DNA of 64,000 bases from the NCBI GenBank assembly GCA_965205025.1, contig CBDBFU010000002.1, forward strand, positions 224,001 through 288,000. Reading direction: 5' to 3'. The notes beneath the pieces are model-generated. The model saw nothing but the letters and a program-made list of their open reading frames with translations, was not told the origin of the DNA and made no database searches. This document shows, in pieces, positions 1 to 64,000 of this stretch (positions within the stretch are counted from its first letter, which is position 1; each line of letters starts with the position of its first letter). Position numbers and translations under genes: made by a program. This stretch comes from Candidatus Poribacteria bacterium. Lineage in GTDB: Bacteria > Poribacteria > WGA-4E > WGA-3G.

Positions 1-563
1 ATACAGAATGGCAACGGAAAATGCCCGCTGAATTTGAAGCCACAGCAGAAGATGCAACGTATGCAACACTGACCTTCAAAAATGGGGCTGTTGGACAATA
101 TATAGAAGATCATGGAGCATGGGGACAAGGTAGTTGGATGAGAAAAATACACGGTTCTCAAGGTTCAATGGCTCTTCCAGGCGACAGGAGTGGTGGTGTC
201 ATATCATTACAAATTGATGGTCAAGGCACGGTAACCGAAGATGCTTTATTAGAATTGGTCCCTGATTTTCATCTTGATGCTGTCACAACCGATCTGTTCG
301 ATGGCAACCGTCTGTGGCGATATAACTTTCCTTTTCCTGATACTGACGCAAAGATCATTGCAATCGAATATGGAGATTTTGCTGAAGCAATTGCTGGTAA
401 TCGTCCTATTGAAGTGGACGCATACCAAGGCACTCGTTCCGTAGCAATCTCATACGCTATGCTTGAATCCGGTGTATCTGGAGAAATCGTTCATCTTGAT
501 AAGATGATTGATGAATCCATAAATACCTACCAACAAGATATAGATGCTGGATTGGGAATTTAA
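1..563 (+). CDS. Gfo/Idh/MocA-family oxidoreductase, C-terminal part (5' end outside window)
   Basis: AEDATYATLTFKNGAVG, IHGSQGSM and DFAEAI...YAMLES match the Gfo/Idh/MocA C-terminal domain; frame open from the window edge. Confidence 0.75.
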   Translation, partial: TEWQRKMPAEFEATAEDATYATLTFKNGAVGQYIEDHGAWGQGSWMRKIHGSQGSMALPGDRSGGVISLQIDGQGTVTEDALLELVPDFHLDAVTTDLFDGNRLWRYNFPFPDTDAKIIAIEYGDFAEAIAGNRPIEVDAYQGTRSVAISYAMLESGVSGEIVHLDKMIDESINTYQQDIDAGLGI

Positions 564-579
564 GCAGCTATATTACAAA

Positions 580-829
580 CTTATACCATTTCTAAAAATG
601 TTTATCCCATCAACATTTGTTATACATGGCTTGAAATACTGCACAAACTAAATGAAGATTAATTTTTAAATTCGGCAATTTTGAAGAAAGGTCCAGTGCG
701 GTTAGGAAACCGCACCTACCGGGTTTGGGAAAATTAGAATTACCGAAATATTTTCTTAATCTTCATACAGTTTGTGCTACATTAAAGAGATTCTATTAAT
801 GAGACTTTAATTACCAGAAATGGTATTAC
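580..829. mobile_element. MITE family A copy interrupted by a family B element
   Basis: Ends CTTATACCATTTCT / AGAAATGGTATTA; homologous to the uninterrupted copies at 44335-44453 and 13684-13802. Confidence 0.7.
652..766. mobile_element. MITE family B (TIR ATGAAGATTAA) carrying a GTAG-type REP
   Basis: ATGAAGATTAA...TTAATCTTCAT, inner IR TTCGG(C/T)AATT/AATTACCGAA, central GTGCGGTTAGGAAACCGCACCTAC; near-identical to 6982-7097. Confidence 0.75.
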
Positions 830-848
830 ACTGCTCATTACATATCAC

Positions 849-1910
849 ATGACAGACTTAAGAGACCCAGGTATCGGACTCATTGGCTTGGGGATAGGAC
901 AAACACACCTACTCGGATATGAACGTAAGGGTTTACGTGTTGAAGCAATTTGTGATAAAGATGAAGAACGCCTACACCATGCAGGTGATAGGTTTGACAT
1001 CCACAAACGTTATACCCGTATTGCTGATCTAATTGCAGATAATGACGTTGATATCCTGGACCTGGCAGTCCATCCTTGGATTCGTTCTCCGATTGTTAAT
1101 GCTGCAGCACAAACAGGAAAGCATATTTTCTGTCAAAAACCGTTTTCAATGACAATGCCACAGGCTGTTGAGATGGTAGAAATATGTGAGAAGAACAAAG
1201 TACAACTCATGGTAAACCAAAATTCCTGTTTTGTACCAGGATTTCTTGCTATTGAACCCTATATTAACACCGAACATCTTGGTGAAATTTACCATATTTC
1301 TATTACCTGCAACGGCTTCTTCACGACCTACCCCGGCAAGCATATCATCCCTGTAATGCAGGTACACCACATCAGTCTCGTCCAAAAATGGTTCGGTGAT
1401 TATGAAAGCGTTTACTGCCAAGCACATGGACACGACCGTTCCATTGAAGAGGGAGAGACCATTTCTGTAGCACTCTTCAAATCAAAAAGCGGTGTAAAAG
1501 GATTACTCTCATGTAATTGGGCATTTCTCGCAAATACCGGGCACAACCTTCAACATCCTCACGAGGAAATTCGGATTCAAGGCACAAAAGGTGCTATTTA
1601 TGGAAATAGTGCTGATATGACCGTTCATCTCACAGATCCAGAACAACGAGAAATCAAACCTGAGATTGATGGGACATGGTTCCCAGACGCATTCGGGAAC
1701 GCAATGGTCCACTTTATTGAATGTTTACAAGCAGGTGAAAAGCCAAGTACCGATGGACGTAGTAATTTACACATCATCCAAACTGTTTTCGCTATGCACC
1801 AATCCGCTTTGTCAGATAAGGTTATTTTGGTTGATGATATTTCCTTGGATGGTAATTACGATATAAGTCCATACCCCGTCCTTGCATCCGATGACACAAG
1901 TATATTATAA
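849..1910 (+). CDS. Gfo/Idh/MocA-family oxidoreductase
   Basis: GIGLIGLGIG Rossmann start, KHIFCQKP motif, C-terminal IQGTKG. Confidence 0.9.
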   Translation: MTDLRDPGIGLIGLGIGQTHLLGYERKGLRVEAICDKDEERLHHAGDRFDIHKRYTRIADLIADNDVDILDLAVHPWIRSPIVNAAAQTGKHIFCQKPFSMTMPQAVEMVEICEKNKVQLMVNQNSCFVPGFLAIEPYINTEHLGEIYHISITCNGFFTTYPGKHIIPVMQVHHISLVQKWFGDYESVYCQAHGHDRSIEEGETISVALFKSKSGVKGLLSCNWAFLANTGHNLQHPHEEIRIQGTKGAIYGNSADMTVHLTDPEQREIKPEIDGTWFPDAFGNAMVHFIECLQAGEKPSTDGRSNLHIIQTVFAMHQSALSDKVILVDDISLDGNYDISPYPVLASDDTSIL

Positions 1911-1973
1911 CGTGATTTTGATAAAACACATTGTGAAGCTAACTATTATATAAGACAAGAGTGCACAAACTTG

Positions 1974-2080
1974 ATGAAGATTAAAATAATAATTCGGTAA
2001 TGTGTTTAGAAATTCGGTTCGGTTAGGAAACCGAACCTACCGGGTTTAGGAAAATGAGAATTAAGGAATTTAAAAGATCT
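1974..2080. repeat. Degenerate family B MITE/REP copy
   Basis: ATGAAGATTAA...TTCGGTAAT...GTTCGGTTAGGAAACCGAACCTACCGGG; right end decayed. Confidence 0.6.
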
Positions 2081-2206
2081 GCAATAAAGTATTGATTAGT
2101 AAATGCAGATAGGTCAAAAGGCAAAGCCGTTACCTAATTACAGGTTTGACCTTACCTTTGCTAATCAAATTCTCATATTGTTTTTGGGTAGGAAAGAGAA
2201 AAGAAA

Positions 2207-2280
<74 letters not shown>

Positions 2281-2294
2281 GCATGATGTTGATA

Positions 2295-2380
2295 TGGTCG
2301 AGGAGGGACTTGAACCCTCACGCCTGTTTAGGGGCGATGGATTTTAAGTCCATTGTGTCTACCGATTCCACCACTCGACC
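2295..2380 (-). tRNA. tRNA-Leu (TAA)
   Basis: GGTCGAG/CTCGACC acceptor stem, ATGGA-CTTAAAA-TCCAT anticodon arm, long variable arm, GGTTCAAGTCC T arm. Confidence 0.93.
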
Positions 2381-2395
2381 AAAAGAACGATATAT

Positions 2396-2424
2396 AGTAT
2401 ACACCCTATCTTAGATATTGTCAA
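2396..2424 (-). promoter_or_regulatory. Sigma70 promoter of the tRNA pair
   Basis: TTGACA-N17-TATACT on the minus strand; a second TTGACA (2433-2438, +) faces the divergent gene. Confidence 0.75.
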
Positions 2425-2576
2425 CTTTTTTGTTGACATTAAATCATAATAACACACTATGACGTGTGCTATACACCTTACTGCTAAGCAGAGGATCCGA
2501 ATATGCCAAGGAAAGCACCTTGCACTCGTGTTCACGATACCAAAACGGGGCAGTTTCTTCGCAAAGGAAAGGATAT

Positions 2577-5500
2577 ATGTTTTATCGAGAAAAAATAAAT
2601 CAAATTGTTCGTCTAAACATCTTCCGCGCAATGTATATATGCATAATCTTGTTCAGTGCAACTGTTATCGGTGATAATCATGATGATTATCCAAGCCATA
2701 CAGAAGAAACTTTAGACTTCCATGTCCAAAGACCGCCAGAGGCTATATGGTATCATAGTTCGTGGTCACCGTCAAGAGATATTGCCGCGGATGTAGAACA
2801 TACGCATCCAGCACAAACACATTCGCATAAAAATTGGTGGGGAGATGAAGATGAAAATGGCGAGCCTACCGAAACTTTTCCTGAACATACGCATGCAGCT
2901 TATACCCATGGTCCACATAAAAAGACACACTATCGTCCGGGTGCATCAGGACATACACCCCATAATTCGGATGATTTACATTCCCATGACTATATAATAG
3001 ATTATGAAAAGACCCTCTCTCATGTGCATCCCAGTGATACTTCCCACATGGGAGGTAGAGCACATTCGCACCCGGGTTGGTGGCACACGCATGGTGATGG
3101 TGAAGAATTGCATGAGGATCATGAGGCTGACAGGGAACATACACATCCCCCAACAAGTATCCTAGGACCAATAAGGACAAGTGGTCATGCTTTGCCTTAT
3201 CGTAGTTATATAGGGTATAATGGCTACACTCATACACACCCTGATCCAGCATTCGAAGCACACAAAACAGAAAAACCGCCGCATACTGACCATACGAGTT
3301 ATGTAGTACATTCGCATAATGCGGTAACACACACGCATGACGATTTCTCTGGACATACACATGTGGAACACTCCCATTCACATGCTGACGACATCGCTAA
3401 GTTAGAGAACCATAAAACAGAACGCCTGTCACATACAGCACACACGAGTTTTGTACAACATACACATGCCGGACAGACACACTCACATGATGATTACCCA
3501 TCACATACACACAATGGGATAACACACACCCATCAGGCAGAGATAAACGAACTAAATCAGCATAAACAAACACCTGTCCCACATAGCAATCATAAGAGTT
3601 TCGTTGAGCATACACACAACGCACAAACACACTCACATGATGATTACCCATCACATACACACAATGGAATAACACACACGCATCAGGAAGAGATTAACGA
3701 ACTAAATCAGCATAAACAAACACCTGTCCCACATAGCAATCATAAGAGTTTTGTTGAGCATACGCACAATACACAAACACACTCGCATGACAGTTACCCT
3801 TCGCATACACATGCCGGAATAACACATACGCATCTACCAGAGATAAATGAGTTGGAGGCGCACCGTCAGCAGCGTCTTCCGCATAGTGAGCATACAGCGC
3901 CGGGTGAACACGAACATACGGCACAGCCACACCAACATGATGAATATCCATCGCATACACATGCCGGCTATACCCATACACACCCTACATCGCCAGAAGT
4001 GGTAGACGTTGAGGAATTAAATCAGCATGCGAATATACCTGTTGTGCATAGTGACCATAAGAGTTTTGTAGAACATACACACGATGGACAAACACACTCG
4101 CATGATGAGTATCCTTCACATACACATGCCGGAATAACACACACGCATAAGGCAGAGATTGACGAATTAAATCAGCATAAACAAACACCCGTCTCACATA
4201 GCGATCATAAGAGTTTTGTTGAGCATACACATGACGGACAGACACACTCACATGACGATTACCCATCGCATACACACAATGGGATAACACATACGCATCT
4301 AACAGAGATTGGCGAACTAAATCAGCACAAACAAACATCTGTTGTGCATAGTGACCATAAGAGTTTTGTTGAGCATACACATGACGGACAGACACATTCG
4401 CATGATGAGTATCCTTCACATACACATGCCGGAATAACACACACGCATCTGACAGAGATAAATGAGTTGGGGGCACACCGTCAGCAGCGTCTTCCCCATG
4501 TTGAGCATGCAGCGACAGGTGAACACGAACATACGGCACAGCCACACCAACATGATGCATATCCATCGCATACGCATGCCAGTTATACCCATACACACCC
4601 TATACAACCAGATGACACCGATACAGGTGAACAGAACACAGACACGCAAATCCCTCAGACAGGGGAGGACAATGGGCAACAACCAGAGTCTGAAGCAAAT
4701 TCTGAACCTGAACCAAATTATACTATAATTCCTTTTAATTATAAAAGGCAAGGTGTGGGTAAAGTTGTTTTTAGTGAACTTATGTTAGCACATCTTGATA
4801 AATATCCACAATGGATAGAACTCTATAATCCTACGGATCAAGACATTGATATGAATGGATGGAAAATTGTCGGTAGATATTTGGATGATTTAAATGCAGT
4901 AAACCTATTAGAATCTCAGATTATTTCAAGATCGTTTTCAGTGAAAGGTAAAGAAACAGGTTTAATAGTCAGTTTTGCAACGCCAAATTCCAGGGACAGA
5001 ATTTCCAGAGGTTTAGCAGATAAAGCTTACGCTTTAGGATCGAACAACAAGAATCTCTGGAATTATGAAGGACTCGTATTAGAATTGCAAGATGCTGAAG
5101 GGAATCCCATAGATCGCATTGGTAATCTGAACGAAGAAGACGAAATCTATTGGGAAATACCTTCGGTTGTTCGGGAGAAAAGAATATCTTTGATAAGAAG
5201 GCTTAAATCTATTCGGTCACAAGAATACAATTTTTCTTTCGGTGTGAAAGAATTCGGATGGTTTCCCGCTGAGAAAGTTGAACATTTGATTGAAAAAAGG
5301 ACTCAGTATTATTACGGTAGTTATACTGATATAGGTGCACCGGGTTATAGAACAGAAGATGGAGAAGTTTTACCTGTTACGCTCTCTTCGTTTAAGGCTC
5401 AGCGAAATAATAACAACCAGATTGTTCTCAGTTGGGTTACCGAGTCAGAATTAGATAATGCGGGATTCAATATCCTACGAAGCCAATCTAGGCAAGGTCC

Positions 5501-5732
5501 GTTTGTAAAGGTAAACCCGAATCTCATCCAAGGTGCAGGCACCACAGGTGAACGTAGTTCTTATACGTGGACTGATACAACCGCAAAATCGTATATTGAC
5601 TACTATTACCGTATAGAAGATGTGTCTTATGCCGGTGGGCATCAAACGCTTACGACAATGCGCTTGCGCGGATTGGTTTCTGCTAAAGGTAAACTGATAA
5701 ACCAGTGGGCATCTTTCAAAAAGGGGCAGTGA
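2577..5732 (+). CDS. Secreted His-rich repeat protein with lamin-tail-like domain and Poribacteria-type C-terminal domain
   Basis: AAGGAAAGGA RBS before ATG 2577, signal-peptide-like N-terminus, 50-aa His repeats, VVFSELM...PQWIELYN...DIDMNGW (LTD-like), LPVTLSSF...GFNILRS, terminal GKLINQW. Confidence 0.8.
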   Translation: MFYREKINQIVRLNIFRAMYICIILFSATVIGDNHDDYPSHTEETLDFHVQRPPEAIWYHSSWSPSRDIAADVEHTHPAQTHSHKNWWGDEDENGEPTETFPEHTHAAYTHGPHKKTHYRPGASGHTPHNSDDLHSHDYIIDYEKTLSHVHPSDTSHMGGRAHSHPGWWHTHGDGEELHEDHEADREHTHPPTSILGPIRTSGHALPYRSYIGYNGYTHTHPDPAFEAHKTEKPPHTDHTSYVVHSHNAVTHTHDDFSGHTHVEHSHSHADDIAKLENHKTERLSHTAHTSFVQHTHAGQTHSHDDYPSHTHNGITHTHQAEINELNQHKQTPVPHSNHKSFVEHTHNAQTHSHDDYPSHTHNGITHTHQEEINELNQHKQTPVPHSNHKSFVEHTHNTQTHSHDSYPSHTHAGITHTHLPEINELEAHRQQRLPHSEHTAPGEHEHTAQPHQHDEYPSHTHAGYTHTHPTSPEVVDVEELNQHANIPVVHSDHKSFVEHTHDGQTHSHDEYPSHTHAGITHTHKAEIDELNQHKQTPVSHSDHKSFVEHTHDGQTHSHDDYPSHTHNGITHTHLTEIGELNQHKQTSVVHSDHKSFVEHTHDGQTHSHDEYPSHTHAGITHTHLTEINELGAHRQQRLPHVEHAATGEHEHTAQPHQHDAYPSHTHASYTHTHPIQPDDTDTGEQNTDTQIPQTGEDNGQQPESEANSEPEPNYTIIPFNYKRQGVGKVVFSELMLAHLDKYPQWIELYNPTDQDIDMNGWKIVGRYLDDLNAVNLLESQIISRSFSVKGKETGLIVSFATPNSRDRISRGLADKAYALGSNNKNLWNYEGLVLELQDAEGNPIDRIGNLNEEDEIYWEIPSVVREKRISLIRRLKSIRSQEYNFSFGVKEFGWFPAEKVEHLIEKRTQYYYGSYTDIGAPGYRTEDGEVLPVTLSSFKAQRNNNNQIVLSWVTESELDNAGFNILRSQSRQGPFVKVNPNLIQGAGTTGERSSYTWTDTTAKSYIDYYYRIEDVSYAGGHQTLTTMRLRGLVSAKGKLINQWASFKKGQ
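3280..4600 (+). repeat. Intragenic tandem array of ~150-bp units with a 615-bp higher-order duplication
   Basis: ACATAGCAATCATAAGAGTT recurs at 3581 and 3731; AGATAAATGAGTTGG at 3841 and 4456. Confidence 0.9.
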
Positions 5733-5887
5733 CAGGATACGACCATATAATCTCTCTTAACTGAAGCACTCAACGACCTATCGGAGTAATTAAATCCATT
5801 TATGCCAAAAACTTTACACACCCCATCCTCATATTTCACTTGACTTTTTTCTCAAATTGACTAATATGCACAATAAAAAAGGAGTTT

Positions 5888-6685
5888 ATGGGACTACTCG
5901 GAACCCATTTTGTAGCAATGGAAAACATCAAACTTGCATCAGGTCATGAAATACCAATATTAGGCTTAGGAACATGGCAGCTCAAAGGTAAACAGTGTGA
6001 AAAAATAACTAAAGCTGCAATCGAAATGGGATATACCCATATTGATACGGCGTGGATGTATGAAAATCAACAAGAAATTGGAAATGCGCTACGTGAGATT
6101 CGTGTAGACCGTGAAGAACTCTTCATTACGACTAAGATTTGGCATACCCACCTCAAACATGATGAGGTATTATCCCAGTTTGATGTATGTATAAAAGATC
6201 TACAGATGGATTATGTTGATATGTTGCTGATCCATTGGCCAAGTGAGACTGTACCGTTTGAGGAGACATTTGCTGCTTTCCAAGAAATCTATGAGGCAGG
6301 AAAATTAAGAAGCATAGGTATAAGCAATTTTAGTATTGAGCAGGTTGATAAGGCTTGTGAGGTATCCGATCTTCCAATTTGTACGAATCAGGTTGAGTAT
6401 CACGTCCGCAATAACAAAGAGGACTTACGGAAACATTGTGATGAACGCAACATTCCTATAACTGCCCACAGACCACTTGCAGTAGGAAATCTCGCTGGAG
6501 ATGAAGAATTATCAGAAATTGGCAATAACCACGGAAAAACTGCTGCACAAGTAGCGCTGCGATGGTTGATACAAAAAGGTATTATCACAATTCCAAAATC
6601 GGGATCGGAACCACATTTACGTGAGAATTTAGAGATCTTTGATTGGCAGTTAACAGCAGCAGAAATGCAAACTCTCGAACAGTAG
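5888..6685 (+). CDS. Aldo/keto reductase
   Basis: LGLGTW, GYTHIDTA-Y, FITTK, LLIHWP, IGISNF, IPKS. Confidence 0.95.
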   Translation: MGLLGTHFVAMENIKLASGHEIPILGLGTWQLKGKQCEKITKAAIEMGYTHIDTAWMYENQQEIGNALREIRVDREELFITTKIWHTHLKHDEVLSQFDVCIKDLQMDYVDMLLIHWPSETVPFEETFAAFQEIYEAGKLRSIGISNFSIEQVDKACEVSDLPICTNQVEYHVRNNKEDLRKHCDERNIPITAHRPLAVGNLAGDEELSEIGNNHGKTAAQVALRWLIQKGIITIPKSGSEPHLRENLEIFDWQLTAAEMQTLEQ

Positions 6686-6782
6686 CAAACATACAATAAC
6701 GTGAGTTTGATAAATCAGATTTTTATGTTTGAATCAACGGTATGAATGCTATTTAGCATTCCCCGTGGTTAGGAAACCGCAC

Positions 6783-6952
6783 CATAGGCGTCAATTTAGT
6801 GCACATCCAAGAACGGTAGTTTCGGTTTCCTAACCGAAGCGGATTATACGGGAAGGCTTTCAATCCAAGGTTTGGCACAAATTTGGTGCGGTTGGGAAAC
6901 CGCACCTACCGGACTGGGATACAACATTTTTTCTCCTAAATTGACGCCTATG
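6783..6952. mobile_element. MITE family C with perfect 17-bp TIRs enclosing two opposed REPs
   Basis: CATAGGCGTCAATTTAG ... CTAAATTGACGCCTATG. Confidence 0.7.
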
Positions 6953-6981
6953 AATCAAGGAATCAACGGTATGAATGACAT

Positions 6982-7097
6982 ATGAAGATTAATTTTTAAA
7001 TTCGGTAATTTTAAAGATAAAATCCAGTGCGGTTAGGAAACCGCACCTACCGGGTTTGGGAAAATTAGAATTACCGAAATATTTAGTTAATCTTCAT
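6982..7097. mobile_element. MITE family B copy
   Basis: ATGAAGATTAA...TTAATCTTCAT, near-identical to 652-766. Confidence 0.75.
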
Positions 7098-7261
7098 TAG
7101 TCATTCACCGGGTATGAACGCTATTTAGCATTCCCCGTGGTTAGGAAACCGCACCTACCGAGTCTATAGGAGTGATTTTTTAAAAGAAATGAAGTTTTCT
7201 TGCCTATTATCAAACTCACGTTACAATAACTTTGTGAAAAGGAAGGAAATACTATAAACGA

Positions 7262-8545
7262 ATGAAATTTGGTCTGTTTTATGAACACCAAATTCCCCGT
7301 CCTTGGAACGACGGGGCAGAACACAAACTTTTCCAAGACGCTTTAGAACAGGTAGAACTTGCTGATAAACTCGGTTTTGACTATATCTGGGAGGTAGAAC
7401 ACCATTTTCTTGAGGAGTATTCACACTCCTCAGCTCCTGAAGTTTTTCTCGCTGCATGTAGCCAACGTACTGAACAAATACGTTTAGGACACGGTATTGT
7501 CCTCATGCCACCAGCCTATAATCATCCTGCCCGCGTAGCGGAACGTATAGCAACCCTTGATTTGGTATCAAACGGACGCGTAGAATGGGGTACAGGTGAA
7601 TCCGCTTCGCATATGGAACTTGGAGGATTCAACGTTGACCCAAGATGCAAACGCGAAATGTGGGAAGAATGCACGCGAGAAACCGCTAAGATGATGACAC
7701 AGTCCCCTTATGCCGGATACGACGGCAAACATTTCTCAATGCCCCCACGTAATGTCGTCCCTAAACCTCTCCAAACACCTCATCCACCACCCTGGGTAGC
7801 CTGTTCCAGTCGAGACAGTCTTCGATTTGCCGCTAAACACGGGTTAGGGGCTTTAACATTCGCCTTTGTTGATGCTACCGAGGCTCAGTTCTGGGTAGAG
7901 GAATATTATGATATATTTGAAAGCGAATGTACCCCACTCACACAAAGGGTAAATCCAAATATCGCTATGGTATCAGGATTTTCGTGCCATGCCAATGAAC
8001 AGGTCGCAATTGAACGTGGTTTAGAAGGTTTTCGCTTCTTCAGATTCGCTCTCGCACACTACTACTATAACGGTTCACAAATCCCAGGTGAAACTGATAT
8101 TTGGCAGCTTTTCAAACAATCTGAACAAGATTCTGGTGGAGAACGTGCGGGAATTGGAACGCCTGACCAAGTGCGTGAACATTTAGAGATTATGGAAGAA
8201 GCGGGTGTTGATCAAGTCGTATTTATTCAACAGGCTGGAATGAATCAACATGAAGACATTTGCGAGGCATTAGAACTCTTCGCTGACAAAGTATTGCCAG
8301 ACTTCAAAGCACGGGATACTAAACACCAGAAAACTAAGAATGAACGTCTCGCAGAAGCGATAGAAACTGCAGAAACACACAAACCCGAATTAACCTCTCT
8401 AAGTGAAACCCCACTTGTAGATTCTTACCCCATACTCAAGAAAAAACTTGAGGAAAAAACAGAAGAAGTAGACGAACCTGAAATGAGTGAAGATGGAAAG
8501 AAGTTTCTAAGTTCAATTGAGGGTGGCCCCCGACAGAATTCGTAA
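7262..8545 (+). CDS. Luciferase-like (LLM class) flavin-dependent monooxygenase
   Basis: MKFGLF, GFDYIWEVEHHF, HPARVAERIATLDLVSNGR, PKPLQTPHPP. Confidence 0.93.
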   Translation: MKFGLFYEHQIPRPWNDGAEHKLFQDALEQVELADKLGFDYIWEVEHHFLEEYSHSSAPEVFLAACSQRTEQIRLGHGIVLMPPAYNHPARVAERIATLDLVSNGRVEWGTGESASHMELGGFNVDPRCKREMWEECTRETAKMMTQSPYAGYDGKHFSMPPRNVVPKPLQTPHPPPWVACSSRDSLRFAAKHGLGALTFAFVDATEAQFWVEEYYDIFESECTPLTQRVNPNIAMVSGFSCHANEQVAIERGLEGFRFFRFALAHYYYNGSQIPGETDIWQLFKQSEQDSGGERAGIGTPDQVREHLEIMEEAGVDQVVFIQQAGMNQHEDICEALELFADKVLPDFKARDTKHQKTKNERLAEAIETAETHKPELTSLSETPLVDSYPILKKKLEEKTEEVDEPEMSEDGKKFLSSIEGGPRQNS

Positions 8546-8570
8546 AGATAACGGGTGAAGGACTGACAAC

Positions 8571-10007
8571 ATGAAAAATGTATTAGTAATTGACGACGAT
8601 GAGAAAATCTGTTGGGCATTTACACAGTTCCTTGAGAGTGAAAACTATAATCCTACTATTGCAAACAGTGCTGAAGAGGGGTTACGTCGTATCGAATCTG
8701 ATAAACCAGATGTAGTTTTACTTGATGTCAACCTACCGGGTATGAGTGGGTTAGAGGCTTTATCAGAAATAAAAACACACCACCCATGGGTAATTGTGGT
8801 TATAATTACTGCTTATGATGACGTGGAAACCACAATTGAGGCAATGCGTCTGCATGCATTCGATTTTGTCCCGAAACCAATTGATTTAGATGTTGTAAAA
8901 AGCGTCCTTGAACGTGCATTTCGTACCCAGTCTGTCCGTAGTACTTTACCCGATGAGACTGATGAGTCTACTGAACAAAGAGGACACAGACTCGTAGGCA
9001 AAAGTGAACAGATGCGAGAGATTTACAAACTCATCGGTGTAATGGCAAGCAATACAACTACTGTATTAATTGAAGGAGAAACAGGAACAGGAAAAGATCT
9101 TGTTGCACGCGCAATCCATGCGGGTAGTGAACGGAAAGATATGCCATTCATCCCTGTTGACTGTGGAGCTCTGCCCGATGAATTATTGGAAAGTGAATTA
9201 TTTGGGTACGAAGCGGGGGCATTTACGGGTGCTAAGACTCAAGGAAAACCGGGACGTTTTGAATTAGCAAATGGTGGCACTATTTTTCTTGATGAAGTAG
9301 CTAATATGACTCCTGCACTTCAGGTTAAGTTGCTCCGTACATTGCAAACACAAGAAATCGAAAGGTTAGGTGGAACGAAGACCCTAAATGTAGATGTCCG
9401 TGTAATCGCTGCAACTAATCAAGAACTCAACGAAATGGTTAAACTTGGTGAATTCAGGGCTGATCTTTACTACCGATTCAAACGTATCTCGCTACACCTG
9501 CCACCACTCAGAGAACGCCAAGAAGATATCCCTTTGCTTGTCACTCACTTTTTACAACTGATCCAATCCGAACTTGGTAAACCGATACGTGGTATTTCTG
9601 AAGAAGGTATGAACCTAATTCAAAATTATAACTGGCCCGGTAATGTACGTGAGTTAGAAAATTGTCTTAGAAGTGCTGCGACTTTATCCCGTTCAGATGT
9701 AATTCTTCCAGATGATCTCCCCGACGAAATACACACTCCTCAAGACATTAATACCTCTGATAACACACAGTTAGAAACATCTCTAAAATCCATTTTACGT
9801 GGTGTTACAAAAACTGCTATAACTGAAGGTAGTAAACAATTATACGATGACGTTGTAAGTCTAATGGATAAAGCATTGATTGAGCTGGCATTAGCTGAAT
9901 GCTCTGATAATCATAGTAAGACAGCTGAATTACTCGGTATTAGTCGGACAACCCTTATAAAGAAACTGAAACAGCAAAATAAAAGTGACGGAGATAAAGC
10001 GATATGA
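8571..10007 (+). CDS. Sigma54-dependent response regulator (NtrC/Fis family)
   Basis: Receiver ([15 protein letters not shown]), AAA+ GETGTGK and ESELFG..GAFTGA, C-terminal Fis HTH. Confidence 0.95.
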
Positions 10008-10717
10008 ATCCTTGGATACGAATCGCTCATCGGGGTGCATCAGGAATCGCCCCGGAAAACACACTCGCAGCATTCAAGAAGGCGATTGAAATTGGGGTAG
10101 ATGCAGTTGAACTTGACCTGCAAGGCACAGCAGACAGACAGGTTGTCGTAATTCACGATGCGTTATTAGACAGAACAACTGACCAATCCGGACAAATCAA
10201 AGATATCTCCTTAGAAACAATTAAAAAGGCAGATGCCGGAACATGGTTTGATCCCAAATTTGCTGGTGAATCTGTGCCGACGCTTACTGAAGCATTAGTG
10301 TCTATAGCAGATAACGCAATTGCACTTTTGGAAATTAAAGATGTCTCTATAACCGAGTCAGTTGTCAGGATAGTTCAAAAGATGGACATGGTTGAACAGT
10401 CCGTTATTATTTCTTTCAATACCTCAGCTATACAGACAGTTCGTTCCTTAGAACCGCGTCTACCCACTGGATATATAATTGGTAGTAAAGAAAACATCGA
10501 ACCAATTCAATTATGTCAACAACTCGGTTTGCTTGGGAGTAGTCTGCTGAATGTAGATCACAGGCTTGTCACAGAAGATTTCATATACGAAATACGTCGT
10601 CGTGGAATTACATTGTGGTGTTGGACAGTTGACGATATTGATCGTATGCGAGAATTACAGGAACTCGGCATTCAAGGTATAACATCTAACCGACCTGAGT
10701 ATTTTTCACAGGTTTAG
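10004..10717 (+). CDS. Glycerophosphodiester phosphodiesterase
   Basis: IAHRGAS..APENTLAAF, ELD, HD, WTVD, GITSNRP. Confidence 0.93.
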   Translation: MNPWIRIAHRGASGIAPENTLAAFKKAIEIGVDAVELDLQGTADRQVVVIHDALLDRTTDQSGQIKDISLETIKKADAGTWFDPKFAGESVPTLTEALVSIADNAIALLEIKDVSITESVVRIVQKMDMVEQSVIISFNTSAIQTVRSLEPRLPTGYIIGSKENIEPIQLCQQLGLLGSSLLNVDHRLVTEDFIYEIRRRGITLWCWTVDDIDRMRELQELGIQGITSNRPEYFSQV

Positions 10718-12014
10718 CTTTACGCCAGAATTCAATCGCGATATATGCCAATATCGGATAAGAGAGTATCGTTGTTGACCAGGCAATTCCTTCCAAACCC
10801 CAATATCGCATAAAAAGCCAATTGCAAAAAGGATTTAAAACGAGTCTTATAAGTGTTGCTGTAACTACCTTGTTATGATTTTGACTTGCTAAATGAGCAC
10901 GTATCAGTAATCTACTAATTAATCTTGGGAGCAATCCTATTAGATAAACACCTAATAGAGAAGCAATATGTAGTTGTCCGTCTAAAGACAATTTTCCCTG
11001 ACCACAAAGTATCGTCACAATATCTATTCTGAAAATGTAGAATACAGCAAGTAGTGGCACCATCAATGTAATGACAACTGCAACCCCTTTCCATACGCTT
11101 TGCTGTAACTGATTCTTATCATTCGATGAAAACACCTTTGCCCAATGAGAAAGTAGAACTGGCATCGCTCCACTGGTGAGAGTTTCAGGAATAGCCCCTA
11201 ACCAAAGGGCATAAGAGAGTTTTGAAACAGAACTTGGACCTAAACTACTTGCCATACCTCTATCTACAACCGGATTCAAACCGTCTGAGATTGCTGCTCC
11301 CATCATCATAAAAGTTTGGTTTAGGAATCGTTTGGCATACGGAATTGTGTCTACCCCCGGTGCATTTTTTGAATGATAAAACATGCGGTAGATGGGAAGT
11401 TTTAATACTACGCTGCAACGGAAAAGTAATACAGTCATTTGGAATAGTTCGCCAATTATCAAAGAAAGTGGAATGCAATACCAAATGATATATTCTTTAG
11501 ACAGAAAGATTATTGCTATTACAAGGATAGAGCAAACACCTTGTACAATTAGTGGAAAATGAAATACTTGGTATGTATCTAAAATAGCCTTCAACATCCA
11601 TCGAACAGAAGCGATTACTGCAAAGATAAAAAAGCCAACAACAATACCAAATATTGTAGAGGGTGTTAATCCCGCATTTGGAAAAAATAACTGAGAAATG
11701 CCCCATGTAATAGCAACTAAAAGTCCACAAGCCCATGGCATCATCTTAATATAACGGGACAGAATGGATTGAACACATAACTGTGCTTCGGTTTCACCTT
11801 TCGCCCGTGCCTCAGCTAACAACGGAACAAGAACTGAATATGCTGAAGCAGAACTTAGCAACTCTCTCAGAAATACCGCAATACCCCAATAATAGTAGAT
11901 GAAATCCATCTCCACAGTATCCCCGAACCAATTGGCAAGGACTAATAAAATAAGAAATGTTCCCGCACGACCGATGAGACTAAGTGGTGTAACAAGAAGG
12001 ATGTTTTTGAACAT
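10686..12014 (-). CDS. MurJ/MviN-like (MOP superfamily) flippase
   Basis: Multi-TM protein; VVDRGMAS..G.SSVSKLSYA and WGLEGIAWST patterns. Confidence 0.75.
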   Translation of the reverse strand: MFKNILLVTPLSLIGRAGTFLILLVLANWFGDTVEMDFIYYYWGIAVFLRELLSSASAYSVLVPLLAEARAKGETEAQLCVQSILSRYIKMMPWACGLLVAITWGISQLFFPNAGLTPSTIFGIVVGFFIFAVIASVRWMLKAILDTYQVFHFPLIVQGVCSILVIAIIFLSKEYIIWYCIPLSLIIGELFQMTVLLFRCSVVLKLPIYRMFYHSKNAPGVDTIPYAKRFLNQTFMMMGAAISDGLNPVVDRGMASSLGPSSVSKLSYALWLGAIPETLTSGAMPVLLSHWAKVFSSNDKNQLQQSVWKGVAVVITLMVPLLAVFYIFRIDIVTILCGQGKLSLDGQLHIASLLGVYLIGLLPRLISRLLIRAHLASQNHNKVVTATLIRLVLNPFCNWLFMRYWGLEGIAWSTTILSYPILAYIAIEFWRKAKPVKNTQVG

Positions 12015-12190
12015 GAAAGGGTGGGTATACAGACAAATTTTGGGGATGAAGTATTCGACTAAACAGCGTTATAATATACCACATACAAGGTAACATGTCA
12101 CATCATTTCAATCTTGTTTAGTTGACCCTTAAACCTATATATGATAAATTAGGAATCGTAGGGATTTTGTATAAATAAGAAGCATTACAG

Positions 12191-12901
12191 ATGAATTTAA
12201 GAGTGGATACGTGTTTAATTGTGTTCGCAAAGAATCCGATTCCCAATCAGGTAAAAACGCGACTCATTCCAGAAGTCTCTCCTGAAGAAGCGGCATCGTT
12301 GTATAGTGCTTTCCTGATAGACTGGTGTGAAACACTGTCAAAACTTTCAAATGTAGATTTAGTGATCGCATATACACCTAAAGAATGTCAATCCGAGATA
12401 CAAACATTACTGGGTGAAGATGTTGTTTACATTCCGCAAGCAGGCATTGACCTCGGAGAACGTCTCACATCCGCAACAGAATGGGGATCTGAAACCGGAT
12501 ATAAAAAGATTATACTTGTCGGATCAGATAGTCCAACACTCCCACTATCATATATTTTTCAAGCAGTTGTAGGTTTGGATACACGCGATGTTGTTATAGG
12601 TCCAAGCGTAGATGGTGGATATTATTTAATCGGTTTTTCATCAAAGAATCTTACTACAACCGTACCATCTGTCTTTGAGGACATCGCTTGGAGTACTGCC
12701 AACGTCTTCAAACAGACAGTCGAACGGATCCATGCTATAGATGCTACTCTTAAACTTCTACCACCTTGGTATGACGTGGATACACCTGAAGACTTAGCGT
12801 TTTTACAAGCACACCTATCCGCAATGCGACTCTCTGGAAACAGTGTGCAAGCAATCAGAACAGAGAGTTTGTTATTAGAATTATTAAAGGAGAATCAATA
12901 A
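12191..12901 (+). CDS. DUF2064 / TIGR04282-family GT-A nucleotidyl/glycosyltransferase
   Basis: VFAKNP..NQVKTRL, DLGERL, VGSDSP, GPSVDGGYYLIG, DVDTPEDL. Confidence 0.88.
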   Translation: MNLRVDTCLIVFAKNPIPNQVKTRLIPEVSPEEAASLYSAFLIDWCETLSKLSNVDLVIAYTPKECQSEIQTLLGEDVVYIPQAGIDLGERLTSATEWGSETGYKKIILVGSDSPTLPLSYIFQAVVGLDTRDVVIGPSVDGGYYLIGFSSKNLTTTVPSVFEDIAWSTANVFKQTVERIHAIDATLKLLPPWYDVDTPEDLAFLQAHLSAMRLSGNSVQAIRTESLLLELLKENQ

Positions 12902-13632
12902 TGGGACAATTAGATGGAAAAGTTGCAATTGTTACTGGTGGCAATAGAGGTATTGGTAAAGGAATTGCAAAAGGACTCGCTGCTGAAGGTGCGAGTCTAA
13001 CTATTGCTGCGAGAGACGCAGAACTACTTACCGAAACAGCCAATGAAATCCGAGGAAGTGGCACTAAAGTCTTGACAGTGCCAACAGATGTTGCCGATGA
13101 AGATCAAATTAAGGCACTGTTTGAACAAGCTATGGGAGAATATAATCGCTTGGATATTCTCGTCAACAACGCCGGTGCATTTGATGGGGGTCCAATACAC
13201 GAACTATCAACTGAAGCATGGGATAAGGTGATAGGTGTAAATCTACGTGCGCCATTTCTATGCTCTCGTGAAGCAATGGGTATTATGATTGAACAGGGGC
13301 ATGGGGGACGTATTATCAATGTGGGTAGTATTTCTGCCCATCGTGTCCGGCCGCGTAGTGCTCCATATAGTGCAAGTAAATTCGGAATATGGGGTTTAAC
13401 GCAGGTGATAGCTTTAGAAGGAAGACCGCATGGAATCACGGCAAGTTGCCTGCAACCCGGAAATACCTATGTTGAGCGTATTCAGAATCGTCCACATCCT
13501 CCGACTGAACCGATGATGGATGTTGATGACCTTGCTCAAGCTGCTGTACTTATGGCAACGCTTCCACCTAACATTAATATGTTAGAAGCGACAGTATTAC
13601 CTGTGGGTCAACTTTATGTCGGACGAGGATAG
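12901..13632 (+). CDS. Short-chain dehydrogenase/reductase
   Basis: TGGNRGIG, NNAG, YSASK. Confidence 0.95.
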   Translation: MGQLDGKVAIVTGGNRGIGKGIAKGLAAEGASLTIAARDAELLTETANEIRGSGTKVLTVPTDVADEDQIKALFEQAMGEYNRLDILVNNAGAFDGGPIHELSTEAWDKVIGVNLRAPFLCSREAMGIMIEQGHGGRIINVGSISAHRVRPRSAPYSASKFGIWGLTQVIALEGRPHGITASCLQPGNTYVERIQNRPHPPTEPMMDVDDLAQAAVLMATLPPNINMLEATVLPVGQLYVGRG

Positions 13633-13683
13633 TATATTTCAATCTAATACTCAATAGTAATTAATGATACAGACAACTGAAAA

Positions 13684-13802
13684 CTAATTCCACTTCTGAT
13701 AATTAAGTCTCTTTAATGTAGCATAAACTTCCAGTTTGTGCAGTATTTCAAGACATGCATAACAACTGTCCATGGGATATACATTTATAGAAATGATATA
13801 AA
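13684..13802. mobile_element. MITE family A copy (reverse orientation)
   Basis: GTAGCATAAACTTCCAGTTTGTGCAGTATTTCAAG is the reverse complement of the 44335-44453 core; degenerate TIRs. Confidence 0.65.
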
Positions 13803-13820
13803 ACCATTAGGAGGAAAATC

Positions 13821-15035
13821 ATGAAGGTGAATCGATCACAATTCTTGGAAGAGGGATACCTTGTTGTACGAAATGTTATCCCGTCTGACGAACTGGATGC
13901 ACTTCGGGAAAGTTATGAATTGATGGTATTGCGTCAGCGCGAAATCTGGAAAAAAGAACGAAAACCTGATGATCCGCCTGAAGGTGTATGGGAAACCTCC
14001 GCACAACCACGCCTGCTTCTCGGGCGCGATCCATTGGCTGGACTTGTTGATGAAAAGACTGCAAGCACTGTTGAAATTTGGACACACGAAAACATGCAGG
14101 GTGTAAGTAGTGAACTACTCGGTGTAGAGGATGCTGGCGTAACTGAAATGATGCTCATGTGTAGTCCGGTGAAGGATTGTGGGCCTGCTGCATGGCATCG
14201 TGACCATCATCCTATTGATACTGCTCCACTCCAAGGATACCTTGATGATATTCTGGAAACAGGTCCGCGCTATGTTCAATGGAACCTTTCGCTTTACGAC
14301 GATAGTGTGTTGTGGGTTATCCCGGGTAGCCATTTACGCGTCAATACCGATGAAGAAAACCAACAATTGTTAGCAAATCCCCGTGTGCCGTTACCTAATG
14401 GTGTTCAAACACATCTGAATGCAGGTGATGGTGTGGTCTATATTTTGCCAATTCTACACTGGGGAAGCAACTATAGCCAGAAGATGCGTCGTACAATACA
14501 TGGAGGTTTTTCAAACTATACGCACTACCAATCCTTTGACTATATAAACTATTTATCACCTCAGGTGCAAGATATGTTTGATCGATGGAATAAACGTAGT
14601 CAAGAAATGCAAAAGTGGACAGAAAACGCACTTAGAGGAGCAATTGAAAAGAACTCTAATGCTTATCTCACAGCACTGGAGAATCTACATCCGGGCAGAG
14701 GGGAGAAAGGTAAATTGTTATCTACTGTCTTTTTGTGTAAAGCTGCTTGTTTTGTGGCATTAGAACACGGTTGGGAATTAGAAGATATTCCGGATGATCT
14801 TAGAAACCGTGGGAAAGGGTTTCATTCTATTACACTTAATTGGGGACCGCCATTTGCAGAAGGTTACACTAAAGAGGAGGCAGGTATTTTATGGGAACGA
14901 TTTAAGCCGCTCGATGCATTACTAAAAACAGACGAAGAACAATTCTGTCCAGGGTTCCAATCCGGACCGATGAATTACTTTTTCAATGAGATGCCACCCA
15001 ATTATAGTGTCGCAGATTTTATTTCAGGTTGGTAA
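13821..15035 (+). CDS. PhyH-family Fe(II)/2-oxoglutarate dioxygenase
   Basis: FLEEGYLVV, WHRD, LWVIPGSH, L.AGD...LHWG...R. Confidence 0.88.
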   Translation: MKVNRSQFLEEGYLVVRNVIPSDELDALRESYELMVLRQREIWKKERKPDDPPEGVWETSAQPRLLLGRDPLAGLVDEKTASTVEIWTHENMQGVSSELLGVEDAGVTEMMLMCSPVKDCGPAAWHRDHHPIDTAPLQGYLDDILETGPRYVQWNLSLYDDSVLWVIPGSHLRVNTDEENQQLLANPRVPLPNGVQTHLNAGDGVVYILPILHWGSNYSQKMRRTIHGGFSNYTHYQSFDYINYLSPQVQDMFDRWNKRSQEMQKWTENALRGAIEKNSNAYLTALENLHPGRGEKGKLLSTVFLCKAACFVALEHGWELEDIPDDLRNRGKGFHSITLNWGPPFAEGYTKEEAGILWERFKPLDALLKTDEEQFCPGFQSGPMNYFFNEMPPNYSVADFISGW

Positions 15036-15118
15036 TAGCACAATAAACCATTAATGCAAAACAACCAAATCTAAAGAATGGAGTACTCTACCAGCGTGCT
15101 TTCATAACCAAGTCGTAT

Positions 15119-15940
15119 TCACTTGTATTCTTTTTTCGCCTCAGCGAGTTGCATGCGGAGTTGTTCTATTTCTTCTTCCATTTCTTTTCTACGTTGTATT
15201 TCTACTGACACCCTTTCTTCCGCTTCTGACACCCTTTCTTCCGCTTCTTCATGCAGCTCTTCCGCTTGTATTCGTAAGAATGTCTCCTCCTTAGAGGTAT
15301 TAATAGGTGTTCCATCAGGTAGAGATGGACGTAAAAGCCTCACGCCAGTTTCCACCTGTTCTTCCCATCGCAACCAAAGATTTAGTACTTCGCTGAATAT
15401 ACCACCTTCAGCATCCTGTTCCATTTCTACGATCTCCCGTGAAGGACTTAACTGCCACCCACAGAACTCTGATGGTTTATCCATTTCAGGTTGATGTATG
15501 TAATATTCTTGCACACCTATATCATTCAAATATAGACCAACTTTTTGGTTCCTGTCATGATGAGCAGTAGAATCGGAAAGAAATTCAAAAACAGCAACTG
15601 GTGCTGCGCCTTCTGCCCATGTATAAAAACTCCGTCGAAGTGGATACTTATCTACCCCAAAAACAACGTAAATATCTGGAGCAACAAATTTTGTTATATC
15701 CCCTTCTTGATAGTAAATAAAGTTGTCAACCCCAATATGAATGTGAGGATGAATTGCAAAATATCGTGAAAGTTGGTCAGAAAATGTCGTAATCTGCTCA
15801 GAGTGGAATCCGGTCGCTCCCATTGGTTCGTCGTCCTCAAAAGGATAACCTTCGATGTAAACAGTCGGATTTCCGCTGGCTTTTGGAAAAACAGGGATAT
15901 ATTTTTTCTGTTTAATGCTGAAATCGTCTAAGGTATCCAT
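15119..15940 (-). CDS. Uma2-family (DUF820) endonuclease-like protein
   Basis: APDIYVVFG, VFEFLSDST, GVQEYYI; coiled-coil tail with EAEERVS repeats. Confidence 0.88.
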   Translation of the reverse strand: MDTLDDFSIKQKKYIPVFPKASGNPTVYIEGYPFEDDEPMGATGFHSEQITTFSDQLSRYFAIHPHIHIGVDNFIYYQEGDITKFVAPDIYVVFGVDKYPLRRSFYTWAEGAAPVAVFEFLSDSTAHHDRNQKVGLYLNDIGVQEYYIHQPEMDKPSEFCGWQLSPSREIVEMEQDAEGGIFSEVLNLWLRWEEQVETGVRLLRPSLPDGTPINTSKEETFLRIQAEELHEEAEERVSEAEERVSVEIQRRKEMEEEIEQLRMQLAEAKKEYK

Positions 15941-16112
15941 GCCTATCTCCGTTGTGTATATATTAGAAGATATTCACTATGTCTTTGAATTATTCGTATA
16001 TATTTTGAAAGAATAAAGCGTATTTATTGTATCATGCTTTCTTATGTATTTTAACAGAATACAACCTATTTTTCAAACACAATATATTCCCTTAAAACCC
16101 TATTAATTATAC

Positions 16113-16907
16113 CTATAATTGCAGTCCTAACATACCGCTTAGATAGAAATAGGCTTCTTCAGTATAGCGTGGCAGATTTTCTGGATCTTCAACCTCTAAT
16201 TCCAGTGTTAGATCCCCTTGATAACCTGCATCTTTTAGCGTCCCAATAATCTCTTTTAGGTTTAGTTCACCACGTCCAATACCTACGGATACGGCACCAA
16301 TGTGATCTTTAAGATGTACCGCATAGATCCGTGAACCAAACTGATGAATTGCTTTAAGTGTATCCACACCAGATGAATGAAAATGTCCTGTATCTATACA
16401 AACACCAACCCGTTCATCAGGAATAGCATCTAACACTCGCTGAAAGTCCTCAGGTTGTTCAAGCACATTGCCATGATGAGGTTCAAGGGTCAATTTAATA
16501 GAAGCATCCGATGGTATTCTCTCTAATACTTCGCGTACACAAGCGATCACTCTATCTAACGCTCCAGATTCAGTTCTGCGTTGTGCACCACTTGTTGTTA
16601 GATGTGTTGCATTAAGTTGTTCGGCAATTTCCACACACTTAGCAATTGCTTCTGCACGTACTTCAACGTCGTCATTATCATTACCACCCCATCCGGGAGG
16701 ATATAGACCTGCACACCTCATACCGGATTCATTAATGTCGTTCTTCATCCCATCTATGTCAAAACTGTGAACAGCATCAACACTCCAGATGAGAGGTCCG
16801 TGGATTTCCATCGCACGGTATCCGATTTTAGGTGCATTTACCAAAGTTGCAGCCACCTCATCATCAGCATAACCTCGGTAGCAAATAGAAGCACAAATAA
16901 TGTCCAT
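16113..16907 (-). CDS. Sugar phosphate isomerase/epimerase (xylose-isomerase-like TIM barrel)
   Basis: LEPH, CIDTGH, VHLKD, GRGEL, GYQGDLTLELE. Confidence 0.9.
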   Translation of the reverse strand: MDIICASICYRGYADDEVAATLVNAPKIGYRAMEIHGPLIWSVDAVHSFDIDGMKNDINESGMRCAGLYPPGWGGNDNDDVEVRAEAIAKCVEIAEQLNATHLTTSGAQRRTESGALDRVIACVREVLERIPSDASIKLTLEPHHGNVLEQPEDFQRVLDAIPDERVGVCIDTGHFHSSGVDTLKAIHQFGSRIYAVHLKDHIGAVSVGIGRGELNLKEIIGTLKDAGYQGDLTLELEVEDPENLPRYTEEAYFYLSGMLGLQL

Positions 16908-17007
16908 AAAACTCCTTATAGTATATAATGGTGTATTAACCTTAGTTGATAATTGACAAGTGTAATTTAAGACCTATTAAAATAAGTATCGGAGCTATAC
17001 TAAAAAG

Positions 17008-17418
17008 ATGATACAACAAATTGAAATAACCTTACCTGAATACCCGCGTGGATTTCATCTTGTTACAGATGAAATCATAAATTCTCTTGGAGAATTACCG
17101 AAAGAGGGGATACTCCATCTTTTCATTAAGCATACATCCGCGGGATTAACCATTAATGAAAATGCTGATCCAACGGTGCGGGAAGATTTTGCCAACAGTT
17201 TCGACCACATCGTCAAAGAACGTGAACCTTTTTATAGGCATACTTTAGAAGGCGATGATGATATGCCGGCACACATTAAAGCATCGCTCGTTGGTTTTAC
17301 AGTGTCTATTCCGATTACTGACCAGTGCTTAAATTTGGGTGTGTGGCAAGGCATCTATCTTTGTGAATTCCGCAATCAAGGAGGGAAACGCAACTTAACC
17401 GCGACCATTTATTCATAA
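17008..17418 (+). CDS. yjbQ: YjbQ/UPF0047 family protein
   Basis: HTSAGLTINENADP, HIKASL, LGVWQGIYLCEF. Confidence 0.92.
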   Translation: MIQQIEITLPEYPRGFHLVTDEIINSLGELPKEGILHLFIKHTSAGLTINENADPTVREDFANSFDHIVKEREPFYRHTLEGDDDMPAHIKASLVGFTVSIPITDQCLNLGVWQGIYLCEFRNQGGKRNLTATIYS

Positions 17419-17471
17419 ATGAACAATTATAAAAATCTGAAAATGGTTCATGCGTACTATAATTGGTGCAT

Positions 17472-17502
17472 AATGTCACATTTTCCTACAGAATGTGACA
17501 TT
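17472..17502. terminator. Inverted repeat between convergent genes, possible terminator or operator
   Basis: AATGTCACATT-N9-AATGTGACATT. Confidence 0.4.
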
Positions 17503-17560
17503 GTTTCCCTGTTGCTACCCCTCTACAAAGCCTATATATCACTAACTTCACCACAGCGTT

Positions 17561-19990
17561 TTATTTCATTAGATGGGTAGCGACAAGGTTATCCAATTGA
17601 GCAGCCCAAGATTCAGGTGAATGGACTTTTCCAGAACGGGCATGAATGATTTTTCCATCTTTATCAATGAGTATATAGGCAGGCAGTTCAATTTTTCTAC
17701 TCCTTGGACCATACCCGAAACCAAACTGGTCAGCCAATGCAGCTTGCTGTCCGTCATGGTCAGCATAGATATAGTGTCCTTGATGATCTTGTCTTCGAAC
17801 TACATTTCGTAGTGCGTCTTCATCTCTCCAACCACTGATATTTACACCGATTACCTCAAACCCATTGTCGTGATGTTTTTTGTAGAGTGTGTCAATATGT
17901 TTGAGTTCTGGTTCTTGGCGTATGTACCCAAAATGGAGTAGGACAACTTTTCCTCGCAGTGTAGTGGCAGAAATAGAATTCCCATCTACATCAACAGCGG
18001 TAAAATCTGGGATAACGTTGTCCAATCGTGTTGTCTCTGTCCACTTTACAAGTTGTTCAAGTTGTTCGCCTCTTGTATCCACAGAGATTATTGTACCATC
18101 CCTATCAATCAACCATTGTGAAGGCAGCTTGGTAACACCAAAAAATTGTGCCAGTTCGCTTTTCCAACCTTTGCCATCAAATATCTGTAGCCAAGGGATT
18201 TCGTGTTCTTCCGTAAACTCACGTATTTCATTCTCATTTTCATCCAGACTCACGCCAATGACCTCTAACCCTTTATCGTGAAATTCTGCATAGACTTCTT
18301 TGAGATACGGTATTTCTGGAGCGCAGAAGCCACACGACTTTGCACAAAAATTTAGCACTACCATTTTGCCACGGTAATCCGAGACAGAAATAGGTGTACC
18401 ATCAAGTGTAGTCGCAGAAAAATTGGGAAGTTCTAATCCCTTCCATGCTTGCTGTTTCCACTTAACTTTTAATAAATCTTTATGACCTGCCCACGGATAT
18501 TTTTTCGATAATTCGGTTTCTCCCAAAGTTTGATAAATATCACCGAGACCGCGTAAAGCGTACCATTCATCTGGTACATCTGAGAGTTTATCCTGAAAGG
18601 CATGTTGCATTTTAGTTATCAAAGGTATACATCTTGAAATAAGTTCGGTATTTGCATCAGGATTTCTCATAAGCGAACGATAGATATGGCACGGTGTTCT
18701 GCCTATCTCATTATACAGTTTTACCAACCAACCATACAGTCCCGACTCACCTTGCTGCATTGATCGTTCAAACATCCTCTCAAGTGCCGTAAGTGAAGAG
18801 CGAAACAATGGATCATAGTGTTCATCATATTTACTGGCTGCAAAAAAGCACGTTTCTGGATCGTTGGGTGCTGTTACCATAGCTTTTTCAAGGAAGTTAA
18901 GGTCTTTATCTGATTCTCCATAACAAACACTTTTACTCTCCCATACAATGATCGTTAATATAATTACTGCAGCCCCATTTTCCGGTTCTGATTCAAGCAC
19001 ATCTTCGGCAAATTCACGAAGTTCCAGATGCATCGCTTCAGGAAAATCTGAGATATATTCATGAAGTTGTGCAGGTAGGGATGTCTTACCTTCAACAACA
19101 CCTTTCCTGATTTTCGTTTTGAAGTACTCCAGAAGTTGGTCTTGGTCATTCTGAGTAAGTCTTCGTGGAGGTGCTTTTTTACGGTTCTCTTTTGATTTAA
19201 GATACACCTCCCAAATATCTGTATTATCGGATGGCGTATCAAGTAAGTCTTGTTGATCCTCCGATTGTTGTCCCAAGTTTTTCCGGAATGCAGCATTTTC
19301 CAAAGGGACAAAATCTCTACACTTCTTGATTAGAGAATTATATTTATCAATTTTTTGTGAAATTGCCTTAGTGTCAGATGAATTTTCAAGGTGATTCTTG
19401 AAATCCTGAAGTTTATCTTTTAATGTCTTATAGACTATATACGGGGTTATCCTATGCTGATGATAGAATGACTTTGCCTCCTGGTAACGAGCAGAATCCT
19501 CTTGTTCGATTGCCCATAAATAGAGATTTTCAAGTGATATTAGGACTTTCTCAATGTCCGCAAAGAAATAGTGATGTAGTCTAAAATCGTTTATGACAAC
19601 TAAACTCATACCTGGGTCATTCGGTATCAACGAAAATGTATCATCTATATGTGGATCATTTTTGGCATCCCAGTCTGAAATTTCAACAATTGTGCGCAGC
19701 AAGGCAGCCGGTGCGTTTTTCGAATCAGATTGAAGGAAACTGTCGGTTAGATCTCGAACTTGCGGTAACATCTTTTTTGGAAGTCGCCATAAGTAATCGT
19801 GAAGCCCGGGTGGTAGTGCTGTTTCTCCATTGATGACCCCTTCTTCAATCTTTTCTTTAAAATAAACGAGTAGTTTTTCCTGGGTTTCTTCATCTATTTC
19901 TGATATACCGCTTTCAGATGAGAGACCTTGGTTATAAAGTGAATTGATAAAGGTGTACCAGAATTCTGTGGAATCGTATTTATCGGTCAT
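17561..19990 (-). CDS. Tandem helical N-terminal domains plus two TlpA/thioredoxin-like domains (paralog 1)
   Basis: PNFSATTLDG..ISVSDYRGK.VVLNFCAKSCGFC..EIP; second redoxin fold lacks CxxC. Confidence 0.85.
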   Translation of the reverse strand: MTDKYDSTEFWYTFINSLYNQGLSSESGISEIDEETQEKLLVYFKEKIEEGVINGETALPPGLHDYLWRLPKKMLPQVRDLTDSFLQSDSKNAPAALLRTIVEISDWDAKNDPHIDDTFSLIPNDPGMSLVVINDFRLHHYFFADIEKVLISLENLYLWAIEQEDSARYQEAKSFYHQHRITPYIVYKTLKDKLQDFKNHLENSSDTKAISQKIDKYNSLIKKCRDFVPLENAAFRKNLGQQSEDQQDLLDTPSDNTDIWEVYLKSKENRKKAPPRRLTQNDQDQLLEYFKTKIRKGVVEGKTSLPAQLHEYISDFPEAMHLELREFAEDVLESEPENGAAVIILTIIVWESKSVCYGESDKDLNFLEKAMVTAPNDPETCFFAASKYDEHYDPLFRSSLTALERMFERSMQQGESGLYGWLVKLYNEIGRTPCHIYRSLMRNPDANTELISRCIPLITKMQHAFQDKLSDVPDEWYALRGLGDIYQTLGETELSKKYPWAGHKDLLKVKWKQQAWKGLELPNFSATTLDGTPISVSDYRGKMVVLNFCAKSCGFCAPEIPYLKEVYAEFHDKGLEVIGVSLDENENEIREFTEEHEIPWLQIFDGKGWKSELAQFFGVTKLPSQWLIDRDGTIISVDTRGEQLEQLVKWTETTRLDNVIPDFTAVDVDGNSISATTLRGKVVLLHFGYIRQEPELKHIDTLYKKHHDNGFEVIGVNISGWRDEDALRNVVRRQDHQGHYIYADHDGQQAALADQFGFGYGPRSRKIELPAYILIDKDGKIIHARSGKVHSPESWAAQLDNLVATHLMK

Positions 19991-20028
19991 AGTAGTTCTC
20001 CTATATTTTGGATAAGAAACAGTACGTT

Positions 20029-20048
20029 GTTACACTCTGAAATGTAAC
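20029..20048. promoter_or_regulatory. Candidate operator GTTACA-N8-TGTAAC
   Basis: Same arms at 22496-22515 with 3 of 8 spacer bases different. Confidence 0.45.
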
Positions 20049-20069
20049 TTAATCTATTTTTTCTTTGAA

Positions 20070-22457
20070 TTATACCTTGAGATGTTTATCCACGAGTTCT
20101 TCCAACATCGCCACCCATGCTTCTTGTGAATGCACATCTTCGTAGCGGGACATAATAATATTTCCATCTTTATCTACTAACACCATTGCTGGAAGTGGTC
20201 GCCATGGATTGATACCAAATTGGCGTGCCAAAGGACCATCATATCCACCACTATCATAAATATGCTGCCCAAGAAAGTTTTCTTCTCGGACTCTGTCACG
20301 AAATACTTCTTCGTTTTTCCACCCAGAAACGCTGACACCGATAAGGTCGAAGCCTTTTTCATGATACTTTCTGTATAATGTGTTAGTGTATGGTAGTACT
20401 TCTTCAGGATTTCCGAAATAGAGTAGGACAACTTTCCCTCTGAATGTAGTAGGTGATAATATGTTTCCCTCTATATCTACTGCAGAAAAATTGGGAATCA
20501 TGTCCCCAACCCGTGATGATTCTGTCCAGTTAACAGTTTGTCCCAACCAGTCTTGCCTGCAACTAACAGAAATGATCTTTCCATCACGATCAATAAGCCA
20601 CAGGGAAGGAATAAAATTAATACCGAAATACAGAGCAAGTTTACTTTCCCAACGTTTACCATCAAAAATCTGTACCCATGGTATTTCATGTTCCTCAACA
20701 TATTGGCGCAGTTCTGCTTCGTTTTCATCTAAACTCACACCGATGACTTCAAAACCTTTGTCGTAATGTTTTTTGTATATTTCTTTGATATACGGAATTT
20801 CTGGTGTACAATGAACACACCATTTTGCACAGAAGTAGAGAAGCACTAATTTACCTAGGTAATCTGAGAATGAAATCGGTGTACCATCAAGTGTAGTAGC
20901 AGAAAAATTAGGTAGTTCTAATCCCTCCCATGCTTTCTGTTCCCATCTAACTTCTGATAAATCTTGATGACCTGCCCACGGATATTGCTTTGATAATTCG
21001 GTTTCTCCCAAAGTTTGATAAATATCACCGAGACCGCGTAGAGCATACCAGTCGTCAGGACATTCTTCAAGTCGTTGTTGAAAGACAGTTCTGGCTTGAT
21101 TAATCAGTGTTTTACTCCTTTCTATCTGTTCGGAATTAGCGTCTGGATGAAGCATCAGTTTCCGATAGATATGGCAAGGCGTCTTGCCGTTCTCTTTGTA
21201 GAGTTTCGTAAGCCAATGGTACAATTCGTATCCGTCTTTCTGCTGTGCCCTTGCAAACAGTTTTTCAAGTGTAGGGAGCGTCAATTTAAAGAAAGTATTC
21301 TCATTTCCGTGTATAGGTTTATTATAACGTTTAATTGCGAAAAAGCATATTTCTATGTCATTCGGCAACAACTCTATTCCCTGTTCAAGATATGGGAATT
21401 CATCTTCTTCCACAATAATTGCTAATATTTTCGCTGCAGCCCCATTTTCCGGTTCTGATTCAAGCACATCTTCGGCAAATTCACGAAGTTCCAGATGCAT
21501 CGCTTCAGGAAAATCTGAGATATATTCATGAAGTTGTGCAGGTAGGGATGTCTTACCTTCAACAACACCTTTCCTGATTTTCGTTTTGAAGTACTCCAGA
21601 AGTTGGTCTTGGTCATTCTGAGTAAGTCTTCGTGGAGGTGCTTTTTTACGGTTCTCTTTTGATTTAAGATACACCTCCCAAATATCTGTATTATCGGATG
21701 GCGTATCAAGTAAGTCTTGTTGATCCTCCGATTGTTGCCCCAAGTTTTTCCGGAATGCAGCATTTTCCAAAGGAACAAAATCTCTACACTTTTTGATAAG
21801 TGAATTACATTTGTCAATTTTTTGTGAAATTGCCTTAGTGTCAGATGAATTTTCAAGGTGATTCTTGAAATCCTGAAGTTTATCTTTTAATGTCTTATAG
21901 ACTATATACGGGGTTATCCTATGCTGATGATAGAATGACTTTGCCTCCTGGTAACGAGCAGAATCCTCTTGTTCGATTGCCCATAAATAGAGATTTTCAA
22001 GTGATATTAGGACTTTCTCAATGTCCGCAAAGAAATAGTGATGTAGTCTAAAATCGTTTATGACAACTAAACTCATACCTGGGTCATTCGGTATCAACGA
22101 AAATGTATCCTCTATATGTGGATCATTTTTGGCATCCCAGTCTGAAATTTCAACAATTGTGCGCAATAAGGCTGCCGGTGCGTTTTTCGAATCAGATTGA
22201 AGGAAACTGTCGGTTAGATCTCGAACTTGCGGTAACATCTTTTTTGGAAGTCGCCATAAGTAATCGTGAAGCCCGGGTGGTAGTGCTGTTTCTCCATTGA
22301 TGACCCCTTCTTCAATCTTTTCTTTAAAATAAACGAGTAGTTTTTCCTGGGTTTCTTCATCTATTTCTGATATACCGCTTTCAGATGAGAGACCTTGGTT
22401 ATAAAGTGAATTGATAAAGGTGTACCAGAATTCTGTGGAATCGTATTTATTGGTCAT
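20070..22457 (-). CDS. TlpA-like double redoxin protein (paralog 2)
   Basis: FCAKWCVHC..EIP; first ~340 aa nearly identical to paralog 1. Confidence 0.85.
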   Translation of the reverse strand: MTNKYDSTEFWYTFINSLYNQGLSSESGISEIDEETQEKLLVYFKEKIEEGVINGETALPPGLHDYLWRLPKKMLPQVRDLTDSFLQSDSKNAPAALLRTIVEISDWDAKNDPHIEDTFSLIPNDPGMSLVVINDFRLHHYFFADIEKVLISLENLYLWAIEQEDSARYQEAKSFYHQHRITPYIVYKTLKDKLQDFKNHLENSSDTKAISQKIDKCNSLIKKCRDFVPLENAAFRKNLGQQSEDQQDLLDTPSDNTDIWEVYLKSKENRKKAPPRRLTQNDQDQLLEYFKTKIRKGVVEGKTSLPAQLHEYISDFPEAMHLELREFAEDVLESEPENGAAAKILAIIVEEDEFPYLEQGIELLPNDIEICFFAIKRYNKPIHGNENTFFKLTLPTLEKLFARAQQKDGYELYHWLTKLYKENGKTPCHIYRKLMLHPDANSEQIERSKTLINQARTVFQQRLEECPDDWYALRGLGDIYQTLGETELSKQYPWAGHQDLSEVRWEQKAWEGLELPNFSATTLDGTPISFSDYLGKLVLLYFCAKWCVHCTPEIPYIKEIYKKHYDKGFEVIGVSLDENEAELRQYVEEHEIPWVQIFDGKRWESKLALYFGINFIPSLWLIDRDGKIISVSCRQDWLGQTVNWTESSRVGDMIPNFSAVDIEGNILSPTTFRGKVVLLYFGNPEEVLPYTNTLYRKYHEKGFDLIGVSVSGWKNEEVFRDRVREENFLGQHIYDSGGYDGPLARQFGINPWRPLPAMVLVDKDGNIIMSRYEDVHSQEAWVAMLEELVDKHLKV

Positions 22458-22495
22458 AATGGTTCTCCTATTTTTTGGATAAGAAACAGTACGTT

Positions 22496-22515
22496 GTTAC
22501 AGACTGGAATGTAAC
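22496..22515. promoter_or_regulatory. Candidate operator GTTACA-N8-TGTAAC
   Basis: Upstream of paralog 2; arms identical to 20029-20048. Confidence 0.45.
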
Positions 22516-22592
22516 TCAATCTATTTCGGCAACTCTCCCACAGGGAGCAGTCGAATCTGCTTTCAGAGTAACGCGAGTTCAAAGATGTCTGC

Positions 22593-22730
22593 CTACTTTC
22601 TAATCCAAAAGTTCCTATATACAGACAGTAGAAGTGGTTCGGTGTCTTGTACCTCAAGACCTGCCATGAAAACACCTACTGTGATTAACATGAAAACGAC
22701 TAAGTAGTAAAACAATTTATATCGTACCAT
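22593..22730 (-). pseudogene. 45-aa ORF duplicating the signal-peptide region of the 22791-26567 TPR gene
   Basis: MVRYKLFYYLVVFMLITVGVFMAGLEVQD vs MLNSKSSFFLVVFMLITVGIFMASLEAQD; 22644-22704 nearly matches 26480-26541. Confidence 0.6.
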
Positions 22731-22790
22731 TGACACATATTTCCCTAAGACTATAACTATGTTAGATTTTGAATTATTTATGCATACTTC

Positions 22791-25700
22791 TCAATTATCT
22801 TGCCCATTGTTAAATTTCAAATCTTCAACTGGTTTTCCATCCACATCCGTAACCCGCAAATAGAATCCCCAACTTCGTTCCTCATTGCAAACCTTAACGA
22901 GGATGATGTTTTTGCCTGCCTTTAACGTAACTGGAATGATATCCTCATCAACAACTGCCCACCTAAATTGTGAAAACGCAAACACCTTTTTGCCATTAAA
23001 CCATATCTTCGCTTGATCATCACTGCCAAATCGAAGTTGTACTTCCCGTTCATCTGGAGTGGTCACGGTTGTCCATGCGTAGGAAACACGCCAATTGATG
23101 TTCCTACCGAGATCGATAAAGCCATCGAAAGCATCATCTGTAAACTTTTCCCAGCTTATTTGTCCGTCTATGCCTTCATATTTTGTAGTTAGGTCAAATT
23201 GTGTTGTGTTTTCGGAAATATACTTAGTGTTGTATCCGATACCCTCGGTGTTATCAAATTGTCCAAGAACCAACCATGCATTTTCATGAATCATGCCGGT
23301 TTGTCTCATCTGTTCCATTGCCTTTTCTAACATGTTGTTTTTACTATAGTATTCAGTTAAGCCAAGGCTGACATTTAAATGGAAGGTCGGTTTGGGAGGA
23401 GATGCGTTTAGCAACTCTTCGGCAGTTTTGAATTTCAAATCCTTAAACGGATTACCTTCCGCATTAGTAAGTCGAAAATAGAAATCCCAAGTTTGCCAAG
23501 CATTACAGACCTTAACAAGGATAGTGTTTTCACCTTTTATTAATGTCACAGGAATGGTGTAGCGGTCAATTCTTACCCCACTGGTTCTATCATGGCTAAA
23601 CACAGGTTTGCCGTTCAACCATATTGTCCCCTGGTCATCACTATCAAATCGCAATACAATGTCGCGAGTATCTGGAGAAGTAACAATTGCCCATGCGTAG
23701 GCAGCACTGTCATTGTTGATACCATCTTTATTACCAAAATCGAAGAGTCCATCTAATTTATTATCACTCGGTTTTTCCCAACTGATGAGTTGATCTCTTC
23801 CATAGTATTTTGCGGTTGTGTCAATTTGCGTGGTTTTCTCGGGGATGTATGCATATAGATACCCTCTTGAATCAATATTCTTAAACGGTCCGAGTGTTAT
23901 CCAACAAGTTTCTGGAATGAACCCACTTGTCAAAAGATAGTTTTCCGCCTTCTCAGACATATCATTTCCGCCATAGAATGCAGCAATAGTCCGATAAATA
24001 TTTGCGCGAGCATTTGAACTTTCCGGTGAAATAGAATTTATCAACGTATCCACCATTTGAATGTAACGTTCTTTGTCGTTAGCATACTTGATAGCTTCAG
24101 CGATTTCCTCCCAAAACATGTCTGAATAATGTTCATCGGATATAAGACTTAACGCATGTTTGAAATGTCTTAATGCCTCATCATAAAGTCCATTGGCGAT
24201 GCCTGCACGTCCAAGGGTTGTGGGATAGTCATGACTTGAACCCGTATTTTTTGAGAACGCACGTTTTGCGAAATTTAGTGCAGTTTCAGGGTAGAGTTCT
24301 TTGTCAAGTAGCGTATCAGCAAAATTACGATAACTGGATGCACTCTGTGCGCTGATAAGTGCTTTCTGCCGAATTTGCAGCCACTTGTCATAAGCGAGTT
24401 CAGCTTTGTCGGAATCACCTATTTTTTTGTAAAGATCACCTAAAAGTTCATGCAGGACAGCACTCTTGTCCATTTTCGGCAATTTTTGACGTATCTCTTC
24501 AAGGATAGCAATATGTTTGTTTTCTTGACCTTCGTTAGCGTAAAGTTCGATAATAGCGCGAATTGCAGAATCATGTTCGTCCTGTGTTAACGGTGCGTCT
24601 AATGCTCGACGGTACGTCGCTTCGACTTGTGATGGCTGCGCGGTTTTTATATAGGTTTTTGCCAATAGGTCGTAGAGTTGGTATGAAGTGGGTTCAAGTC
24701 CAATTGCTTTTTCATAAGCAGCTATTGACTTCGCCAATTGTTTGGGACTTAACTCCTCAGACACAGTGCCTGCTTCACGGTTCTCTTGCGGTAGATTTTG
24801 ATAGAGGTCACCAAGTTTTTTGTGCCACTGTGATTTTTCTGGTTCAAGTTCGGAGAGTCTTATATATTGTGCAATCGCTTCATCAATTTTATCAGTGGCT
24901 TCGTAGCTTTGTGCCAGTTTCAAGAGGCGTTTTGTATCGTTGGGATTTTCCTCAACCTGCTTCAGTTGCTCAGGTATCCATTTTTCATATAGTTTTCCGA
25001 CTTTTGCTACTTCGTTCATTCCATTTTTTGCTCTATCAAGCAGAAAGCTGCGGTCATCCATTTTTGCCATCTGTTGATATGCCTCAAAAGCATCTTCATA
25101 ACGTTTAACGCCCTGGTAACTTTTCGCAAGAACCATATACAAATACGTCAGATCCCATTCATCATTAGAACTCTGAGCTGCGGAATCGGCAAGTTTTATA
25201 GCCGGGACATACATTTTACTATCAAGGCAGATAGTAGCAAGTGCCCCGAGGAATAACGTATCCCCCTCCATGCTGCTGCCTGCAAGCGCAGTATCAGCTT
25301 GGGTCAACATTGCTTTCATCATATCAGACTGGTTGTTTTTATGGAAGGCAGCAGCTGCGTGATAAAGACTACGAACATTCCTACCCATCATCGGATCAGC
25401 TTTGCTAAGCTGATGGTATGCTTCGGCAGCTTTCTGATAATCGTTGGTATCCCAATAAATTTCAGCGAGCAGTTCAAGGATCGCAGGATTGGTAGCATCT
25501 TTCTCAAGTTTACCTTCGAAAAGGGTTCTCAATTCCTCAAGTTGACCTTGATTTTTATAGGCATTTATCAAGCTTTTACGTATATCATCACCACCGAATT
25601 TGACTGTAATACCGGATGAACTGAAAGTCATTGAGACACCCATTCGTATGATCTGCTTTGATTCGTAGAAGTCTAATGCCAAATCTGTCCTGTCTTGTTT

Positions 25701-26567
25701 TAAGTATACATTGAGCAATTCATTAGAGATTTCATTTCGTCTATAAATACTATTGGTCATTTCGAGTGCTGTCTTAAAAGCATTAGCAGCTTTTTGTAAT
25801 TCACCGGTATTACGAAAGTGTCGGGCACGTTGATTTTGCATCTCGAATGTGAGTGTACCTTCCGCTTCAGCTTTCTGTAACATATCTTCTAAATTCCCCT
25901 GATAACGATATAGGTTGACCAATTGCCGTTCAATCTCTTCTTGATTCCAACTTGATGTGGTGTGTGTCAGGGCGTTCTTCAATGCTTTTTCAGTAGCCAC
26001 TATGTCCTCATTGAGAAAATAATGTTCTGCGAGTCTGAGATAGATTTTTCTGTTGCCATATCCAAATGCAGTTGCTTTTTTATAGGTCTCGATAGCTGCG
26101 GCTTCATAACCTTCTGCTTCATAAAGTTTTGCAAGCCGTGCGTAATGTACGCCTACTTCTGGATATGTTTGAATATATGACTGCGCGATTTCAAGTGCCT
26201 CGTTGGGTTTACCAGCAGCTTGTAAGCTGTTAACAAGCTCTTCTTGATACTTTATATTTTCAGGATCAACTTCAAGCAACTCGCTATAGGTTTGTGCAGC
26301 TTTTTCGTACTGATTTGTGCGTGTGTAAAGCGTTGCGATCTGTAAGCGAGATTCGTCGTCTTCTGGTGCCGCTATTACGATTCGCTGGTAGATTTCTATT
26401 GCTTCCTCTATTTGGTTTTGCTCCACAAACTTCTCTGCCTTATTGATGAATTCTTGCAAAGGAGTGCTACTTTCCTCGGGGTCTTGTGCCTCAAGACTTG
26501 CCATGAAAATACCTACTGTGATTAACATGAAAACGACTAAGAAGAAAGACGATTTTGAGTTTAACAT
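22791..26567 (-). CDS. Large secreted TPR protein with two C-terminal PA14-like beta domains
   Basis: GGAGG RBS before ATG 26567, signal peptide, many TPRs, two W.xLG.F...SDDQ..IW.NG...G.N.ILVKVCN..W.FY domains. Confidence 0.85.
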   Translation of the reverse strand: MLNSKSSFFLVVFMLITVGIFMASLEAQDPEESSTPLQEFINKAEKFVEQNQIEEAIEIYQRIVIAAPEDDESRLQIATLYTRTNQYEKAAQTYSELLEVDPENIKYQEELVNSLQAAGKPNEALEIAQSYIQTYPEVGVHYARLAKLYEAEGYEAAAIETYKKATAFGYGNRKIYLRLAEHYFLNEDIVATEKALKNALTHTTSSWNQEEIERQLVNLYRYQGNLEDMLQKAEAEGTLTFEMQNQRARHFRNTGELQKAANAFKTALEMTNSIYRRNEISNELLNVYLKQDRTDLALDFYESKQIIRMGVSMTFSSSGITVKFGGDDIRKSLINAYKNQGQLEELRTLFEGKLEKDATNPAILELLAEIYWDTNDYQKAAEAYHQLSKADPMMGRNVRSLYHAAAAFHKNNQSDMMKAMLTQADTALAGSSMEGDTLFLGALATICLDSKMYVPAIKLADSAAQSSNDEWDLTYLYMVLAKSYQGVKRYEDAFEAYQQMAKMDDRSFLLDRAKNGMNEVAKVGKLYEKWIPEQLKQVEENPNDTKRLLKLAQSYEATDKIDEAIAQYIRLSELEPEKSQWHKKLGDLYQNLPQENREAGTVSEELSPKQLAKSIAAYEKAIGLEPTSYQLYDLLAKTYIKTAQPSQVEATYRRALDAPLTQDEHDSAIRAIIELYANEGQENKHIAILEEIRQKLPKMDKSAVLHELLGDLYKKIGDSDKAELAYDKWLQIRQKALISAQSASSYRNFADTLLDKELYPETALNFAKRAFSKNTGSSHDYPTTLGRAGIANGLYDEALRHFKHALSLISDEHYSDMFWEEIAEAIKYANDKERYIQMVDTLINSISPESSNARANIYRTIAAFYGGNDMSEKAENYLLTSGFIPETCWITLGPFKNIDSRGYLYAYIPEKTTQIDTTAKYYGRDQLISWEKPSDNKLDGLFDFGNKDGINNDSAAYAWAIVTSPDTRDIVLRFDSDDQGTIWLNGKPVFSHDRTSGVRIDRYTIPVTLIKGENTILVKVCNAWQTWDFYFRLTNAEGNPFKDLKFKTAEELLNASPPKPTFHLNVSLGLTEYYSKNNMLEKAMEQMRQTGMIHENAWLVLGQFDNTEGIGYNTKYISENTTQFDLTTKYEGIDGQISWEKFTDDAFDGFIDLGRNINWRVSYAWTTVTTPDEREVQLRFGSDDQAKIWFNGKKVFAFSQFRWAVVDEDIIPVTLKAGKNIILVKVCNEERSWGFYLRVTDVDGKPVEDLKFNNGQDN

Positions 26568-26656
26568 TGAAATATACCTCCTAATGAATTGTGAAACTAC
26601 AGATATCACAATTCCAAATAGTGTCCATTCATTTTATAAGTTTGATTATAGATGTT

Positions 26657-28714
26657 CTATTTGTTATCTTTTGCAACATCTGGATCTAATTCCTTCGCCT
26701 TCTCAAAATCTGCTTTTGCTGCATCCTGTTGTCCCAGAGCTTCTTTTGCAAGTGCCCGGTCAAAGTAGGGTTTGGCATACTTGGGGTCAAGTTGGATGGC
26801 TATATCAAAATCTTCAATAGCGCCGATAACATCATCCATAGCTGCTTTCACTGCTCCGCGAGTGTGGTAGAAGACAGCATTCTCAGGATCAAGTTCAATG
26901 GCTTCGTTGCTGTCAATTATTGCTGTCTGGTATAACGCTTGGACTACCTCCGTATTCCCCGTTTTGGCATTAGATTTCGCTAAGAGATGGTTCACCCATG
27001 CGCGATTGTTATAAGCACTACTATACTCTGGGTTTCGTTTAATAGCTTGCGTAGAGTCTGCAATTGATGCTTCATAAAACTGCAGCGCTTCTGCTGCATT
27101 ACCTTGGTCTGCCTTGAGGGTGCCCATTTCGGATTGGACATGCCCTCGACTGTGGTAGATTTCAACTTTCTCTGGGGCTATTTTGATAGCAGCAGTACAG
27201 TCTTCAATTGCTGCTTGATACAAATCTACTGCCCTCTCCACATTTCCTTTGGCGGCTTCGGAGGTGCCAAGGTTAGTTCGTAGAATAACCCGATTTCTGA
27301 ATGCGGATGTCCCTTTAGGGTTTAGTTTTATGACTTTTTCATAATCTGCTATTGCGCCTTCAACATCTCCGAGCCAGGACTTCGCAACACCACGGTTATT
27401 GTAAAAATTGGCATATTTAGGCCATAGTTTTATGGCTTTGTCATAATCGTTTATTGCGTCTTCATAGTTGCCAAGTTCAACTTTCGCAAGCCCTCTATTA
27501 TTGTAAAGACCTGCATCTTTAGGATTTAGTTCTATGGCTTTATCATAGTCGGCTATAGCTGCCTCATAATTTTCACGGGAAGCATACGCTCGCGCTCTAT
27601 TGAAATAGACCCTCTCCATCTCTGGGTTAAGTGCTAAGGCTTTGTCGTAATCAGCTATCGCACCTTCAAGATCGCCAAGTTCAACCTTTGCGAGACCACG
27701 ATTACAGTAAGCACCAAAGGCATCAGCATCAAGTTGGATAGCTCTATCGTAATCTGTTATTGCACCTTCAATATCACCGAGCTTAACTTTTGCGAGACCA
27801 CGATTATTGTAGGCGGGAAAGTCATCAGCATCGAGTTGGATAAGTTTATCATAATCTTCTATTGCGCCTTCAAAATCGCCAAGTTCAGCCTTCGCCAACC
27901 CTCGATTACAGTAAGCAGCCAAGTGATCAGAGTTAAGTTGGATAACTTTATTGTAATCTTCTATTGCACCTTCAACATCACCAAGTTTATTTTTCACGCC
28001 TCCTCGTTCGAAATAGGAATTCCTGAACTCAGGATTAAGTTTGATGGCTTTGTCAAAGTCAACTATCGCTCTGCGATAACGTTTCTTACTGTAATTCCAT
28101 ATTCCTTGAACATATTTTGCATAGGAACGGACAGATTTTCGCTTACGCCACTTTACCAAAGGCTCCGCTGGATCTAACCGATCAAGCAGGACTTTGAGCG
28201 GGTTTGAAGGAATGGCATGACCGTAAAAATCGCATGAACCAACAACAATTCCGATAACCTGTCTTTTATCATTTAGCACAGGACTGCCACTACTTCCATA
28301 AGATGTGTTGACGTTCATTCGAATCAATTTGTCACTTTCTCGGATGTTATGGACAGTGCCTTCTGTCACCTTATATTTACTGTTGGGAAATCCTACGACA
28401 GAAATAGGTTCACTACTCTGTACAATATCACTGTTGCCGCTTGGAAGTGGCGTGCCCTCCCCTACAACTTTTAGAACGACGAGATCGTTTTTAGCATCAA
28501 ATGCAGCAACCCCTTCAACTTGCCAAGTCGTCTTTTTGTCAACTGATTTTACGAAAACAGGTCTCCGAGGTGCGATGCCATGGATATTGGTCACAATCAT
28601 GTTTGGTTTTACGAAAAATCCGCTCCCGCTCCCGCCGAATGAAGGGATACGCGTCGTCTCTATACAGACTATGGAATTACTATTTTTTAGGTTTGTTAAG
28701 CCTTCTGTAGACAT
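26657..28714 (-). CDS. Trypsin-like serine protease fused to TPR repeats
   Basis: GSGFFV, TNIH, NDLVVL, GSSGSP (triad intact); AYNNRG-type TPRs; GAGGAG RBS before ATG 28714. Confidence 0.88.
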   Translation of the reverse strand: MSTEGLTNLKNSNSIVCIETTRIPSFGGSGSGFFVKPNMIVTNIHGIAPRRPVFVKSVDKKTTWQVEGVAAFDAKNDLVVLKVVGEGTPLPSGNSDIVQSSEPISVVGFPNSKYKVTEGTVHNIRESDKLIRMNVNTSYGSSGSPVLNDKRQVIGIVVGSCDFYGHAIPSNPLKVLLDRLDPAEPLVKWRKRKSVRSYAKYVQGIWNYSKKRYRRAIVDFDKAIKLNPEFRNSYFERGGVKNKLGDVEGAIEDYNKVIQLNSDHLAAYCNRGLAKAELGDFEGAIEDYDKLIQLDADDFPAYNNRGLAKVKLGDIEGAITDYDRAIQLDADAFGAYCNRGLAKVELGDLEGAIADYDKALALNPEMERVYFNRARAYASRENYEAAIADYDKAIELNPKDAGLYNNRGLAKVELGNYEDAINDYDKAIKLWPKYANFYNNRGVAKSWLGDVEGAIADYEKVIKLNPKGTSAFRNRVILRTNLGTSEAAKGNVERAVDLYQAAIEDCTAAIKIAPEKVEIYHSRGHVQSEMGTLKADQGNAAEALQFYEASIADSTQAIKRNPEYSSAYNNRAWVNHLLAKSNAKTGNTEVVQALYQTAIIDSNEAIELDPENAVFYHTRGAVKAAMDDVIGAIEDFDIAIQLDPKYAKPYFDRALAKEALGQQDAAKADFEKAKELDPDVAKDNK

Positions 28715-28826
28715 AATACTCCTCTCTAATATTATGGAAATATCCATACAGGTTAAGGTGGTGTGGGACTTTGGGGCAACGACAAAAATTTGAGAAAGAA
28801 ATGGTAAGTGAAGGCTATAGCATTTA

Positions 28827-30650
28827 TCAAATAGCGAGGTCCCACAGCAGCACCGTTCCATCACCGCTACCACTTGCAAGTGTCTTACCATCAGGACTAA
28901 AGGTGACACCCGTTACATACGCCGTATGTCCAGTGAACATCTTCAATTGCTCACTTGTCCTAAAATCCCAGAGACGAATAGTCTTGTCTTCACTTCCACT
29001 CGCCAGTGTTTTTCCATCCGGACTAAAAGCAACACTCCAAACGACAGAAGCATGTCCCATGAGTCCCCTTAGTTGTTGACCTGTAGCAGCTTCCCGAAGA
29101 CGAATCGTGTTATCGCCACCGCCACTTGCGAGCATTGTCCCATCAGGACTGAAAACCACACTATACACATCGTTTGCGTGTCCTTCATACGTTTTCAAGT
29201 GTGTTCCTGTCGCAATATCCCAAAGACGGATAGTTTCGTCCTGGCTTCCACTCACCAGTGTTTTTCCATCCGGACTAAAAGCAATACTATTAACTAAAGA
29301 ATCATGCCCTACGAGTGTCTTGAGGTGTGCACCTGTATTAGCATCCCATAGACGGATTGTGTTATCCCAACTACCACTTGCAAACATTGTGCCATCAATA
29401 CTGTAAGCAAGACTCGCAATTTCTCTGTGATCGGAATCAGAGTCCGTATGTCCTTTGAACCTATTTTGCTCTTGCCCTATGGCAGTATCCCATAAACCGA
29501 TAGCACCATCGTAAAACCCACTTAGAAGCGTGTTTCCATCTGGACTGAAGGCGATGCTATGAACGTTATAGGTCAGTGGTGTTTTCTGAGGATTTCTTGT
29601 GTTCATATCCCATAGATGAATGCCGGCATAACTTCCAGCTGCAAGCGTTGCGCCATCACTGCTGAACGCGACACAATTCACGCCATTGATATATCCTGCG
29701 ATTGTCTTGAGGTGTCGTCCTGTATGAACATCCCACAGGTTAATGCCACTATAATTATCGCCACTTGCAAGGACTGTGCCGTCGCCACCGAATCCGACAA
29801 ACTCTGCACTCCCGCCAAGTGATTTTTGATGTTGTCCAGTGTTAGCATCCCATAGATTAATTTCGTTTCCCGCGCTCGCAAGCAGCGTGTTATCAGGACT
29901 AAATGCAATGCTAACCACACGGCCATGACCTGTAAGCGTTTTGAGCGTTTCACCTGTATTTGCATCCCATAGGGAGATGGTATCGTTCCAACTTCCAGCA
30001 ACCATTTTACCATCAGGACTGAATACAACGCAAACATCCCGACTTCCATTCCTATACGACATAAGAGTTTTTCGGTGTTCTCCAGTGTTAGCGTCCCATA
30101 GGTGGATATATAGATGGATAGTACTGCCTTGTTGACTCCTTCCACCGCTCGCGAGTGTAGTACCATCAGAACTGAAAGCAATTCGTACAACGTCTTCCAA
30201 ACACTCTATGTGTGCTTTAATGTGTTCTGAATCTATGTCCCAAAGACAAATTGTTTTGTCTGAACTGCCACTTCCAAGTGTCTTTCCATCAGGACTGAAT
30301 GCAAGACTTGTGACAGCATCCGTATGTCCTGTCAGGGTTTTCTGCTGCTGTCCTGTGGTTACATTCCAAAGATATATTGTCTTATCATCCGATCCACCGC
30401 CACTTGCCAGTATCCTACTATCCAGACTAAATGCAAGACTTGTAACAACATCCGTGTGTTCTGTGAGCAGCGCAATCTCTTGATAGGTTTTGGTGTCATA
30501 TACCCGAACACCAATACTACTCGCTACAGCAAGGATAGTATTATCAGGAGAAAACTGTATCTGATTGATGACGCCTTTTGCAAAACGCGCTATAGCACTT
30601 TTAGGTAATTGGCTTGGATTCATTATATTTTTTATGTGATTCATAGTCAT
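28827..30650 (-). CDS. WD40 repeat protein
   Basis: LPKSAIARFAKG cap, repeated GH...V.S.AFSPDG..LASGS.D.TIRLWD. Confidence 0.93.
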   Translation of the reverse strand: MTMNHIKNIMNPSQLPKSAIARFAKGVINQIQFSPDNTILAVASSIGVRVYDTKTYQEIALLTEHTDVVTSLAFSLDSRILASGGGSDDKTIYLWNVTTGQQQKTLTGHTDAVTSLAFSPDGKTLGSGSSDKTICLWDIDSEHIKAHIECLEDVVRIAFSSDGTTLASGGRSQQGSTIHLYIHLWDANTGEHRKTLMSYRNGSRDVCVVFSPDGKMVAGSWNDTISLWDANTGETLKTLTGHGRVVSIAFSPDNTLLASAGNEINLWDANTGQHQKSLGGSAEFVGFGGDGTVLASGDNYSGINLWDVHTGRHLKTIAGYINGVNCVAFSSDGATLAAGSYAGIHLWDMNTRNPQKTPLTYNVHSIAFSPDGNTLLSGFYDGAIGLWDTAIGQEQNRFKGHTDSDSDHREIASLAYSIDGTMFASGSWDNTIRLWDANTGAHLKTLVGHDSLVNSIAFSPDGKTLVSGSQDETIRLWDIATGTHLKTYEGHANDVYSVVFSPDGTMLASGGGDNTIRLREAATGQQLRGLMGHASVVWSVAFSPDGKTLASGSEDKTIRLWDFRTSEQLKMFTGHTAYVTGVTFSPDGKTLASGSGDGTVLLWDLAI

Positions 30651-30658
30651 CTCATCCC

Positions 30659-32707
30659 TTAGTTTTCCATGCCATTTCTACCGGTCTTACTTTTTGCTGA
30701 AATCTTCTCCCAGTCCCATAACAGCACCGTACCATCACTGCTGCTACTCGCGAGTGTCTTTCCATCATGTGAAAAAACCAAGGCATTGATATTGTCCGTA
30801 TGTCCAGATAGGCTCTTCAAATAGTTACCATTTGTATCCGAAAGCCTGATTCCAGATTCTCCACCTATAAATTGAGTGTCGATGAGTGTTTTTCCGTCGG
30901 GTGAGAATATCAGGACACCACCAATACCTTTATTCCTATGAATAATCCTATCTTGTTCTTGGATACCTGTAGGTGTCACGTTCCATAAAACGATACCTTT
31001 TGAATCACCGAGGGCAAGCATGGTATTGTCGGGTGAAAATGCCAACTTACTATGCTTCTCCATGTTAGGTGGTGTGAGTTCGCGCGGCGTCGTAATATCC
31101 CATACTTGTGTTTTCTGGAAAATCCCGTTAGTAGCAAGAAGTTGTCCATTAGGTGAGAACGTTAATTTCCCTTGGTGTGGTGATCCCGTGCTAAATCGGA
31201 ATACTTCGATGCCTGTGTTCCTGTGCCACCCAATAATACTTCCACTACGATTACTAATGCTGGCAACGAGAATATTGTTGTCAGGTGAGAATATGAGTGA
31301 ATTCGTGTGTCCAACATACTGCCAACGACCAAGTATTTCTTCGCCAGTGGCGACCTTCCATAATTGAAGAAGAGTGCTACTTTGGGAAGTGCTCTTGTAA
31401 CCACCGCTATGTGTCCTGAATGCAATAAAACCTTTACTGCCTTTTCTGGCAAAATAGGATGCATCTGATGAAAGTCCTGTGCCAGCAGTATAGTCACAGT
31501 GGCCATCAGTAAAGGAAACCAATTCATGGTTAGTTTTTAAATCCCATACACCCACAATACCGTTAAAGGCTACCGTTGACAGTTTTGTTCCGTCTTCAGA
31601 AAACGCAACGGATTTCACGGATTCTGTATGTCCGCTTGTAAAGGTGACGAGTTCTTCTCCATTTTTTAGATCCCAGAATCGTATTGTGCCATCGGAGCTA
31701 CCACTTGCAAGACATCCACTATAATGCGGTGCCATATCTGGTATAAATGTTAAAGCACAGATAGTGTTTTTATGCCCTAAAAGGGTAACACGTTCTCTGT
31801 GTGTATCTACATCCCAAAGTTTTATGGCTTTATTCGCATCGCCGCTGGCAAGTGTTTTTCCATCTGCTGAGAATGACACAGCAGTAACCCACCCTTTATG
31901 TCCTCTAAGGGTTGCGAGTTTGGTGCCTTTCTCTGTATCCCACAACTGCACTGTATTGTCTATACAGCCACTCGCTATGATTTTTCTGTCCGGCGAAAAC
32001 GCCAATGTCAGAATACTCCTATCCTCCCTTTCCGAATGACCTTTGACCGCATATCCTTTGAGGTCCAGACGTCGTATACCTGTCGTTGTATCCCATAGAC
32101 GGATTCTACCTTCACGAGTTCCAGTGGCAAGACTGCTACCGTCTTCGGATAATACCACAGACTCGTATGAATCTATCTCTCGATACCTCGACTCTTTACT
32201 GCTGGTATCCAGATTCAAAAGGGGAAAATCCGACACAATCCTGCCAGTGTCCACGTTCCAACGGATAATACTAAAAATGTCAAGACTGATGAGCGTTGTA
32301 TTGTCTTCTGAGATAGCGATTGTGGTAGGTGAACCGGCTGACATGAAGATCGCGTGTTTGCTATCAGTATTCAAATCCCATAGCTGAATATTGGGGTTGT
32401 TAAGTCCGCCACTTGCGAGCATTTTTCCATCTTGTGAGAATGCCAATGCATTTGCTTGCCTAACCCCTTCTGTGAATAAAGCGGTCTCTTTGCCATCCTC
32501 TACATCATATAGCCACACGCCGACATCTGTTCCTACGGCGAGGCGCGTGCCATCAGGTGAAAATCGCATGATGTTAATCCCACCTTTTCCGAGACGCGCG
32601 ATTGCACCTTCAAGTAAACCTACTTGTGTGTTGTCCTGACATAATCCGGTCAAGTGTATTACTACTGTCAATAGAACAGCAATAAAAAGCAGATATTTTG
32701 TTTTCAT
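30659..32707 (-). CDS. Secreted WD40 repeat protein
   Basis: Signal peptide, AIARLGKGG cap, WD40 repeats ending LLWDW. Confidence 0.92.
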   Translation of the reverse strand: MKTKYLLFIAVLLTVVIHLTGLCQDNTQVGLLEGAIARLGKGGINIMRFSPDGTRLAVGTDVGVWLYDVEDGKETALFTEGVRQANALAFSQDGKMLASGGLNNPNIQLWDLNTDSKHAIFMSAGSPTTIAISEDNTTLISLDIFSIIRWNVDTGRIVSDFPLLNLDTSSKESRYREIDSYESVVLSEDGSSLATGTREGRIRLWDTTTGIRRLDLKGYAVKGHSEREDRSILTLAFSPDRKIIASGCIDNTVQLWDTEKGTKLATLRGHKGWVTAVSFSADGKTLASGDANKAIKLWDVDTHRERVTLLGHKNTICALTFIPDMAPHYSGCLASGSSDGTIRFWDLKNGEELVTFTSGHTESVKSVAFSEDGTKLSTVAFNGIVGVWDLKTNHELVSFTDGHCDYTAGTGLSSDASYFARKGSKGFIAFRTHSGGYKSTSQSSTLLQLWKVATGEEILGRWQYVGHTNSLIFSPDNNILVASISNRSGSIIGWHRNTGIEVFRFSTGSPHQGKLTFSPNGQLLATNGIFQKTQVWDITTPRELTPPNMEKHSKLAFSPDNTMLALGDSKGIVLWNVTPTGIQEQDRIIHRNKGIGGVLIFSPDGKTLIDTQFIGGESGIRLSDTNGNYLKSLSGHTDNINALVFSHDGKTLASSSSDGTVLLWDWEKISAKSKTGRNGMEN

Positions 32708-32860
32708 GTGTGAATCTCCTTACTAATCTACCGTGAATTTGATATATAGCAAATTCTAAACATAGGGCAAATTAACTTACGGTTAGGTTTCCTAATCCGG
32801 ATGGGTGAGGGGACCTTGCCTGGACAAGAAGTCCAACATCTTGTTTTTCCAAGCTCATAC

Positions 32861-32980
32861 TCAATTACCTCTGAAGGATACTTCAATATCCAACTCTAAA
32901 TCTGGAATCTGTTTCATGAGATTTTGAAGTGGAGTCATATCTTGAATTGGATTCTCCGCGACCTTTAAACTCGTTATTAT
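32861..32980 (-). pseudogene. 3' remnant of an LRR gene
   Basis: Translates to TSLKVAENPIQDMTPLQNLMKQIPDLELDI, matching the end of 36234-36998 (STLYIKGNPIQDMTPIYKLCQQNPNLKLDI); in-frame stop immediately upstream. Confidence 0.7.
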
Positions 32981-32997
32981 TCACATCTAATTACCCC

Positions 32998-34614
32998 TTA
33001 ATCTATTGCAAAGTCGCTTAACAAAGCGGGTGTAGCTGTATCAAAACCGACAAAATCCAGCATGCCAGCATCTTGGGGGTCAGCAATAGAAAAGTCATTT
33101 GCTACCATTGCTACAACCGCTAATTTTGCGGGTTTCCCCATCTCTTGCCGATACATATCAAGTGCTGTTTTCGGGTGTATATCACCATGCCACGTTTCAT
33201 TATCTGTATAGATAGTGAACATGTCTACCTCAAGCTTGTTCTCTAATGCATATAGCATAGGTAGTGCACAATCAGTGCCTCCGTGCGGTAGTCCAGAAAC
33301 TGCTTTGATAGCACTTGTCAACCTATCGGCTGCAGTAATAGGGATGTGAACGAACTCGTCTGAAAATCCGAAGATATGGTAATTCGGTTCAGTGCGTGCG
33401 GTCACCAATGCCATCGCAGCGGAAGCACGTCTCGGCGTAAGTCCTTGACAACCTGCCACAATACCACCTTTCATTGATCCGGAAACATCAAGTGCTAAGA
33501 ACGTGTTCTTATGACTCGGTTCTACGTTATCAAACGCCATGTAAAATGCAGCGTCTAAACCCTCAACAATCTGCGGAACGGGTTCCCATGTCAAACTTCC
33601 TCTGACTCCTGAACCAGACCTATATGTAGTCAACGCCATCAAAATCTGGATAGGATGGATAAGCGAACGTTGAATCGCATTCGCGGAGAGTCTATCCAAG
33701 ACTATCTGAACTTCTGGTGCAAAAGGTTTCAACAGACCGACTTGCGTCATCTTACCGAGGTTTCGTACCGTTGCCATCACTGGCATGTTAGCTAATAACG
33801 CTGCCCAGACATTTATATCATCCTTCCACTGATTTGGCACCATTTCATGTGTAAATTGATGTTTCTCAATCAAATTGATGACTTCCGCGCGTTTTTGCGT
33901 GCTTTTCAGTTCTTCATATCCAGCAAGTAATTCGGGCAAAGCATCTGTAGCATCGTAAACTGTAGAAACCTTTTCTTCTAAACCGCGATGCACAGTCCGT
34001 TTTTCTGTCCCAAGTCCTTTGATCCAACGGTAGATACCTCGGTTTTCACCGTAGTGACATTTTGAAAGGACATCTGCATGTCGCCAACTATTCCGAGACT
34101 GATATTTGAGAACTTGATACGCTAACGCATCGTCGCCTTTCGTGCGATACCACTCGCCAACTAACCGACGTAATGCTCTACCCCAGCCACGCATACCATC
34201 TATAAACGCTACGAAATTGAAGAGGTGCGTTCCGATACGCGCCACGTCGCAGAATACTTCTTGCACTTTCTGCTTTGTGTCAGCGTTACCGTGGGTGAAA
34301 GCGAGTGCCAATGCATATAAAGCTGGATCGTTTTTCGGTGCGCGTCCAGAAACAGAAATCTCCTTGATTCGTTCAACCACCTGAACCCCATCCTCGGCAA
34401 TGCACTGCTTGACAGAATCAACATTTACTTTTGTCAAATCCTGTTCCGCTGCATAATAGGAGCCACCTTCGGTGCCTAAAATGAGAAACCGGTCCAAATT
34501 TGTCCAGATAGAAACAGGATACGCAAACCCACCAGCCGAGTTTTCGATCTGTCGTTCGTCCAAAGGTTGTCGCTGGTTCGGATGCAATGGTGAATATTTT
34601 CGTAGATAACTCAT
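32998..34614 (-). CDS. rsr: Ro60/TROVE-domain RNA-binding protein
   Basis: NSAGG.AY, RFLILGTEGGSYY, GWGRALRR, KYQSR..W.H, LVRNL-like TVRNLGKMT, vWA MIDAS DVSGS, TDNETW; AAGGAG RBS before ATG 34614. Confidence 0.95.
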   Translation of the reverse strand: MSYLRKYSPLHPNQRQPLDERQIENSAGGFAYPVSIWTNLDRFLILGTEGGSYYAAEQDLTKVNVDSVKQCIAEDGVQVVERIKEISVSGRAPKNDPALYALALAFTHGNADTKQKVQEVFCDVARIGTHLFNFVAFIDGMRGWGRALRRLVGEWYRTKGDDALAYQVLKYQSRNSWRHADVLSKCHYGENRGIYRWIKGLGTEKRTVHRGLEEKVSTVYDATDALPELLAGYEELKSTQKRAEVINLIEKHQFTHEMVPNQWKDDINVWAALLANMPVMATVRNLGKMTQVGLLKPFAPEVQIVLDRLSANAIQRSLIHPIQILMALTTYRSGSGVRGSLTWEPVPQIVEGLDAAFYMAFDNVEPSHKNTFLALDVSGSMKGGIVAGCQGLTPRRASAAMALVTARTEPNYHIFGFSDEFVHIPITAADRLTSAIKAVSGLPHGGTDCALPMLYALENKLEVDMFTIYTDNETWHGDIHPKTALDMYRQEMGKPAKLAVVAMVANDFSIADPQDAGMLDFVGFDTATPALLSDFAID

Positions 34615-34634
34615 GATTTTACTCCTTTGATGGA

Positions 34635-34704
34635 GCACGGGCAAGGTGTGTATTACGGGTTTTAACGGTTATTGATAAAGTTAACGTAATACTTCGGCCC
34701 GCAC
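34635..34704 (-). ncRNA. Minimal Y RNA-like gene (Ro-binding stem plus 24-nt loop)
   Basis: CGGGCCGAAGUAUUACG...CGUAAUACACACCUUGCCCG: GNCGAAG on the 5' strand, CUUGCC on the 3' strand, paired ends; directly upstream of Ro60. Confidence 0.75.
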
Positions 34705-34711
34705 AACGGGA

Positions 34712-34836
34712 ACTCTGGATAAGTAAAGAGAATACGGGTACGCTCTACCGCTGAGCTACAGCAGGTTTCGCATTACACACAACCTGCTGACAGGAGTCGA
34801 ACCTGCCACCCACCACGCATTCATTCGACCCAGAGT
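34712..34836 (-). ncRNA. yrlA: YrlA-type Y RNA with permuted tRNA-like domain
   Basis: ACUCUGGGUCGAAUG...; T arm GCAGG-UUCGACU-CCUGU precedes a loop-closed acceptor-like stem CAGCAGG/CCUGCUG and D arm UAGCUCAGCGGUAGAGC; 3' CUUAUCCAGAGU pairs with the 5' end. Confidence 0.9.
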
Positions 34837-34869
34837 AATGCTTTTGTTCATATATTCAATTTTCATATA

Positions 34870-34944
34870 TTAACGGGCAAGGTGTGTATTACGTGTTTTC
34901 CGTTGGCCAAACGGAGTAGATAACGTAATACTTCGGCCCGTTAA
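34870..34944 (-). ncRNA. Minimal Y RNA-like gene (Ro-binding stem plus 27-nt hairpin loop)
   Basis: Both 20-nt arms identical to the 34635-34704 copy; loop contains UCCGUU-UGGCC-AACGGA. Confidence 0.75.
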
Positions 34945-35005
34945 AGACGGTTGATTTTCAATATCACATATCTTCATTCAGCTTCTGTATAGTTGAAAAT
35001 ACGAA

Positions 35006-36095
35006 CAGGACTTACGCAGTTTTAAATTTTATTGAAGGATTTGAGAGTTGATGTTTTAAGTAATCACTCAATAAACCATCTTTAAACTCGTAAATCTTTT
35101 GTCCAACAGCACGTACAACACGCGTCATAAAGACCCATACTTGGAAACTACACGCAATATGATTTCTCTGGGCACGCACCTTACGACATTGGCATTTACC
35201 AATACCGGTTACTTGTTTCATCTCACGATGAAGGAGTTCAATCTTCCAACGGAGACGACACTTTTGGTGAGTCATATCCACATTTGATTGTGTCAAATCG
35301 TTTGTCACTATATATTCCGTGCGTCCGGTATCAGACACAAACCGGAATAACTTTACGACAGAACCTTTCGGAAAGTTTTTGAGATGTACGCGTTTACCGC
35401 TTTTCTTTTCTGCTTGAGACCAAGATAGATCTTTGACTGCCTTGTGAGGTTCTACACCTTTGGTATCATTCACAAGACGGTTTCGTTTCAACGGAACATA
35501 ATAGATCTTAGAAAGTCTATCAATCGCTTTCATCACTTTCATGGACGCATACCAAGAGTCCATCAAGACTGTCCGGAATGGGAGTTGTTTCTTAGAATAA
35601 GCATCGTGCAACATATCCAATAAATGATCGATTTTGGTTTTACCGTCATGATCTCTGTCAAAAATACGGTAATCAATGACCCAATATTCCTGTGTCTTAG
35701 GGTTGACATAGAGACAGGTGACAATACCGATACCTTGAATCACCTTTCTGTCACTACCACTCCATTGAGAGCGTACTATTTCAATCCGTTTAGAATGTAT
35801 TTTTGACAGCACAACATCATCAAAAATCAGGTATCCTTCTTCATCAAAGTCGATGTCGTCTTTGACGGATGCCCAGAGTTCACTTGTAGGAATGTTTTCG
35901 TCTCTCAGAAAGCGATTGAGTTGATCGTGGCTCCAACGGTCTGTATGTTTAGCAAAATAAGTTTGTGTAAAATTAGTGAAACTTGAAAACAAATATTGAC
36001 AATAATCGGAAAATAAGTCTTGCTTCTTTTTAGAATGTGTAAATGTGTTCATAATCAATAAGAATAACACATTTTGTAATTTTGCGTAAGTCCTG
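35006..36095 (-). mobile_element. IS701-family insertion sequence, apparently complete
   Basis: 13-bp TIRs CAGGACTTACGCA / TGCGTAAGTCCTG; 6-bp target duplication TACGAA at 35000-35005 and 36096-36101. Confidence 0.9.
35012..36052 (-). CDS. IS701-family DDE transposase
   Basis: SHDQLNRFL, YLIFDD, VLMDSWY, RWKIELLHREMKQVTG..CQCR...QRNHI; stop codon lies inside the TIR. Confidence 0.9.
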   Translation of the reverse strand: MNTFTHSKKKQDLFSDYCQYLFSSFTNFTQTYFAKHTDRWSHDQLNRFLRDENIPTSELWASVKDDIDFDEEGYLIFDDVVLSKIHSKRIEIVRSQWSGSDRKVIQGIGIVTCLYVNPKTQEYWVIDYRIFDRDHDGKTKIDHLLDMLHDAYSKKQLPFRTVLMDSWYASMKVMKAIDRLSKIYYVPLKRNRLVNDTKGVEPHKAVKDLSWSQAEKKSGKRVHLKNFPKGSVVKLFRFVSDTGRTEYIVTNDLTQSNVDMTHQKCRLRWKIELLHREMKQVTGIGKCQCRKVRAQRNHIACSFQVWVFMTRVVRAVGQKIYEFKDGLLSDYLKHQLSNPSIKFKTA

Positions 36096-36233
36096 TACGA
36101 ATAAGCATCCATATCAATAAAACAAAATTATAAATAAACCAAGAATAACGAGTAAACCGAACATTATTATCACATGATAAGGTATAAAAATGAAAGCTGA
36201 AATGGATTCAATCCCACACAATACACGATTAAT

Positions 36234-36998
36234 CTATAATACAATGTCGAGTTTCAAGTTCGGATTCTGTTGACAAAGCTTGTAAATCGGGGTCATGTCC
36301 TGAATTGGGTTCCCCTTGATATACAAGGTGCTTAAACTCGGTAAGTTCTCAATAATACTAACATCTCTGATGTTATTGTTTGCAATGCATAACCGTCTTA
36401 GCTTCAGCAATCTGGAAAGTGGTGTAATGTCATTTATGTGACACCCTTCAATACTTAAATCAGAAAGTTGTGTAAATTCTGATAGTTGACTAATGTCGTT
36501 GCTAATCTGAAGTCGATTCATTGATAATGAAATCAGCAATGGAAATCGTCTGAGTATTCTATAAATGTGTGATAAATCTTGTATAGGATTCGTTCCAAGA
36601 TATAATGACCGAAGCTCCTTCAAACCAGCAATTGGAGTAAAGTCACTGATCTTATTAATGTTTAAAAATAAAGTCTGAAGCTGCGTCAAACTTGAAAGTG
36701 GTGTAATATCCTTAATTTTATTATCACGTAGATTTAAGTGCGTCAACTTATTCAAATTCGCTAAAGGTCTGATGTCCTCAATTTCATTATTACTATATAG
36801 ATGTAACATCTTCAACTCTGTCAAATGTTCAATTCCTGTTAGATCGCTAACATAAAAGTAAACAGCAGTCAGTTTCTCCACACTTGTTAGACTCTCTACT
36901 GAAATTGGTTCATCCGTATCCAAGCCAATTGCCCCTCTGATTAGTTTAGCTAATCTTGGATCGGGTATATGGATATATTCTTTATTAGATTTATTCAT
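36234..36998 (-). CDS. Internalin-like leucine-rich repeat protein
   Basis: IPDPRL cap and LxxLxxLxLxxNxIxDIxPL repeats. Confidence 0.93.
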   Translation of the reverse strand: MNKSNKEYIHIPDPRLAKLIRGAIGLDTDEPISVESLTSVEKLTAVYFYVSDLTGIEHLTELKMLHLYSNNEIEDIRPLANLNKLTHLNLRDNKIKDITPLSSLTQLQTLFLNINKISDFTPIAGLKELRSLYLGTNPIQDLSHIYRILRRFPLLISLSMNRLQISNDISQLSEFTQLSDLSIEGCHINDITPLSRLLKLRRLCIANNNIRDVSIIENLPSLSTLYIKGNPIQDMTPIYKLCQQNPNLKLDIVL

Positions 36999-37061
36999 TA
37001 CTTTGCTAATTTATGGTAAAATTTCAATTTAAATGATAGATGCGCGAACACCTGCCTTATC

Positions 37062-39788
37062 TTATTTTGTTATGGTGACATCCCACAACAATACCGTGCC
37101 ATCCCTGCTCCCGCTGGCAATAAACTTACCTTCAGGACCAAACACCACACTATAGACCCCAGCCGTGTGTCCACTCAGGGTATGTAGTAGTTCACCTGTG
37201 CTGGCATCCCATAAACGGATTGTGCCATCGCCGCTCCCGCTGGCAATAAACTTACCATCAGGACTAAAAGGCACGCTATAAACCCAACCAGTACTTCCAT
37301 TCAGGGTATGTAGTAGCTCACTTGTGCTAACATCCCATAAACGGATTGTGCCATCGTAACTCCCACTGGCAAGCACCTGACCATCAGGACTAAAAGATAC
37401 ACCATTGACCCCAGCCGTATGTCCATTCAGGGTATGTAGTAGCTTGCCTGTGTTAAGATTCCATAACCTAAGTGTTTCGTCCAAACTTCCACTGGCAAGC
37501 ACTTGTCCATCAGGACTAAATGATACATCATTGACCCCAGCCGTATGCCCACTCAGGGTATATAGTAACTCACCTGTGTTAAGATCCCATAGGTGAATCG
37601 TTGCGTCCGTGCCCCCGCTGACAAGCAACTGACCATCGGGACTAAAAGAGAGACTTTTGACCGTAGCAGTATGTCCTTCGAAGGCAATATGTCCTTCTAT
37701 CGTGCGGTGCAGCACACCTGTACTAACATCCCATAAGCGAATCAGTCCATCAATGCTACCACTGGCAAGTACTTTTCCATCAGGACTAAATGATACACTA
37801 TAGACATCCGCCCAAGCTGCCGACAGCGCATGTAAGTGTCTACCCGTGCTAATATCCCATAAATGGATCATGTTATCGTCGCCTCCACTGGCAAGGAGTT
37901 GGCCATCAGGACTAAAGGATACGTTAAAGACCCAACTTGTATGCCCTTCAATGGCATGGTGTAGCACACCTGTCCTAACATGCCATAAACGGATTACCGT
38001 ATCCCCACTTCCACTGGCAAGGATCCGTCCATCAGGACTAAAAGACACGCTACATGTCTCATATATATGTACATTCAAGGTTTGCAGTAATTCACCTGCG
38101 CTGACAACCCATAAGCGGATCGTGTCATCGTCACTACCACTGGCAAGCAGTCGCCCATCGGGACTAAACGATACACTGCAGACATCAGCCGTATGCCCGT
38201 CAAGTGTGCGGTGCATCTCACCTGTGCTAACATCCCATAAACAGACTGTGTTATCCCCACTTCCACTGGCAAGGAGTTGACCATCAGGACTAAAAGATAC
38301 ACTATGAACATCAGCAGCATGTCCATTCAGGATTTTCAGTGATGCCCCCGTACCAACATCCCATATGCGAATCGTGTCATCGTTGCTCCCACTGGCAAGG
38401 AGTTGACCATCAGGACTAAAGGACACACTGTTGACCAAATCGGCATGCTTATCAAGTGTGCGGTGTAGCACACCCGTGTTAACATCCCATAAACAAATCG
38501 TTGCATCTGTGCTCCCACTGGCAAGCAACTGTTCATTAGGACTAAAAGACACACTGTTGACACCAGCCGTATGTGAACTAAAAGTGTGCAAGTGTTTACC
38601 TGTGTTACCATCCCATAAACGGACCGTGGTATCCTCACTGCCACTGGCAAGCAGTCGTCCATCGGGACTAAAAGACACACAGTTGACACCAGCAGTGTGT
38701 CCTGTAAGCAGTTCACGTGGTTCACCGGTCTGTACGTCATATATCCAAATACCGATACTGCTTGCAACTGCCAGTCGCGTGCTATCTGGAGAATATGCTG
38801 CTTCCGCTACCCCTCCTTTGCCGAAACGCATTTCTGCATCTTTTGGTAGACTCCATCGCGTGTAGTTGCTTTGATTGCCTAAAATCTGGTTTGCTTCCTG
38901 TGCAGAACTACCACCCTTATCGCTATCATCAGAAGCTACTCCTAACTGATTTCGAACCTTAGGTTGCTCCTCAGGATTCAGCACAACAGGTGCATCAATT
39001 AATTCTACCACCAATTCAGATTGAGAATCCAAACTATAGGGATGTTGGAAACGTGCTAAGTATCGGTTACCCAATCCGAGTATCAGTACAATCAAGATCG
39101 CACTTGATGCAGCAATTGCCCATGGCACTAAAGGTTTGCTACTGGACGGTGCAGCAGGTTTGATACGCGAAATCTCTTGCATAATATTTTTTGTAAGTTG
39201 TGTAGGTAGTTGGAAACTACTGAGGTTTTCGTTTATCACCGTTTCTTCATTCCTTAATCTGTTGCGTGCCCGGTGGAGTCGACTGCGAACAGTATTTGTT
39301 GATACTCCCAAAAACTTTCCGATATCTTCACATGTCATTTCAGCGATGTAATACAGATTGACGACTGTCCTCTCACTTTCTTGAAGCTTACTTAGCAACC
39401 TCTGAACCAGCTCTCGTCGTTTTTGATTTGCTGATTCTTCGCGTTGTTGGGTTATATACACTGAATAATACACCTCCTCTAATACACTGGGATTCATCGC
39501 TTCTAACGACTGTGGTTGTGGTTTTTTCTTTCGGTGCCACGCGATACATGTGCGGTTGACAATGACATAGAGCCATCCCGCAAAACTATTAGGGTTTTTC
39601 AGCGTTGTAAGCTTATGATATGCTGTAAGAAACACATCCTGCGTAATCTCTTGCGCTATGTGAAAATCACCAATCTTCTGCCACGCTAATACATGTATCT
39701 GTTTTTGGTATTTTTCCACAAGCGCAGCAAACGCTTGCTGATCCCCTTCTAAAGTATGTTGAATCAGGTCCGCATCATCATATTTCAT
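37062..39788 (-). CDS. ECF sigma-70 factor fused via a TM helix to WD40 repeats
   Basis: Sigma2 (GDQQAFAALVEKY...AQEITQDVF), sigma4 (LQESER...GVSTNTVRSRLHRA), TM PWAIAASSAILIVLILG, regular WD40 repeats. Confidence 0.92.
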   Translation of the reverse strand: MKYDDADLIQHTLEGDQQAFAALVEKYQKQIHVLAWQKIGDFHIAQEITQDVFLTAYHKLTTLKNPNSFAGWLYVIVNRTCIAWHRKKKPQPQSLEAMNPSVLEEVYYSVYITQQREESANQKRRELVQRLLSKLQESERTVVNLYYIAEMTCEDIGKFLGVSTNTVRSRLHRARNRLRNEETVINENLSSFQLPTQLTKNIMQEISRIKPAAPSSSKPLVPWAIAASSAILIVLILGLGNRYLARFQHPYSLDSQSELVVELIDAPVVLNPEEQPKVRNQLGVASDDSDKGGSSAQEANQILGNQSNYTRWSLPKDAEMRFGKGGVAEAAYSPDSTRLAVASSIGIWIYDVQTGEPRELLTGHTAGVNCVSFSPDGRLLASGSEDTTVRLWDGNTGKHLHTFSSHTAGVNSVSFSPNEQLLASGSTDATICLWDVNTGVLHRTLDKHADLVNSVSFSPDGQLLASGSNDDTIRIWDVGTGASLKILNGHAADVHSVSFSPDGQLLASGSGDNTVCLWDVSTGEMHRTLDGHTADVCSVSFSPDGRLLASGSDDDTIRLWVVSAGELLQTLNVHIYETCSVSFSPDGRILASGSGDTVIRLWHVRTGVLHHAIEGHTSWVFNVSFSPDGQLLASGGDDNMIHLWDISTGRHLHALSAAWADVYSVSFSPDGKVLASGSIDGLIRLWDVSTGVLHRTIEGHIAFEGHTATVKSLSFSPDGQLLVSGGTDATIHLWDLNTGELLYTLSGHTAGVNDVSFSPDGQVLASGSLDETLRLWNLNTGKLLHTLNGHTAGVNGVSFSPDGQVLASGSYDGTIRLWDVSTSELLHTLNGSTGWVYSVPFSPDGKFIASGSGDGTIRLWDASTGELLHTLSGHTAGVYSVVFGPEGKFIASGSRDGTVLLWDVTITK

Positions 39789-39828
39789 CTAAAACCTCAA
39801 TACGCAAATTGGTCATTTGATTCATATA

Positions 39829-39856
39829 GACGCGATTTTGTGATGCAGAATTGCAT
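39829..39856 (-). promoter_or_regulatory. Putative ECF autoregulatory promoter TGCAAT-N15-CGCGTC
   Basis: Related motif at a similar position upstream of all five sigma-WD40 genes. Confidence 0.6.
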
Positions 39857-39918
39857 ATTTCGAAGAAAAAATCGAATTTTAATGGAAGAACGATTATTAT
39901 TTACACACCATGTCTGTT

Positions 39919-40398
39919 CTAATGCGTTTCATTCTTACGTTCAGGTTCAAGGTATTGACGGTTAAAATCTATCACTATATCTTTACAGAACTCATCCAGC
40001 TGCTCCAGCGATGGCTTGCCGACAGGGGTATAGAACCCTAATAATCCTTCAGCACCTTCATAAAAGCATATAGATATTTCTACAACGGGTAAATGTTGTT
40101 CATTCTCCCATTCGCGATAAGATATGTTGAATACGATCTGTACAAAATATGCCCAATCTTCTTTTACATCATTCTTAACAATCTTAACATCACCGAGACC
40201 CACTAACTCTTGTTCAATATATTTTTGAAGGGCTTCTCTAAAATTGGTCGTCTCATGTTTATCTTTTGAGCGGTCAGTTTTAATACCTTCTTGATAGCAA
40301 GACGTAACTCTGACAGCAACTAAGAACTTATTTTCAATCTTCGTCCGTCTGATCTTAGATTTATAAGATGCAGTCTTTGGAAATTTATCCGTTTCCAT
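39919..40398 (-). CDS. Hypothetical protein
   Basis: 159-aa ORF with AAGGAG RBS; no family recognised. Confidence 0.6.
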   Translation of the reverse strand: METDKFPKTASYKSKIRRTKIENKFLVAVRVTSCYQEGIKTDRSKDKHETTNFREALQKYIEQELVGLGDVKIVKNDVKEDWAYFVQIVFNISYREWENEQHLPVVEISICFYEGAEGLLGFYTPVGKPSLEQLDEFCKDIVIDFNRQYLEPERKNETH

Positions 40399-40531
40399 TA
40401 TCGCAACTCCTTTGTATTAGATTGTAATATGCGCAATGAATTGCGCGACTACAAACGCTGTAATTCTAAATTTTGGACAATTCCGCGTGTCCGCTTAGTA
40501 GATTGTTTTTAACTTGTAAGACCTCAGGCAT

Positions 40532-43471
40532 TCATCGATCCGAACCCTTGAGGACTTCATCCCAATCCCACAGAAGAATTGTACCATCTTCCCCTGTACT
40601 TACAAGTGTTTTGCCATCGGGTGAGAACACCAACGTTTGCACTGTCGCTGTGTGTCCTTCAAGTATAGTAGGTTTATCTTCTGTTTCCAGATCCCATAAC
40701 TCAATTTCACCACCATTATGTCCGATAACAAGCATAGTATTATCTGCTGCAAACACTAACGTTTCGGCACTGGCACTATTGAATATTTCCTTAAGAAGGG
40801 TATGTTTATGATCTGCCAACAAACGTAACAAACGTACGCTTTTGTAACTTACCATAGCAAGCAAACTGCCATTTGGTGAGAATGCCAATGTTGGAATATG
40901 TTCCTGATAGGCGATACTAACATCAGGTGGGGTCCCTTCCACTATCGGCCCTTTTCCTTCAAAGAGTCGGGCTAACGAAACGCCAGTTTCCGCATCCCAC
41001 ATCTCGACCTTTCCGCCCCGGGTTGCACCAACAAGTTTTTTGCCATCTGGTGAAAAAACTAAAGCACTGATTTTAGACTCAAGAGCTCTGATTTGAGTAT
41101 GAATGTGGTCAGGCAACTTGTCAATATCGTCCTGATCTAAGTGAGATGTATCAAGAGATATATCAAAAGTCTCACCTGTCTCTGTATTCCACACACGAAT
41201 CTTACCAGAATCGTCGAATGCCACCGTTTTTCCATCAGGTGAAAAAGTAAGGCATGAAGAACCTCCTTCCGTAGCCAAAGTCTGCAATTCATGTCCTGTT
41301 CTAACGTCACTCAGACGAACCAGCGGCTCATGTGTATACTGCATAGAGGCATGTGGGAAGGCTCTATTACCTTTTACACCAGCACTTGCGAGCTTTGTCC
41401 CATCAGGTGAAAACGCTGAAGCCGATAACCAATCTTGATGTCTTTCAGGATAGAAATCGGTTTTTTGTAAGGCACTCGAATCCGTTTTTTCCAATGTTTT
41501 CTCATCCCATAAGCTAACTACCCTATTATGCGCTACAGTTGCAAGCGTGGTGTTATTTTTAAAGAAAGTCGCTGCTTCCACCTGCATTGTGTGTCCGGTG
41601 ATACGGGTAGGTAATGAATTTCCTGTCTCAATATTCCAAAACTGGACTGTGCCATCTGCACTTCCACTGGCAAGTGTGCGATTATCTGGTGAAAACGTTA
41701 AAGCATTGATGCCGCAGCTATGACCTGTGAAAGTGATGAGAAGTTCTCCCGTGGCGATATGCCACAACTGCACTGTCTTATCGGTCCCGCCGCTGGCAAG
41801 CATATTTCCGTCTGGAGAGAACGCTAACGCATTGACCCATCCCGTGTGTTTGTCAAGGAGAATAGATGCTTTACTGTCGGTATCCCATAATTGTAATGGG
41901 ACTTTTTCATCATTATTTTTACCTGCACTCGCGAGACGTGTGCCATCAGGTGAAAATTCCAAGGCTAAAATACGCATGTTTCCCTTGAGTGTAGACAGTA
42001 TTTCGCCTGTCGTTGTGTCCCACAACTCAATCTTAGTTTCTGTTCCAACTGCAAATTTATCATGTGTGAGCGCAAAAAGATCCTTATAATCCCAATTTGT
42101 TCGTCCTTTGATATGCTTCACATTCCCTTTTCCTGTTTCAACATCTAACTGTCTGATTGAGTCTCCTTTGTTACTCAAAGCAAAAAGTGTTTTGCTATCT
42201 TCAGAGAACCGCAATACTGAGGCATGCGGAAAATAATCAGTGCGTTGCATTTTCTGACCAGTAGCCACTTCCCATAACTGGGGTCCCTCTCTGTAATAAC
42301 CGCCAATATTGCCTGCAAGGAAGCGTCCGTCTGGAGAAAATGCGATGGATTCGCACTTACCGGGGAACATGGATACTTCTTTACCCGTTTTCGCATCATA
42401 AAGCCACACACCTATACTACTGCCCACCGCGAGTTGCGTGCCATCTGGTGAGAATTGAAGCACATTAATCCCGCCTTTTCCCAAGCGTGCTTTTGCAGCT
42501 TTTGGCAATTTCCATTGTGTATAATCTTTCACAATTTCCTCTCCTTGTGCCTCTGTAATTGCTGCAGGGGCATTATTAGGTTGCTGTTCAGGGTTATTAC
42601 GCTTATCCAATACGTTGACACTTTCTATTTCCGTCCGCACATCTGGTTCGGATTCCAAATTCGCAACTATAGGTGCATCAATAATATCAACCTTCATTTC
42701 TGCGGTAACATCAAGACTATAAGGTTGCTGAAAGCGAACTAAGTATCGGCTGCTCATTCCGACCATCAGTAAAATCAAAATAGCAGTTGATGCACTCAGC
42801 ACCCACGGCATAAAGGGTTTACTCCCTGATGGGGTAGTCGGTTTTATCCGTGCAACTTCTCGTATAATGTTATCAGTAAGATTTGGGGATAGTTGAAAGT
42901 TGCTAAGTGCCTCTTTTATCATCGGTTCCTCCTTTTTTAAACGCTTCCGAGCACGGTGCAATCGAAGCTTAATCGCGCTTGTAGATACACCTAAAAATCG
43001 GCTTATCTCTTCAATCGTCATTTCACCAAGATAGTGAAGTGTCATCACTGTGCGTTCACTCTCATTCAGTTTGGCAAGCAGTTTTTTAACGACTTCACGT
43101 TGAGTCTCAACTGTAACTTTCGTACGTTCTTCGGTGACATAGCGTGAATATGCTGTACCTTCTGTCCATTCAATCTTTGTGTATTCTATTGGTGCAGTTT
43201 TAATACGCTTTTTACGAAGCCATTCCCGGCATTGGTTGGTCGCAATTACATACAGCCATCCAGGAAACTGATCTGGATTTCTCAATGTTCCAAGTTTCTG
43301 ATGGACTTTCAGGAAGGTGTCCTGTGTAATCTCTTCGGCGATGTGGAAATCGCCGATCTTACGCCAAGCGAGCGTATGTACCTGCTTCTGATATTTTTCC
43401 ACTAAACTGACAAAGGCGGTATCATCACCCTCAAGGATACGGTGTATAAGTTTAACGTCATCATTCTTCAT
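40532..43471 (-). CDS. ECF sigma-TM-WD40 fusion
   Basis: Start MKNDD with GAGGT RBS; sigma2/sigma4 (GVSTSAIKLRLHRA), TM, YTQWKLPKAAKARLGKG, WD40. Confidence 0.92.
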   Translation of the reverse strand: MKNDDVKLIHRILEGDDTAFVSLVEKYQKQVHTLAWRKIGDFHIAEEITQDTFLKVHQKLGTLRNPDQFPGWLYVIATNQCREWLRKKRIKTAPIEYTKIEWTEGTAYSRYVTEERTKVTVETQREVVKKLLAKLNESERTVMTLHYLGEMTIEEISRFLGVSTSAIKLRLHRARKRLKKEEPMIKEALSNFQLSPNLTDNIIREVARIKPTTPSGSKPFMPWVLSASTAILILLMVGMSSRYLVRFQQPYSLDVTAEMKVDIIDAPIVANLESEPDVRTEIESVNVLDKRNNPEQQPNNAPAAITEAQGEEIVKDYTQWKLPKAAKARLGKGGINVLQFSPDGTQLAVGSSIGVWLYDAKTGKEVSMFPGKCESIAFSPDGRFLAGNIGGYYREGPQLWEVATGQKMQRTDYFPHASVLRFSEDSKTLFALSNKGDSIRQLDVETGKGNVKHIKGRTNWDYKDLFALTHDKFAVGTETKIELWDTTTGEILSTLKGNMRILALEFSPDGTRLASAGKNNDEKVPLQLWDTDSKASILLDKHTGWVNALAFSPDGNMLASGGTDKTVQLWHIATGELLITFTGHSCGINALTFSPDNRTLASGSADGTVQFWNIETGNSLPTRITGHTMQVEAATFFKNNTTLATVAHNRVVSLWDEKTLEKTDSSALQKTDFYPERHQDWLSASAFSPDGTKLASAGVKGNRAFPHASMQYTHEPLVRLSDVRTGHELQTLATEGGSSCLTFSPDGKTVAFDDSGKIRVWNTETGETFDISLDTSHLDQDDIDKLPDHIHTQIRALESKISALVFSPDGKKLVGATRGGKVEMWDAETGVSLARLFEGKGPIVEGTPPDVSIAYQEHIPTLAFSPNGSLLAMVSYKSVRLLRLLADHKHTLLKEIFNSASAETLVFAADNTMLVIGHNGGEIELWDLETEDKPTILEGHTATVQTLVFSPDGKTLVSTGEDGTILLWDWDEVLKGSDR

Positions 43472-43515
43472 TTGACACCTCAAAAAATGTACCAAATTAA
43501 TAGATATGCATTCAT

Positions 43516-43543
43516 GACGCGGGTTAGAGGGAGAATGGTTACT
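43516..43543 (-). promoter_or_regulatory. Putative ECF promoter GTAACC-N15-CGCGTC
   Basis: Conserved CGCGTCA -10 with a variant -35. Confidence 0.55.
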
Positions 43544-43769
43544 TAATTCTTTGAAAAGCGGATTTTTCGCAATAATTAATTTTGAACGGGTAATCAGGAG
43601 GATTGATTACCAATTTATCACATCAATAAATTGATGTATAGGATTTGCTTGGTAAGGGGTGAAAACTTTTTGGCACTGCACTACAGTGTATCTCATAAAT
43701 ACGAATCTAATTATTTATTATCCATCTGAACCCTTAAGGACTTCATCCCACCCGAAAATGAACCAGAGA

Positions 43770-44258
43770 TTAATCTTGGGCATTTATTATAGAGTGAAGA
43801 TCCCATAGATACACGATACCATCAAGTGCTCCACTTGCGAATAAGCTTCCATTCGGACTGAAACTAACTGTATAAACACCTTGATTATGCGCATCAAAAA
43901 TTGCAATCTGAGTTTTGGTAGCAACATCCCATAGACCGATTTTTCCATGATGGGCACTCACCAACATTTTGCCATCTGGACTAAATGCCACGGTATTTAC
44001 CTCTGCTGTTGCGTCCATTAAAGCAAGTTCTTGAGTCGTCTCTACATCATAAAGCCAAATACCTGTATTAGTTGCTACGGCGAGAAGTTTACCGTCTGGT
44101 GAATATGCAATTTCATTCACCCCACCTTTTCCTAAACGCGCGATTGCCCCGTCAGGTAAACCCCAACGTGTGTAGTCTGGTTGTGCATAAACTGTGGATA
44201 GAAATAGCAGCGAAATGAAGAAGAGTGTAAATAGAATTATCTTTGTTTTTGATGACAT
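43770..44258 (-). CDS. Short secreted WD40 protein, possibly truncated
   Basis: Signal peptide, YTRWGLPDGAIARLGKGG, about 3 WD40 repeats; orphan WDEVLKGSDG* tail at 43718-43750. Confidence 0.75.
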   Translation of the reverse strand: MSSKTKIILFTLFFISLLFLSTVYAQPDYTRWGLPDGAIARLGKGGVNEIAYSPDGKLLAVATNTGIWLYDVETTQELALMDATAEVNTVAFSPDGKMLVSAHHGKIGLWDVATKTQIAIFDAHNQGVYTVSFSPNGSLFASGALDGIVYLWDLHSIINAQD

Positions 44259-44334
44259 TTAGTGTTCCCTCTGGAAAAAGTAAATTAGGAAGGTCCCAAT
44301 TCGATAGTAAATTCGTGATTCTCTCGGTGGTGAT

Positions 44335-44453
44335 CTTATACCATTTCTATAAATGTATCCCATGAACAGTTGTTAAGCTTGTCTTGAAATACTGCACAAA
44401 CTGGAAGTTTATGCTACATTGAAGAAACTTTAAGTATTTAGAAATGGTATAAG
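44335..44453. mobile_element. MITE family A, intact
   Basis: Perfect 15-bp TIRs CTTATACCATTTCTA / TAGAAATGGTATAAG; central imperfect palindrome GCACAAACT-GGA-AGTTTATGC. Confidence 0.75.
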
Positions 44454-44478
44454 AAAAATCTATGAAATGGTAACACGT

Positions 44479-47478
44479 TTAAAGGTTAAAGGACTCATTT
44501 TGAGTTGTACCCTTAAGAACTTCTTTCCAATCCCAAATAAGGATCGTACCGTCTTCTCCACATGTGGCAAGGGTTGTGCCGTCTGCAGAAAAAACCATCT
44601 TGGATATCCAACTTGTATGTCCAGTAAGAGTCGTGATAATTTTCCCTGTTGTTGCATTTCGTAATTCAATAAATCCATGTCGACTCCCACTGACAAGAGT
44701 TAATCCATCTGGAGAGAACGTCAACGATGTTGGAGGATCATTATAACCTATGCCTTCCAGTCTAATTACAGCATCAAAGCTGTTAGTTTCAGGATTTTGG
44801 GAATAAATGTGTCTTCCTGCAGCAAAAGTATTATTACTATCAGGTGGGAACGCAATCTTCCCTTGGTCTTGTAGTGTCTGAATCTCAGCACCAGTCATAG
44901 GATCCCATATCCTAATTGTCTTGTCCTTATCTGTCCAACCAGAACTAACAACAGTTTTGTTATCAGGTGAAAATGCTAAACTGATAACAGCAGTAGTATG
45001 TCCTTCAAGTCTACACAGAGTTTGTCGTTTAGCAACATCCCATATTTGTATAGAATTGTCTTGACGAGAACTCACAGCAAGAAGTTTGCCATCCGGTGAG
45101 AATACCACTTCAGCTTGAAATCCACCACTTTTTTCCTTTCCTCCTAAGACACATAACAAACCTTTTGATTCTGTATCCCATAGTCGGACAACACAATTAT
45201 CAAAATCAATTGTATCTCTGGTTACAAATAGGCGTCCATCTGGTGAAAAAGCTACTTCTGAATTTTTTTCATCATTATTCTCAATCCTATCAATCGTAAA
45301 TTCCTTTCCAGTATCCACATCCCATACAGAAACAAATACCTGCGAGTTTCTCCTACTGATACTGGTGATGGTTTTAATTACACTCTCAGAATGATTCGGT
45401 TTTTCTGTCACCGTTGGTAATTCAGAATGATTGATGTCATTGAATACTAAAGCGGAAACCGACCCCGAATGATTAATCAATGTGAATTGTTCATTCCCTG
45501 AATCGGTTTCCCACAAACGAACAGTACCATCTGTATTGGCACTTACAATCTGTTTACCATCCGGTGAAAAACTGATTGCCTTAAATCTTCCGTATTCTTC
45601 ATGTCCTTCAAACATACGGATAGGTTTCTGACGGGTAGCAGTATTCAGCATACGTTTTAATGTAGAAGATGCACTCCCCGTGTCAATATCCCAGAGACGG
45701 ACTATACCATCAGAACATCCAACAGCAAGCAGACTACTATTTGGTGAAAATGCCAATACCTCTGGTGTTGTATCGGTATTAAGTGTAGACTTAAGCATTT
45801 CACTTGCAATATCCCATAACAGGATTCTATTGGAACCTTCAATAATGGCAAGTGTATTGTTATTTGGTGAAAATGCCAATTCAGTGATATTTTTCATCTT
45901 TTTTTCCACTTTGAATATACAATGTCCAGTCGCCATATCCCATACCTGAATTGGAGGAATATCCTTTTTATTCCGCCAATATGCATTGGCACTTGCAGCC
46001 GCAATATATCGTCTGTCAGGGGAGAATGTCACAAGCAATTCTTCAGAAATTTCATCTAATGCTGCAACCGTAGATTGATATGTATGATCCGAGAGATTCC
46101 AAAGACGAGTTGCCCCGTCTTGTCCCCACCGTACACTGTGCCAACCACTTGCACTAAACAATTTCGTATTGTCATCTGTAAATATCAACTCTCTAACCGG
46201 ACCATCAAATCCTTCAAAGGAAGATTTCAGACTTTGTGTCTGTACATCCCAAATTTGTATATTTCCATCAAAATCTCCACAAGCAAGGGTGTTTCCATCT
46301 GTAGAAAAAGCCAACACATTGATATATAATCTTCCTTGTTTTCGGTTAATATCATTGTTATCAGAAAGTAATGCGATTTCCTCTCCAGTATTTGCATCGT
46401 AAAACCATAGACCGATAGAAGTTCCAAGTACAAATAATTTACCATCTGGTGCGAATTTAATATCGGTAACCTCACCCTTCCCTAAACGGGTTTTTGCTTT
46501 TTCTGGTATCATACTCTTTGTATATTCTTTCATGATTTCCTCTGTTTGTTTATCCTCAGATAATGTAGTCATGTTTTCATTTTTTTCTTCTTCAGATTCA
46601 TTTTGTTTTACCAAAACGATCCTATTTTTAATTTGCATTCGTAAATCCTGTTTAGATTTCAAGTTCGCGACGATAGGAGCGTCAACGATTTCAACCGTCA
46701 TATCTGCTGTAGTATCAAACGAATAAGGGTGCTGAAAGAGGGGTAAGTATTGGTGGTTACCAAAACCAAGTATTAACACCACAATTACTAACGTGGAAGC
46801 AACTATTCCCCACGGAACTATAGGTTTAGTACTGGTTGGTGTCATCGGTTTGCTTCGTGAGATTTCTTTCATTATCGTATCCGTGAGATTTGGTGAAATC
46901 TGGTAATTCTCTAACGCTTCTCTAATGATTCCTTCATCCTTCTGCAAACGCTGTTGCGCACGGTGAAGTCTACTTTTAACTGTATTTGCGGAAACACCTA
47001 AAAACGCACCAATCTCTTTACACGTCATATCCCCATAATAGTGAAGTGTCATGACAGTCCGTTCACTTTCCTTAAGTTTTGCAAGCAATTTTTCGACAAC
47101 AATACGCTGGGTTTCTGCCGAGGAACGTTTGTTCTCTGTAGCAACATATTCCGAATAAGTTGATTCTTTAGGTTGTTTGATATCAATCTTCTCTTGTAGT
47201 TGAGTTCGGATGTTTTTATTACGTAACCATGTATTGCAAAGATTTGAAGCAATTACATACAACCATCCAGCAAATAGTTGTGGTTTCTTCAAAGTATTGA
47301 GTTGCTGATATGCCCTCAGAAATGTATCCTGCGTAAGTTCTTCCGCAAAATGAAAATCCCCAATTTTCTTCCACACAAGGGCATGAACCTGCTTTTGGTA
47401 TTTTTCAACAAGCTCCGAGAATGCATTATCATCACCTTCAAGACTGCGGTGAATCAGGTGTGTATCATTGTTTATCAT
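44479..47478 (-). CDS. ECF sigma-TM-WD40 fusion
   Basis: Sigma2/sigma4 (GVSANTVKSRLHRA), TM PWGIVASTLVIVVLILG, WD40. Confidence 0.92.
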   Translation of the reverse strand: MINNDTHLIHRSLEGDDNAFSELVEKYQKQVHALVWKKIGDFHFAEELTQDTFLRAYQQLNTLKKPQLFAGWLYVIASNLCNTWLRNKNIRTQLQEKIDIKQPKESTYSEYVATENKRSSAETQRIVVEKLLAKLKESERTVMTLHYYGDMTCKEIGAFLGVSANTVKSRLHRAQQRLQKDEGIIREALENYQISPNLTDTIMKEISRSKPMTPTSTKPIVPWGIVASTLVIVVLILGFGNHQYLPLFQHPYSFDTTADMTVEIVDAPIVANLKSKQDLRMQIKNRIVLVKQNESEEEKNENMTTLSEDKQTEEIMKEYTKSMIPEKAKTRLGKGEVTDIKFAPDGKLFVLGTSIGLWFYDANTGEEIALLSDNNDINRKQGRLYINVLAFSTDGNTLACGDFDGNIQIWDVQTQSLKSSFEGFDGPVRELIFTDDNTKLFSASGWHSVRWGQDGATRLWNLSDHTYQSTVAALDEISEELLVTFSPDRRYIAAASANAYWRNKKDIPPIQVWDMATGHCIFKVEKKMKNITELAFSPNNNTLAIIEGSNRILLWDIASEMLKSTLNTDTTPEVLAFSPNSSLLAVGCSDGIVRLWDIDTGSASSTLKRMLNTATRQKPIRMFEGHEEYGRFKAISFSPDGKQIVSANTDGTVRLWETDSGNEQFTLINHSGSVSALVFNDINHSELPTVTEKPNHSESVIKTITSISRRNSQVFVSVWDVDTGKEFTIDRIENNDEKNSEVAFSPDGRLFVTRDTIDFDNCVVRLWDTESKGLLCVLGGKEKSGGFQAEVVFSPDGKLLAVSSRQDNSIQIWDVAKRQTLCRLEGHTTAVISLAFSPDNKTVVSSGWTDKDKTIRIWDPMTGAEIQTLQDQGKIAFPPDSNNTFAAGRHIYSQNPETNSFDAVIRLEGIGYNDPPTSLTFSPDGLTLVSGSRHGFIELRNATTGKIITTLTGHTSWISKMVFSADGTTLATCGEDGTILIWDWKEVLKGTTQNESFNL

Positions 47479-47520
47479 AGATTCCCTCCGATTATATTTA
47501 GGCCGATTGATACTAATAAT

Positions 47521-47548
47521 GACAACGCAAAGGAATAAATGGGGTGCA
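47521..47548 (-). promoter_or_regulatory. Putative ECF promoter TGCACC-N16-GTTGTC
   Basis: -35 and spacing match the 52154 and 56443 copies. Confidence 0.6.
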
Positions 47549-47550
47549 TA

Positions 47551-47698
47551 ATTATAACTATAGTTTGGACATTATTATAACTATAGTTTGGACATTTTAA
47601 GCTGCAGTATGTGTATTAAAGTAGTTTTGATCCAAGTGACTGCTTTAGTATCAGATCAACCTAAAATATCTGATAAATTGTCCAAAACTATAGTATAA
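47551..47698. mobile_element. MITE family D with a duplicated left end
   Basis: TIR CTATAGTTT(T)GGACA at 47581 and 47679-47693, TATAA flanks, 23-bp tandem duplication 47551-47596. Confidence 0.6.
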
Positions 47699-47962
47699 TT
47701 TATACAAGCTTAAATTAGGAATGAATTGTTGGTTGTTAGGTGTCGTTCGGTTGAACTAAAGGATGAAACCTTTTTCATCAATGTAAACAACTTTCCATCC
47801 TTCAGGTTCTACCCTTTATTCTTTAGGTCGGCTTTCTGTTCCTCAGAAAGTTTCGGTTCATCATTAAATGTCGTTTAGGATTCTCTGAACAGGGAAGTTA
47901 AGAGACCTTACCTACTATTGAATAAGAGTATCTATTAGATTGTCCACGATTCTACTTCTACC

Positions 47963-50900
47963 CTAATCCTGCATCTTACGATTGATTTTCAAGTCATCAA
48001 ACGGTTGTCCGTTTTGATCGGTGATCCGCAGATAAAATCCCCATCCACCTGCTTCCTGGCACACTTTGACAAGGATACTGTTCTTTCCTTGTTTGAGCGT
48101 TATAGGAATACCGTATCTGTCAATTTCTGCACTATGTGTTTTTGTATGTGTGAATACCTCTTCACCATTTAACCATACTTTCCCTTGGTCATCACTATCA
48201 AAGCGGATTTGTGCTTCCCGATTATCAGGTGAAGTAAGGGTAGCGAACGCGTAAGCGACACACCAAAAAACATCCTTTCCGAAACCGATATAACCGTTTA
48301 GTGAATCATCTGTGCATTTTTGCCAACTCACCTTTTCATTAAGTCCATCGTATTTCGCATCCAAATCTATCTCAGTGATGTCTTCAGGGATGTATACTGT
48401 ATCAAAACCGATTCTACCTGCATTATCGAATGGACCCAGAATCATCCATGAATCTTTAGGAATAAAACCAGTTTTCTGTATATATGCGTTTACCTTCATT
48501 CCACTGTCATTGCCACTATTACGATAAACACGATAAAATTCTGCCAAAACAAAGTTCGTACTTCTTTGCTGTTCAGGGGTAAGGTTGTGAATAATAGAGT
48601 CGATTTTTCGTATGTACTCATCTGACTTCTCAACCATCCCTTTCTTATGATAATATACAGCCATACTAAGGTAAACATCAATCTGGAAGGTAGTACTTTC
48701 TGCTGAAAGGTCTACAGTTATAGAATCAACCTCTCGGGTATGCTCTTCTACCTTTTGATGCATACCCTGTTGGTGATAAAAATCTGCCAAAACCAGATGC
48801 GCATTTATTCGGATACTCAGACTATGAGAAAAATGATCAATCAATTTATCCATCATATTGGCAAAACCCTCTTTGTCTTGAATGTTTTTACCTACTTTGC
48901 CAATTTTCGTGAATAGTTCATATTGAAAAACCGGAGACGTTGTGACAATCTCATCACTTTGATAATCTGCAGCTGATAGATATTTGATGAATTCTATAAA
49001 CGCATCTTCAAACCATTCGTTTGCCAGATATACCTCACCATTCGTCAAGATATGATCAGAGATTTTGGGTTTGTCTGTTGAATGTTCAAGGAATTGCAAC
49101 ACAGTTTCTGGTGATTGATTCTCTTCGTGTATATTCGTAAGAACTTTTTCCCAATCCCAAAAAAGAATCGTACCACCACCAACACTGATTAGTGTTTTGT
49201 TATCATCTGAAAAGGATAAATCTTCCACTGATACTGAGTGCCCTTCAAGTGTAGAGAGTAAATCTCCGGTATGAACATCCCATAATTCAATATTACCACC
49301 CCAAAAACCGACAATTAGTATTGTATTATCTGGTGAAAAAATACATTTATCACAAGAACTTTTATTATCAAAAGTGACTTCTCTAAAATGGGGTTGTTTT
49401 GCCCTTCCTATCAAACGCAGCCGTTTATTACTACCTACAGCAATCAGGGAACTGTCTGATGAGAAAGCTAAGTTAAAGATTGGATTACTGTCCCTGTATG
49501 AATTATCCTTTGGAGGTATCTCCTCAAAGAAAGAACTTAACTCCGCTCCAGTTTCCACATCCCACAACTGAACACGCCCACCCATTGTTCCACTGACAAT
49601 TTTTTCTCCATCTGGTGAAAATGCCACAGTTCTGATAAGAGGTTTATGATCATCGGAATCTTCGTCGTGTTCTGAAGTGACAATCTCACGTTCTGCCCCG
49701 GTTTCAATATTCAGCAAACGGATTTTATTACCACTACTGCTGATTAAAGTTTTGCCATCAGGTGAAAATACCTCGCAATATCCAGATGGTAAAACCTTTA
49801 ACTCACGTCCTGTGCTAACTTCAGATAAACGAAGCACCCTCCTATTAAAGTCTGGCTTAGTTGAATTTCTCTGTGTGCCGTGAGCAGCGAGGATTGTTCC
49901 ATCAGGTGACAAGACAACTCGTCTGTACCATCTCCAATATAACGGTTCTTCAAGCATCGTTTTTGTTATAGAAGTTGTTTTTTGTGAATTCTTCAGATCC
50001 CAAACTGTAATAATACCGTGCTCAGAAACACTCACCAATTTGGAACCATCATTCAGAATAGATGCTGTGCGCATCCACATGTGTCCTGAAATTCGTTTCT
50101 GTAGCGGTTTTCTTTTCTTAATATCCCAAAACCTGATAGCTCCCTCTGTCCCACCACTCACAAGCGTGTTCCCATCTGGTGAAAATACTAATGAACCTAC
50201 CTTGCTGAAATGACCCGTGAACGTAGCAATCATTTTTCCTGTAAGAGTATTCCACAATTTAATAGTGCTATCTTCACTTCCACAGGCAAGTAGTGTGGCA
50301 TCTGGAGAGAACGCCAATACCACAGGTCTACCATTCCTCTCGTTCTTCATTGGATTGTTTACTATCTCTTTACCATTTTCAGTTGATACTCTCCAAGTTT
50401 TACCTTCTACAATAGGTTTTTGATAAACTATCAATTCTTCGCCTGTGGAGGTATCCCATAGTTGAACCGTTGTATCCAAATTCCCAGTTGCGAGTCGCGT
50501 GCCATCAGGTGTAAATTTCATAGTCAATGCATGGTTATTCCTAACGAAATAATCCGGCATACGAATTTCTTTCCCAAATTCCCTGAGTGTGGACAACTTT
50601 ATACCTGTCCTTGTATCCCACAACTCAATTCTTCCATCATCACTCCCGATTGCGATTTTATCTTCTGCGAGTGCGTAATTTTCAAGATGTAAGTACCCGG
50701 GTCTTTCTCCTAACTTTGTGGTAGTCGTCTCACCAGTTTCAACATTTACCCTATATATTGTGTCTCTTGCCATACTTAAGAACACAAGTGTTTTGCTATC
50801 ATTTGAGAATCGGATCACTTTTGCAGCAGGTAATACCTCTTTTACCGAAACTTCACTCGCTGTTGCTATATTCCACAACACTACACCCTTCTCCAGATGA

Positions 50901-52108
50901 CTTCCACCAAAACTTGTGATAGGGTCTCCTCCACGGGATGCAATAAAGCGACCATCAGGAGAATATGCAAAAATACCATACATATTTGGGATTAGGGAAA
51001 TCTCTTCTCCTGTTTTTACATCGTAGTGCCATACACCGATGCTACTTCCCACTGTGATTTGCGTACTATCTGGTGAAAACTGCATTCCCCAAATACCGCC
51101 CTTCCCTAAACGCATTTTGGCTTCTTTTGGCAGATGCCATTGTGGATAATTCTCCATTTTATTCTCCTCTCCTGTTTCTGTAGATAGTAGTTGTGTATTA
51201 TCCTGTTGTAGTTTAGGAACAGGAATATCAGGTTGTCGGTTATTATTTTCTACTTGTTGATGCACATTCGATTCTAATACAAGCTTATCTATTACAGGAG
51301 CCTCTACGATTTCAACCGACACCTCTGAACTCGCATCTAAACTATACGGTTGTTGAAAAAGTGACAAATTTTTATTACTGCCAATACCTAACATTATCAA
51401 TACAACTACGAATGTTGAGGCAGCGACTAACCAAGGGACAAACGGTTTGCTGGTTGGTGAAACTATGGGATCTGCTTTGGCGATCTCACGCATGATGTTT
51501 TCCGTGAGATTTGGTGTAATTTTATAGTTTTCCAACGCCTCTCTTATGAAAGGTTCATGTTTCATCAAACGTTGTCGTGCTCGACGTAGTCGACTCTTAA
51601 TCGTATTTGCTGACACCCCTAAAAACTCACTAATCTCTGTACATGACATTTCTCCGAAGTAATGCAATGTCACAACAGTGCGGTCACTCTCCTGCAGTTT
51701 AGCAAGCAACTTCTTCACTACATAACGTTGGGTTTCTACCGCGGATTGTTCTTTTTCCGTAACCACATATTCAGAATATATGGTTTCTTCAATTTTCTCA
51801 TTGTCCGCCTGTTCCATTTCTTCAAATGACTGTGTCTGTATACGTTTTTTACGCAACCAAGCCAAGCAGCACCGTCTTGTAATCACATACATCCAACCGG
51901 CAAATCGCTGTGGATCCTTTAAGGTTTTCAATCGCATATATGCTTTTAGAAATGCATCTTGCGTAATCTCTTCTGCAATATGGAAATCACAGATATACCG
52001 CCATGCAAGCGCGTGCACCTGTTTCCGATATTTTTCCACCAATTTAGAAAAAGCGTCGTCATCCCCTTCAAGGGTAAGTTGGATAAGTTCGGTATCGTCG
52101 TAGTTCAT
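47963..52108 (-). CDS. ECF sigma-TM-WD40 fusion with C-terminal helical/TPR-like and PA14-like domains
   Basis: Sigma2/4, TM, WD40, then WMILGPF...DSDDQGKVWLNG...GKNSILVKVC. Confidence 0.92.
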   Translation of the reverse strand: MNYDDTELIQLTLEGDDDAFSKLVEKYRKQVHALAWRYICDFHIAEEITQDAFLKAYMRLKTLKDPQRFAGWMYVITRRCCLAWLRKKRIQTQSFEEMEQADNEKIEETIYSEYVVTEKEQSAVETQRYVVKKLLAKLQESDRTVVTLHYFGEMSCTEISEFLGVSANTIKSRLRRARQRLMKHEPFIREALENYKITPNLTENIMREIAKADPIVSPTSKPFVPWLVAASTFVVVLIMLGIGSNKNLSLFQQPYSLDASSEVSVEIVEAPVIDKLVLESNVHQQVENNNRQPDIPVPKLQQDNTQLLSTETGEENKMENYPQWHLPKEAKMRLGKGGIWGMQFSPDSTQITVGSSIGVWHYDVKTGEEISLIPNMYGIFAYSPDGRFIASRGGDPITSFGGSHLEKGVVLWNIATASEVSVKEVLPAAKVIRFSNDSKTLVFLSMARDTIYRVNVETGETTTTKLGERPGYLHLENYALAEDKIAIGSDDGRIELWDTRTGIKLSTLREFGKEIRMPDYFVRNNHALTMKFTPDGTRLATGNLDTTVQLWDTSTGEELIVYQKPIVEGKTWRVSTENGKEIVNNPMKNERNGRPVVLAFSPDATLLACGSEDSTIKLWNTLTGKMIATFTGHFSKVGSLVFSPDGNTLVSGGTEGAIRFWDIKKRKPLQKRISGHMWMRTASILNDGSKLVSVSEHGIITVWDLKNSQKTTSITKTMLEEPLYWRWYRRVVLSPDGTILAAHGTQRNSTKPDFNRRVLRLSEVSTGRELKVLPSGYCEVFSPDGKTLISSSGNKIRLLNIETGAEREIVTSEHDEDSDDHKPLIRTVAFSPDGEKIVSGTMGGRVQLWDVETGAELSSFFEEIPPKDNSYRDSNPIFNLAFSSDSSLIAVGSNKRLRLIGRAKQPHFREVTFDNKSSCDKCIFSPDNTILIVGFWGGNIELWDVHTGDLLSTLEGHSVSVEDLSFSDDNKTLISVGGGTILFWDWEKVLTNIHEENQSPETVLQFLEHSTDKPKISDHILTNGEVYLANEWFEDAFIEFIKYLSAADYQSDEIVTTSPVFQYELFTKIGKVGKNIQDKEGFANMMDKLIDHFSHSLSIRINAHLVLADFYHQQGMHQKVEEHTREVDSITVDLSAESTTFQIDVYLSMAVYYHKKGMVEKSDEYIRKIDSIIHNLTPEQQRSTNFVLAEFYRVYRNSGNDSGMKVNAYIQKTGFIPKDSWMILGPFDNAGRIGFDTVYIPEDITEIDLDAKYDGLNEKVSWQKCTDDSLNGYIGFGKDVFWCVAYAFATLTSPDNREAQIRFDSDDQGKVWLNGEEVFTHTKTHSAEIDRYGIPITLKQGKNSILVKVCQEAGGWGFYLRITDQNGQPFDDLKINRKMQD

Positions 52109-52153
52109 TCGTCACCTCTAATATAAATGGTTCATTACCTTTTTATTCTCTAT

Positions 52154-52181
52154 GACGCGATCTGAAACGAAAACGGGTGCA
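52154..52181 (-). promoter_or_regulatory. Putative ECF promoter TGCACC-N16-CGCGTC
   Basis: Both hexamers and spacing identical to 56443-56470. Confidence 0.7.
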
Positions 52182-52265
52182 TAATTTTACCCGAATTTTG
52201 CAATTCCTTCAAACGGATCAATACATTATTCGTCTCTAATAACATATATATTTAATGTCACTCTC

Positions 52266-55200
52266 TTACTGTGTCACGCGATTGATCCCTAAATCCTCAA
52301 ACGCATGTCCGTTTTGGTCGGTAATCCGCAGATAGAATGCCCATCCACCCATCTCATTACATACCTTAACAAGAATACTATTCTTACCTTGTTTGAGAGT
52401 TACAGGAATAGTGTACCTATCAATTCTTGCCATAAAGGCTTTGGTATGCGAAAAGATCTCATTGCCATTTAACCATACTTTTCCTTGATCGTCACTATCG
52501 AATCGAAATTGAACTTCACGTTCATCCGGGGAGGTAACGGTTGCGAATGCATAGGAGACACGCCAATTAACATTCTCCTCACCAAGATGAATATAACCAT
52601 CTACCTCTTCATCCGTGAACTCTTTCCAACTTACTGTTCCATTGAGTCCATCATATTTTGCATTCAGGTCAATCTGTGTAATGTCTTCAGGGATGTATGC
52701 TGTATCATAGCCGACTCCATCAGCATTATCAAATGGTCCAAGTACCATCCAAGCGTCTTCTGTAACAAAACCAGTTTTTTGGATATACTCATCTGCTTTT
52801 TCAACTATACCAATCTCACGATAATAGTTAGCTAATTCGAATTTAGTTTCTAACAGAAGTTTCAGACTGTAGGGATCATTATGGTCAAGTTCAGCCGTCA
52901 TATCACCAATCTTCTTAATAAACAGATCTGCCTTCTCAACCATATTACTTTCATGATAATACTTAGCCATACTGAGACTGGCGTCCAACTGGTGGTTAAG
53001 ACTCTCAGTGGGAAGGTCAGCAGTTATAGATTCAATTTTCTTAATATGCTCCTCTGCTTTTTGATGTCTACCATCATCGTGATAGAATTTAGCCAAAACC
53101 AGATGTGCATTTAACTGGATACTTAGACTATCAGGAGAAAGGTCGATTAATTGATTCACCATATCGGTAAACCCATTTTTATTCTGGATGCCCTTGCTAA
53201 ATTTGCCAATTTTTGCGAATAACTTGCGTTGAAAACTTGGGGATGTTGTGACATTCCAATCTGGTGGATAATTTGTAGGGAATAAGTATCTTTTAAATTG
53301 TTCTAACGCTGCTTCATACCATTCGTTTGCAAGATATACCTCTCCTTGTGTTAGGAAACGATCTACACTTTTCGCTGGATGCGATGAATGTTCAACGAAT
53401 TTTATCACTTTTTCTTTGGATTGTTCATGAATGTTAATGTCCACATCAGCCTTATGTTCCTGATTCTCTCCACGCGCACTTCTAAGAACTGTGTCCCAAT
53501 CCCAAAACAGAACGTTCCCACCTCCAACACTAATAAGAGTCTTATTATCTGGTGAAAATTTCAAATCTTCTAAAGATACCGAGTGTCCATGAAGTGTCGT
53601 AAGTAATTCTCCAGTTGGCACATCCAATAACCGAATTTCGCCACCATAAAGGCTTCTAAGAAGTACACTATCATCTGGAGAAAAAACTAATAAATCGTCA
53701 TAGACGTTGTCATCTTCGGATACCTCCTTAAAATAAGGTTGGTTCGAACTTCCCAATAAACGTATCTTTTTCCTGCTTCCTACAGCAAGGAGTGAACCAT
53801 CTGAAGAGAAAGCAAAGGCTCTAATAGAATCCTGATAATTGCCATCAATTGGAGGTTGTTCTTCAAAGAAAGAAGATAATTCAACTCCTGTTTCCACATC
53901 CCACATCTGAACAAGTCCCCCGTTTGTACCACTGACAATCTTTTTCCCATCTGGTGAGAATTCAAAACCATTGAGAACTGGGGTATGCGTATCGGAATCA
54001 TCATCCGGTTCTTCAGCTATAATGATCTCCCACATTTCACCTGTTTCAGTATTCAATAAGCGTATCTTATTTCCACCCCAAGCAGCTAAGAGTTTTCCAT
54101 CAGGTGAAAAAATTCTGCCACTTCCACTCGGAAATGCTTTCAATTCCCGTCCTGTTCTGACATCAGTTAAACGAAGTACAGAAGTATTATCGCTTTGTCT
54201 GCCGTGATTGGCAAGTTTTGTTCCATCAGGGGATAACGCATAATGTCTGTAACTTTCCCAATATAACGGTTCCTCAAGTGTCGCTTTAGTCTTGAAGGTA
54301 GTTTTTTGTGAATTTTGCATATCCCATACGGTGACGATACCGTTGGATGAAACACTTGCCAAGTGGGATCCATTATAAAAAAAAGATGCTGTTCTCATCC
54401 ACATGTGTCCTCCAATGCGAGTTTGGAGGGGATTACGCAGTCTAATATCCCAGAAACGAACCGTACCATCGGCACTTCCACTTGCAAGGGTGTTCCCATC
54501 TGGGGAAAATGCTAATATGCGTATAGTACTGAGGTGTCCTGTGAAAATTACGATCAATTCACCAGTAAGAGTATTCCACAATTTTATTGTACAATCTTCA
54601 CTTCCACAGGCAAGGATAGTGCCATCTGGAGAGAATGCCAAGCTAATTGGTCTTCCCATCCTCTCATCCTTCATAGGATCTCGTACTATATTCTTGCCAT
54701 CTTGAGAGAATACCAGATTACCTTTGCTTTGTTTAGGCTTTTGTAAGGTAATCAACTCTTTGCCTGTGGTTGTATCCCATAGTTGTACCGTTGTATCTAA
54801 ATTTCCAGTTGCGAGTTGTGTGCCATCTGGTGAAAATTCCATAGTTAAAGGATGGTTTTCCTTCGAAAAAGAACGCGGCATACGGACTGTTTCACCATAT
54901 TCCTTAAGTGTGAATAACCTATTACCTGTCGTTGTGTCCCATAACTCAAGCTTTCCTTTTCTGTCTGAAATAGCGATTTTATCTTCAGTTAGTTCATAGT
55001 ATTCAGATGATGAAGTCTCAGTCCTTTCCCGCATTTCTGTGACTTTCTTTTCTCCGGTCTCCACATTCCACCTGATAATCTCACGTCCGGATTCACCTAT
55101 ACTTATAATCGTTTTTCCATTATCAGTAAATAGGAAACTGGAAGACAAAGAAGGAGCATCAGTCGGTGTGACATTTTTTCCTGTGGCCATCTCCCACAAT

Positions 55201-56396
55201 TCAACATTACCCCCACCTTTTACAATTAAACGTCCATCTGGTGAAAATGCTAATGCTATAGATCCTCGCCTTCCAGGAAATAGGGACATTTCCTTACCTG
55301 TACTTACATCGTAGAACCAGATTCCGAGCGTGCTACTCAACGCGAGTTGCGTGCCATCTGGTGTAAACTGAATTGCCCCAATACCACCCTTACCTAATCG
55401 CGCTTTAGCTTCTTTTGGAATCTCCCATTGTGGATAATTTTCAACAGTACCATTTGCCTGTACATCTTCAACTGATGGTGTATCATTAGATTGTTCTTCA
55501 GAAACTGTCTTTTTAATTTGTGCATTCATACTACCAATTTTCCTTTGTTCCTCAGGTTTCAATGTAGGTTTTTTCATAACTGGTGCCTCCACAATATCAA
55601 TCTCTGTCTCAGACTTAGCATCAAAATTATAAGGTTGCTGAAACCGTGTTAATGTCTTGTTGTATCCAAACCCTAACATTAGCATAACAACTACTACTAC
55701 TGATGTAGCAGTAATTAACCATGGAACCAACGGTTTATTTCCAGACGGAACAGTGGGTTGTGTTTGTGAAATCTCACGCATGATGTTTTCTGTAAGATTT
55801 GGTGTAATTTTAAAGTTTTCCAATGCCTCTTTTATGATGGGTTCATGTTCCTTTAAACTTTGTCGTGCTCGACGTAGTCGACTCTTAATCGTATTTGCTG
55901 ATACACCTAAAAACTCACCGATCTCTGTACATGACATTTCACCGAAGTAATGCAATGTCACGACAGTACGTTCACTCTCCTGTAGTTTTTCGAGTAATTT
56001 CTTCACAATTTCGCGTTGATTTTCTACCGTGGCTTTCTCTTTTTCCGCTACCACATATTCAGAATACACGGTTTCTTCTAATTGCTCATTGTCTACCTGC
56101 TTCATTTGCTCATGCGACTGTGTCCGTAGACGCTTTTTACGCAACCACGCCAGACAGCACCGTCTTGTAATCACATACATCCAACCAGCAAATCGCTGTG
56201 GATCCTTCAAGGTTTTCAATCGCATATATGCTCTTAGAAATGCATCTTGTGTAATTTCCTCAGCGATATGGAAATCACAGATATACCGCCACGCAAGCGC
56301 GTGTACCCGCTTCTGATATTTTTTCATCAGCATAGAAAATGCGTCGTCATCTCCTTCAAGGGCACGGTGGATAAGTTCAGCATCTTTGTATTCCAT
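52266..56396 (-). CDS. ECF sigma-TM-WD40-PA14-like fusion (tandem paralog of 47963-52108)
   Basis: Same architecture; sigma core nearly identical to the neighbour. Confidence 0.92.
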   Translation of the reverse strand: MEYKDAELIHRALEGDDDAFSMLMKKYQKRVHALAWRYICDFHIAEEITQDAFLRAYMRLKTLKDPQRFAGWMYVITRRCCLAWLRKKRLRTQSHEQMKQVDNEQLEETVYSEYVVAEKEKATVENQREIVKKLLEKLQESERTVVTLHYFGEMSCTEIGEFLGVSANTIKSRLRRARQSLKEHEPIIKEALENFKITPNLTENIMREISQTQPTVPSGNKPLVPWLITATSVVVVVMLMLGFGYNKTLTRFQQPYNFDAKSETEIDIVEAPVMKKPTLKPEEQRKIGSMNAQIKKTVSEEQSNDTPSVEDVQANGTVENYPQWEIPKEAKARLGKGGIGAIQFTPDGTQLALSSTLGIWFYDVSTGKEMSLFPGRRGSIALAFSPDGRLIVKGGGNVELWEMATGKNVTPTDAPSLSSSFLFTDNGKTIISIGESGREIIRWNVETGEKKVTEMRERTETSSSEYYELTEDKIAISDRKGKLELWDTTTGNRLFTLKEYGETVRMPRSFSKENHPLTMEFSPDGTQLATGNLDTTVQLWDTTTGKELITLQKPKQSKGNLVFSQDGKNIVRDPMKDERMGRPISLAFSPDGTILACGSEDCTIKLWNTLTGELIVIFTGHLSTIRILAFSPDGNTLASGSADGTVRFWDIRLRNPLQTRIGGHMWMRTASFFYNGSHLASVSSNGIVTVWDMQNSQKTTFKTKATLEEPLYWESYRHYALSPDGTKLANHGRQSDNTSVLRLTDVRTGRELKAFPSGSGRIFSPDGKLLAAWGGNKIRLLNTETGEMWEIIIAEEPDDDSDTHTPVLNGFEFSPDGKKIVSGTNGGLVQMWDVETGVELSSFFEEQPPIDGNYQDSIRAFAFSSDGSLLAVGSRKKIRLLGSSNQPYFKEVSEDDNVYDDLLVFSPDDSVLLRSLYGGEIRLLDVPTGELLTTLHGHSVSLEDLKFSPDNKTLISVGGGNVLFWDWDTVLRSARGENQEHKADVDINIHEQSKEKVIKFVEHSSHPAKSVDRFLTQGEVYLANEWYEAALEQFKRYLFPTNYPPDWNVTTSPSFQRKLFAKIGKFSKGIQNKNGFTDMVNQLIDLSPDSLSIQLNAHLVLAKFYHDDGRHQKAEEHIKKIESITADLPTESLNHQLDASLSMAKYYHESNMVEKADLFIKKIGDMTAELDHNDPYSLKLLLETKFELANYYREIGIVEKADEYIQKTGFVTEDAWMVLGPFDNADGVGYDTAYIPEDITQIDLNAKYDGLNGTVSWKEFTDEEVDGYIHLGEENVNWRVSYAFATVTSPDEREVQFRFDSDDQGKVWLNGNEIFSHTKAFMARIDRYTIPVTLKQGKNSILVKVCNEMGGWAFYLRITDQNGHAFEDLGINRVTQ

Positions 56397-56442
56397 CGTT
56401 ATATCCTGGCTTAAAGTCGTTGATTATCTATTTAAACACTGT

Positions 56443-56470
56443 GACGCGCAATAGAGTGCAAACGGGTGCA
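56443..56470 (-). promoter_or_regulatory. Putative ECF promoter TGCACC-N16-CGCGTC
   Basis: Matches 52154-52181. Confidence 0.7.
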
Positions 56471-56587
56471 TAAATTTACACTTTGTGGTGGGAAGGATTT
56501 ATTATGGATGGTTATCTCCATAGTAAGTGGGTTTTGGAATCCCACCTACTACGGTAAGAAGTACTTCTATGAACAAGTACCAATAGA

Positions 56588-57934
56588 TTACACCCAAGAT
56601 GATTTCAACTCATGTATTTTCAACGACGCAAGTGTAGCAGAACCACCCTCAGAATAAATACCAATATCAGCATTATCAAGGTTAGGAAGGAAATAGGAGG
56701 TCATTGATAACGCTCCAACATTTCCAAATGCCTCAATAGAGATACGATCCACCAGAATTTGCAACTGGATCTTACCGTCTTGAAGTGCAAGAGGACCACT
56801 CCTTTCAAGGAAGGTCAACTGCTCTTCTTCTACACTATACCGTACATCTTGACCACGAATATTGAAACCGACAGCCGACGCATCATTGAGTTCGATCTCT
56901 GCCCGGATATCAAAAAGTTCACCTGTTAATCCATCAAGAAGATTTTCATCAGGATTAAGTGGTACATTACTCCATGCATGTGTATAGTCATGGATATTGA
57001 CAATTTCTTCAACAGGTTGACGATGTAAACGGATTCCCTCTGATGTTGTCCGAAGTGTCAACACGCAAGGGAAACTCATCTGCTGATTAAACGGCATCTC
57101 TGGTGGATTACTACCGTTCATCCATGCGATTTGAATACGACGGCCATCCGAATCCGGTATATCACTCCAAGTTTGTGCTGCGTAAAAGTTCGCACCGTAA
57201 TCTGCTCTGTGTGATTCACCATCTGGTGTGAAAGTTGTGCCATCAAAATCACCAACATAATACTTACCACCAGCACCCCAGAACACCCATTTAGTATTAT
57301 CGGGATCATCATCAACAGGGAGTTCAAAGATGTCTGGACATTCCCCATCTGGAATCTTTATGTCCGAAAGTCGTTCCCATTCCCTTAGGTTTGTGGATCC
57401 GAAAAAAGCAAAGTCATTTCCGTCAAGGAAAAGTGTCATTACCCACTTATTTGTAGGTTCATGCCAGATTACCTTTGGATCACGATTACTCGCAACAATA
57501 TGTTCAATGACAGGATTTCCTTCATATTTAGTCCAACTTCTACCACGGTCATTGCTATAAGCGATACTCTGTGTGAACGGCACAGGTTCAGGGGCATGGT
57601 TTCCAGCGGATGTATAGAAAGCCACCAGAACCGATTCGTCTCCTGTCTGGAATCCAGCAGTATTGTTCCAATCCACAACACCGGAACCCGAAAAAATCGT
57701 TCCAAGTTCATCCGGATGGATGGCGTGTGGGAGTTGTTTCCAATGAACAAGATCTCGACTTACAGCGTGCCCCCAGGTCATGTTCCCCCAATTGATACCT
57801 GTTGGATTGTGTTGGAAAAAGAGGTGATATTCCCCTTTATAATATATCAATCCGTTTGGATCATTCGTCCAATTTGTTTTTGGTGTAAAATGGAATTGTG
57901 GACGATACGTTTCATTATATGCAGTTTGAATCAT
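56588..57934 (-). CDS. Glycoside hydrolase family 32 (levanase/inulinase-like)
   Basis: WTNDPNG, WGHAVS, FSGS, RDP, ECPD. Confidence 0.95.
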   Translation of the reverse strand: MIQTAYNETYRPQFHFTPKTNWTNDPNGLIYYKGEYHLFFQHNPTGINWGNMTWGHAVSRDLVHWKQLPHAIHPDELGTIFSGSGVVDWNNTAGFQTGDESVLVAFYTSAGNHAPEPVPFTQSIAYSNDRGRSWTKYEGNPVIEHIVASNRDPKVIWHEPTNKWVMTLFLDGNDFAFFGSTNLREWERLSDIKIPDGECPDIFELPVDDDPDNTKWVFWGAGGKYYVGDFDGTTFTPDGESHRADYGANFYAAQTWSDIPDSDGRRIQIAWMNGSNPPEMPFNQQMSFPCVLTLRTTSEGIRLHRQPVEEIVNIHDYTHAWSNVPLNPDENLLDGLTGELFDIRAEIELNDASAVGFNIRGQDVRYSVEEEQLTFLERSGPLALQDGKIQLQILVDRISIEAFGNVGALSMTSYFLPNLDNADIGIYSEGGSATLASLKIHELKSSWV

Positions 57935-58231
57935 AATCTGTTCCTCTCTATAATTGTATGATAGTCTGTACTTACTTCTCTTAACGGTATATTTTGGTTG
58001 ACATTCTATACCTCGTATTCTATTTTGTCAAGAACGGCTTAATTGGAGCTGAGACAATTTGTCAGATTGGATAGTGTATGAAACCTAACCTCTTATACAG
58101 AAAAATCGTAGATTAGAATTTTAAATTTGTATAGAACTTGTATTTTTACAAAATTATACATCAATTTTGACGTTTCACGGGTTGTCATATATAATACAGA
58201 TTAATGAACCTATTTCGCATTGAGACTAACT

Positions 58232-60802
58232 ATGATCAGAGAAGCACTTCACAACCTCAAAATTTCACCTGTCCTTACTGATAACATCATGCGTGAAACC
58301 TCTCAAATTAAACCCACTCCATCACCTACCAACAAACCTTTAATACCATGGGTAATAGGTGCATCAAGTATTATATTGATTGTCCTTATGATTGGGATAG
58401 GTAGCCAATACATAGGACGTTTTCAGAAACCTTATAGTTTGGATACCCAATCCGAAACAACAGTTGAAGTGGTTAATTCACCAGTTGTCAAGAAACTAAA
58501 TATAAAACAGGATGAACAAATTCAGTTAGGTGGACGTTCCGATAAGGGGGGTAAGAACAGGGACAACAGTGAGGAGTCGAACCAAACTATTGCTGATAAT
58601 AGTGATTATACGTTATGGGGATTGCCAGAAGATGCAATACGACGACTTGGGAAAGGCACGTTTACAGATATGCAGATATCTCCTGATGGTGATAGCTTAG
58701 CTATTGCCAGTTCAACAGGTATTTGGTTATACGATATCAAGACAGGATCAGAAACCGCTCTTCTTACAGAAAACAGCGCGTTAATAGGATATATAGCATA
58801 CTCTCCTGATAGTACTAAACTGGCGAGTACTGGTGGAGATAAGAAATGCCGTATCTGGGATATTAAGAGTCAGAAACTTCTTTTAACATTCAAATCTCCT
58901 GATTGGGTTTTCGGTCTGACATTCCTTGATGATGGGAAAACGCTTGTAGGTGAAGGTTTAATAGGTAAATCATCTACCTTTTTTACAAATGGACCTTTGA
59001 GATGGGATGTTCCTAAAATTTGGACTTGGGATATAACCACAGGAAAACTATTAAGTACATATACTACAAAACTTCCGAAATTTAACCTCATGAAAGATGC
59101 AAGAAGCAGTGTCATGGTAAAGGGTTTTGCCAATAAATCACGCGCCATTTTTGCTGTTGAAAATGTAGAATATATAATTAGTGATAGGGAAACAAACACT
59201 GGATATGTAGATCATACAATTAGTGTTAAGGATGCAAACACTAGACTGGAACTAACTAAAATTCCGATAAAAAAAGGGAGGCTATACTCCTACAATTTCT
59301 CGCCAGATGGTAAAAACCTTGCGATTGCACATCACGAGAGTGTGGATATCTGGAACCTTGATACGAACAAACTGATCGGAACGTTTCCAATTATGCGTTC
59401 TGATTATGACAGGAAGTATCGTCTTACATTCTCAAGAAATGGAAAAATCCTCGCAGGAGCATTTAATACACAGGGTATCACTCTATCAAAGGATATCACG
59501 CTATGGAATATGGAAACCCGTTCCAAAATTGCTACAATCGAAAATAAGAGTGAAGGACTATGGGACTTTGTCTTATCTCCTGATGGAACAACTATTGCTA
59601 CCATAAACCATCAAGGGGTAGTAGATTTTTGGTCAGTCAATACTGGCAAACATGAACGTTCATTCACGACTGGATATACAAATAGATTTACTAAGTTGGC
59701 TTTCAGTCAAGATGGTAAAACAGTTGCAGGTACGGTTGGTAACGCAATCCATTTGTGGGATACAGATACTGGCAACCAGAAGTCGGTGTTACAAGTGCCG
59801 GATAATAGAAACAGACATTTAGAACAAAATCAGCGAATTGATCATAGGAACAGCAAGAAACCTGTCCTTTTCAGCTTAACTTTCTCCAAAGATACCGAAA
59901 CCTTATTTACATGTAACACTTTAGGTGTATTCGGAATATGGGATATTACCACTAAGAAATACAGTATCTCTAACTCTATATTAAGCAGACCTTCCATTAG
60001 GTCTCCATGGATAAGCCCATTAACAGAAGGGGCATTGAATTTTACTTTACCACGAACATCAAATATCTACCACCTTATCTCAGCCTCCGTGGATAATACC
60101 AATTATTTTACATCTGAAGCCGATTTTTCAGAAAATGGTGAATTCTTTGCAGTAAAAGATCGGAATGGTTCTGTGAAAGTATGGCATATCCCTATAGAAA
60201 AAAGTTTACATTCACATACAAGCAAAAACAAGGAAGATAAGACAAGCAAAAACAAGAAAGATAAAATTCCGCTAAAATTATCATTCTCCTACAATGGTAA
60301 AACACTGGCTATTGGAGAAAAGCATGATATTAGGATATTAGATACAAAGAAAGGTAATACAATTACGACTTTCAAGATGCCGAATAAGGAACTAAGTGGA
60401 TTTGAAAAATTACAGGCTATGTTCGGTAAAAAGTTTATTGATTTGGGAGTTGAAACAATAGCATTAGCACAAAACGAAAGAATGCTTGTATCTGGAAGTG
60501 GCGGTAATATTATCTATGTGTGGGATGTGGCAACGCGAGAACGTATCTTAACACTCAAGCATACGGACGAAGTGTGTAAATTAGCATTTAGCGCGGATGG
60601 TAATCGTCTTGCCAGTGGGGATGTAGATGGGAAAATATACTTATGGGAGATACCTTCGGGACAGAAACTTTCCACATTTAAACCGTATGAAAGTCCAATT
60701 ACGCAACTGGTATTTTCACCTGACGGCAAAACCCTTACAAGTACAAATTTATACTCTCGTTTTACGGGAACTATACTTCTTTGGGATGTTCCATCCGAAT
60801 AA
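58232..60802 (+). CDS. Membrane-anchored WD40 protein derived from the sigma-WD40 family but lacking the sigma domain
   Basis: Begins MIREALHNLKISPVLTDNIMRE (post-sigma4 linker), TM, RFQKPYSLD, YTLWGLPEDAIRRLGKG, WD40. Confidence 0.82.
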   Translation: MIREALHNLKISPVLTDNIMRETSQIKPTPSPTNKPLIPWVIGASSIILIVLMIGIGSQYIGRFQKPYSLDTQSETTVEVVNSPVVKKLNIKQDEQIQLGGRSDKGGKNRDNSEESNQTIADNSDYTLWGLPEDAIRRLGKGTFTDMQISPDGDSLAIASSTGIWLYDIKTGSETALLTENSALIGYIAYSPDSTKLASTGGDKKCRIWDIKSQKLLLTFKSPDWVFGLTFLDDGKTLVGEGLIGKSSTFFTNGPLRWDVPKIWTWDITTGKLLSTYTTKLPKFNLMKDARSSVMVKGFANKSRAIFAVENVEYIISDRETNTGYVDHTISVKDANTRLELTKIPIKKGRLYSYNFSPDGKNLAIAHHESVDIWNLDTNKLIGTFPIMRSDYDRKYRLTFSRNGKILAGAFNTQGITLSKDITLWNMETRSKIATIENKSEGLWDFVLSPDGTTIATINHQGVVDFWSVNTGKHERSFTTGYTNRFTKLAFSQDGKTVAGTVGNAIHLWDTDTGNQKSVLQVPDNRNRHLEQNQRIDHRNSKKPVLFSLTFSKDTETLFTCNTLGVFGIWDITTKKYSISNSILSRPSIRSPWISPLTEGALNFTLPRTSNIYHLISASVDNTNYFTSEADFSENGEFFAVKDRNGSVKVWHIPIEKSLHSHTSKNKEDKTSKNKKDKIPLKLSFSYNGKTLAIGEKHDIRILDTKKGNTITTFKMPNKELSGFEKLQAMFGKKFIDLGVETIALAQNERMLVSGSGGNIIYVWDVATRERILTLKHTDEVCKLAFSADGNRLASGDVDGKIYLWEIPSGQKLSTFKPYESPITQLVFSPDGKTLTSTNLYSRFTGTILLWDVPSE

Positions 60803-60937
60803 AGAGAGCGAAGAATTCTGATTTAGATTTTTTCTGTAGGAGGGGATTCCAATCCTCGATCTTAACTACAAAGTATCGTGATTCGAAGAACATACCTTCC
60901 AGTGCTTTAATGTCAAAAACTTTACATACTCGTTTAA

Positions 60938-60967
60938 TTGACATTTCATATCATTCTTCAGTATAAT
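60938..60967 (+). promoter_or_regulatory. Sigma70 promoter upstream of the Rpn gene
   Basis: TTGACA-N18-TATAAT. Confidence 0.6.
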
Positions 60968-60994
60968 AAACATAGGTGGCAATAGTTTTTAGCT

Positions 60995-62080
60995 ATGGAA
61001 ATGAAAGATACAGAGTTCCTCTCTTTTTTAGATTACCCTATAGAGCAGTTCCATGACCGCAGCACACGTTGGTTACTTGAAGACAAGGAGAATGTTCAAG
61101 GACTATTAGAAATTGTCAGGGAACATTTAGTTCCACATATTGATTTTAATCAACTTGTGCATATCAACAGGAGTTTCATTCCAGACAATTTACGAGAACA
61201 GGAGTCCGACCTTGTGTATACTGTACCGTTTAAAAGTGATACACAGACAGACGAACTTCTGATTTACATTCTTATTGAACACCAGTCAACGATAGACGCA
61301 ACAATGGGTTTTAGAGTTCTGTTCTATATGACACAGATATGGGATTTTCAACGACGCGAATGGGAATCCAACAACATATCTAAGAGTCAAAGACGATTAC
61401 GCCCCATTATTCCGATTGTATTTTATACAGGCGAACAAAAATGGCAAACACCTTTATCACTCTATAACTTGATAGAATTGCCCGAATTACTTGTAGATTT
61501 TGTCCCTAACTTTGAAATCCTGTTTCTGAGTGTAAAAGAAACAGACTCCGCAGTTTTAACCAAAACCGACCATCCGTTTGGATGGTTGCTAACTGTTCTG
61601 CAAAAGGAAAATGCAACTAAAGAGGAGATACGAACTGCCCTAACAGAAGCAATACAGCATATTGACACACTTGATGTTGAAAAAACTCAACAGTGGCGGC
61701 GTGCGATATTTTACCTTTATCTGTTAATCCTACACCGACGTCCCGTTGAAGAACATGATGAGTTGAAGACTTTAGTTTATCAGCAATCCCAAGAAACTTC
61801 ACATAGAGAGGAGGGAGAAGCAATGGCACAGACAATGGCTGAATTCCTAATTGAACAAGGTAAAAAAGAAGGTGAAAAAAGAGGTGAAAAAAAAGGTGAA
61901 AAAAAAGGTGAATTACGTGCAAAACGTGAGGCTGTTTTAAAATCACTCCACATCCGATTTGATCCAGTTACAGATACAATCCTCAATAAAATATCTGCTA
62001 TTCGGAGTATCTCACGTCTTGATACGCTTTTTGAGAAAATAGCAACCGCAAAAACACTTAATGAAATTGACTGGGAATAA
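60995..62080 (+). CDS. Rpn/YhgA-like PD-(D/E)XK nuclease (recombination-promoting nuclease family)
   Basis: ESDLVY, YILIEHQS, MGFRVLFY, PIIPIVFYTG, internal MAQTMAE plus EQGKKEGEKRG repeats. Confidence 0.9.
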   Translation: MEMKDTEFLSFLDYPIEQFHDRSTRWLLEDKENVQGLLEIVREHLVPHIDFNQLVHINRSFIPDNLREQESDLVYTVPFKSDTQTDELLIYILIEHQSTIDATMGFRVLFYMTQIWDFQRREWESNNISKSQRRLRPIIPIVFYTGEQKWQTPLSLYNLIELPELLVDFVPNFEILFLSVKETDSAVLTKTDHPFGWLLTVLQKENATKEEIRTALTEAIQHIDTLDVEKTQQWRRAIFYLYLLILHRRPVEEHDELKTLVYQQSQETSHREEGEAMAQTMAEFLIEQGKKEGEKRGEKKGEKKGELRAKREAVLKSLHIRFDPVTDTILNKISAIRSISRLDTLFEKIATAKTLNEIDWE

Positions 62081-62275
62081 TTAAGGTTAGAATTCATCAG
62101 ATTTATGATAAATATTAGACTAAATTAGACACCCTACAACGGAGCAATATCAAACCCAGATACACCGATTAACCCTACCTAACCTTATGCAATTTGCTTG
62201 ACAGAATCGAATTGAAGTGGTAATCTATTTTCAGTTTTTATGAAGATATTGAGATATGGAGAGACTGTCTGACGT

Positions 62276-62878
62276 ATGTCAAAACCGAAAAGAAAACGTA
62301 AGAATAGACATTCTTCAGAAGAGGGTACAGAGGAAACACCTCGTTTAGAGAAAACAGCACCACTGCAACTACGATATTATGGTGACCCCGTACTCAGAAA
62401 AAAAGCAGAACCTGTTCAAGAAATTACCTACGAAGAGGTAAAACTTGCTGAAGACATGCTCAATACTCTCTACTTTACAGAAGTCGGTATCGGTTTAGCA
62501 GCAACACAGGTCGGTATCTTAAAACGATTCTTGATTGTTGATATACGTGAGGATGAAGAAGAGGACGAAACCGGACTTTTTATGTTGTTTAATCCTGAAA
62601 TTCTTAATTCTGAAGGTGAAGATATAGCTGAAGAAGGATGTTTGAGCATACCGGACCTTCGTGAAGATGTGAAAAGACCGGAAAAAATAGTTGTAAAAGC
62701 AATAGACTTACGAAATCAATCAGTTGAATTTGAAGCAGACGGATTACTTGCCCGCGTTCTCCAACACGAAATTGACCACTTAAATGGAACTCTTTTTATT
62801 GATAGGATTAGTGGCTTAAAAAGACAATTGCTAAGCGATGAATTGAAGAAGTTACAGAAAGCTGATCGACCCACGTAA
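62276..62878 (+). CDS. def: Peptide deformylase
   Basis: GIGLAATQ, EGCLS, QHEIDHLNG. Confidence 0.96.
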   Translation: MSKPKRKRKNRHSSEEGTEETPRLEKTAPLQLRYYGDPVLRKKAEPVQEITYEEVKLAEDMLNTLYFTEVGIGLAATQVGILKRFLIVDIREDEEEDETGLFMLFNPEILNSEGEDIAEEGCLSIPDLREDVKRPEKIVVKAIDLRNQSVEFEADGLLARVLQHEIDHLNGTLFIDRISGLKRQLLSDELKKLQKADRPT

Positions 62879-62887
62879 CGCGTTAGG

Positions 62888-63751
62888 ATGGTAAATATGA
62901 CACCAAAACCTATAAAATCTCCCACTTTACAAACAAAAGTAGACCGTCTATATGAATGCCTACGCAACTATGAAAAGGTTATTGTTGCCTTCTCTGGTGG
63001 TGTAGATAGTACATTTCTTGCAGAAGCATCACAACATGCTTTAGGTGAAAATGCGCTTGCTGTTACTGCTATTTCCGATTCATACCCTATCAGAGAAATG
63101 AAAGCTGCACAAGAAATTGCTAAGCAGATTGGTATTCGCTTTGAAACTGTTAATACTGAAGAATTAGATTTAGAGGGATATGCAAGCAATCCAACAAATC
63201 GATGCTTCTTTTGTAAGACAGAATTGTTCGACAAACTTCGTCCAATTGCTGAAAAATATGATGTTGGTACAATTGTCTATGGTGCAATCCCAGACGACGT
63301 TGGTGACCATCGTCCGGGAATGGATGCAGCAAAACAGATGGGTATACAGGCACCGCTAATTGATGTTGACTTAACGAAAGCCGAAATCCGAGAGATTTCT
63401 AAAGTGTGGGATCTCCCAACATGGGATAAACCTGCGTTTGCTTGTCTTTCTTCACGTTTCCCATACGGTATGCGTATTACACGTGAATTACTACGTCAAG
63501 TTGATGCAGCAGAACAATTTTTATATGATATGGGTATCCGTCAATTCCGTGTCCGCCACCACGGAGAACTTGCCAGAATTGAACTGGAAGCAGATGAAAT
63601 GACACGATTTTACAAGAAAGAGACACGAAATCAAATCAACGAACATTTCAATACATTGGGATATACCCACGTCACACTTGATCTACAAGGATATCGTTCC
63701 GGTAGCCTAAATGAAGGAGTCACGAAAACACAAGTCAGTCAACTAACCTAA
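62888..63751 (+). CDS. larE: ATP-dependent sacrificial sulfur transferase LarE
   Basis: AFSGGVDS PP-loop, RCFFCK, DHRPG, WDKPAFACLSSRFPYG, GYRSGSLN. Confidence 0.92.
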   Translation: MVNMTPKPIKSPTLQTKVDRLYECLRNYEKVIVAFSGGVDSTFLAEASQHALGENALAVTAISDSYPIREMKAAQEIAKQIGIRFETVNTEELDLEGYASNPTNRCFFCKTELFDKLRPIAEKYDVGTIVYGAIPDDVGDHRPGMDAAKQMGIQAPLIDVDLTKAEIREISKVWDLPTWDKPAFACLSSRFPYGMRITRELLRQVDAAEQFLYDMGIRQFRVRHHGELARIELEADEMTRFYKKETRNQINEHFNTLGYTHVTLDLQGYRSGSLNEGVTKTQVSQLT

Positions 63752-63765
63752 CAGAGGAATAAAAG

Positions 63766-64000
63766 ATGTATGATTTAGAAGGTGTTTTACAATTACTTGT
63801 AGCATTCCCAGTTCATATATTGACCTTTTTGGGTTGTATTCTACTTCTTATACTTGTCTGGCCAAAACATAGGAAAAAGGGTAAATATACTCCTATCTCG
63901 TCTGAATCCACTGCAAAAAAGCAAGACTTAACACAGAGCGAAAAACATCAACTTGTGGAAAAGATTAATGAAAATAGAATGAGTGGTATCAAGAAAAGTG
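63766..64000 (+). CDS. Membrane-anchored hypothetical protein, partial
   Basis: GAGGA RBS, MYDLEGVLQLLVAFPVHILTFLGCILLLILVWPKHRKK; frame open to the window end. Confidence 0.6.
   Translation, partial: MYDLEGVLQLLVAFPVHILTFLGCILLLILVWPKHRKKGKYTPISSESTAKKQDLTQSEKHQLVEKINENRMSGIKKS

Follow-up and report, generated by a model that had tools for sequence, protein, structure and literature searches.

Five neighbouring genes in a 64,000 nt stretch of Candidatus Poribacteria DNA (hereafter the window) encode sigma factors fused to WD40 domains, and each is preceded by a similar bipartite motif. This arrangement raises the question of whether each motif is a promoter read by the sigma domain encoded immediately downstream, and whether the differences between motifs are matched by differences in the residues that read them. 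A first-pass annotation of the window had proposed such a covariation between the −35 element and the sigma4 recognition helix. A regular-expression check of the window found all five minus-strand motifs where they had been placed, and the helix strings quoted for genes C, D and E (GVSANT(I/V)KSRL), gene A (GVSTNTVRSRL) and gene B (GVSTSAIKLRL) are also correct (Table 1).

Table 1. Sigma-WD40 genes of the window, with their upstream motifs (putative promoters) and predicted DNA-reading helices
Feature	Position	Strand	Description
Gene A	37062..39788	minus	ECF sigma, one TM helix and WD40 propellers; 908 aa (ORF, Pfam, hydropathy)
Promoter of A	39829..39855	minus	−35 TGCAAT (39855-39850), 15-nt spacer, −10 CGCGTC (39834-39829); PWM 18.0 bits
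Sigma4 recognition helix of A	39264..39308	minus	GVSTNTVRSRLHRAR, residues 161-175; 11-mer GVSTNTVRSRL
Gene B	40532..43471	minus	ECF sigma, TM and WD40; 979 aa
Promoter of B	43516..43543	minus	−35 AGTAAC (43543-43538), −10 CGCGTC (43521-43516); PWM 27.4 bits
Sigma4 recognition helix of B	42947..42991	minus	GVSTSAIKLRLHRAR; 11-mer GVSTSAIKLRL
Gene C	44479..47478	minus	ECF sigma, TM and WD40; 999 aa
Promoter of C	47521..47548	minus	−35 TGCACC (47548-47543), N16, −10 GTTGTC (47526-47521); PWM 23.7 bits
Sigma4 recognition helix of C	46954..46998	minus	GVSANTVKSRLHRAQ; 11-mer GVSANTVKSRL
Sigma2 region-2.4-like helix of C	47227..47265	minus	WLYVIASNLCNTW
Gene D	47963..52108	minus	ECF sigma, TM, WD40 and C-terminal extension of ~400 aa; 1381 aa
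Promoter of D	52154..52181	minus	−35 TGCACC (52181-52176), N16, −10 CGCGTC (52159-52154); PWM 34.8 bits
Sigma4 recognition helix of D	51575..51619	minus	GVSANTIKSRLRRAR; aligned to RpoE recognition helix; 11-mer GVSANTIKSRL
Gene E	52266..56396	minus	Paralog of D, 82% identity in sigma domain; 1376 aa
Promoter of E	56443..56470	minus	−35 TGCACC (56470-56465), N16, −10 CGCGTC (56448-56443); PWM 32.3 bits
Sigma4 recognition helix of E	55863..55907	minus	GVSANTIKSRLRRAR, same as D; 11-mer GVSANTIKSRL

As in ECF (group IV) sigma-70 factors, the sigma portion of these proteins consists of sigma2 and sigma4 only and matches the ECF profiles. For genes A, B and D, the Pfam models Sigma70_r2 (43–53 bits, cut-off 24), Sigma70_r4_2 (51–56 bits, cut-off 25.7) and Sigma70_ECF (31–34 bits, cut-off 21.1) all scored above their cut-offs, with WD40 also present in gene A, and TIGR02937 scored 94–97 bits against the sigma domains (cut-off 42.9). 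A simple hydropathy scan placed a single hydrophobic segment in all five window proteins (residues 220–238 in gene A); across the 48 paralogs of the genome, it found one segment in 40, none in seven and two in one. The start of gene B was taken as the ATG at 43471, which fits the N-termini of the family, rather than the TTG at 43495 at which the listed ORF begins. A fused anti-sigma domain was sought between sigma4 and the TM helix, and residues 185–330 of A, B and D gave no Pfam match at E ≤ 0.1.

The best solved relative is Bacillus subtilis SigW (5wuq, E 5.6e-25), which also provides the best-scoring NCBIfam model, at 117 bits. The family does not qualify as a SigW equivalog (NF007223 / TIGR02948): its scores of 103–117 and 96–107 bits fall short of the respective cut-offs, 209 and 243. 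SigW is, moreover, described as a stand-alone protein held by the separate membrane anti-sigma factor RsiW, whereas the sigma-WD40 proteins are fused.

The anatomy typical of autoregulatory ECF promoters, an AAC-type −35 and a CGT(C)-type −10 element upstream of the sigma factor's own gene, was found at all five window genes. The distance to the ATG, counted from the end of the 7-mer containing the −10 hexamer, is 39 nt for A, 43 for B, 41 for C, 44 for D and 45 for E. Exact TGCACC-N15-17-CGCGTC occurs twice in the window, against 0.00 expected from 100 dinucleotide-preserving shuffles. The spacer of gene A is one base shorter, as it also is wherever a site was found elsewhere in its clade. 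At gene B, the string GTAACC-N15 read by the first-pass annotation is present (43542-43537), but the family alignment gives AGTAAC-N16 instead, in the register of TGCACC-N16.

The same motif characterizes the family far beyond the window. Upstream of 38 of the 48 sigma-WD40 paralogs in this 5.66 Mb genome lies AATT-ATGCA(A/C)CC-N15-(C/T)GCGTCA at 12 bits or more, the background (99th percentile of 600 random 250-mers) being 10.0 bits; the earlier claim that the promoter precedes every such gene is true of the window but not of the genome. Information content peaks at AATTATGCA(A/C)CC plus TTT, the latter lying outside the PWM, and at GCGTCA, and is low in the spacer and flanks. Genome-wide, 15 of the 19 sites at 25 bits or more are upstream of family genes and two more upstream of family remnants; at 20 bits or more, family genes account for 24 of 37 sites and family fragments for another four. 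The family was seen in three families of one order of the Poribacteria phylum, with roughly 1,200 members in 50 genomes, and its best 80 relatives comprise 76 proteins titled as from Poribacteria MAGs and four from an ‘uncultured bacterium’. Sites of at least 12 bits are absent from 97 of 283 family members, including 10/48 here and 80/126 in five other genomes, and many of these members seem to use other motifs. The site-finding PWM is blind to the protein but includes the −35 positions, so that very divergent −35 boxes are under-sampled.

For the covariation analysis, 186 of the 283 family members, from this and other Poribacteria genomes, yielded 179 unique promoter/protein pairs, on which mutual information (MI) was computed between 215 protein columns and 19 promoter positions. 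Out of 4,085 residue–base pairs, the highest MI was that between helix position +8 (the RpoE S172 equivalent) and base −34 (0.815 of 0.97 bits), followed by sigma2 columns 82 and 81 with the base 5′ of GCGTCA. Helix position +11 (F175 equivalent) ranked first for both −33 and −32, +7 (R171 equivalent) first for −31 and second for −30, and column 152 first for −30. Small swaps aside, these ranks were stable at thresholds of 8, 12 and 18 bits. Within the 38 sites of this genome, +8/−34 and column 82 with promoter position t1 again came out on top, and the partners of −32 and −30 were not recovered from so small a sample. Aligned to E. coli sigma-E, the covarying columns are S172, F175, R171, Y156, N84 and K83, the Phe175, Arg171, Tyr156 and Asn84 equivalents each leading for the bases next to them. 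All six are described as DNA-contact or specificity positions in the accounts of Lane and Darst (2006, PMC1540707) and Todor et al. (2020, PMC7776599).

The pairings behind these values are often close to exclusive. At +8, which is occupied by S, L, I, N or T, Ser occurs with C in 138 of 141 unique sites, Leu or Ile with T in 19 of 19 and Asn with A in 14 of 14. Lys at +7 goes with C (122) or T (26) and never with A (0), Arg with A (23), T (4) or G (1) and never with C (0). The residue at +11 (R, H, Y and others) tells TGCACC from TGCAAC, with Arg found at AC (78/87), His at AA (36/43) and Tyr at GA (13/16), and the bases of the upstream part of the −10 element covary with the sigma2 residue equivalent to N84. 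Variant −35 types are found again in other Poribacteria genomes, accompanied by the same residue of the helix. The first-pass annotation had named the lack of covariation in a larger set of paralogs as a refutation of its proposal, and in these 179 unique sites the covariation between −35 element and recognition helix was upheld. Its choice of the helix as the determinant needs refining: the determinants are individual residues, of which +7 and +8 lie inside the quoted 11-mer and one lies beyond it, and a sigma2 residue covaries too; the Ala/Thr difference after GVS (+3) is not among the leading MI partners of −34, −32 or −31.

The window genes illustrate these pairings individually. In gene A, Arg +7 accompanies TT at −31/−30 and His +11 accompanies A at −32; in gene B, Leu +8 accompanies T at −34. 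Genes D and E share their contact-residue signature, −35 octamer and −10 element. Gene C combines His +11 with ACC, a minority pairing (7/43 His sites), and its region-2.4-like helix carries N and T at the positions that are L and A in D and E (RpoE K83/N84 equivalents). No other column covaries more strongly with the −10 bases 5′ of GTC, which fits the presence of GTTGTC in C and of CGCGTC in D and E.

Such correspondence also bears on whether the motif is a promoter at all. A repressor operator or a recombination or duplication boundary is another conceivable identity for an element conserved upstream of a gene family, and a tandem and inverted repeat adjoins the motif of gene C. Yet in its two blocks, their spacing and its AAC-like and CGTC-like cores the motif conforms to ECF promoters, and the fused sigma factors whose genes directly follow have contact residues to match, in sigma4 as well as in sigma2. 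Covariation with region 2.4 and the sigma4 helix at structurally corresponding positions is not what one would predict of an operator, and we regard a non-promoter element as scarcely credible.

Covariation within a family of duplicated genes could, alternatively, reflect descent only, if promoter and gene were duplicated as a unit, in which case some other sigma factor may read the promoters. The variant classes do form clades on the paralog tree, and recent duplicates are alike in both features, as with gene C and the paralog C9:69929, whose promoters are identical. A sign test on independent pairs fell short of 0.05 (7–10 usable pairs, 3–5 in the same direction, 0 opposite; p 0.06–0.25); being underpowered, it was replaced by a count of changes falling on the same branch, with a branch-length-weighted null and a tree from which the HTH and region-2.4 columns had been left out. 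All six changes at −34 fell on branches where +8 changes too (expected 0.19), and 11 of 13 changes at +7 coincided with changes at −30 (expected 1.03), with P < 5e-5 in both cases. Shared branches were likewise seen for 7 of 9 changes at −33 with respect to +11 and for 16 of 36 at t1 with respect to column 82 (expected 6.6). An all-column control of this test ranked the DNA-facing (HTH and region-2.4) columns first or second. Descent leaves its mark equally on each of the 215 columns, but those that rank highest hold the residues seen to touch the bases in question in solved complexes. Furthermore, the motif precedes few other genes at the scores used, and a regulon of an unrelated regulator that held almost only family genes would be odd. 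Taken together, these results make correlation by descent only very unlikely.

Rules learnt in this genome were also applied to other genomes. The base at −34 was predicted correctly in 140 of 145 cases (baseline 110) and that at −32 in 134 of 148 (baseline 72). The rule from +7 to −30 failed to transfer, with 1 of 24 non-majority predictions right in other genomes; Arg at +7 goes with T in this genome and with A elsewhere. The rule from column 82 to t1 likewise failed, with 80 of 148 right against a baseline of 82. The +7/−30 and column 82/t1 associations are real, but they are not simple one-to-one rules.

A different objection is that all paralogs read one promoter type and form one shared regulon, the −35 differences being tolerated drift. 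The overall consensus is, after all, common to the whole family. The 38 sites of this genome carry 13 distinct −35 signatures and 27 combined −35/−10 signatures, yet two types, CACCC (12/38) and CAACC (9/38), make up 21 of the 38, and 111 of 703 paralog pairs have their −35 signature in common. Against drift, the base changes track changes in the facing residues far beyond expectation (6/6 at −34, 11/13 at +7), and the variant −35 boxes recur with their helix residue across Poribacteria genomes (L/I-T 19/19, N-A 14/14). In the account of Todor et al. (PMC7776599), moreover, single substitutions at these positions alter specificity drastically. A single undivided regulon therefore appears improbable, and promoter specificity that co-evolved with the sigma domains is the reading that we prefer. 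The suggestion that a natural code insulates the paralogous circuits thus holds in so far as a code between residues and bases exists; the classes are probably insulated from one another only in part, D and E having the same signature and two −35 types accounting for more than half of the sites.

A recognition code of this kind had been described in principle before (Lane and Darst 2006; Todor et al. 2020), and the residue–base pairs of the ECF specificity code described there (PMC1540707, PMC7776599), S172/−34, R171/−31, F175/−32(−33) and N84/upstream −10, are those that we found. In Dataset S3 of Todor et al. (PMC7776599), the base favoured at −34 is A for Asn at the S172 position (0.58) and T for Ile (0.51), whilst at the R171 position Lys and Arg prefer C at −31 (0.98 and 0.88) and Thr prefers G (0.65). 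That mutagenesis agrees with the Poribacteria family for Asn-A, Ile-T, Lys/Arg-C and Thr-G. Covariation at S172, R171, F175 and N84 thus follows the known code with one exception: Ser at the S172 position goes with C in this family, but with G in RpoE and in the mutagenesis as published. The N84 equivalent also differs, covarying most with bases 2–3 positions upstream of the −13/−12 bases that those two studies describe as tested. Their scope, as they present it, was ECF groups across thousands of genomes, whereas ours is one recently expanded paralog family within single genomes. New natural entries for the dictionary of residue–base pairs are Leu/Ile-T and Asn-A at −34, Tyr (F175 position)-G at −33, and, for −30, different bases according to whether Arg or Lys stands at the R171 position.

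Our data are consistent with a model in which the product of each of the five genes is by itself a transmembrane signalling device, with a cytoplasmic ECF sigma factor (sigma2 and sigma4), a membrane helix near residues 220–242 and extracytoplasmic WD40 propellers. The bipartite motif would be the gene's own ECF-type promoter, with an AAC-like −35 core, a spacer of 15–16 nt and a GTC −10 core. Once freed or activated, by proteolysis or by a change of conformation once the WD40 domain receives a signal (a guess on our part), the sigma domain would read this promoter and so place its gene under positive autoregulation. During expansion of the family to 48 copies, DNA-reading residues equivalent to RpoE S172, R171, F175 and Y156 in sigma4 and N84 in sigma2 would have changed together with the promoter bases that they face, so that the paralogs would divide into several classes of promoter specificity. 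We infer from sequence that the motif works as a promoter and that each sigma factor reads its own. The motif itself, the covariation, the changes on the same branches and the partly agreeing mutagenesis, in combination, make autoregulation with co-evolving specificity a well-supported proposal. Self-activating sigma-WD40 devices with their own ECF promoters and co-evolved specificity classes are the best explanation of the locus, and in our judgement quite probably the correct one.

Amongst described ECF groups, ECF57 offers a close comparison; it was formerly a planctomycetal group of Jogler et al. (2012), according to the supplement of Casas-Pastor et al. (2021, PMC7826278). By that description, ECF57 shares with our family a long C-terminal extension, no separate anti-sigma factor seen, many copies per genome and a conserved sigma2 Cys. 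ECF57 is, however, 100% Planctomycetes, and its Cys pair is fully conserved (here the sigma2 Cys is found in 275/283 members and the sigma4 Cys, column 152, in 104/283). The ECF57 extension is described as having about two TM helices and, in part of the group, WD40-like repeats; WD40 is present here too, and the number of TM helices may differ, 40 of 48 paralogs having one hydrophobic segment in the simple hydropathy scan. Compared by group description, membership of ECF57 was ruled out by taxon and by the sigma4 Cys. The literature that we searched yielded no link between Poribacteria and ECF sigma factors, the co-mentions being unrelated. Two other systems are instructive. Rhodius et al. (2013, PMC3817407), as their work is summarized, likewise used autoregulatory ECF promoters to infer specificity and obtained sigma sets with little cross-talk; those sets were assembled across ECF groups and organisms and assayed in E. 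coli, whereas the candidate set here arose by duplication within a genome and is known from sequence. In the description of sigma-I/RsgI of cellulolytic clostridia (PMC10575876), several paralogous alternative sigma factors per genome are each tied to an extracytoplasmic sensing module, but these belong to another sigma family, the sensor resides on a separate anti-sigma protein and the paralogs are far fewer.

Casas-Pastor et al. (2021, PMC7826278) left open whether genomes with numerous members of a single ECF group hold redundant or specialized copies. The sigma-WD40 family would represent a concrete, testable answer for a case with 48 copies, in which the paralogs appear to be split into promoter classes through residue–base contacts that have been defined experimentally in model ECFs. 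It also provides a candidate set of orthogonal sigma/promoter pairs, and allows the abundant WD40 proteins of Poribacteria to be read as sensor domains. A bolder proposal, which we advance tentatively and rate at somewhat below an even chance, is that the approximately 50 paralogs form an evolved library of self-amplifying one-protein sensors in a dozen or more mutually insulated classes. These classes would have arisen by repeated single-residue switches (S172, R171, F175, N84), each with a base change, of which at least six would be independent at S172/−34 and 11 at R171/−30. Were this true, the regulon of each sensor could be read from sequence, and the ‘eukaryote-like’ WD40 proteins of sponge symbionts would be the inputs of a wide, parallel transcriptional sensing network. 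The count of classes in this proposal takes the 13 −35 signatures, split further by the upstream bases of the −10 element.

The window carries five co-directional genes (A to E), each encoding an N-terminal ECF sigma domain, one hydrophobic helix at about residues 220-242, located by a hydropathy scan, and WD40 propellers. The proteins exceed the Pfam cut-offs of Sigma70_r2, Sigma70_r4_2 and Sigma70_ECF as well as that of TIGR02937, and a Pfam search found no anti-sigma domain between sigma4 and the membrane helix. The five promoter motifs reported in the first-pass annotation all lie at the positions given there, and the sigma4 helix strings it quoted are correct on translation of A-E. Exact TGCACC-N15-17-CGCGTC occurs twice in the window, against 0.00 matches expected in shuffles, and the end of the -10 7-mer stands 39-45 nt from the start codon. 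The motif described as GTAACC-N15 before gene B is present, but in the register of the family it reads AGTAAC-N16-CGCGTC. The spacer of gene A is one base shorter, a feature shared with every other site-bearing member of its clade.

Features in the window and elsewhere in the same genome (C1 to C33 are contigs of the assembly)
Feature	Position	Strand	Description
Gene A	37062-39788	-	ECF sigma + hydrophobic helix + WD40 ORF
Gene B	40532-43471	-	ECF sigma + hydrophobic helix + WD40 ORF
Gene C	44479-47478	-	ECF sigma + hydrophobic helix + WD40 ORF
Gene D	47963-52108	-	ECF sigma + hydrophobic helix + WD40 ORF
Gene E	52266-56396	-	ECF sigma + hydrophobic helix + WD40 ORF
D extension	47963-49300	-	C-terminal residues past the propellers
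E extension	52266-53600	-	C-terminal residues past the propellers
B-C ORF	43770-44258	-	162 aa
Tandem 21-nt unit	47555-47700	-	region upstream of gene C
Paralog	C1:81076	-	no family promoter within 200 nt
Paralog	C7:45228	-	no family promoter within 200 nt
Paralog	C12:186305	+	no family promoter within 200 nt
Paralog	C16:72421	+	no family promoter within 200 nt
Paralog	C10:19002	+	no family promoter within 200 nt
Promoter before ORF	C16:75423	+	26.8 bits
Nine non-family sites	C12:195123, C2:123723, C9:94062, C10:16386, C28:111090, C24:56893, C33:55560, C2:118669, C7:47358		at least 20 bits

These genes belong to a large family. A phmmer search of the genome assembly (5.66 Mb, 33 contigs) with the sigma domain of D returned 48 full paralogs (at least 160 bits) plus fragments, and of 569 pattern matches in public genomes 528 were confirmed as relatives; the best 80 of the 528 comprise 76 from MAGs titled Candidatus or uncultured Poribacteria and 4 titled 'uncultured bacterium'. 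At E <= 1e-40, matches occur in 50 of the 61 genomes sampled from the phylum: leaving the present genome out, in 34/36 of the window's own taxonomic family, in 4/6 and 11/11 of two sister families, and in 0/7 genomes of the five remaining families. Copies per matching genome at this cut-off reach 52 in the window's family and number one to four in the sister families.

Promoters were sought with a two-block weight matrix trained iteratively on upstream regions of the family, calling sites at 12 bits or more (the 99th percentile of 600 random 250-mers was 10.0 bits). Sites were called before 38/48 paralogs of this genome, 77/80 public loci (the best 80 relatives), 25/29 orthologs of gene B and 46/126 of all members in five other genomes, in total 186/283, of which 179 are unique. 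The first-pass claim of a promoter before every sigma-WD40 gene therefore holds for the five window genes but not genome-wide. Information content peaks at AATTATGCA(A/C)CC, at a TTT after that (behind the -35 block, outside the weight matrix) and at GCGTCA, and is low in the spacer and flanks. Of the 19 sites of at least 25 bits in this genome, 15 stand before family genes and another 2 before family remnants; at 20 bits or more the corresponding figures are 24/37 and 4 further sites before family fragments. At these scores the motif therefore occurs mainly ahead of genes of the family itself. The other nine sites of at least 20 bits are candidate further regulon members; one precedes a 310-aa WD40 ORF and one lies 230 nt before a 338-aa ORF. 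The ORF behind the promoter at C16:75423 starts at the post-sigma4 linker, and this member lacking a sigma domain is possibly a target gene of intact paralogs.

Members without a site often have other upstream motifs, above all in more distant genomes. Those from three genomes of the two sister families (L236-L267; G003, G011 and G015) have different upstream motifs and different helix types, for example CATCTGATC ... GTGCATCAT paired with helix GTSRGA(I/V)L(D/N)RLY, and may represent more specificity classes outside the analysed set. For five (near) full-length paralogs of the present genome, no family promoter could be recognised within 200 nt; read by eye, the one on C1 lies directly behind the apparent 3' end of a WD40-type coding region, with which it may be co-transcribed.

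The first-pass annotation had also proposed, from five examples, that the -35 element covaries with the sigma4 helix, and this proved true of the 179 unique sites. When gene D is aligned with E. coli sigma-E (1or7_A), helix positions +7, +8, +11 and +12 match RpoE R171, S172, F175 and R176, column 152 matches Y156, and columns 81 and 82 match K83 and N84; with the AAC core as anchor, bases 3-8 of the family octamer become -35 to -30. Among 4,085 pairs (215 sigma-domain profile columns by 19 promoter positions), the highest mutual information, 0.815 of a possible 0.97 bits, joins +8 (the S of K-S-R-L) to the fourth base of ATGCAAC, and in second and third place stand two sigma2 columns (L and A in CCLAW), both against the base 5' of GCGTCA. 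Position +11 ranks first for the fifth and sixth -35 bases, +7 first for the seventh and second for the eighth, and column 152 first for the eighth; save small swaps, these ranks are kept at thresholds of 8, 12 and 18 bits. At +8 and -34 the pairings are S-C (138/141 sites), L/I-T (19/19) and N-A (14/14); at +11 and -33/-32, R goes with AC (78/87), H with AA (36/43) and Y with GA (13/16). For +7 and -30 the counts are K-C 122, K-T 26 and K-A 0, and R-A 23, R-T 4, R-G 1 and R-C 0. Rules learnt on this genome alone were right in other genomes for -34 in 140/145 sites (baseline 110) and for -32 in 134/148 (baseline 72); those for -30 and the -10 upstream base did not transfer.

Because the variant -35 classes are clades, raw counts overstate independence, and a sign test on independent pairs gave 3-5 in the same direction and 0 opposite (p 0.06-0.25). 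For a stronger test, the HTH and region-2.4 columns were left out when a FastTree tree was built, changes were placed on it by parsimony, and the number of coincidences on one branch was set against a null weighted by branch length. Position +8 changed on the same branch in all 6 cases of a change at -34 (expected 0.19); 11/13 changes at +7 coincided with one at -30 (expected 1.03) and 16/36 at the base 5' of GCGTCA with one in column 82 (expected 6.6); 4/6 changes at -31 coincided with +7, and 7/9 at -33 and 7/13 at -32 with +11. The same ranking applied to all columns puts 168, 164 and 165 (in the helix) on top for -34, 167, 156 and 152 for -30 and, for the -10 upstream base, 82 and 81. As descent acts on all columns alike and the leading columns are the known specificity columns, shared descent alone is insufficient as an explanation.

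The covariation is real, and the positions involved match known contacts. The sigma-E4/DNA crystal structure, as described in passages of Lane and Darst 2006 (PMC1540707), has R176 reading G at -35, S172 reading -34, F175 touching -33, R171 reading -31 and -32, and Y156 on the downstream template backbone; in the family, G at -35 and the R facing it are both invariant. The relevant parts of Todor et al. 2020 (PMC7776599) report the specificity pairs R171/-31, S172/-34, F175/-32 and N84/-13,-12 from mutual information in 84,009 ECFs, all except F175/-32 being listed as confirmed by saturation mutagenesis, and the same columns lead in the Poribacteria family. In Dataset S3 of that paper, the preferred base at -34 is A for Asn in the S172 position (0.58) and T for Ile (0.51), and at the R171 position Lys and Arg prefer C at -31 (0.98 and 0.88) and Thr prefers G (0.65). 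The family agrees, with N-A and I/L-T at -34 and, at -31, K/R-C in 185/192 sites (threshold 8) and T-G in 3/3; Ser at the S172 position is the exception, going with G in the dataset but with C here. The recognition principle is already published, and the sigma-WD40 family, itself undescribed, adds a new and large natural example of this known mechanism.

Within the window, A-E are predicted from these residues and bases to fall into four promoter-specificity classes. D and E are identical in contact-residue signature, -35 octamer and -10, and should therefore cross-activate. C shares their -35, yet has His in place of Arg at +11, its other sigma4 contact residues being the same; its -10 is GTTGTC, and its N84- and K83-equivalent residues are N and T, against L and A in D/E. 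A combines Arg at +7 with His at +11, matching its AAT-T, and B has Leu at +8 and His at +11, matching its GTAAC. The 38 sites of this genome show 13 -35 signatures, most commonly CACCC (12 sites) and CAACC (9 sites), and 27 combined signatures. The insulation of paralogs first proposed appears plausible for classes, and would be incomplete.

In the best-supported model each fused sigma would act on its own predicted ECF promoter, giving positive autoregulation, with promoter specificity having co-evolved with the sigma during family expansion. How the sigmas are activated is a guess by analogy: release from the membrane, suggested for the comparable ECF57 group in the Casas-Pastor et al. 2021 supplement (PMC7826278), may also free these tethered sigmas. 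The family resembles ECF57 in architecture, but departs from that group description in taxon, in the sigma4 cysteine and probably in TM number, and has a conserved promoter, which the description says ECF57 lacks. Among solved structures and curated models SigW comes closest, although the family scores under the SigW equivalog cut-off. A literature search found no publication linking Poribacteria with ECF sigma factors; passages of a 2014 single-cell genomics paper note the abundance of WD40 domains in Poribacteria and do not mention sigma factors.

Several further features of the window genes were observed. D and E carry about 400 extra C-terminal residues with a conserved C-terminal block, where the sole domain match is a sub-threshold TPR_8. 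In the space between B and C, the 162-aa ORF combines a signal-peptide-like N-terminus with WD40 repeats and lacks a sigma domain; the genome scan (at least 13 bits) found no family promoter site before it. Gene C (44479-47548 with its promoter) and a gene near C9:69929 share an identical promoter and identical first 25 residues, which suggests recent segmental duplication; the upstream regions of the C9 genes at 65719 and 59200 are near-identical as well. Next to the -35 box of gene C, on its upstream side, a 21-nt unit (tgtccaaactatagttataat) stands twice in tandem, with a near reverse-complement of its core about 90 nt farther upstream; the unit may represent either a binding site or the scar of a duplication.
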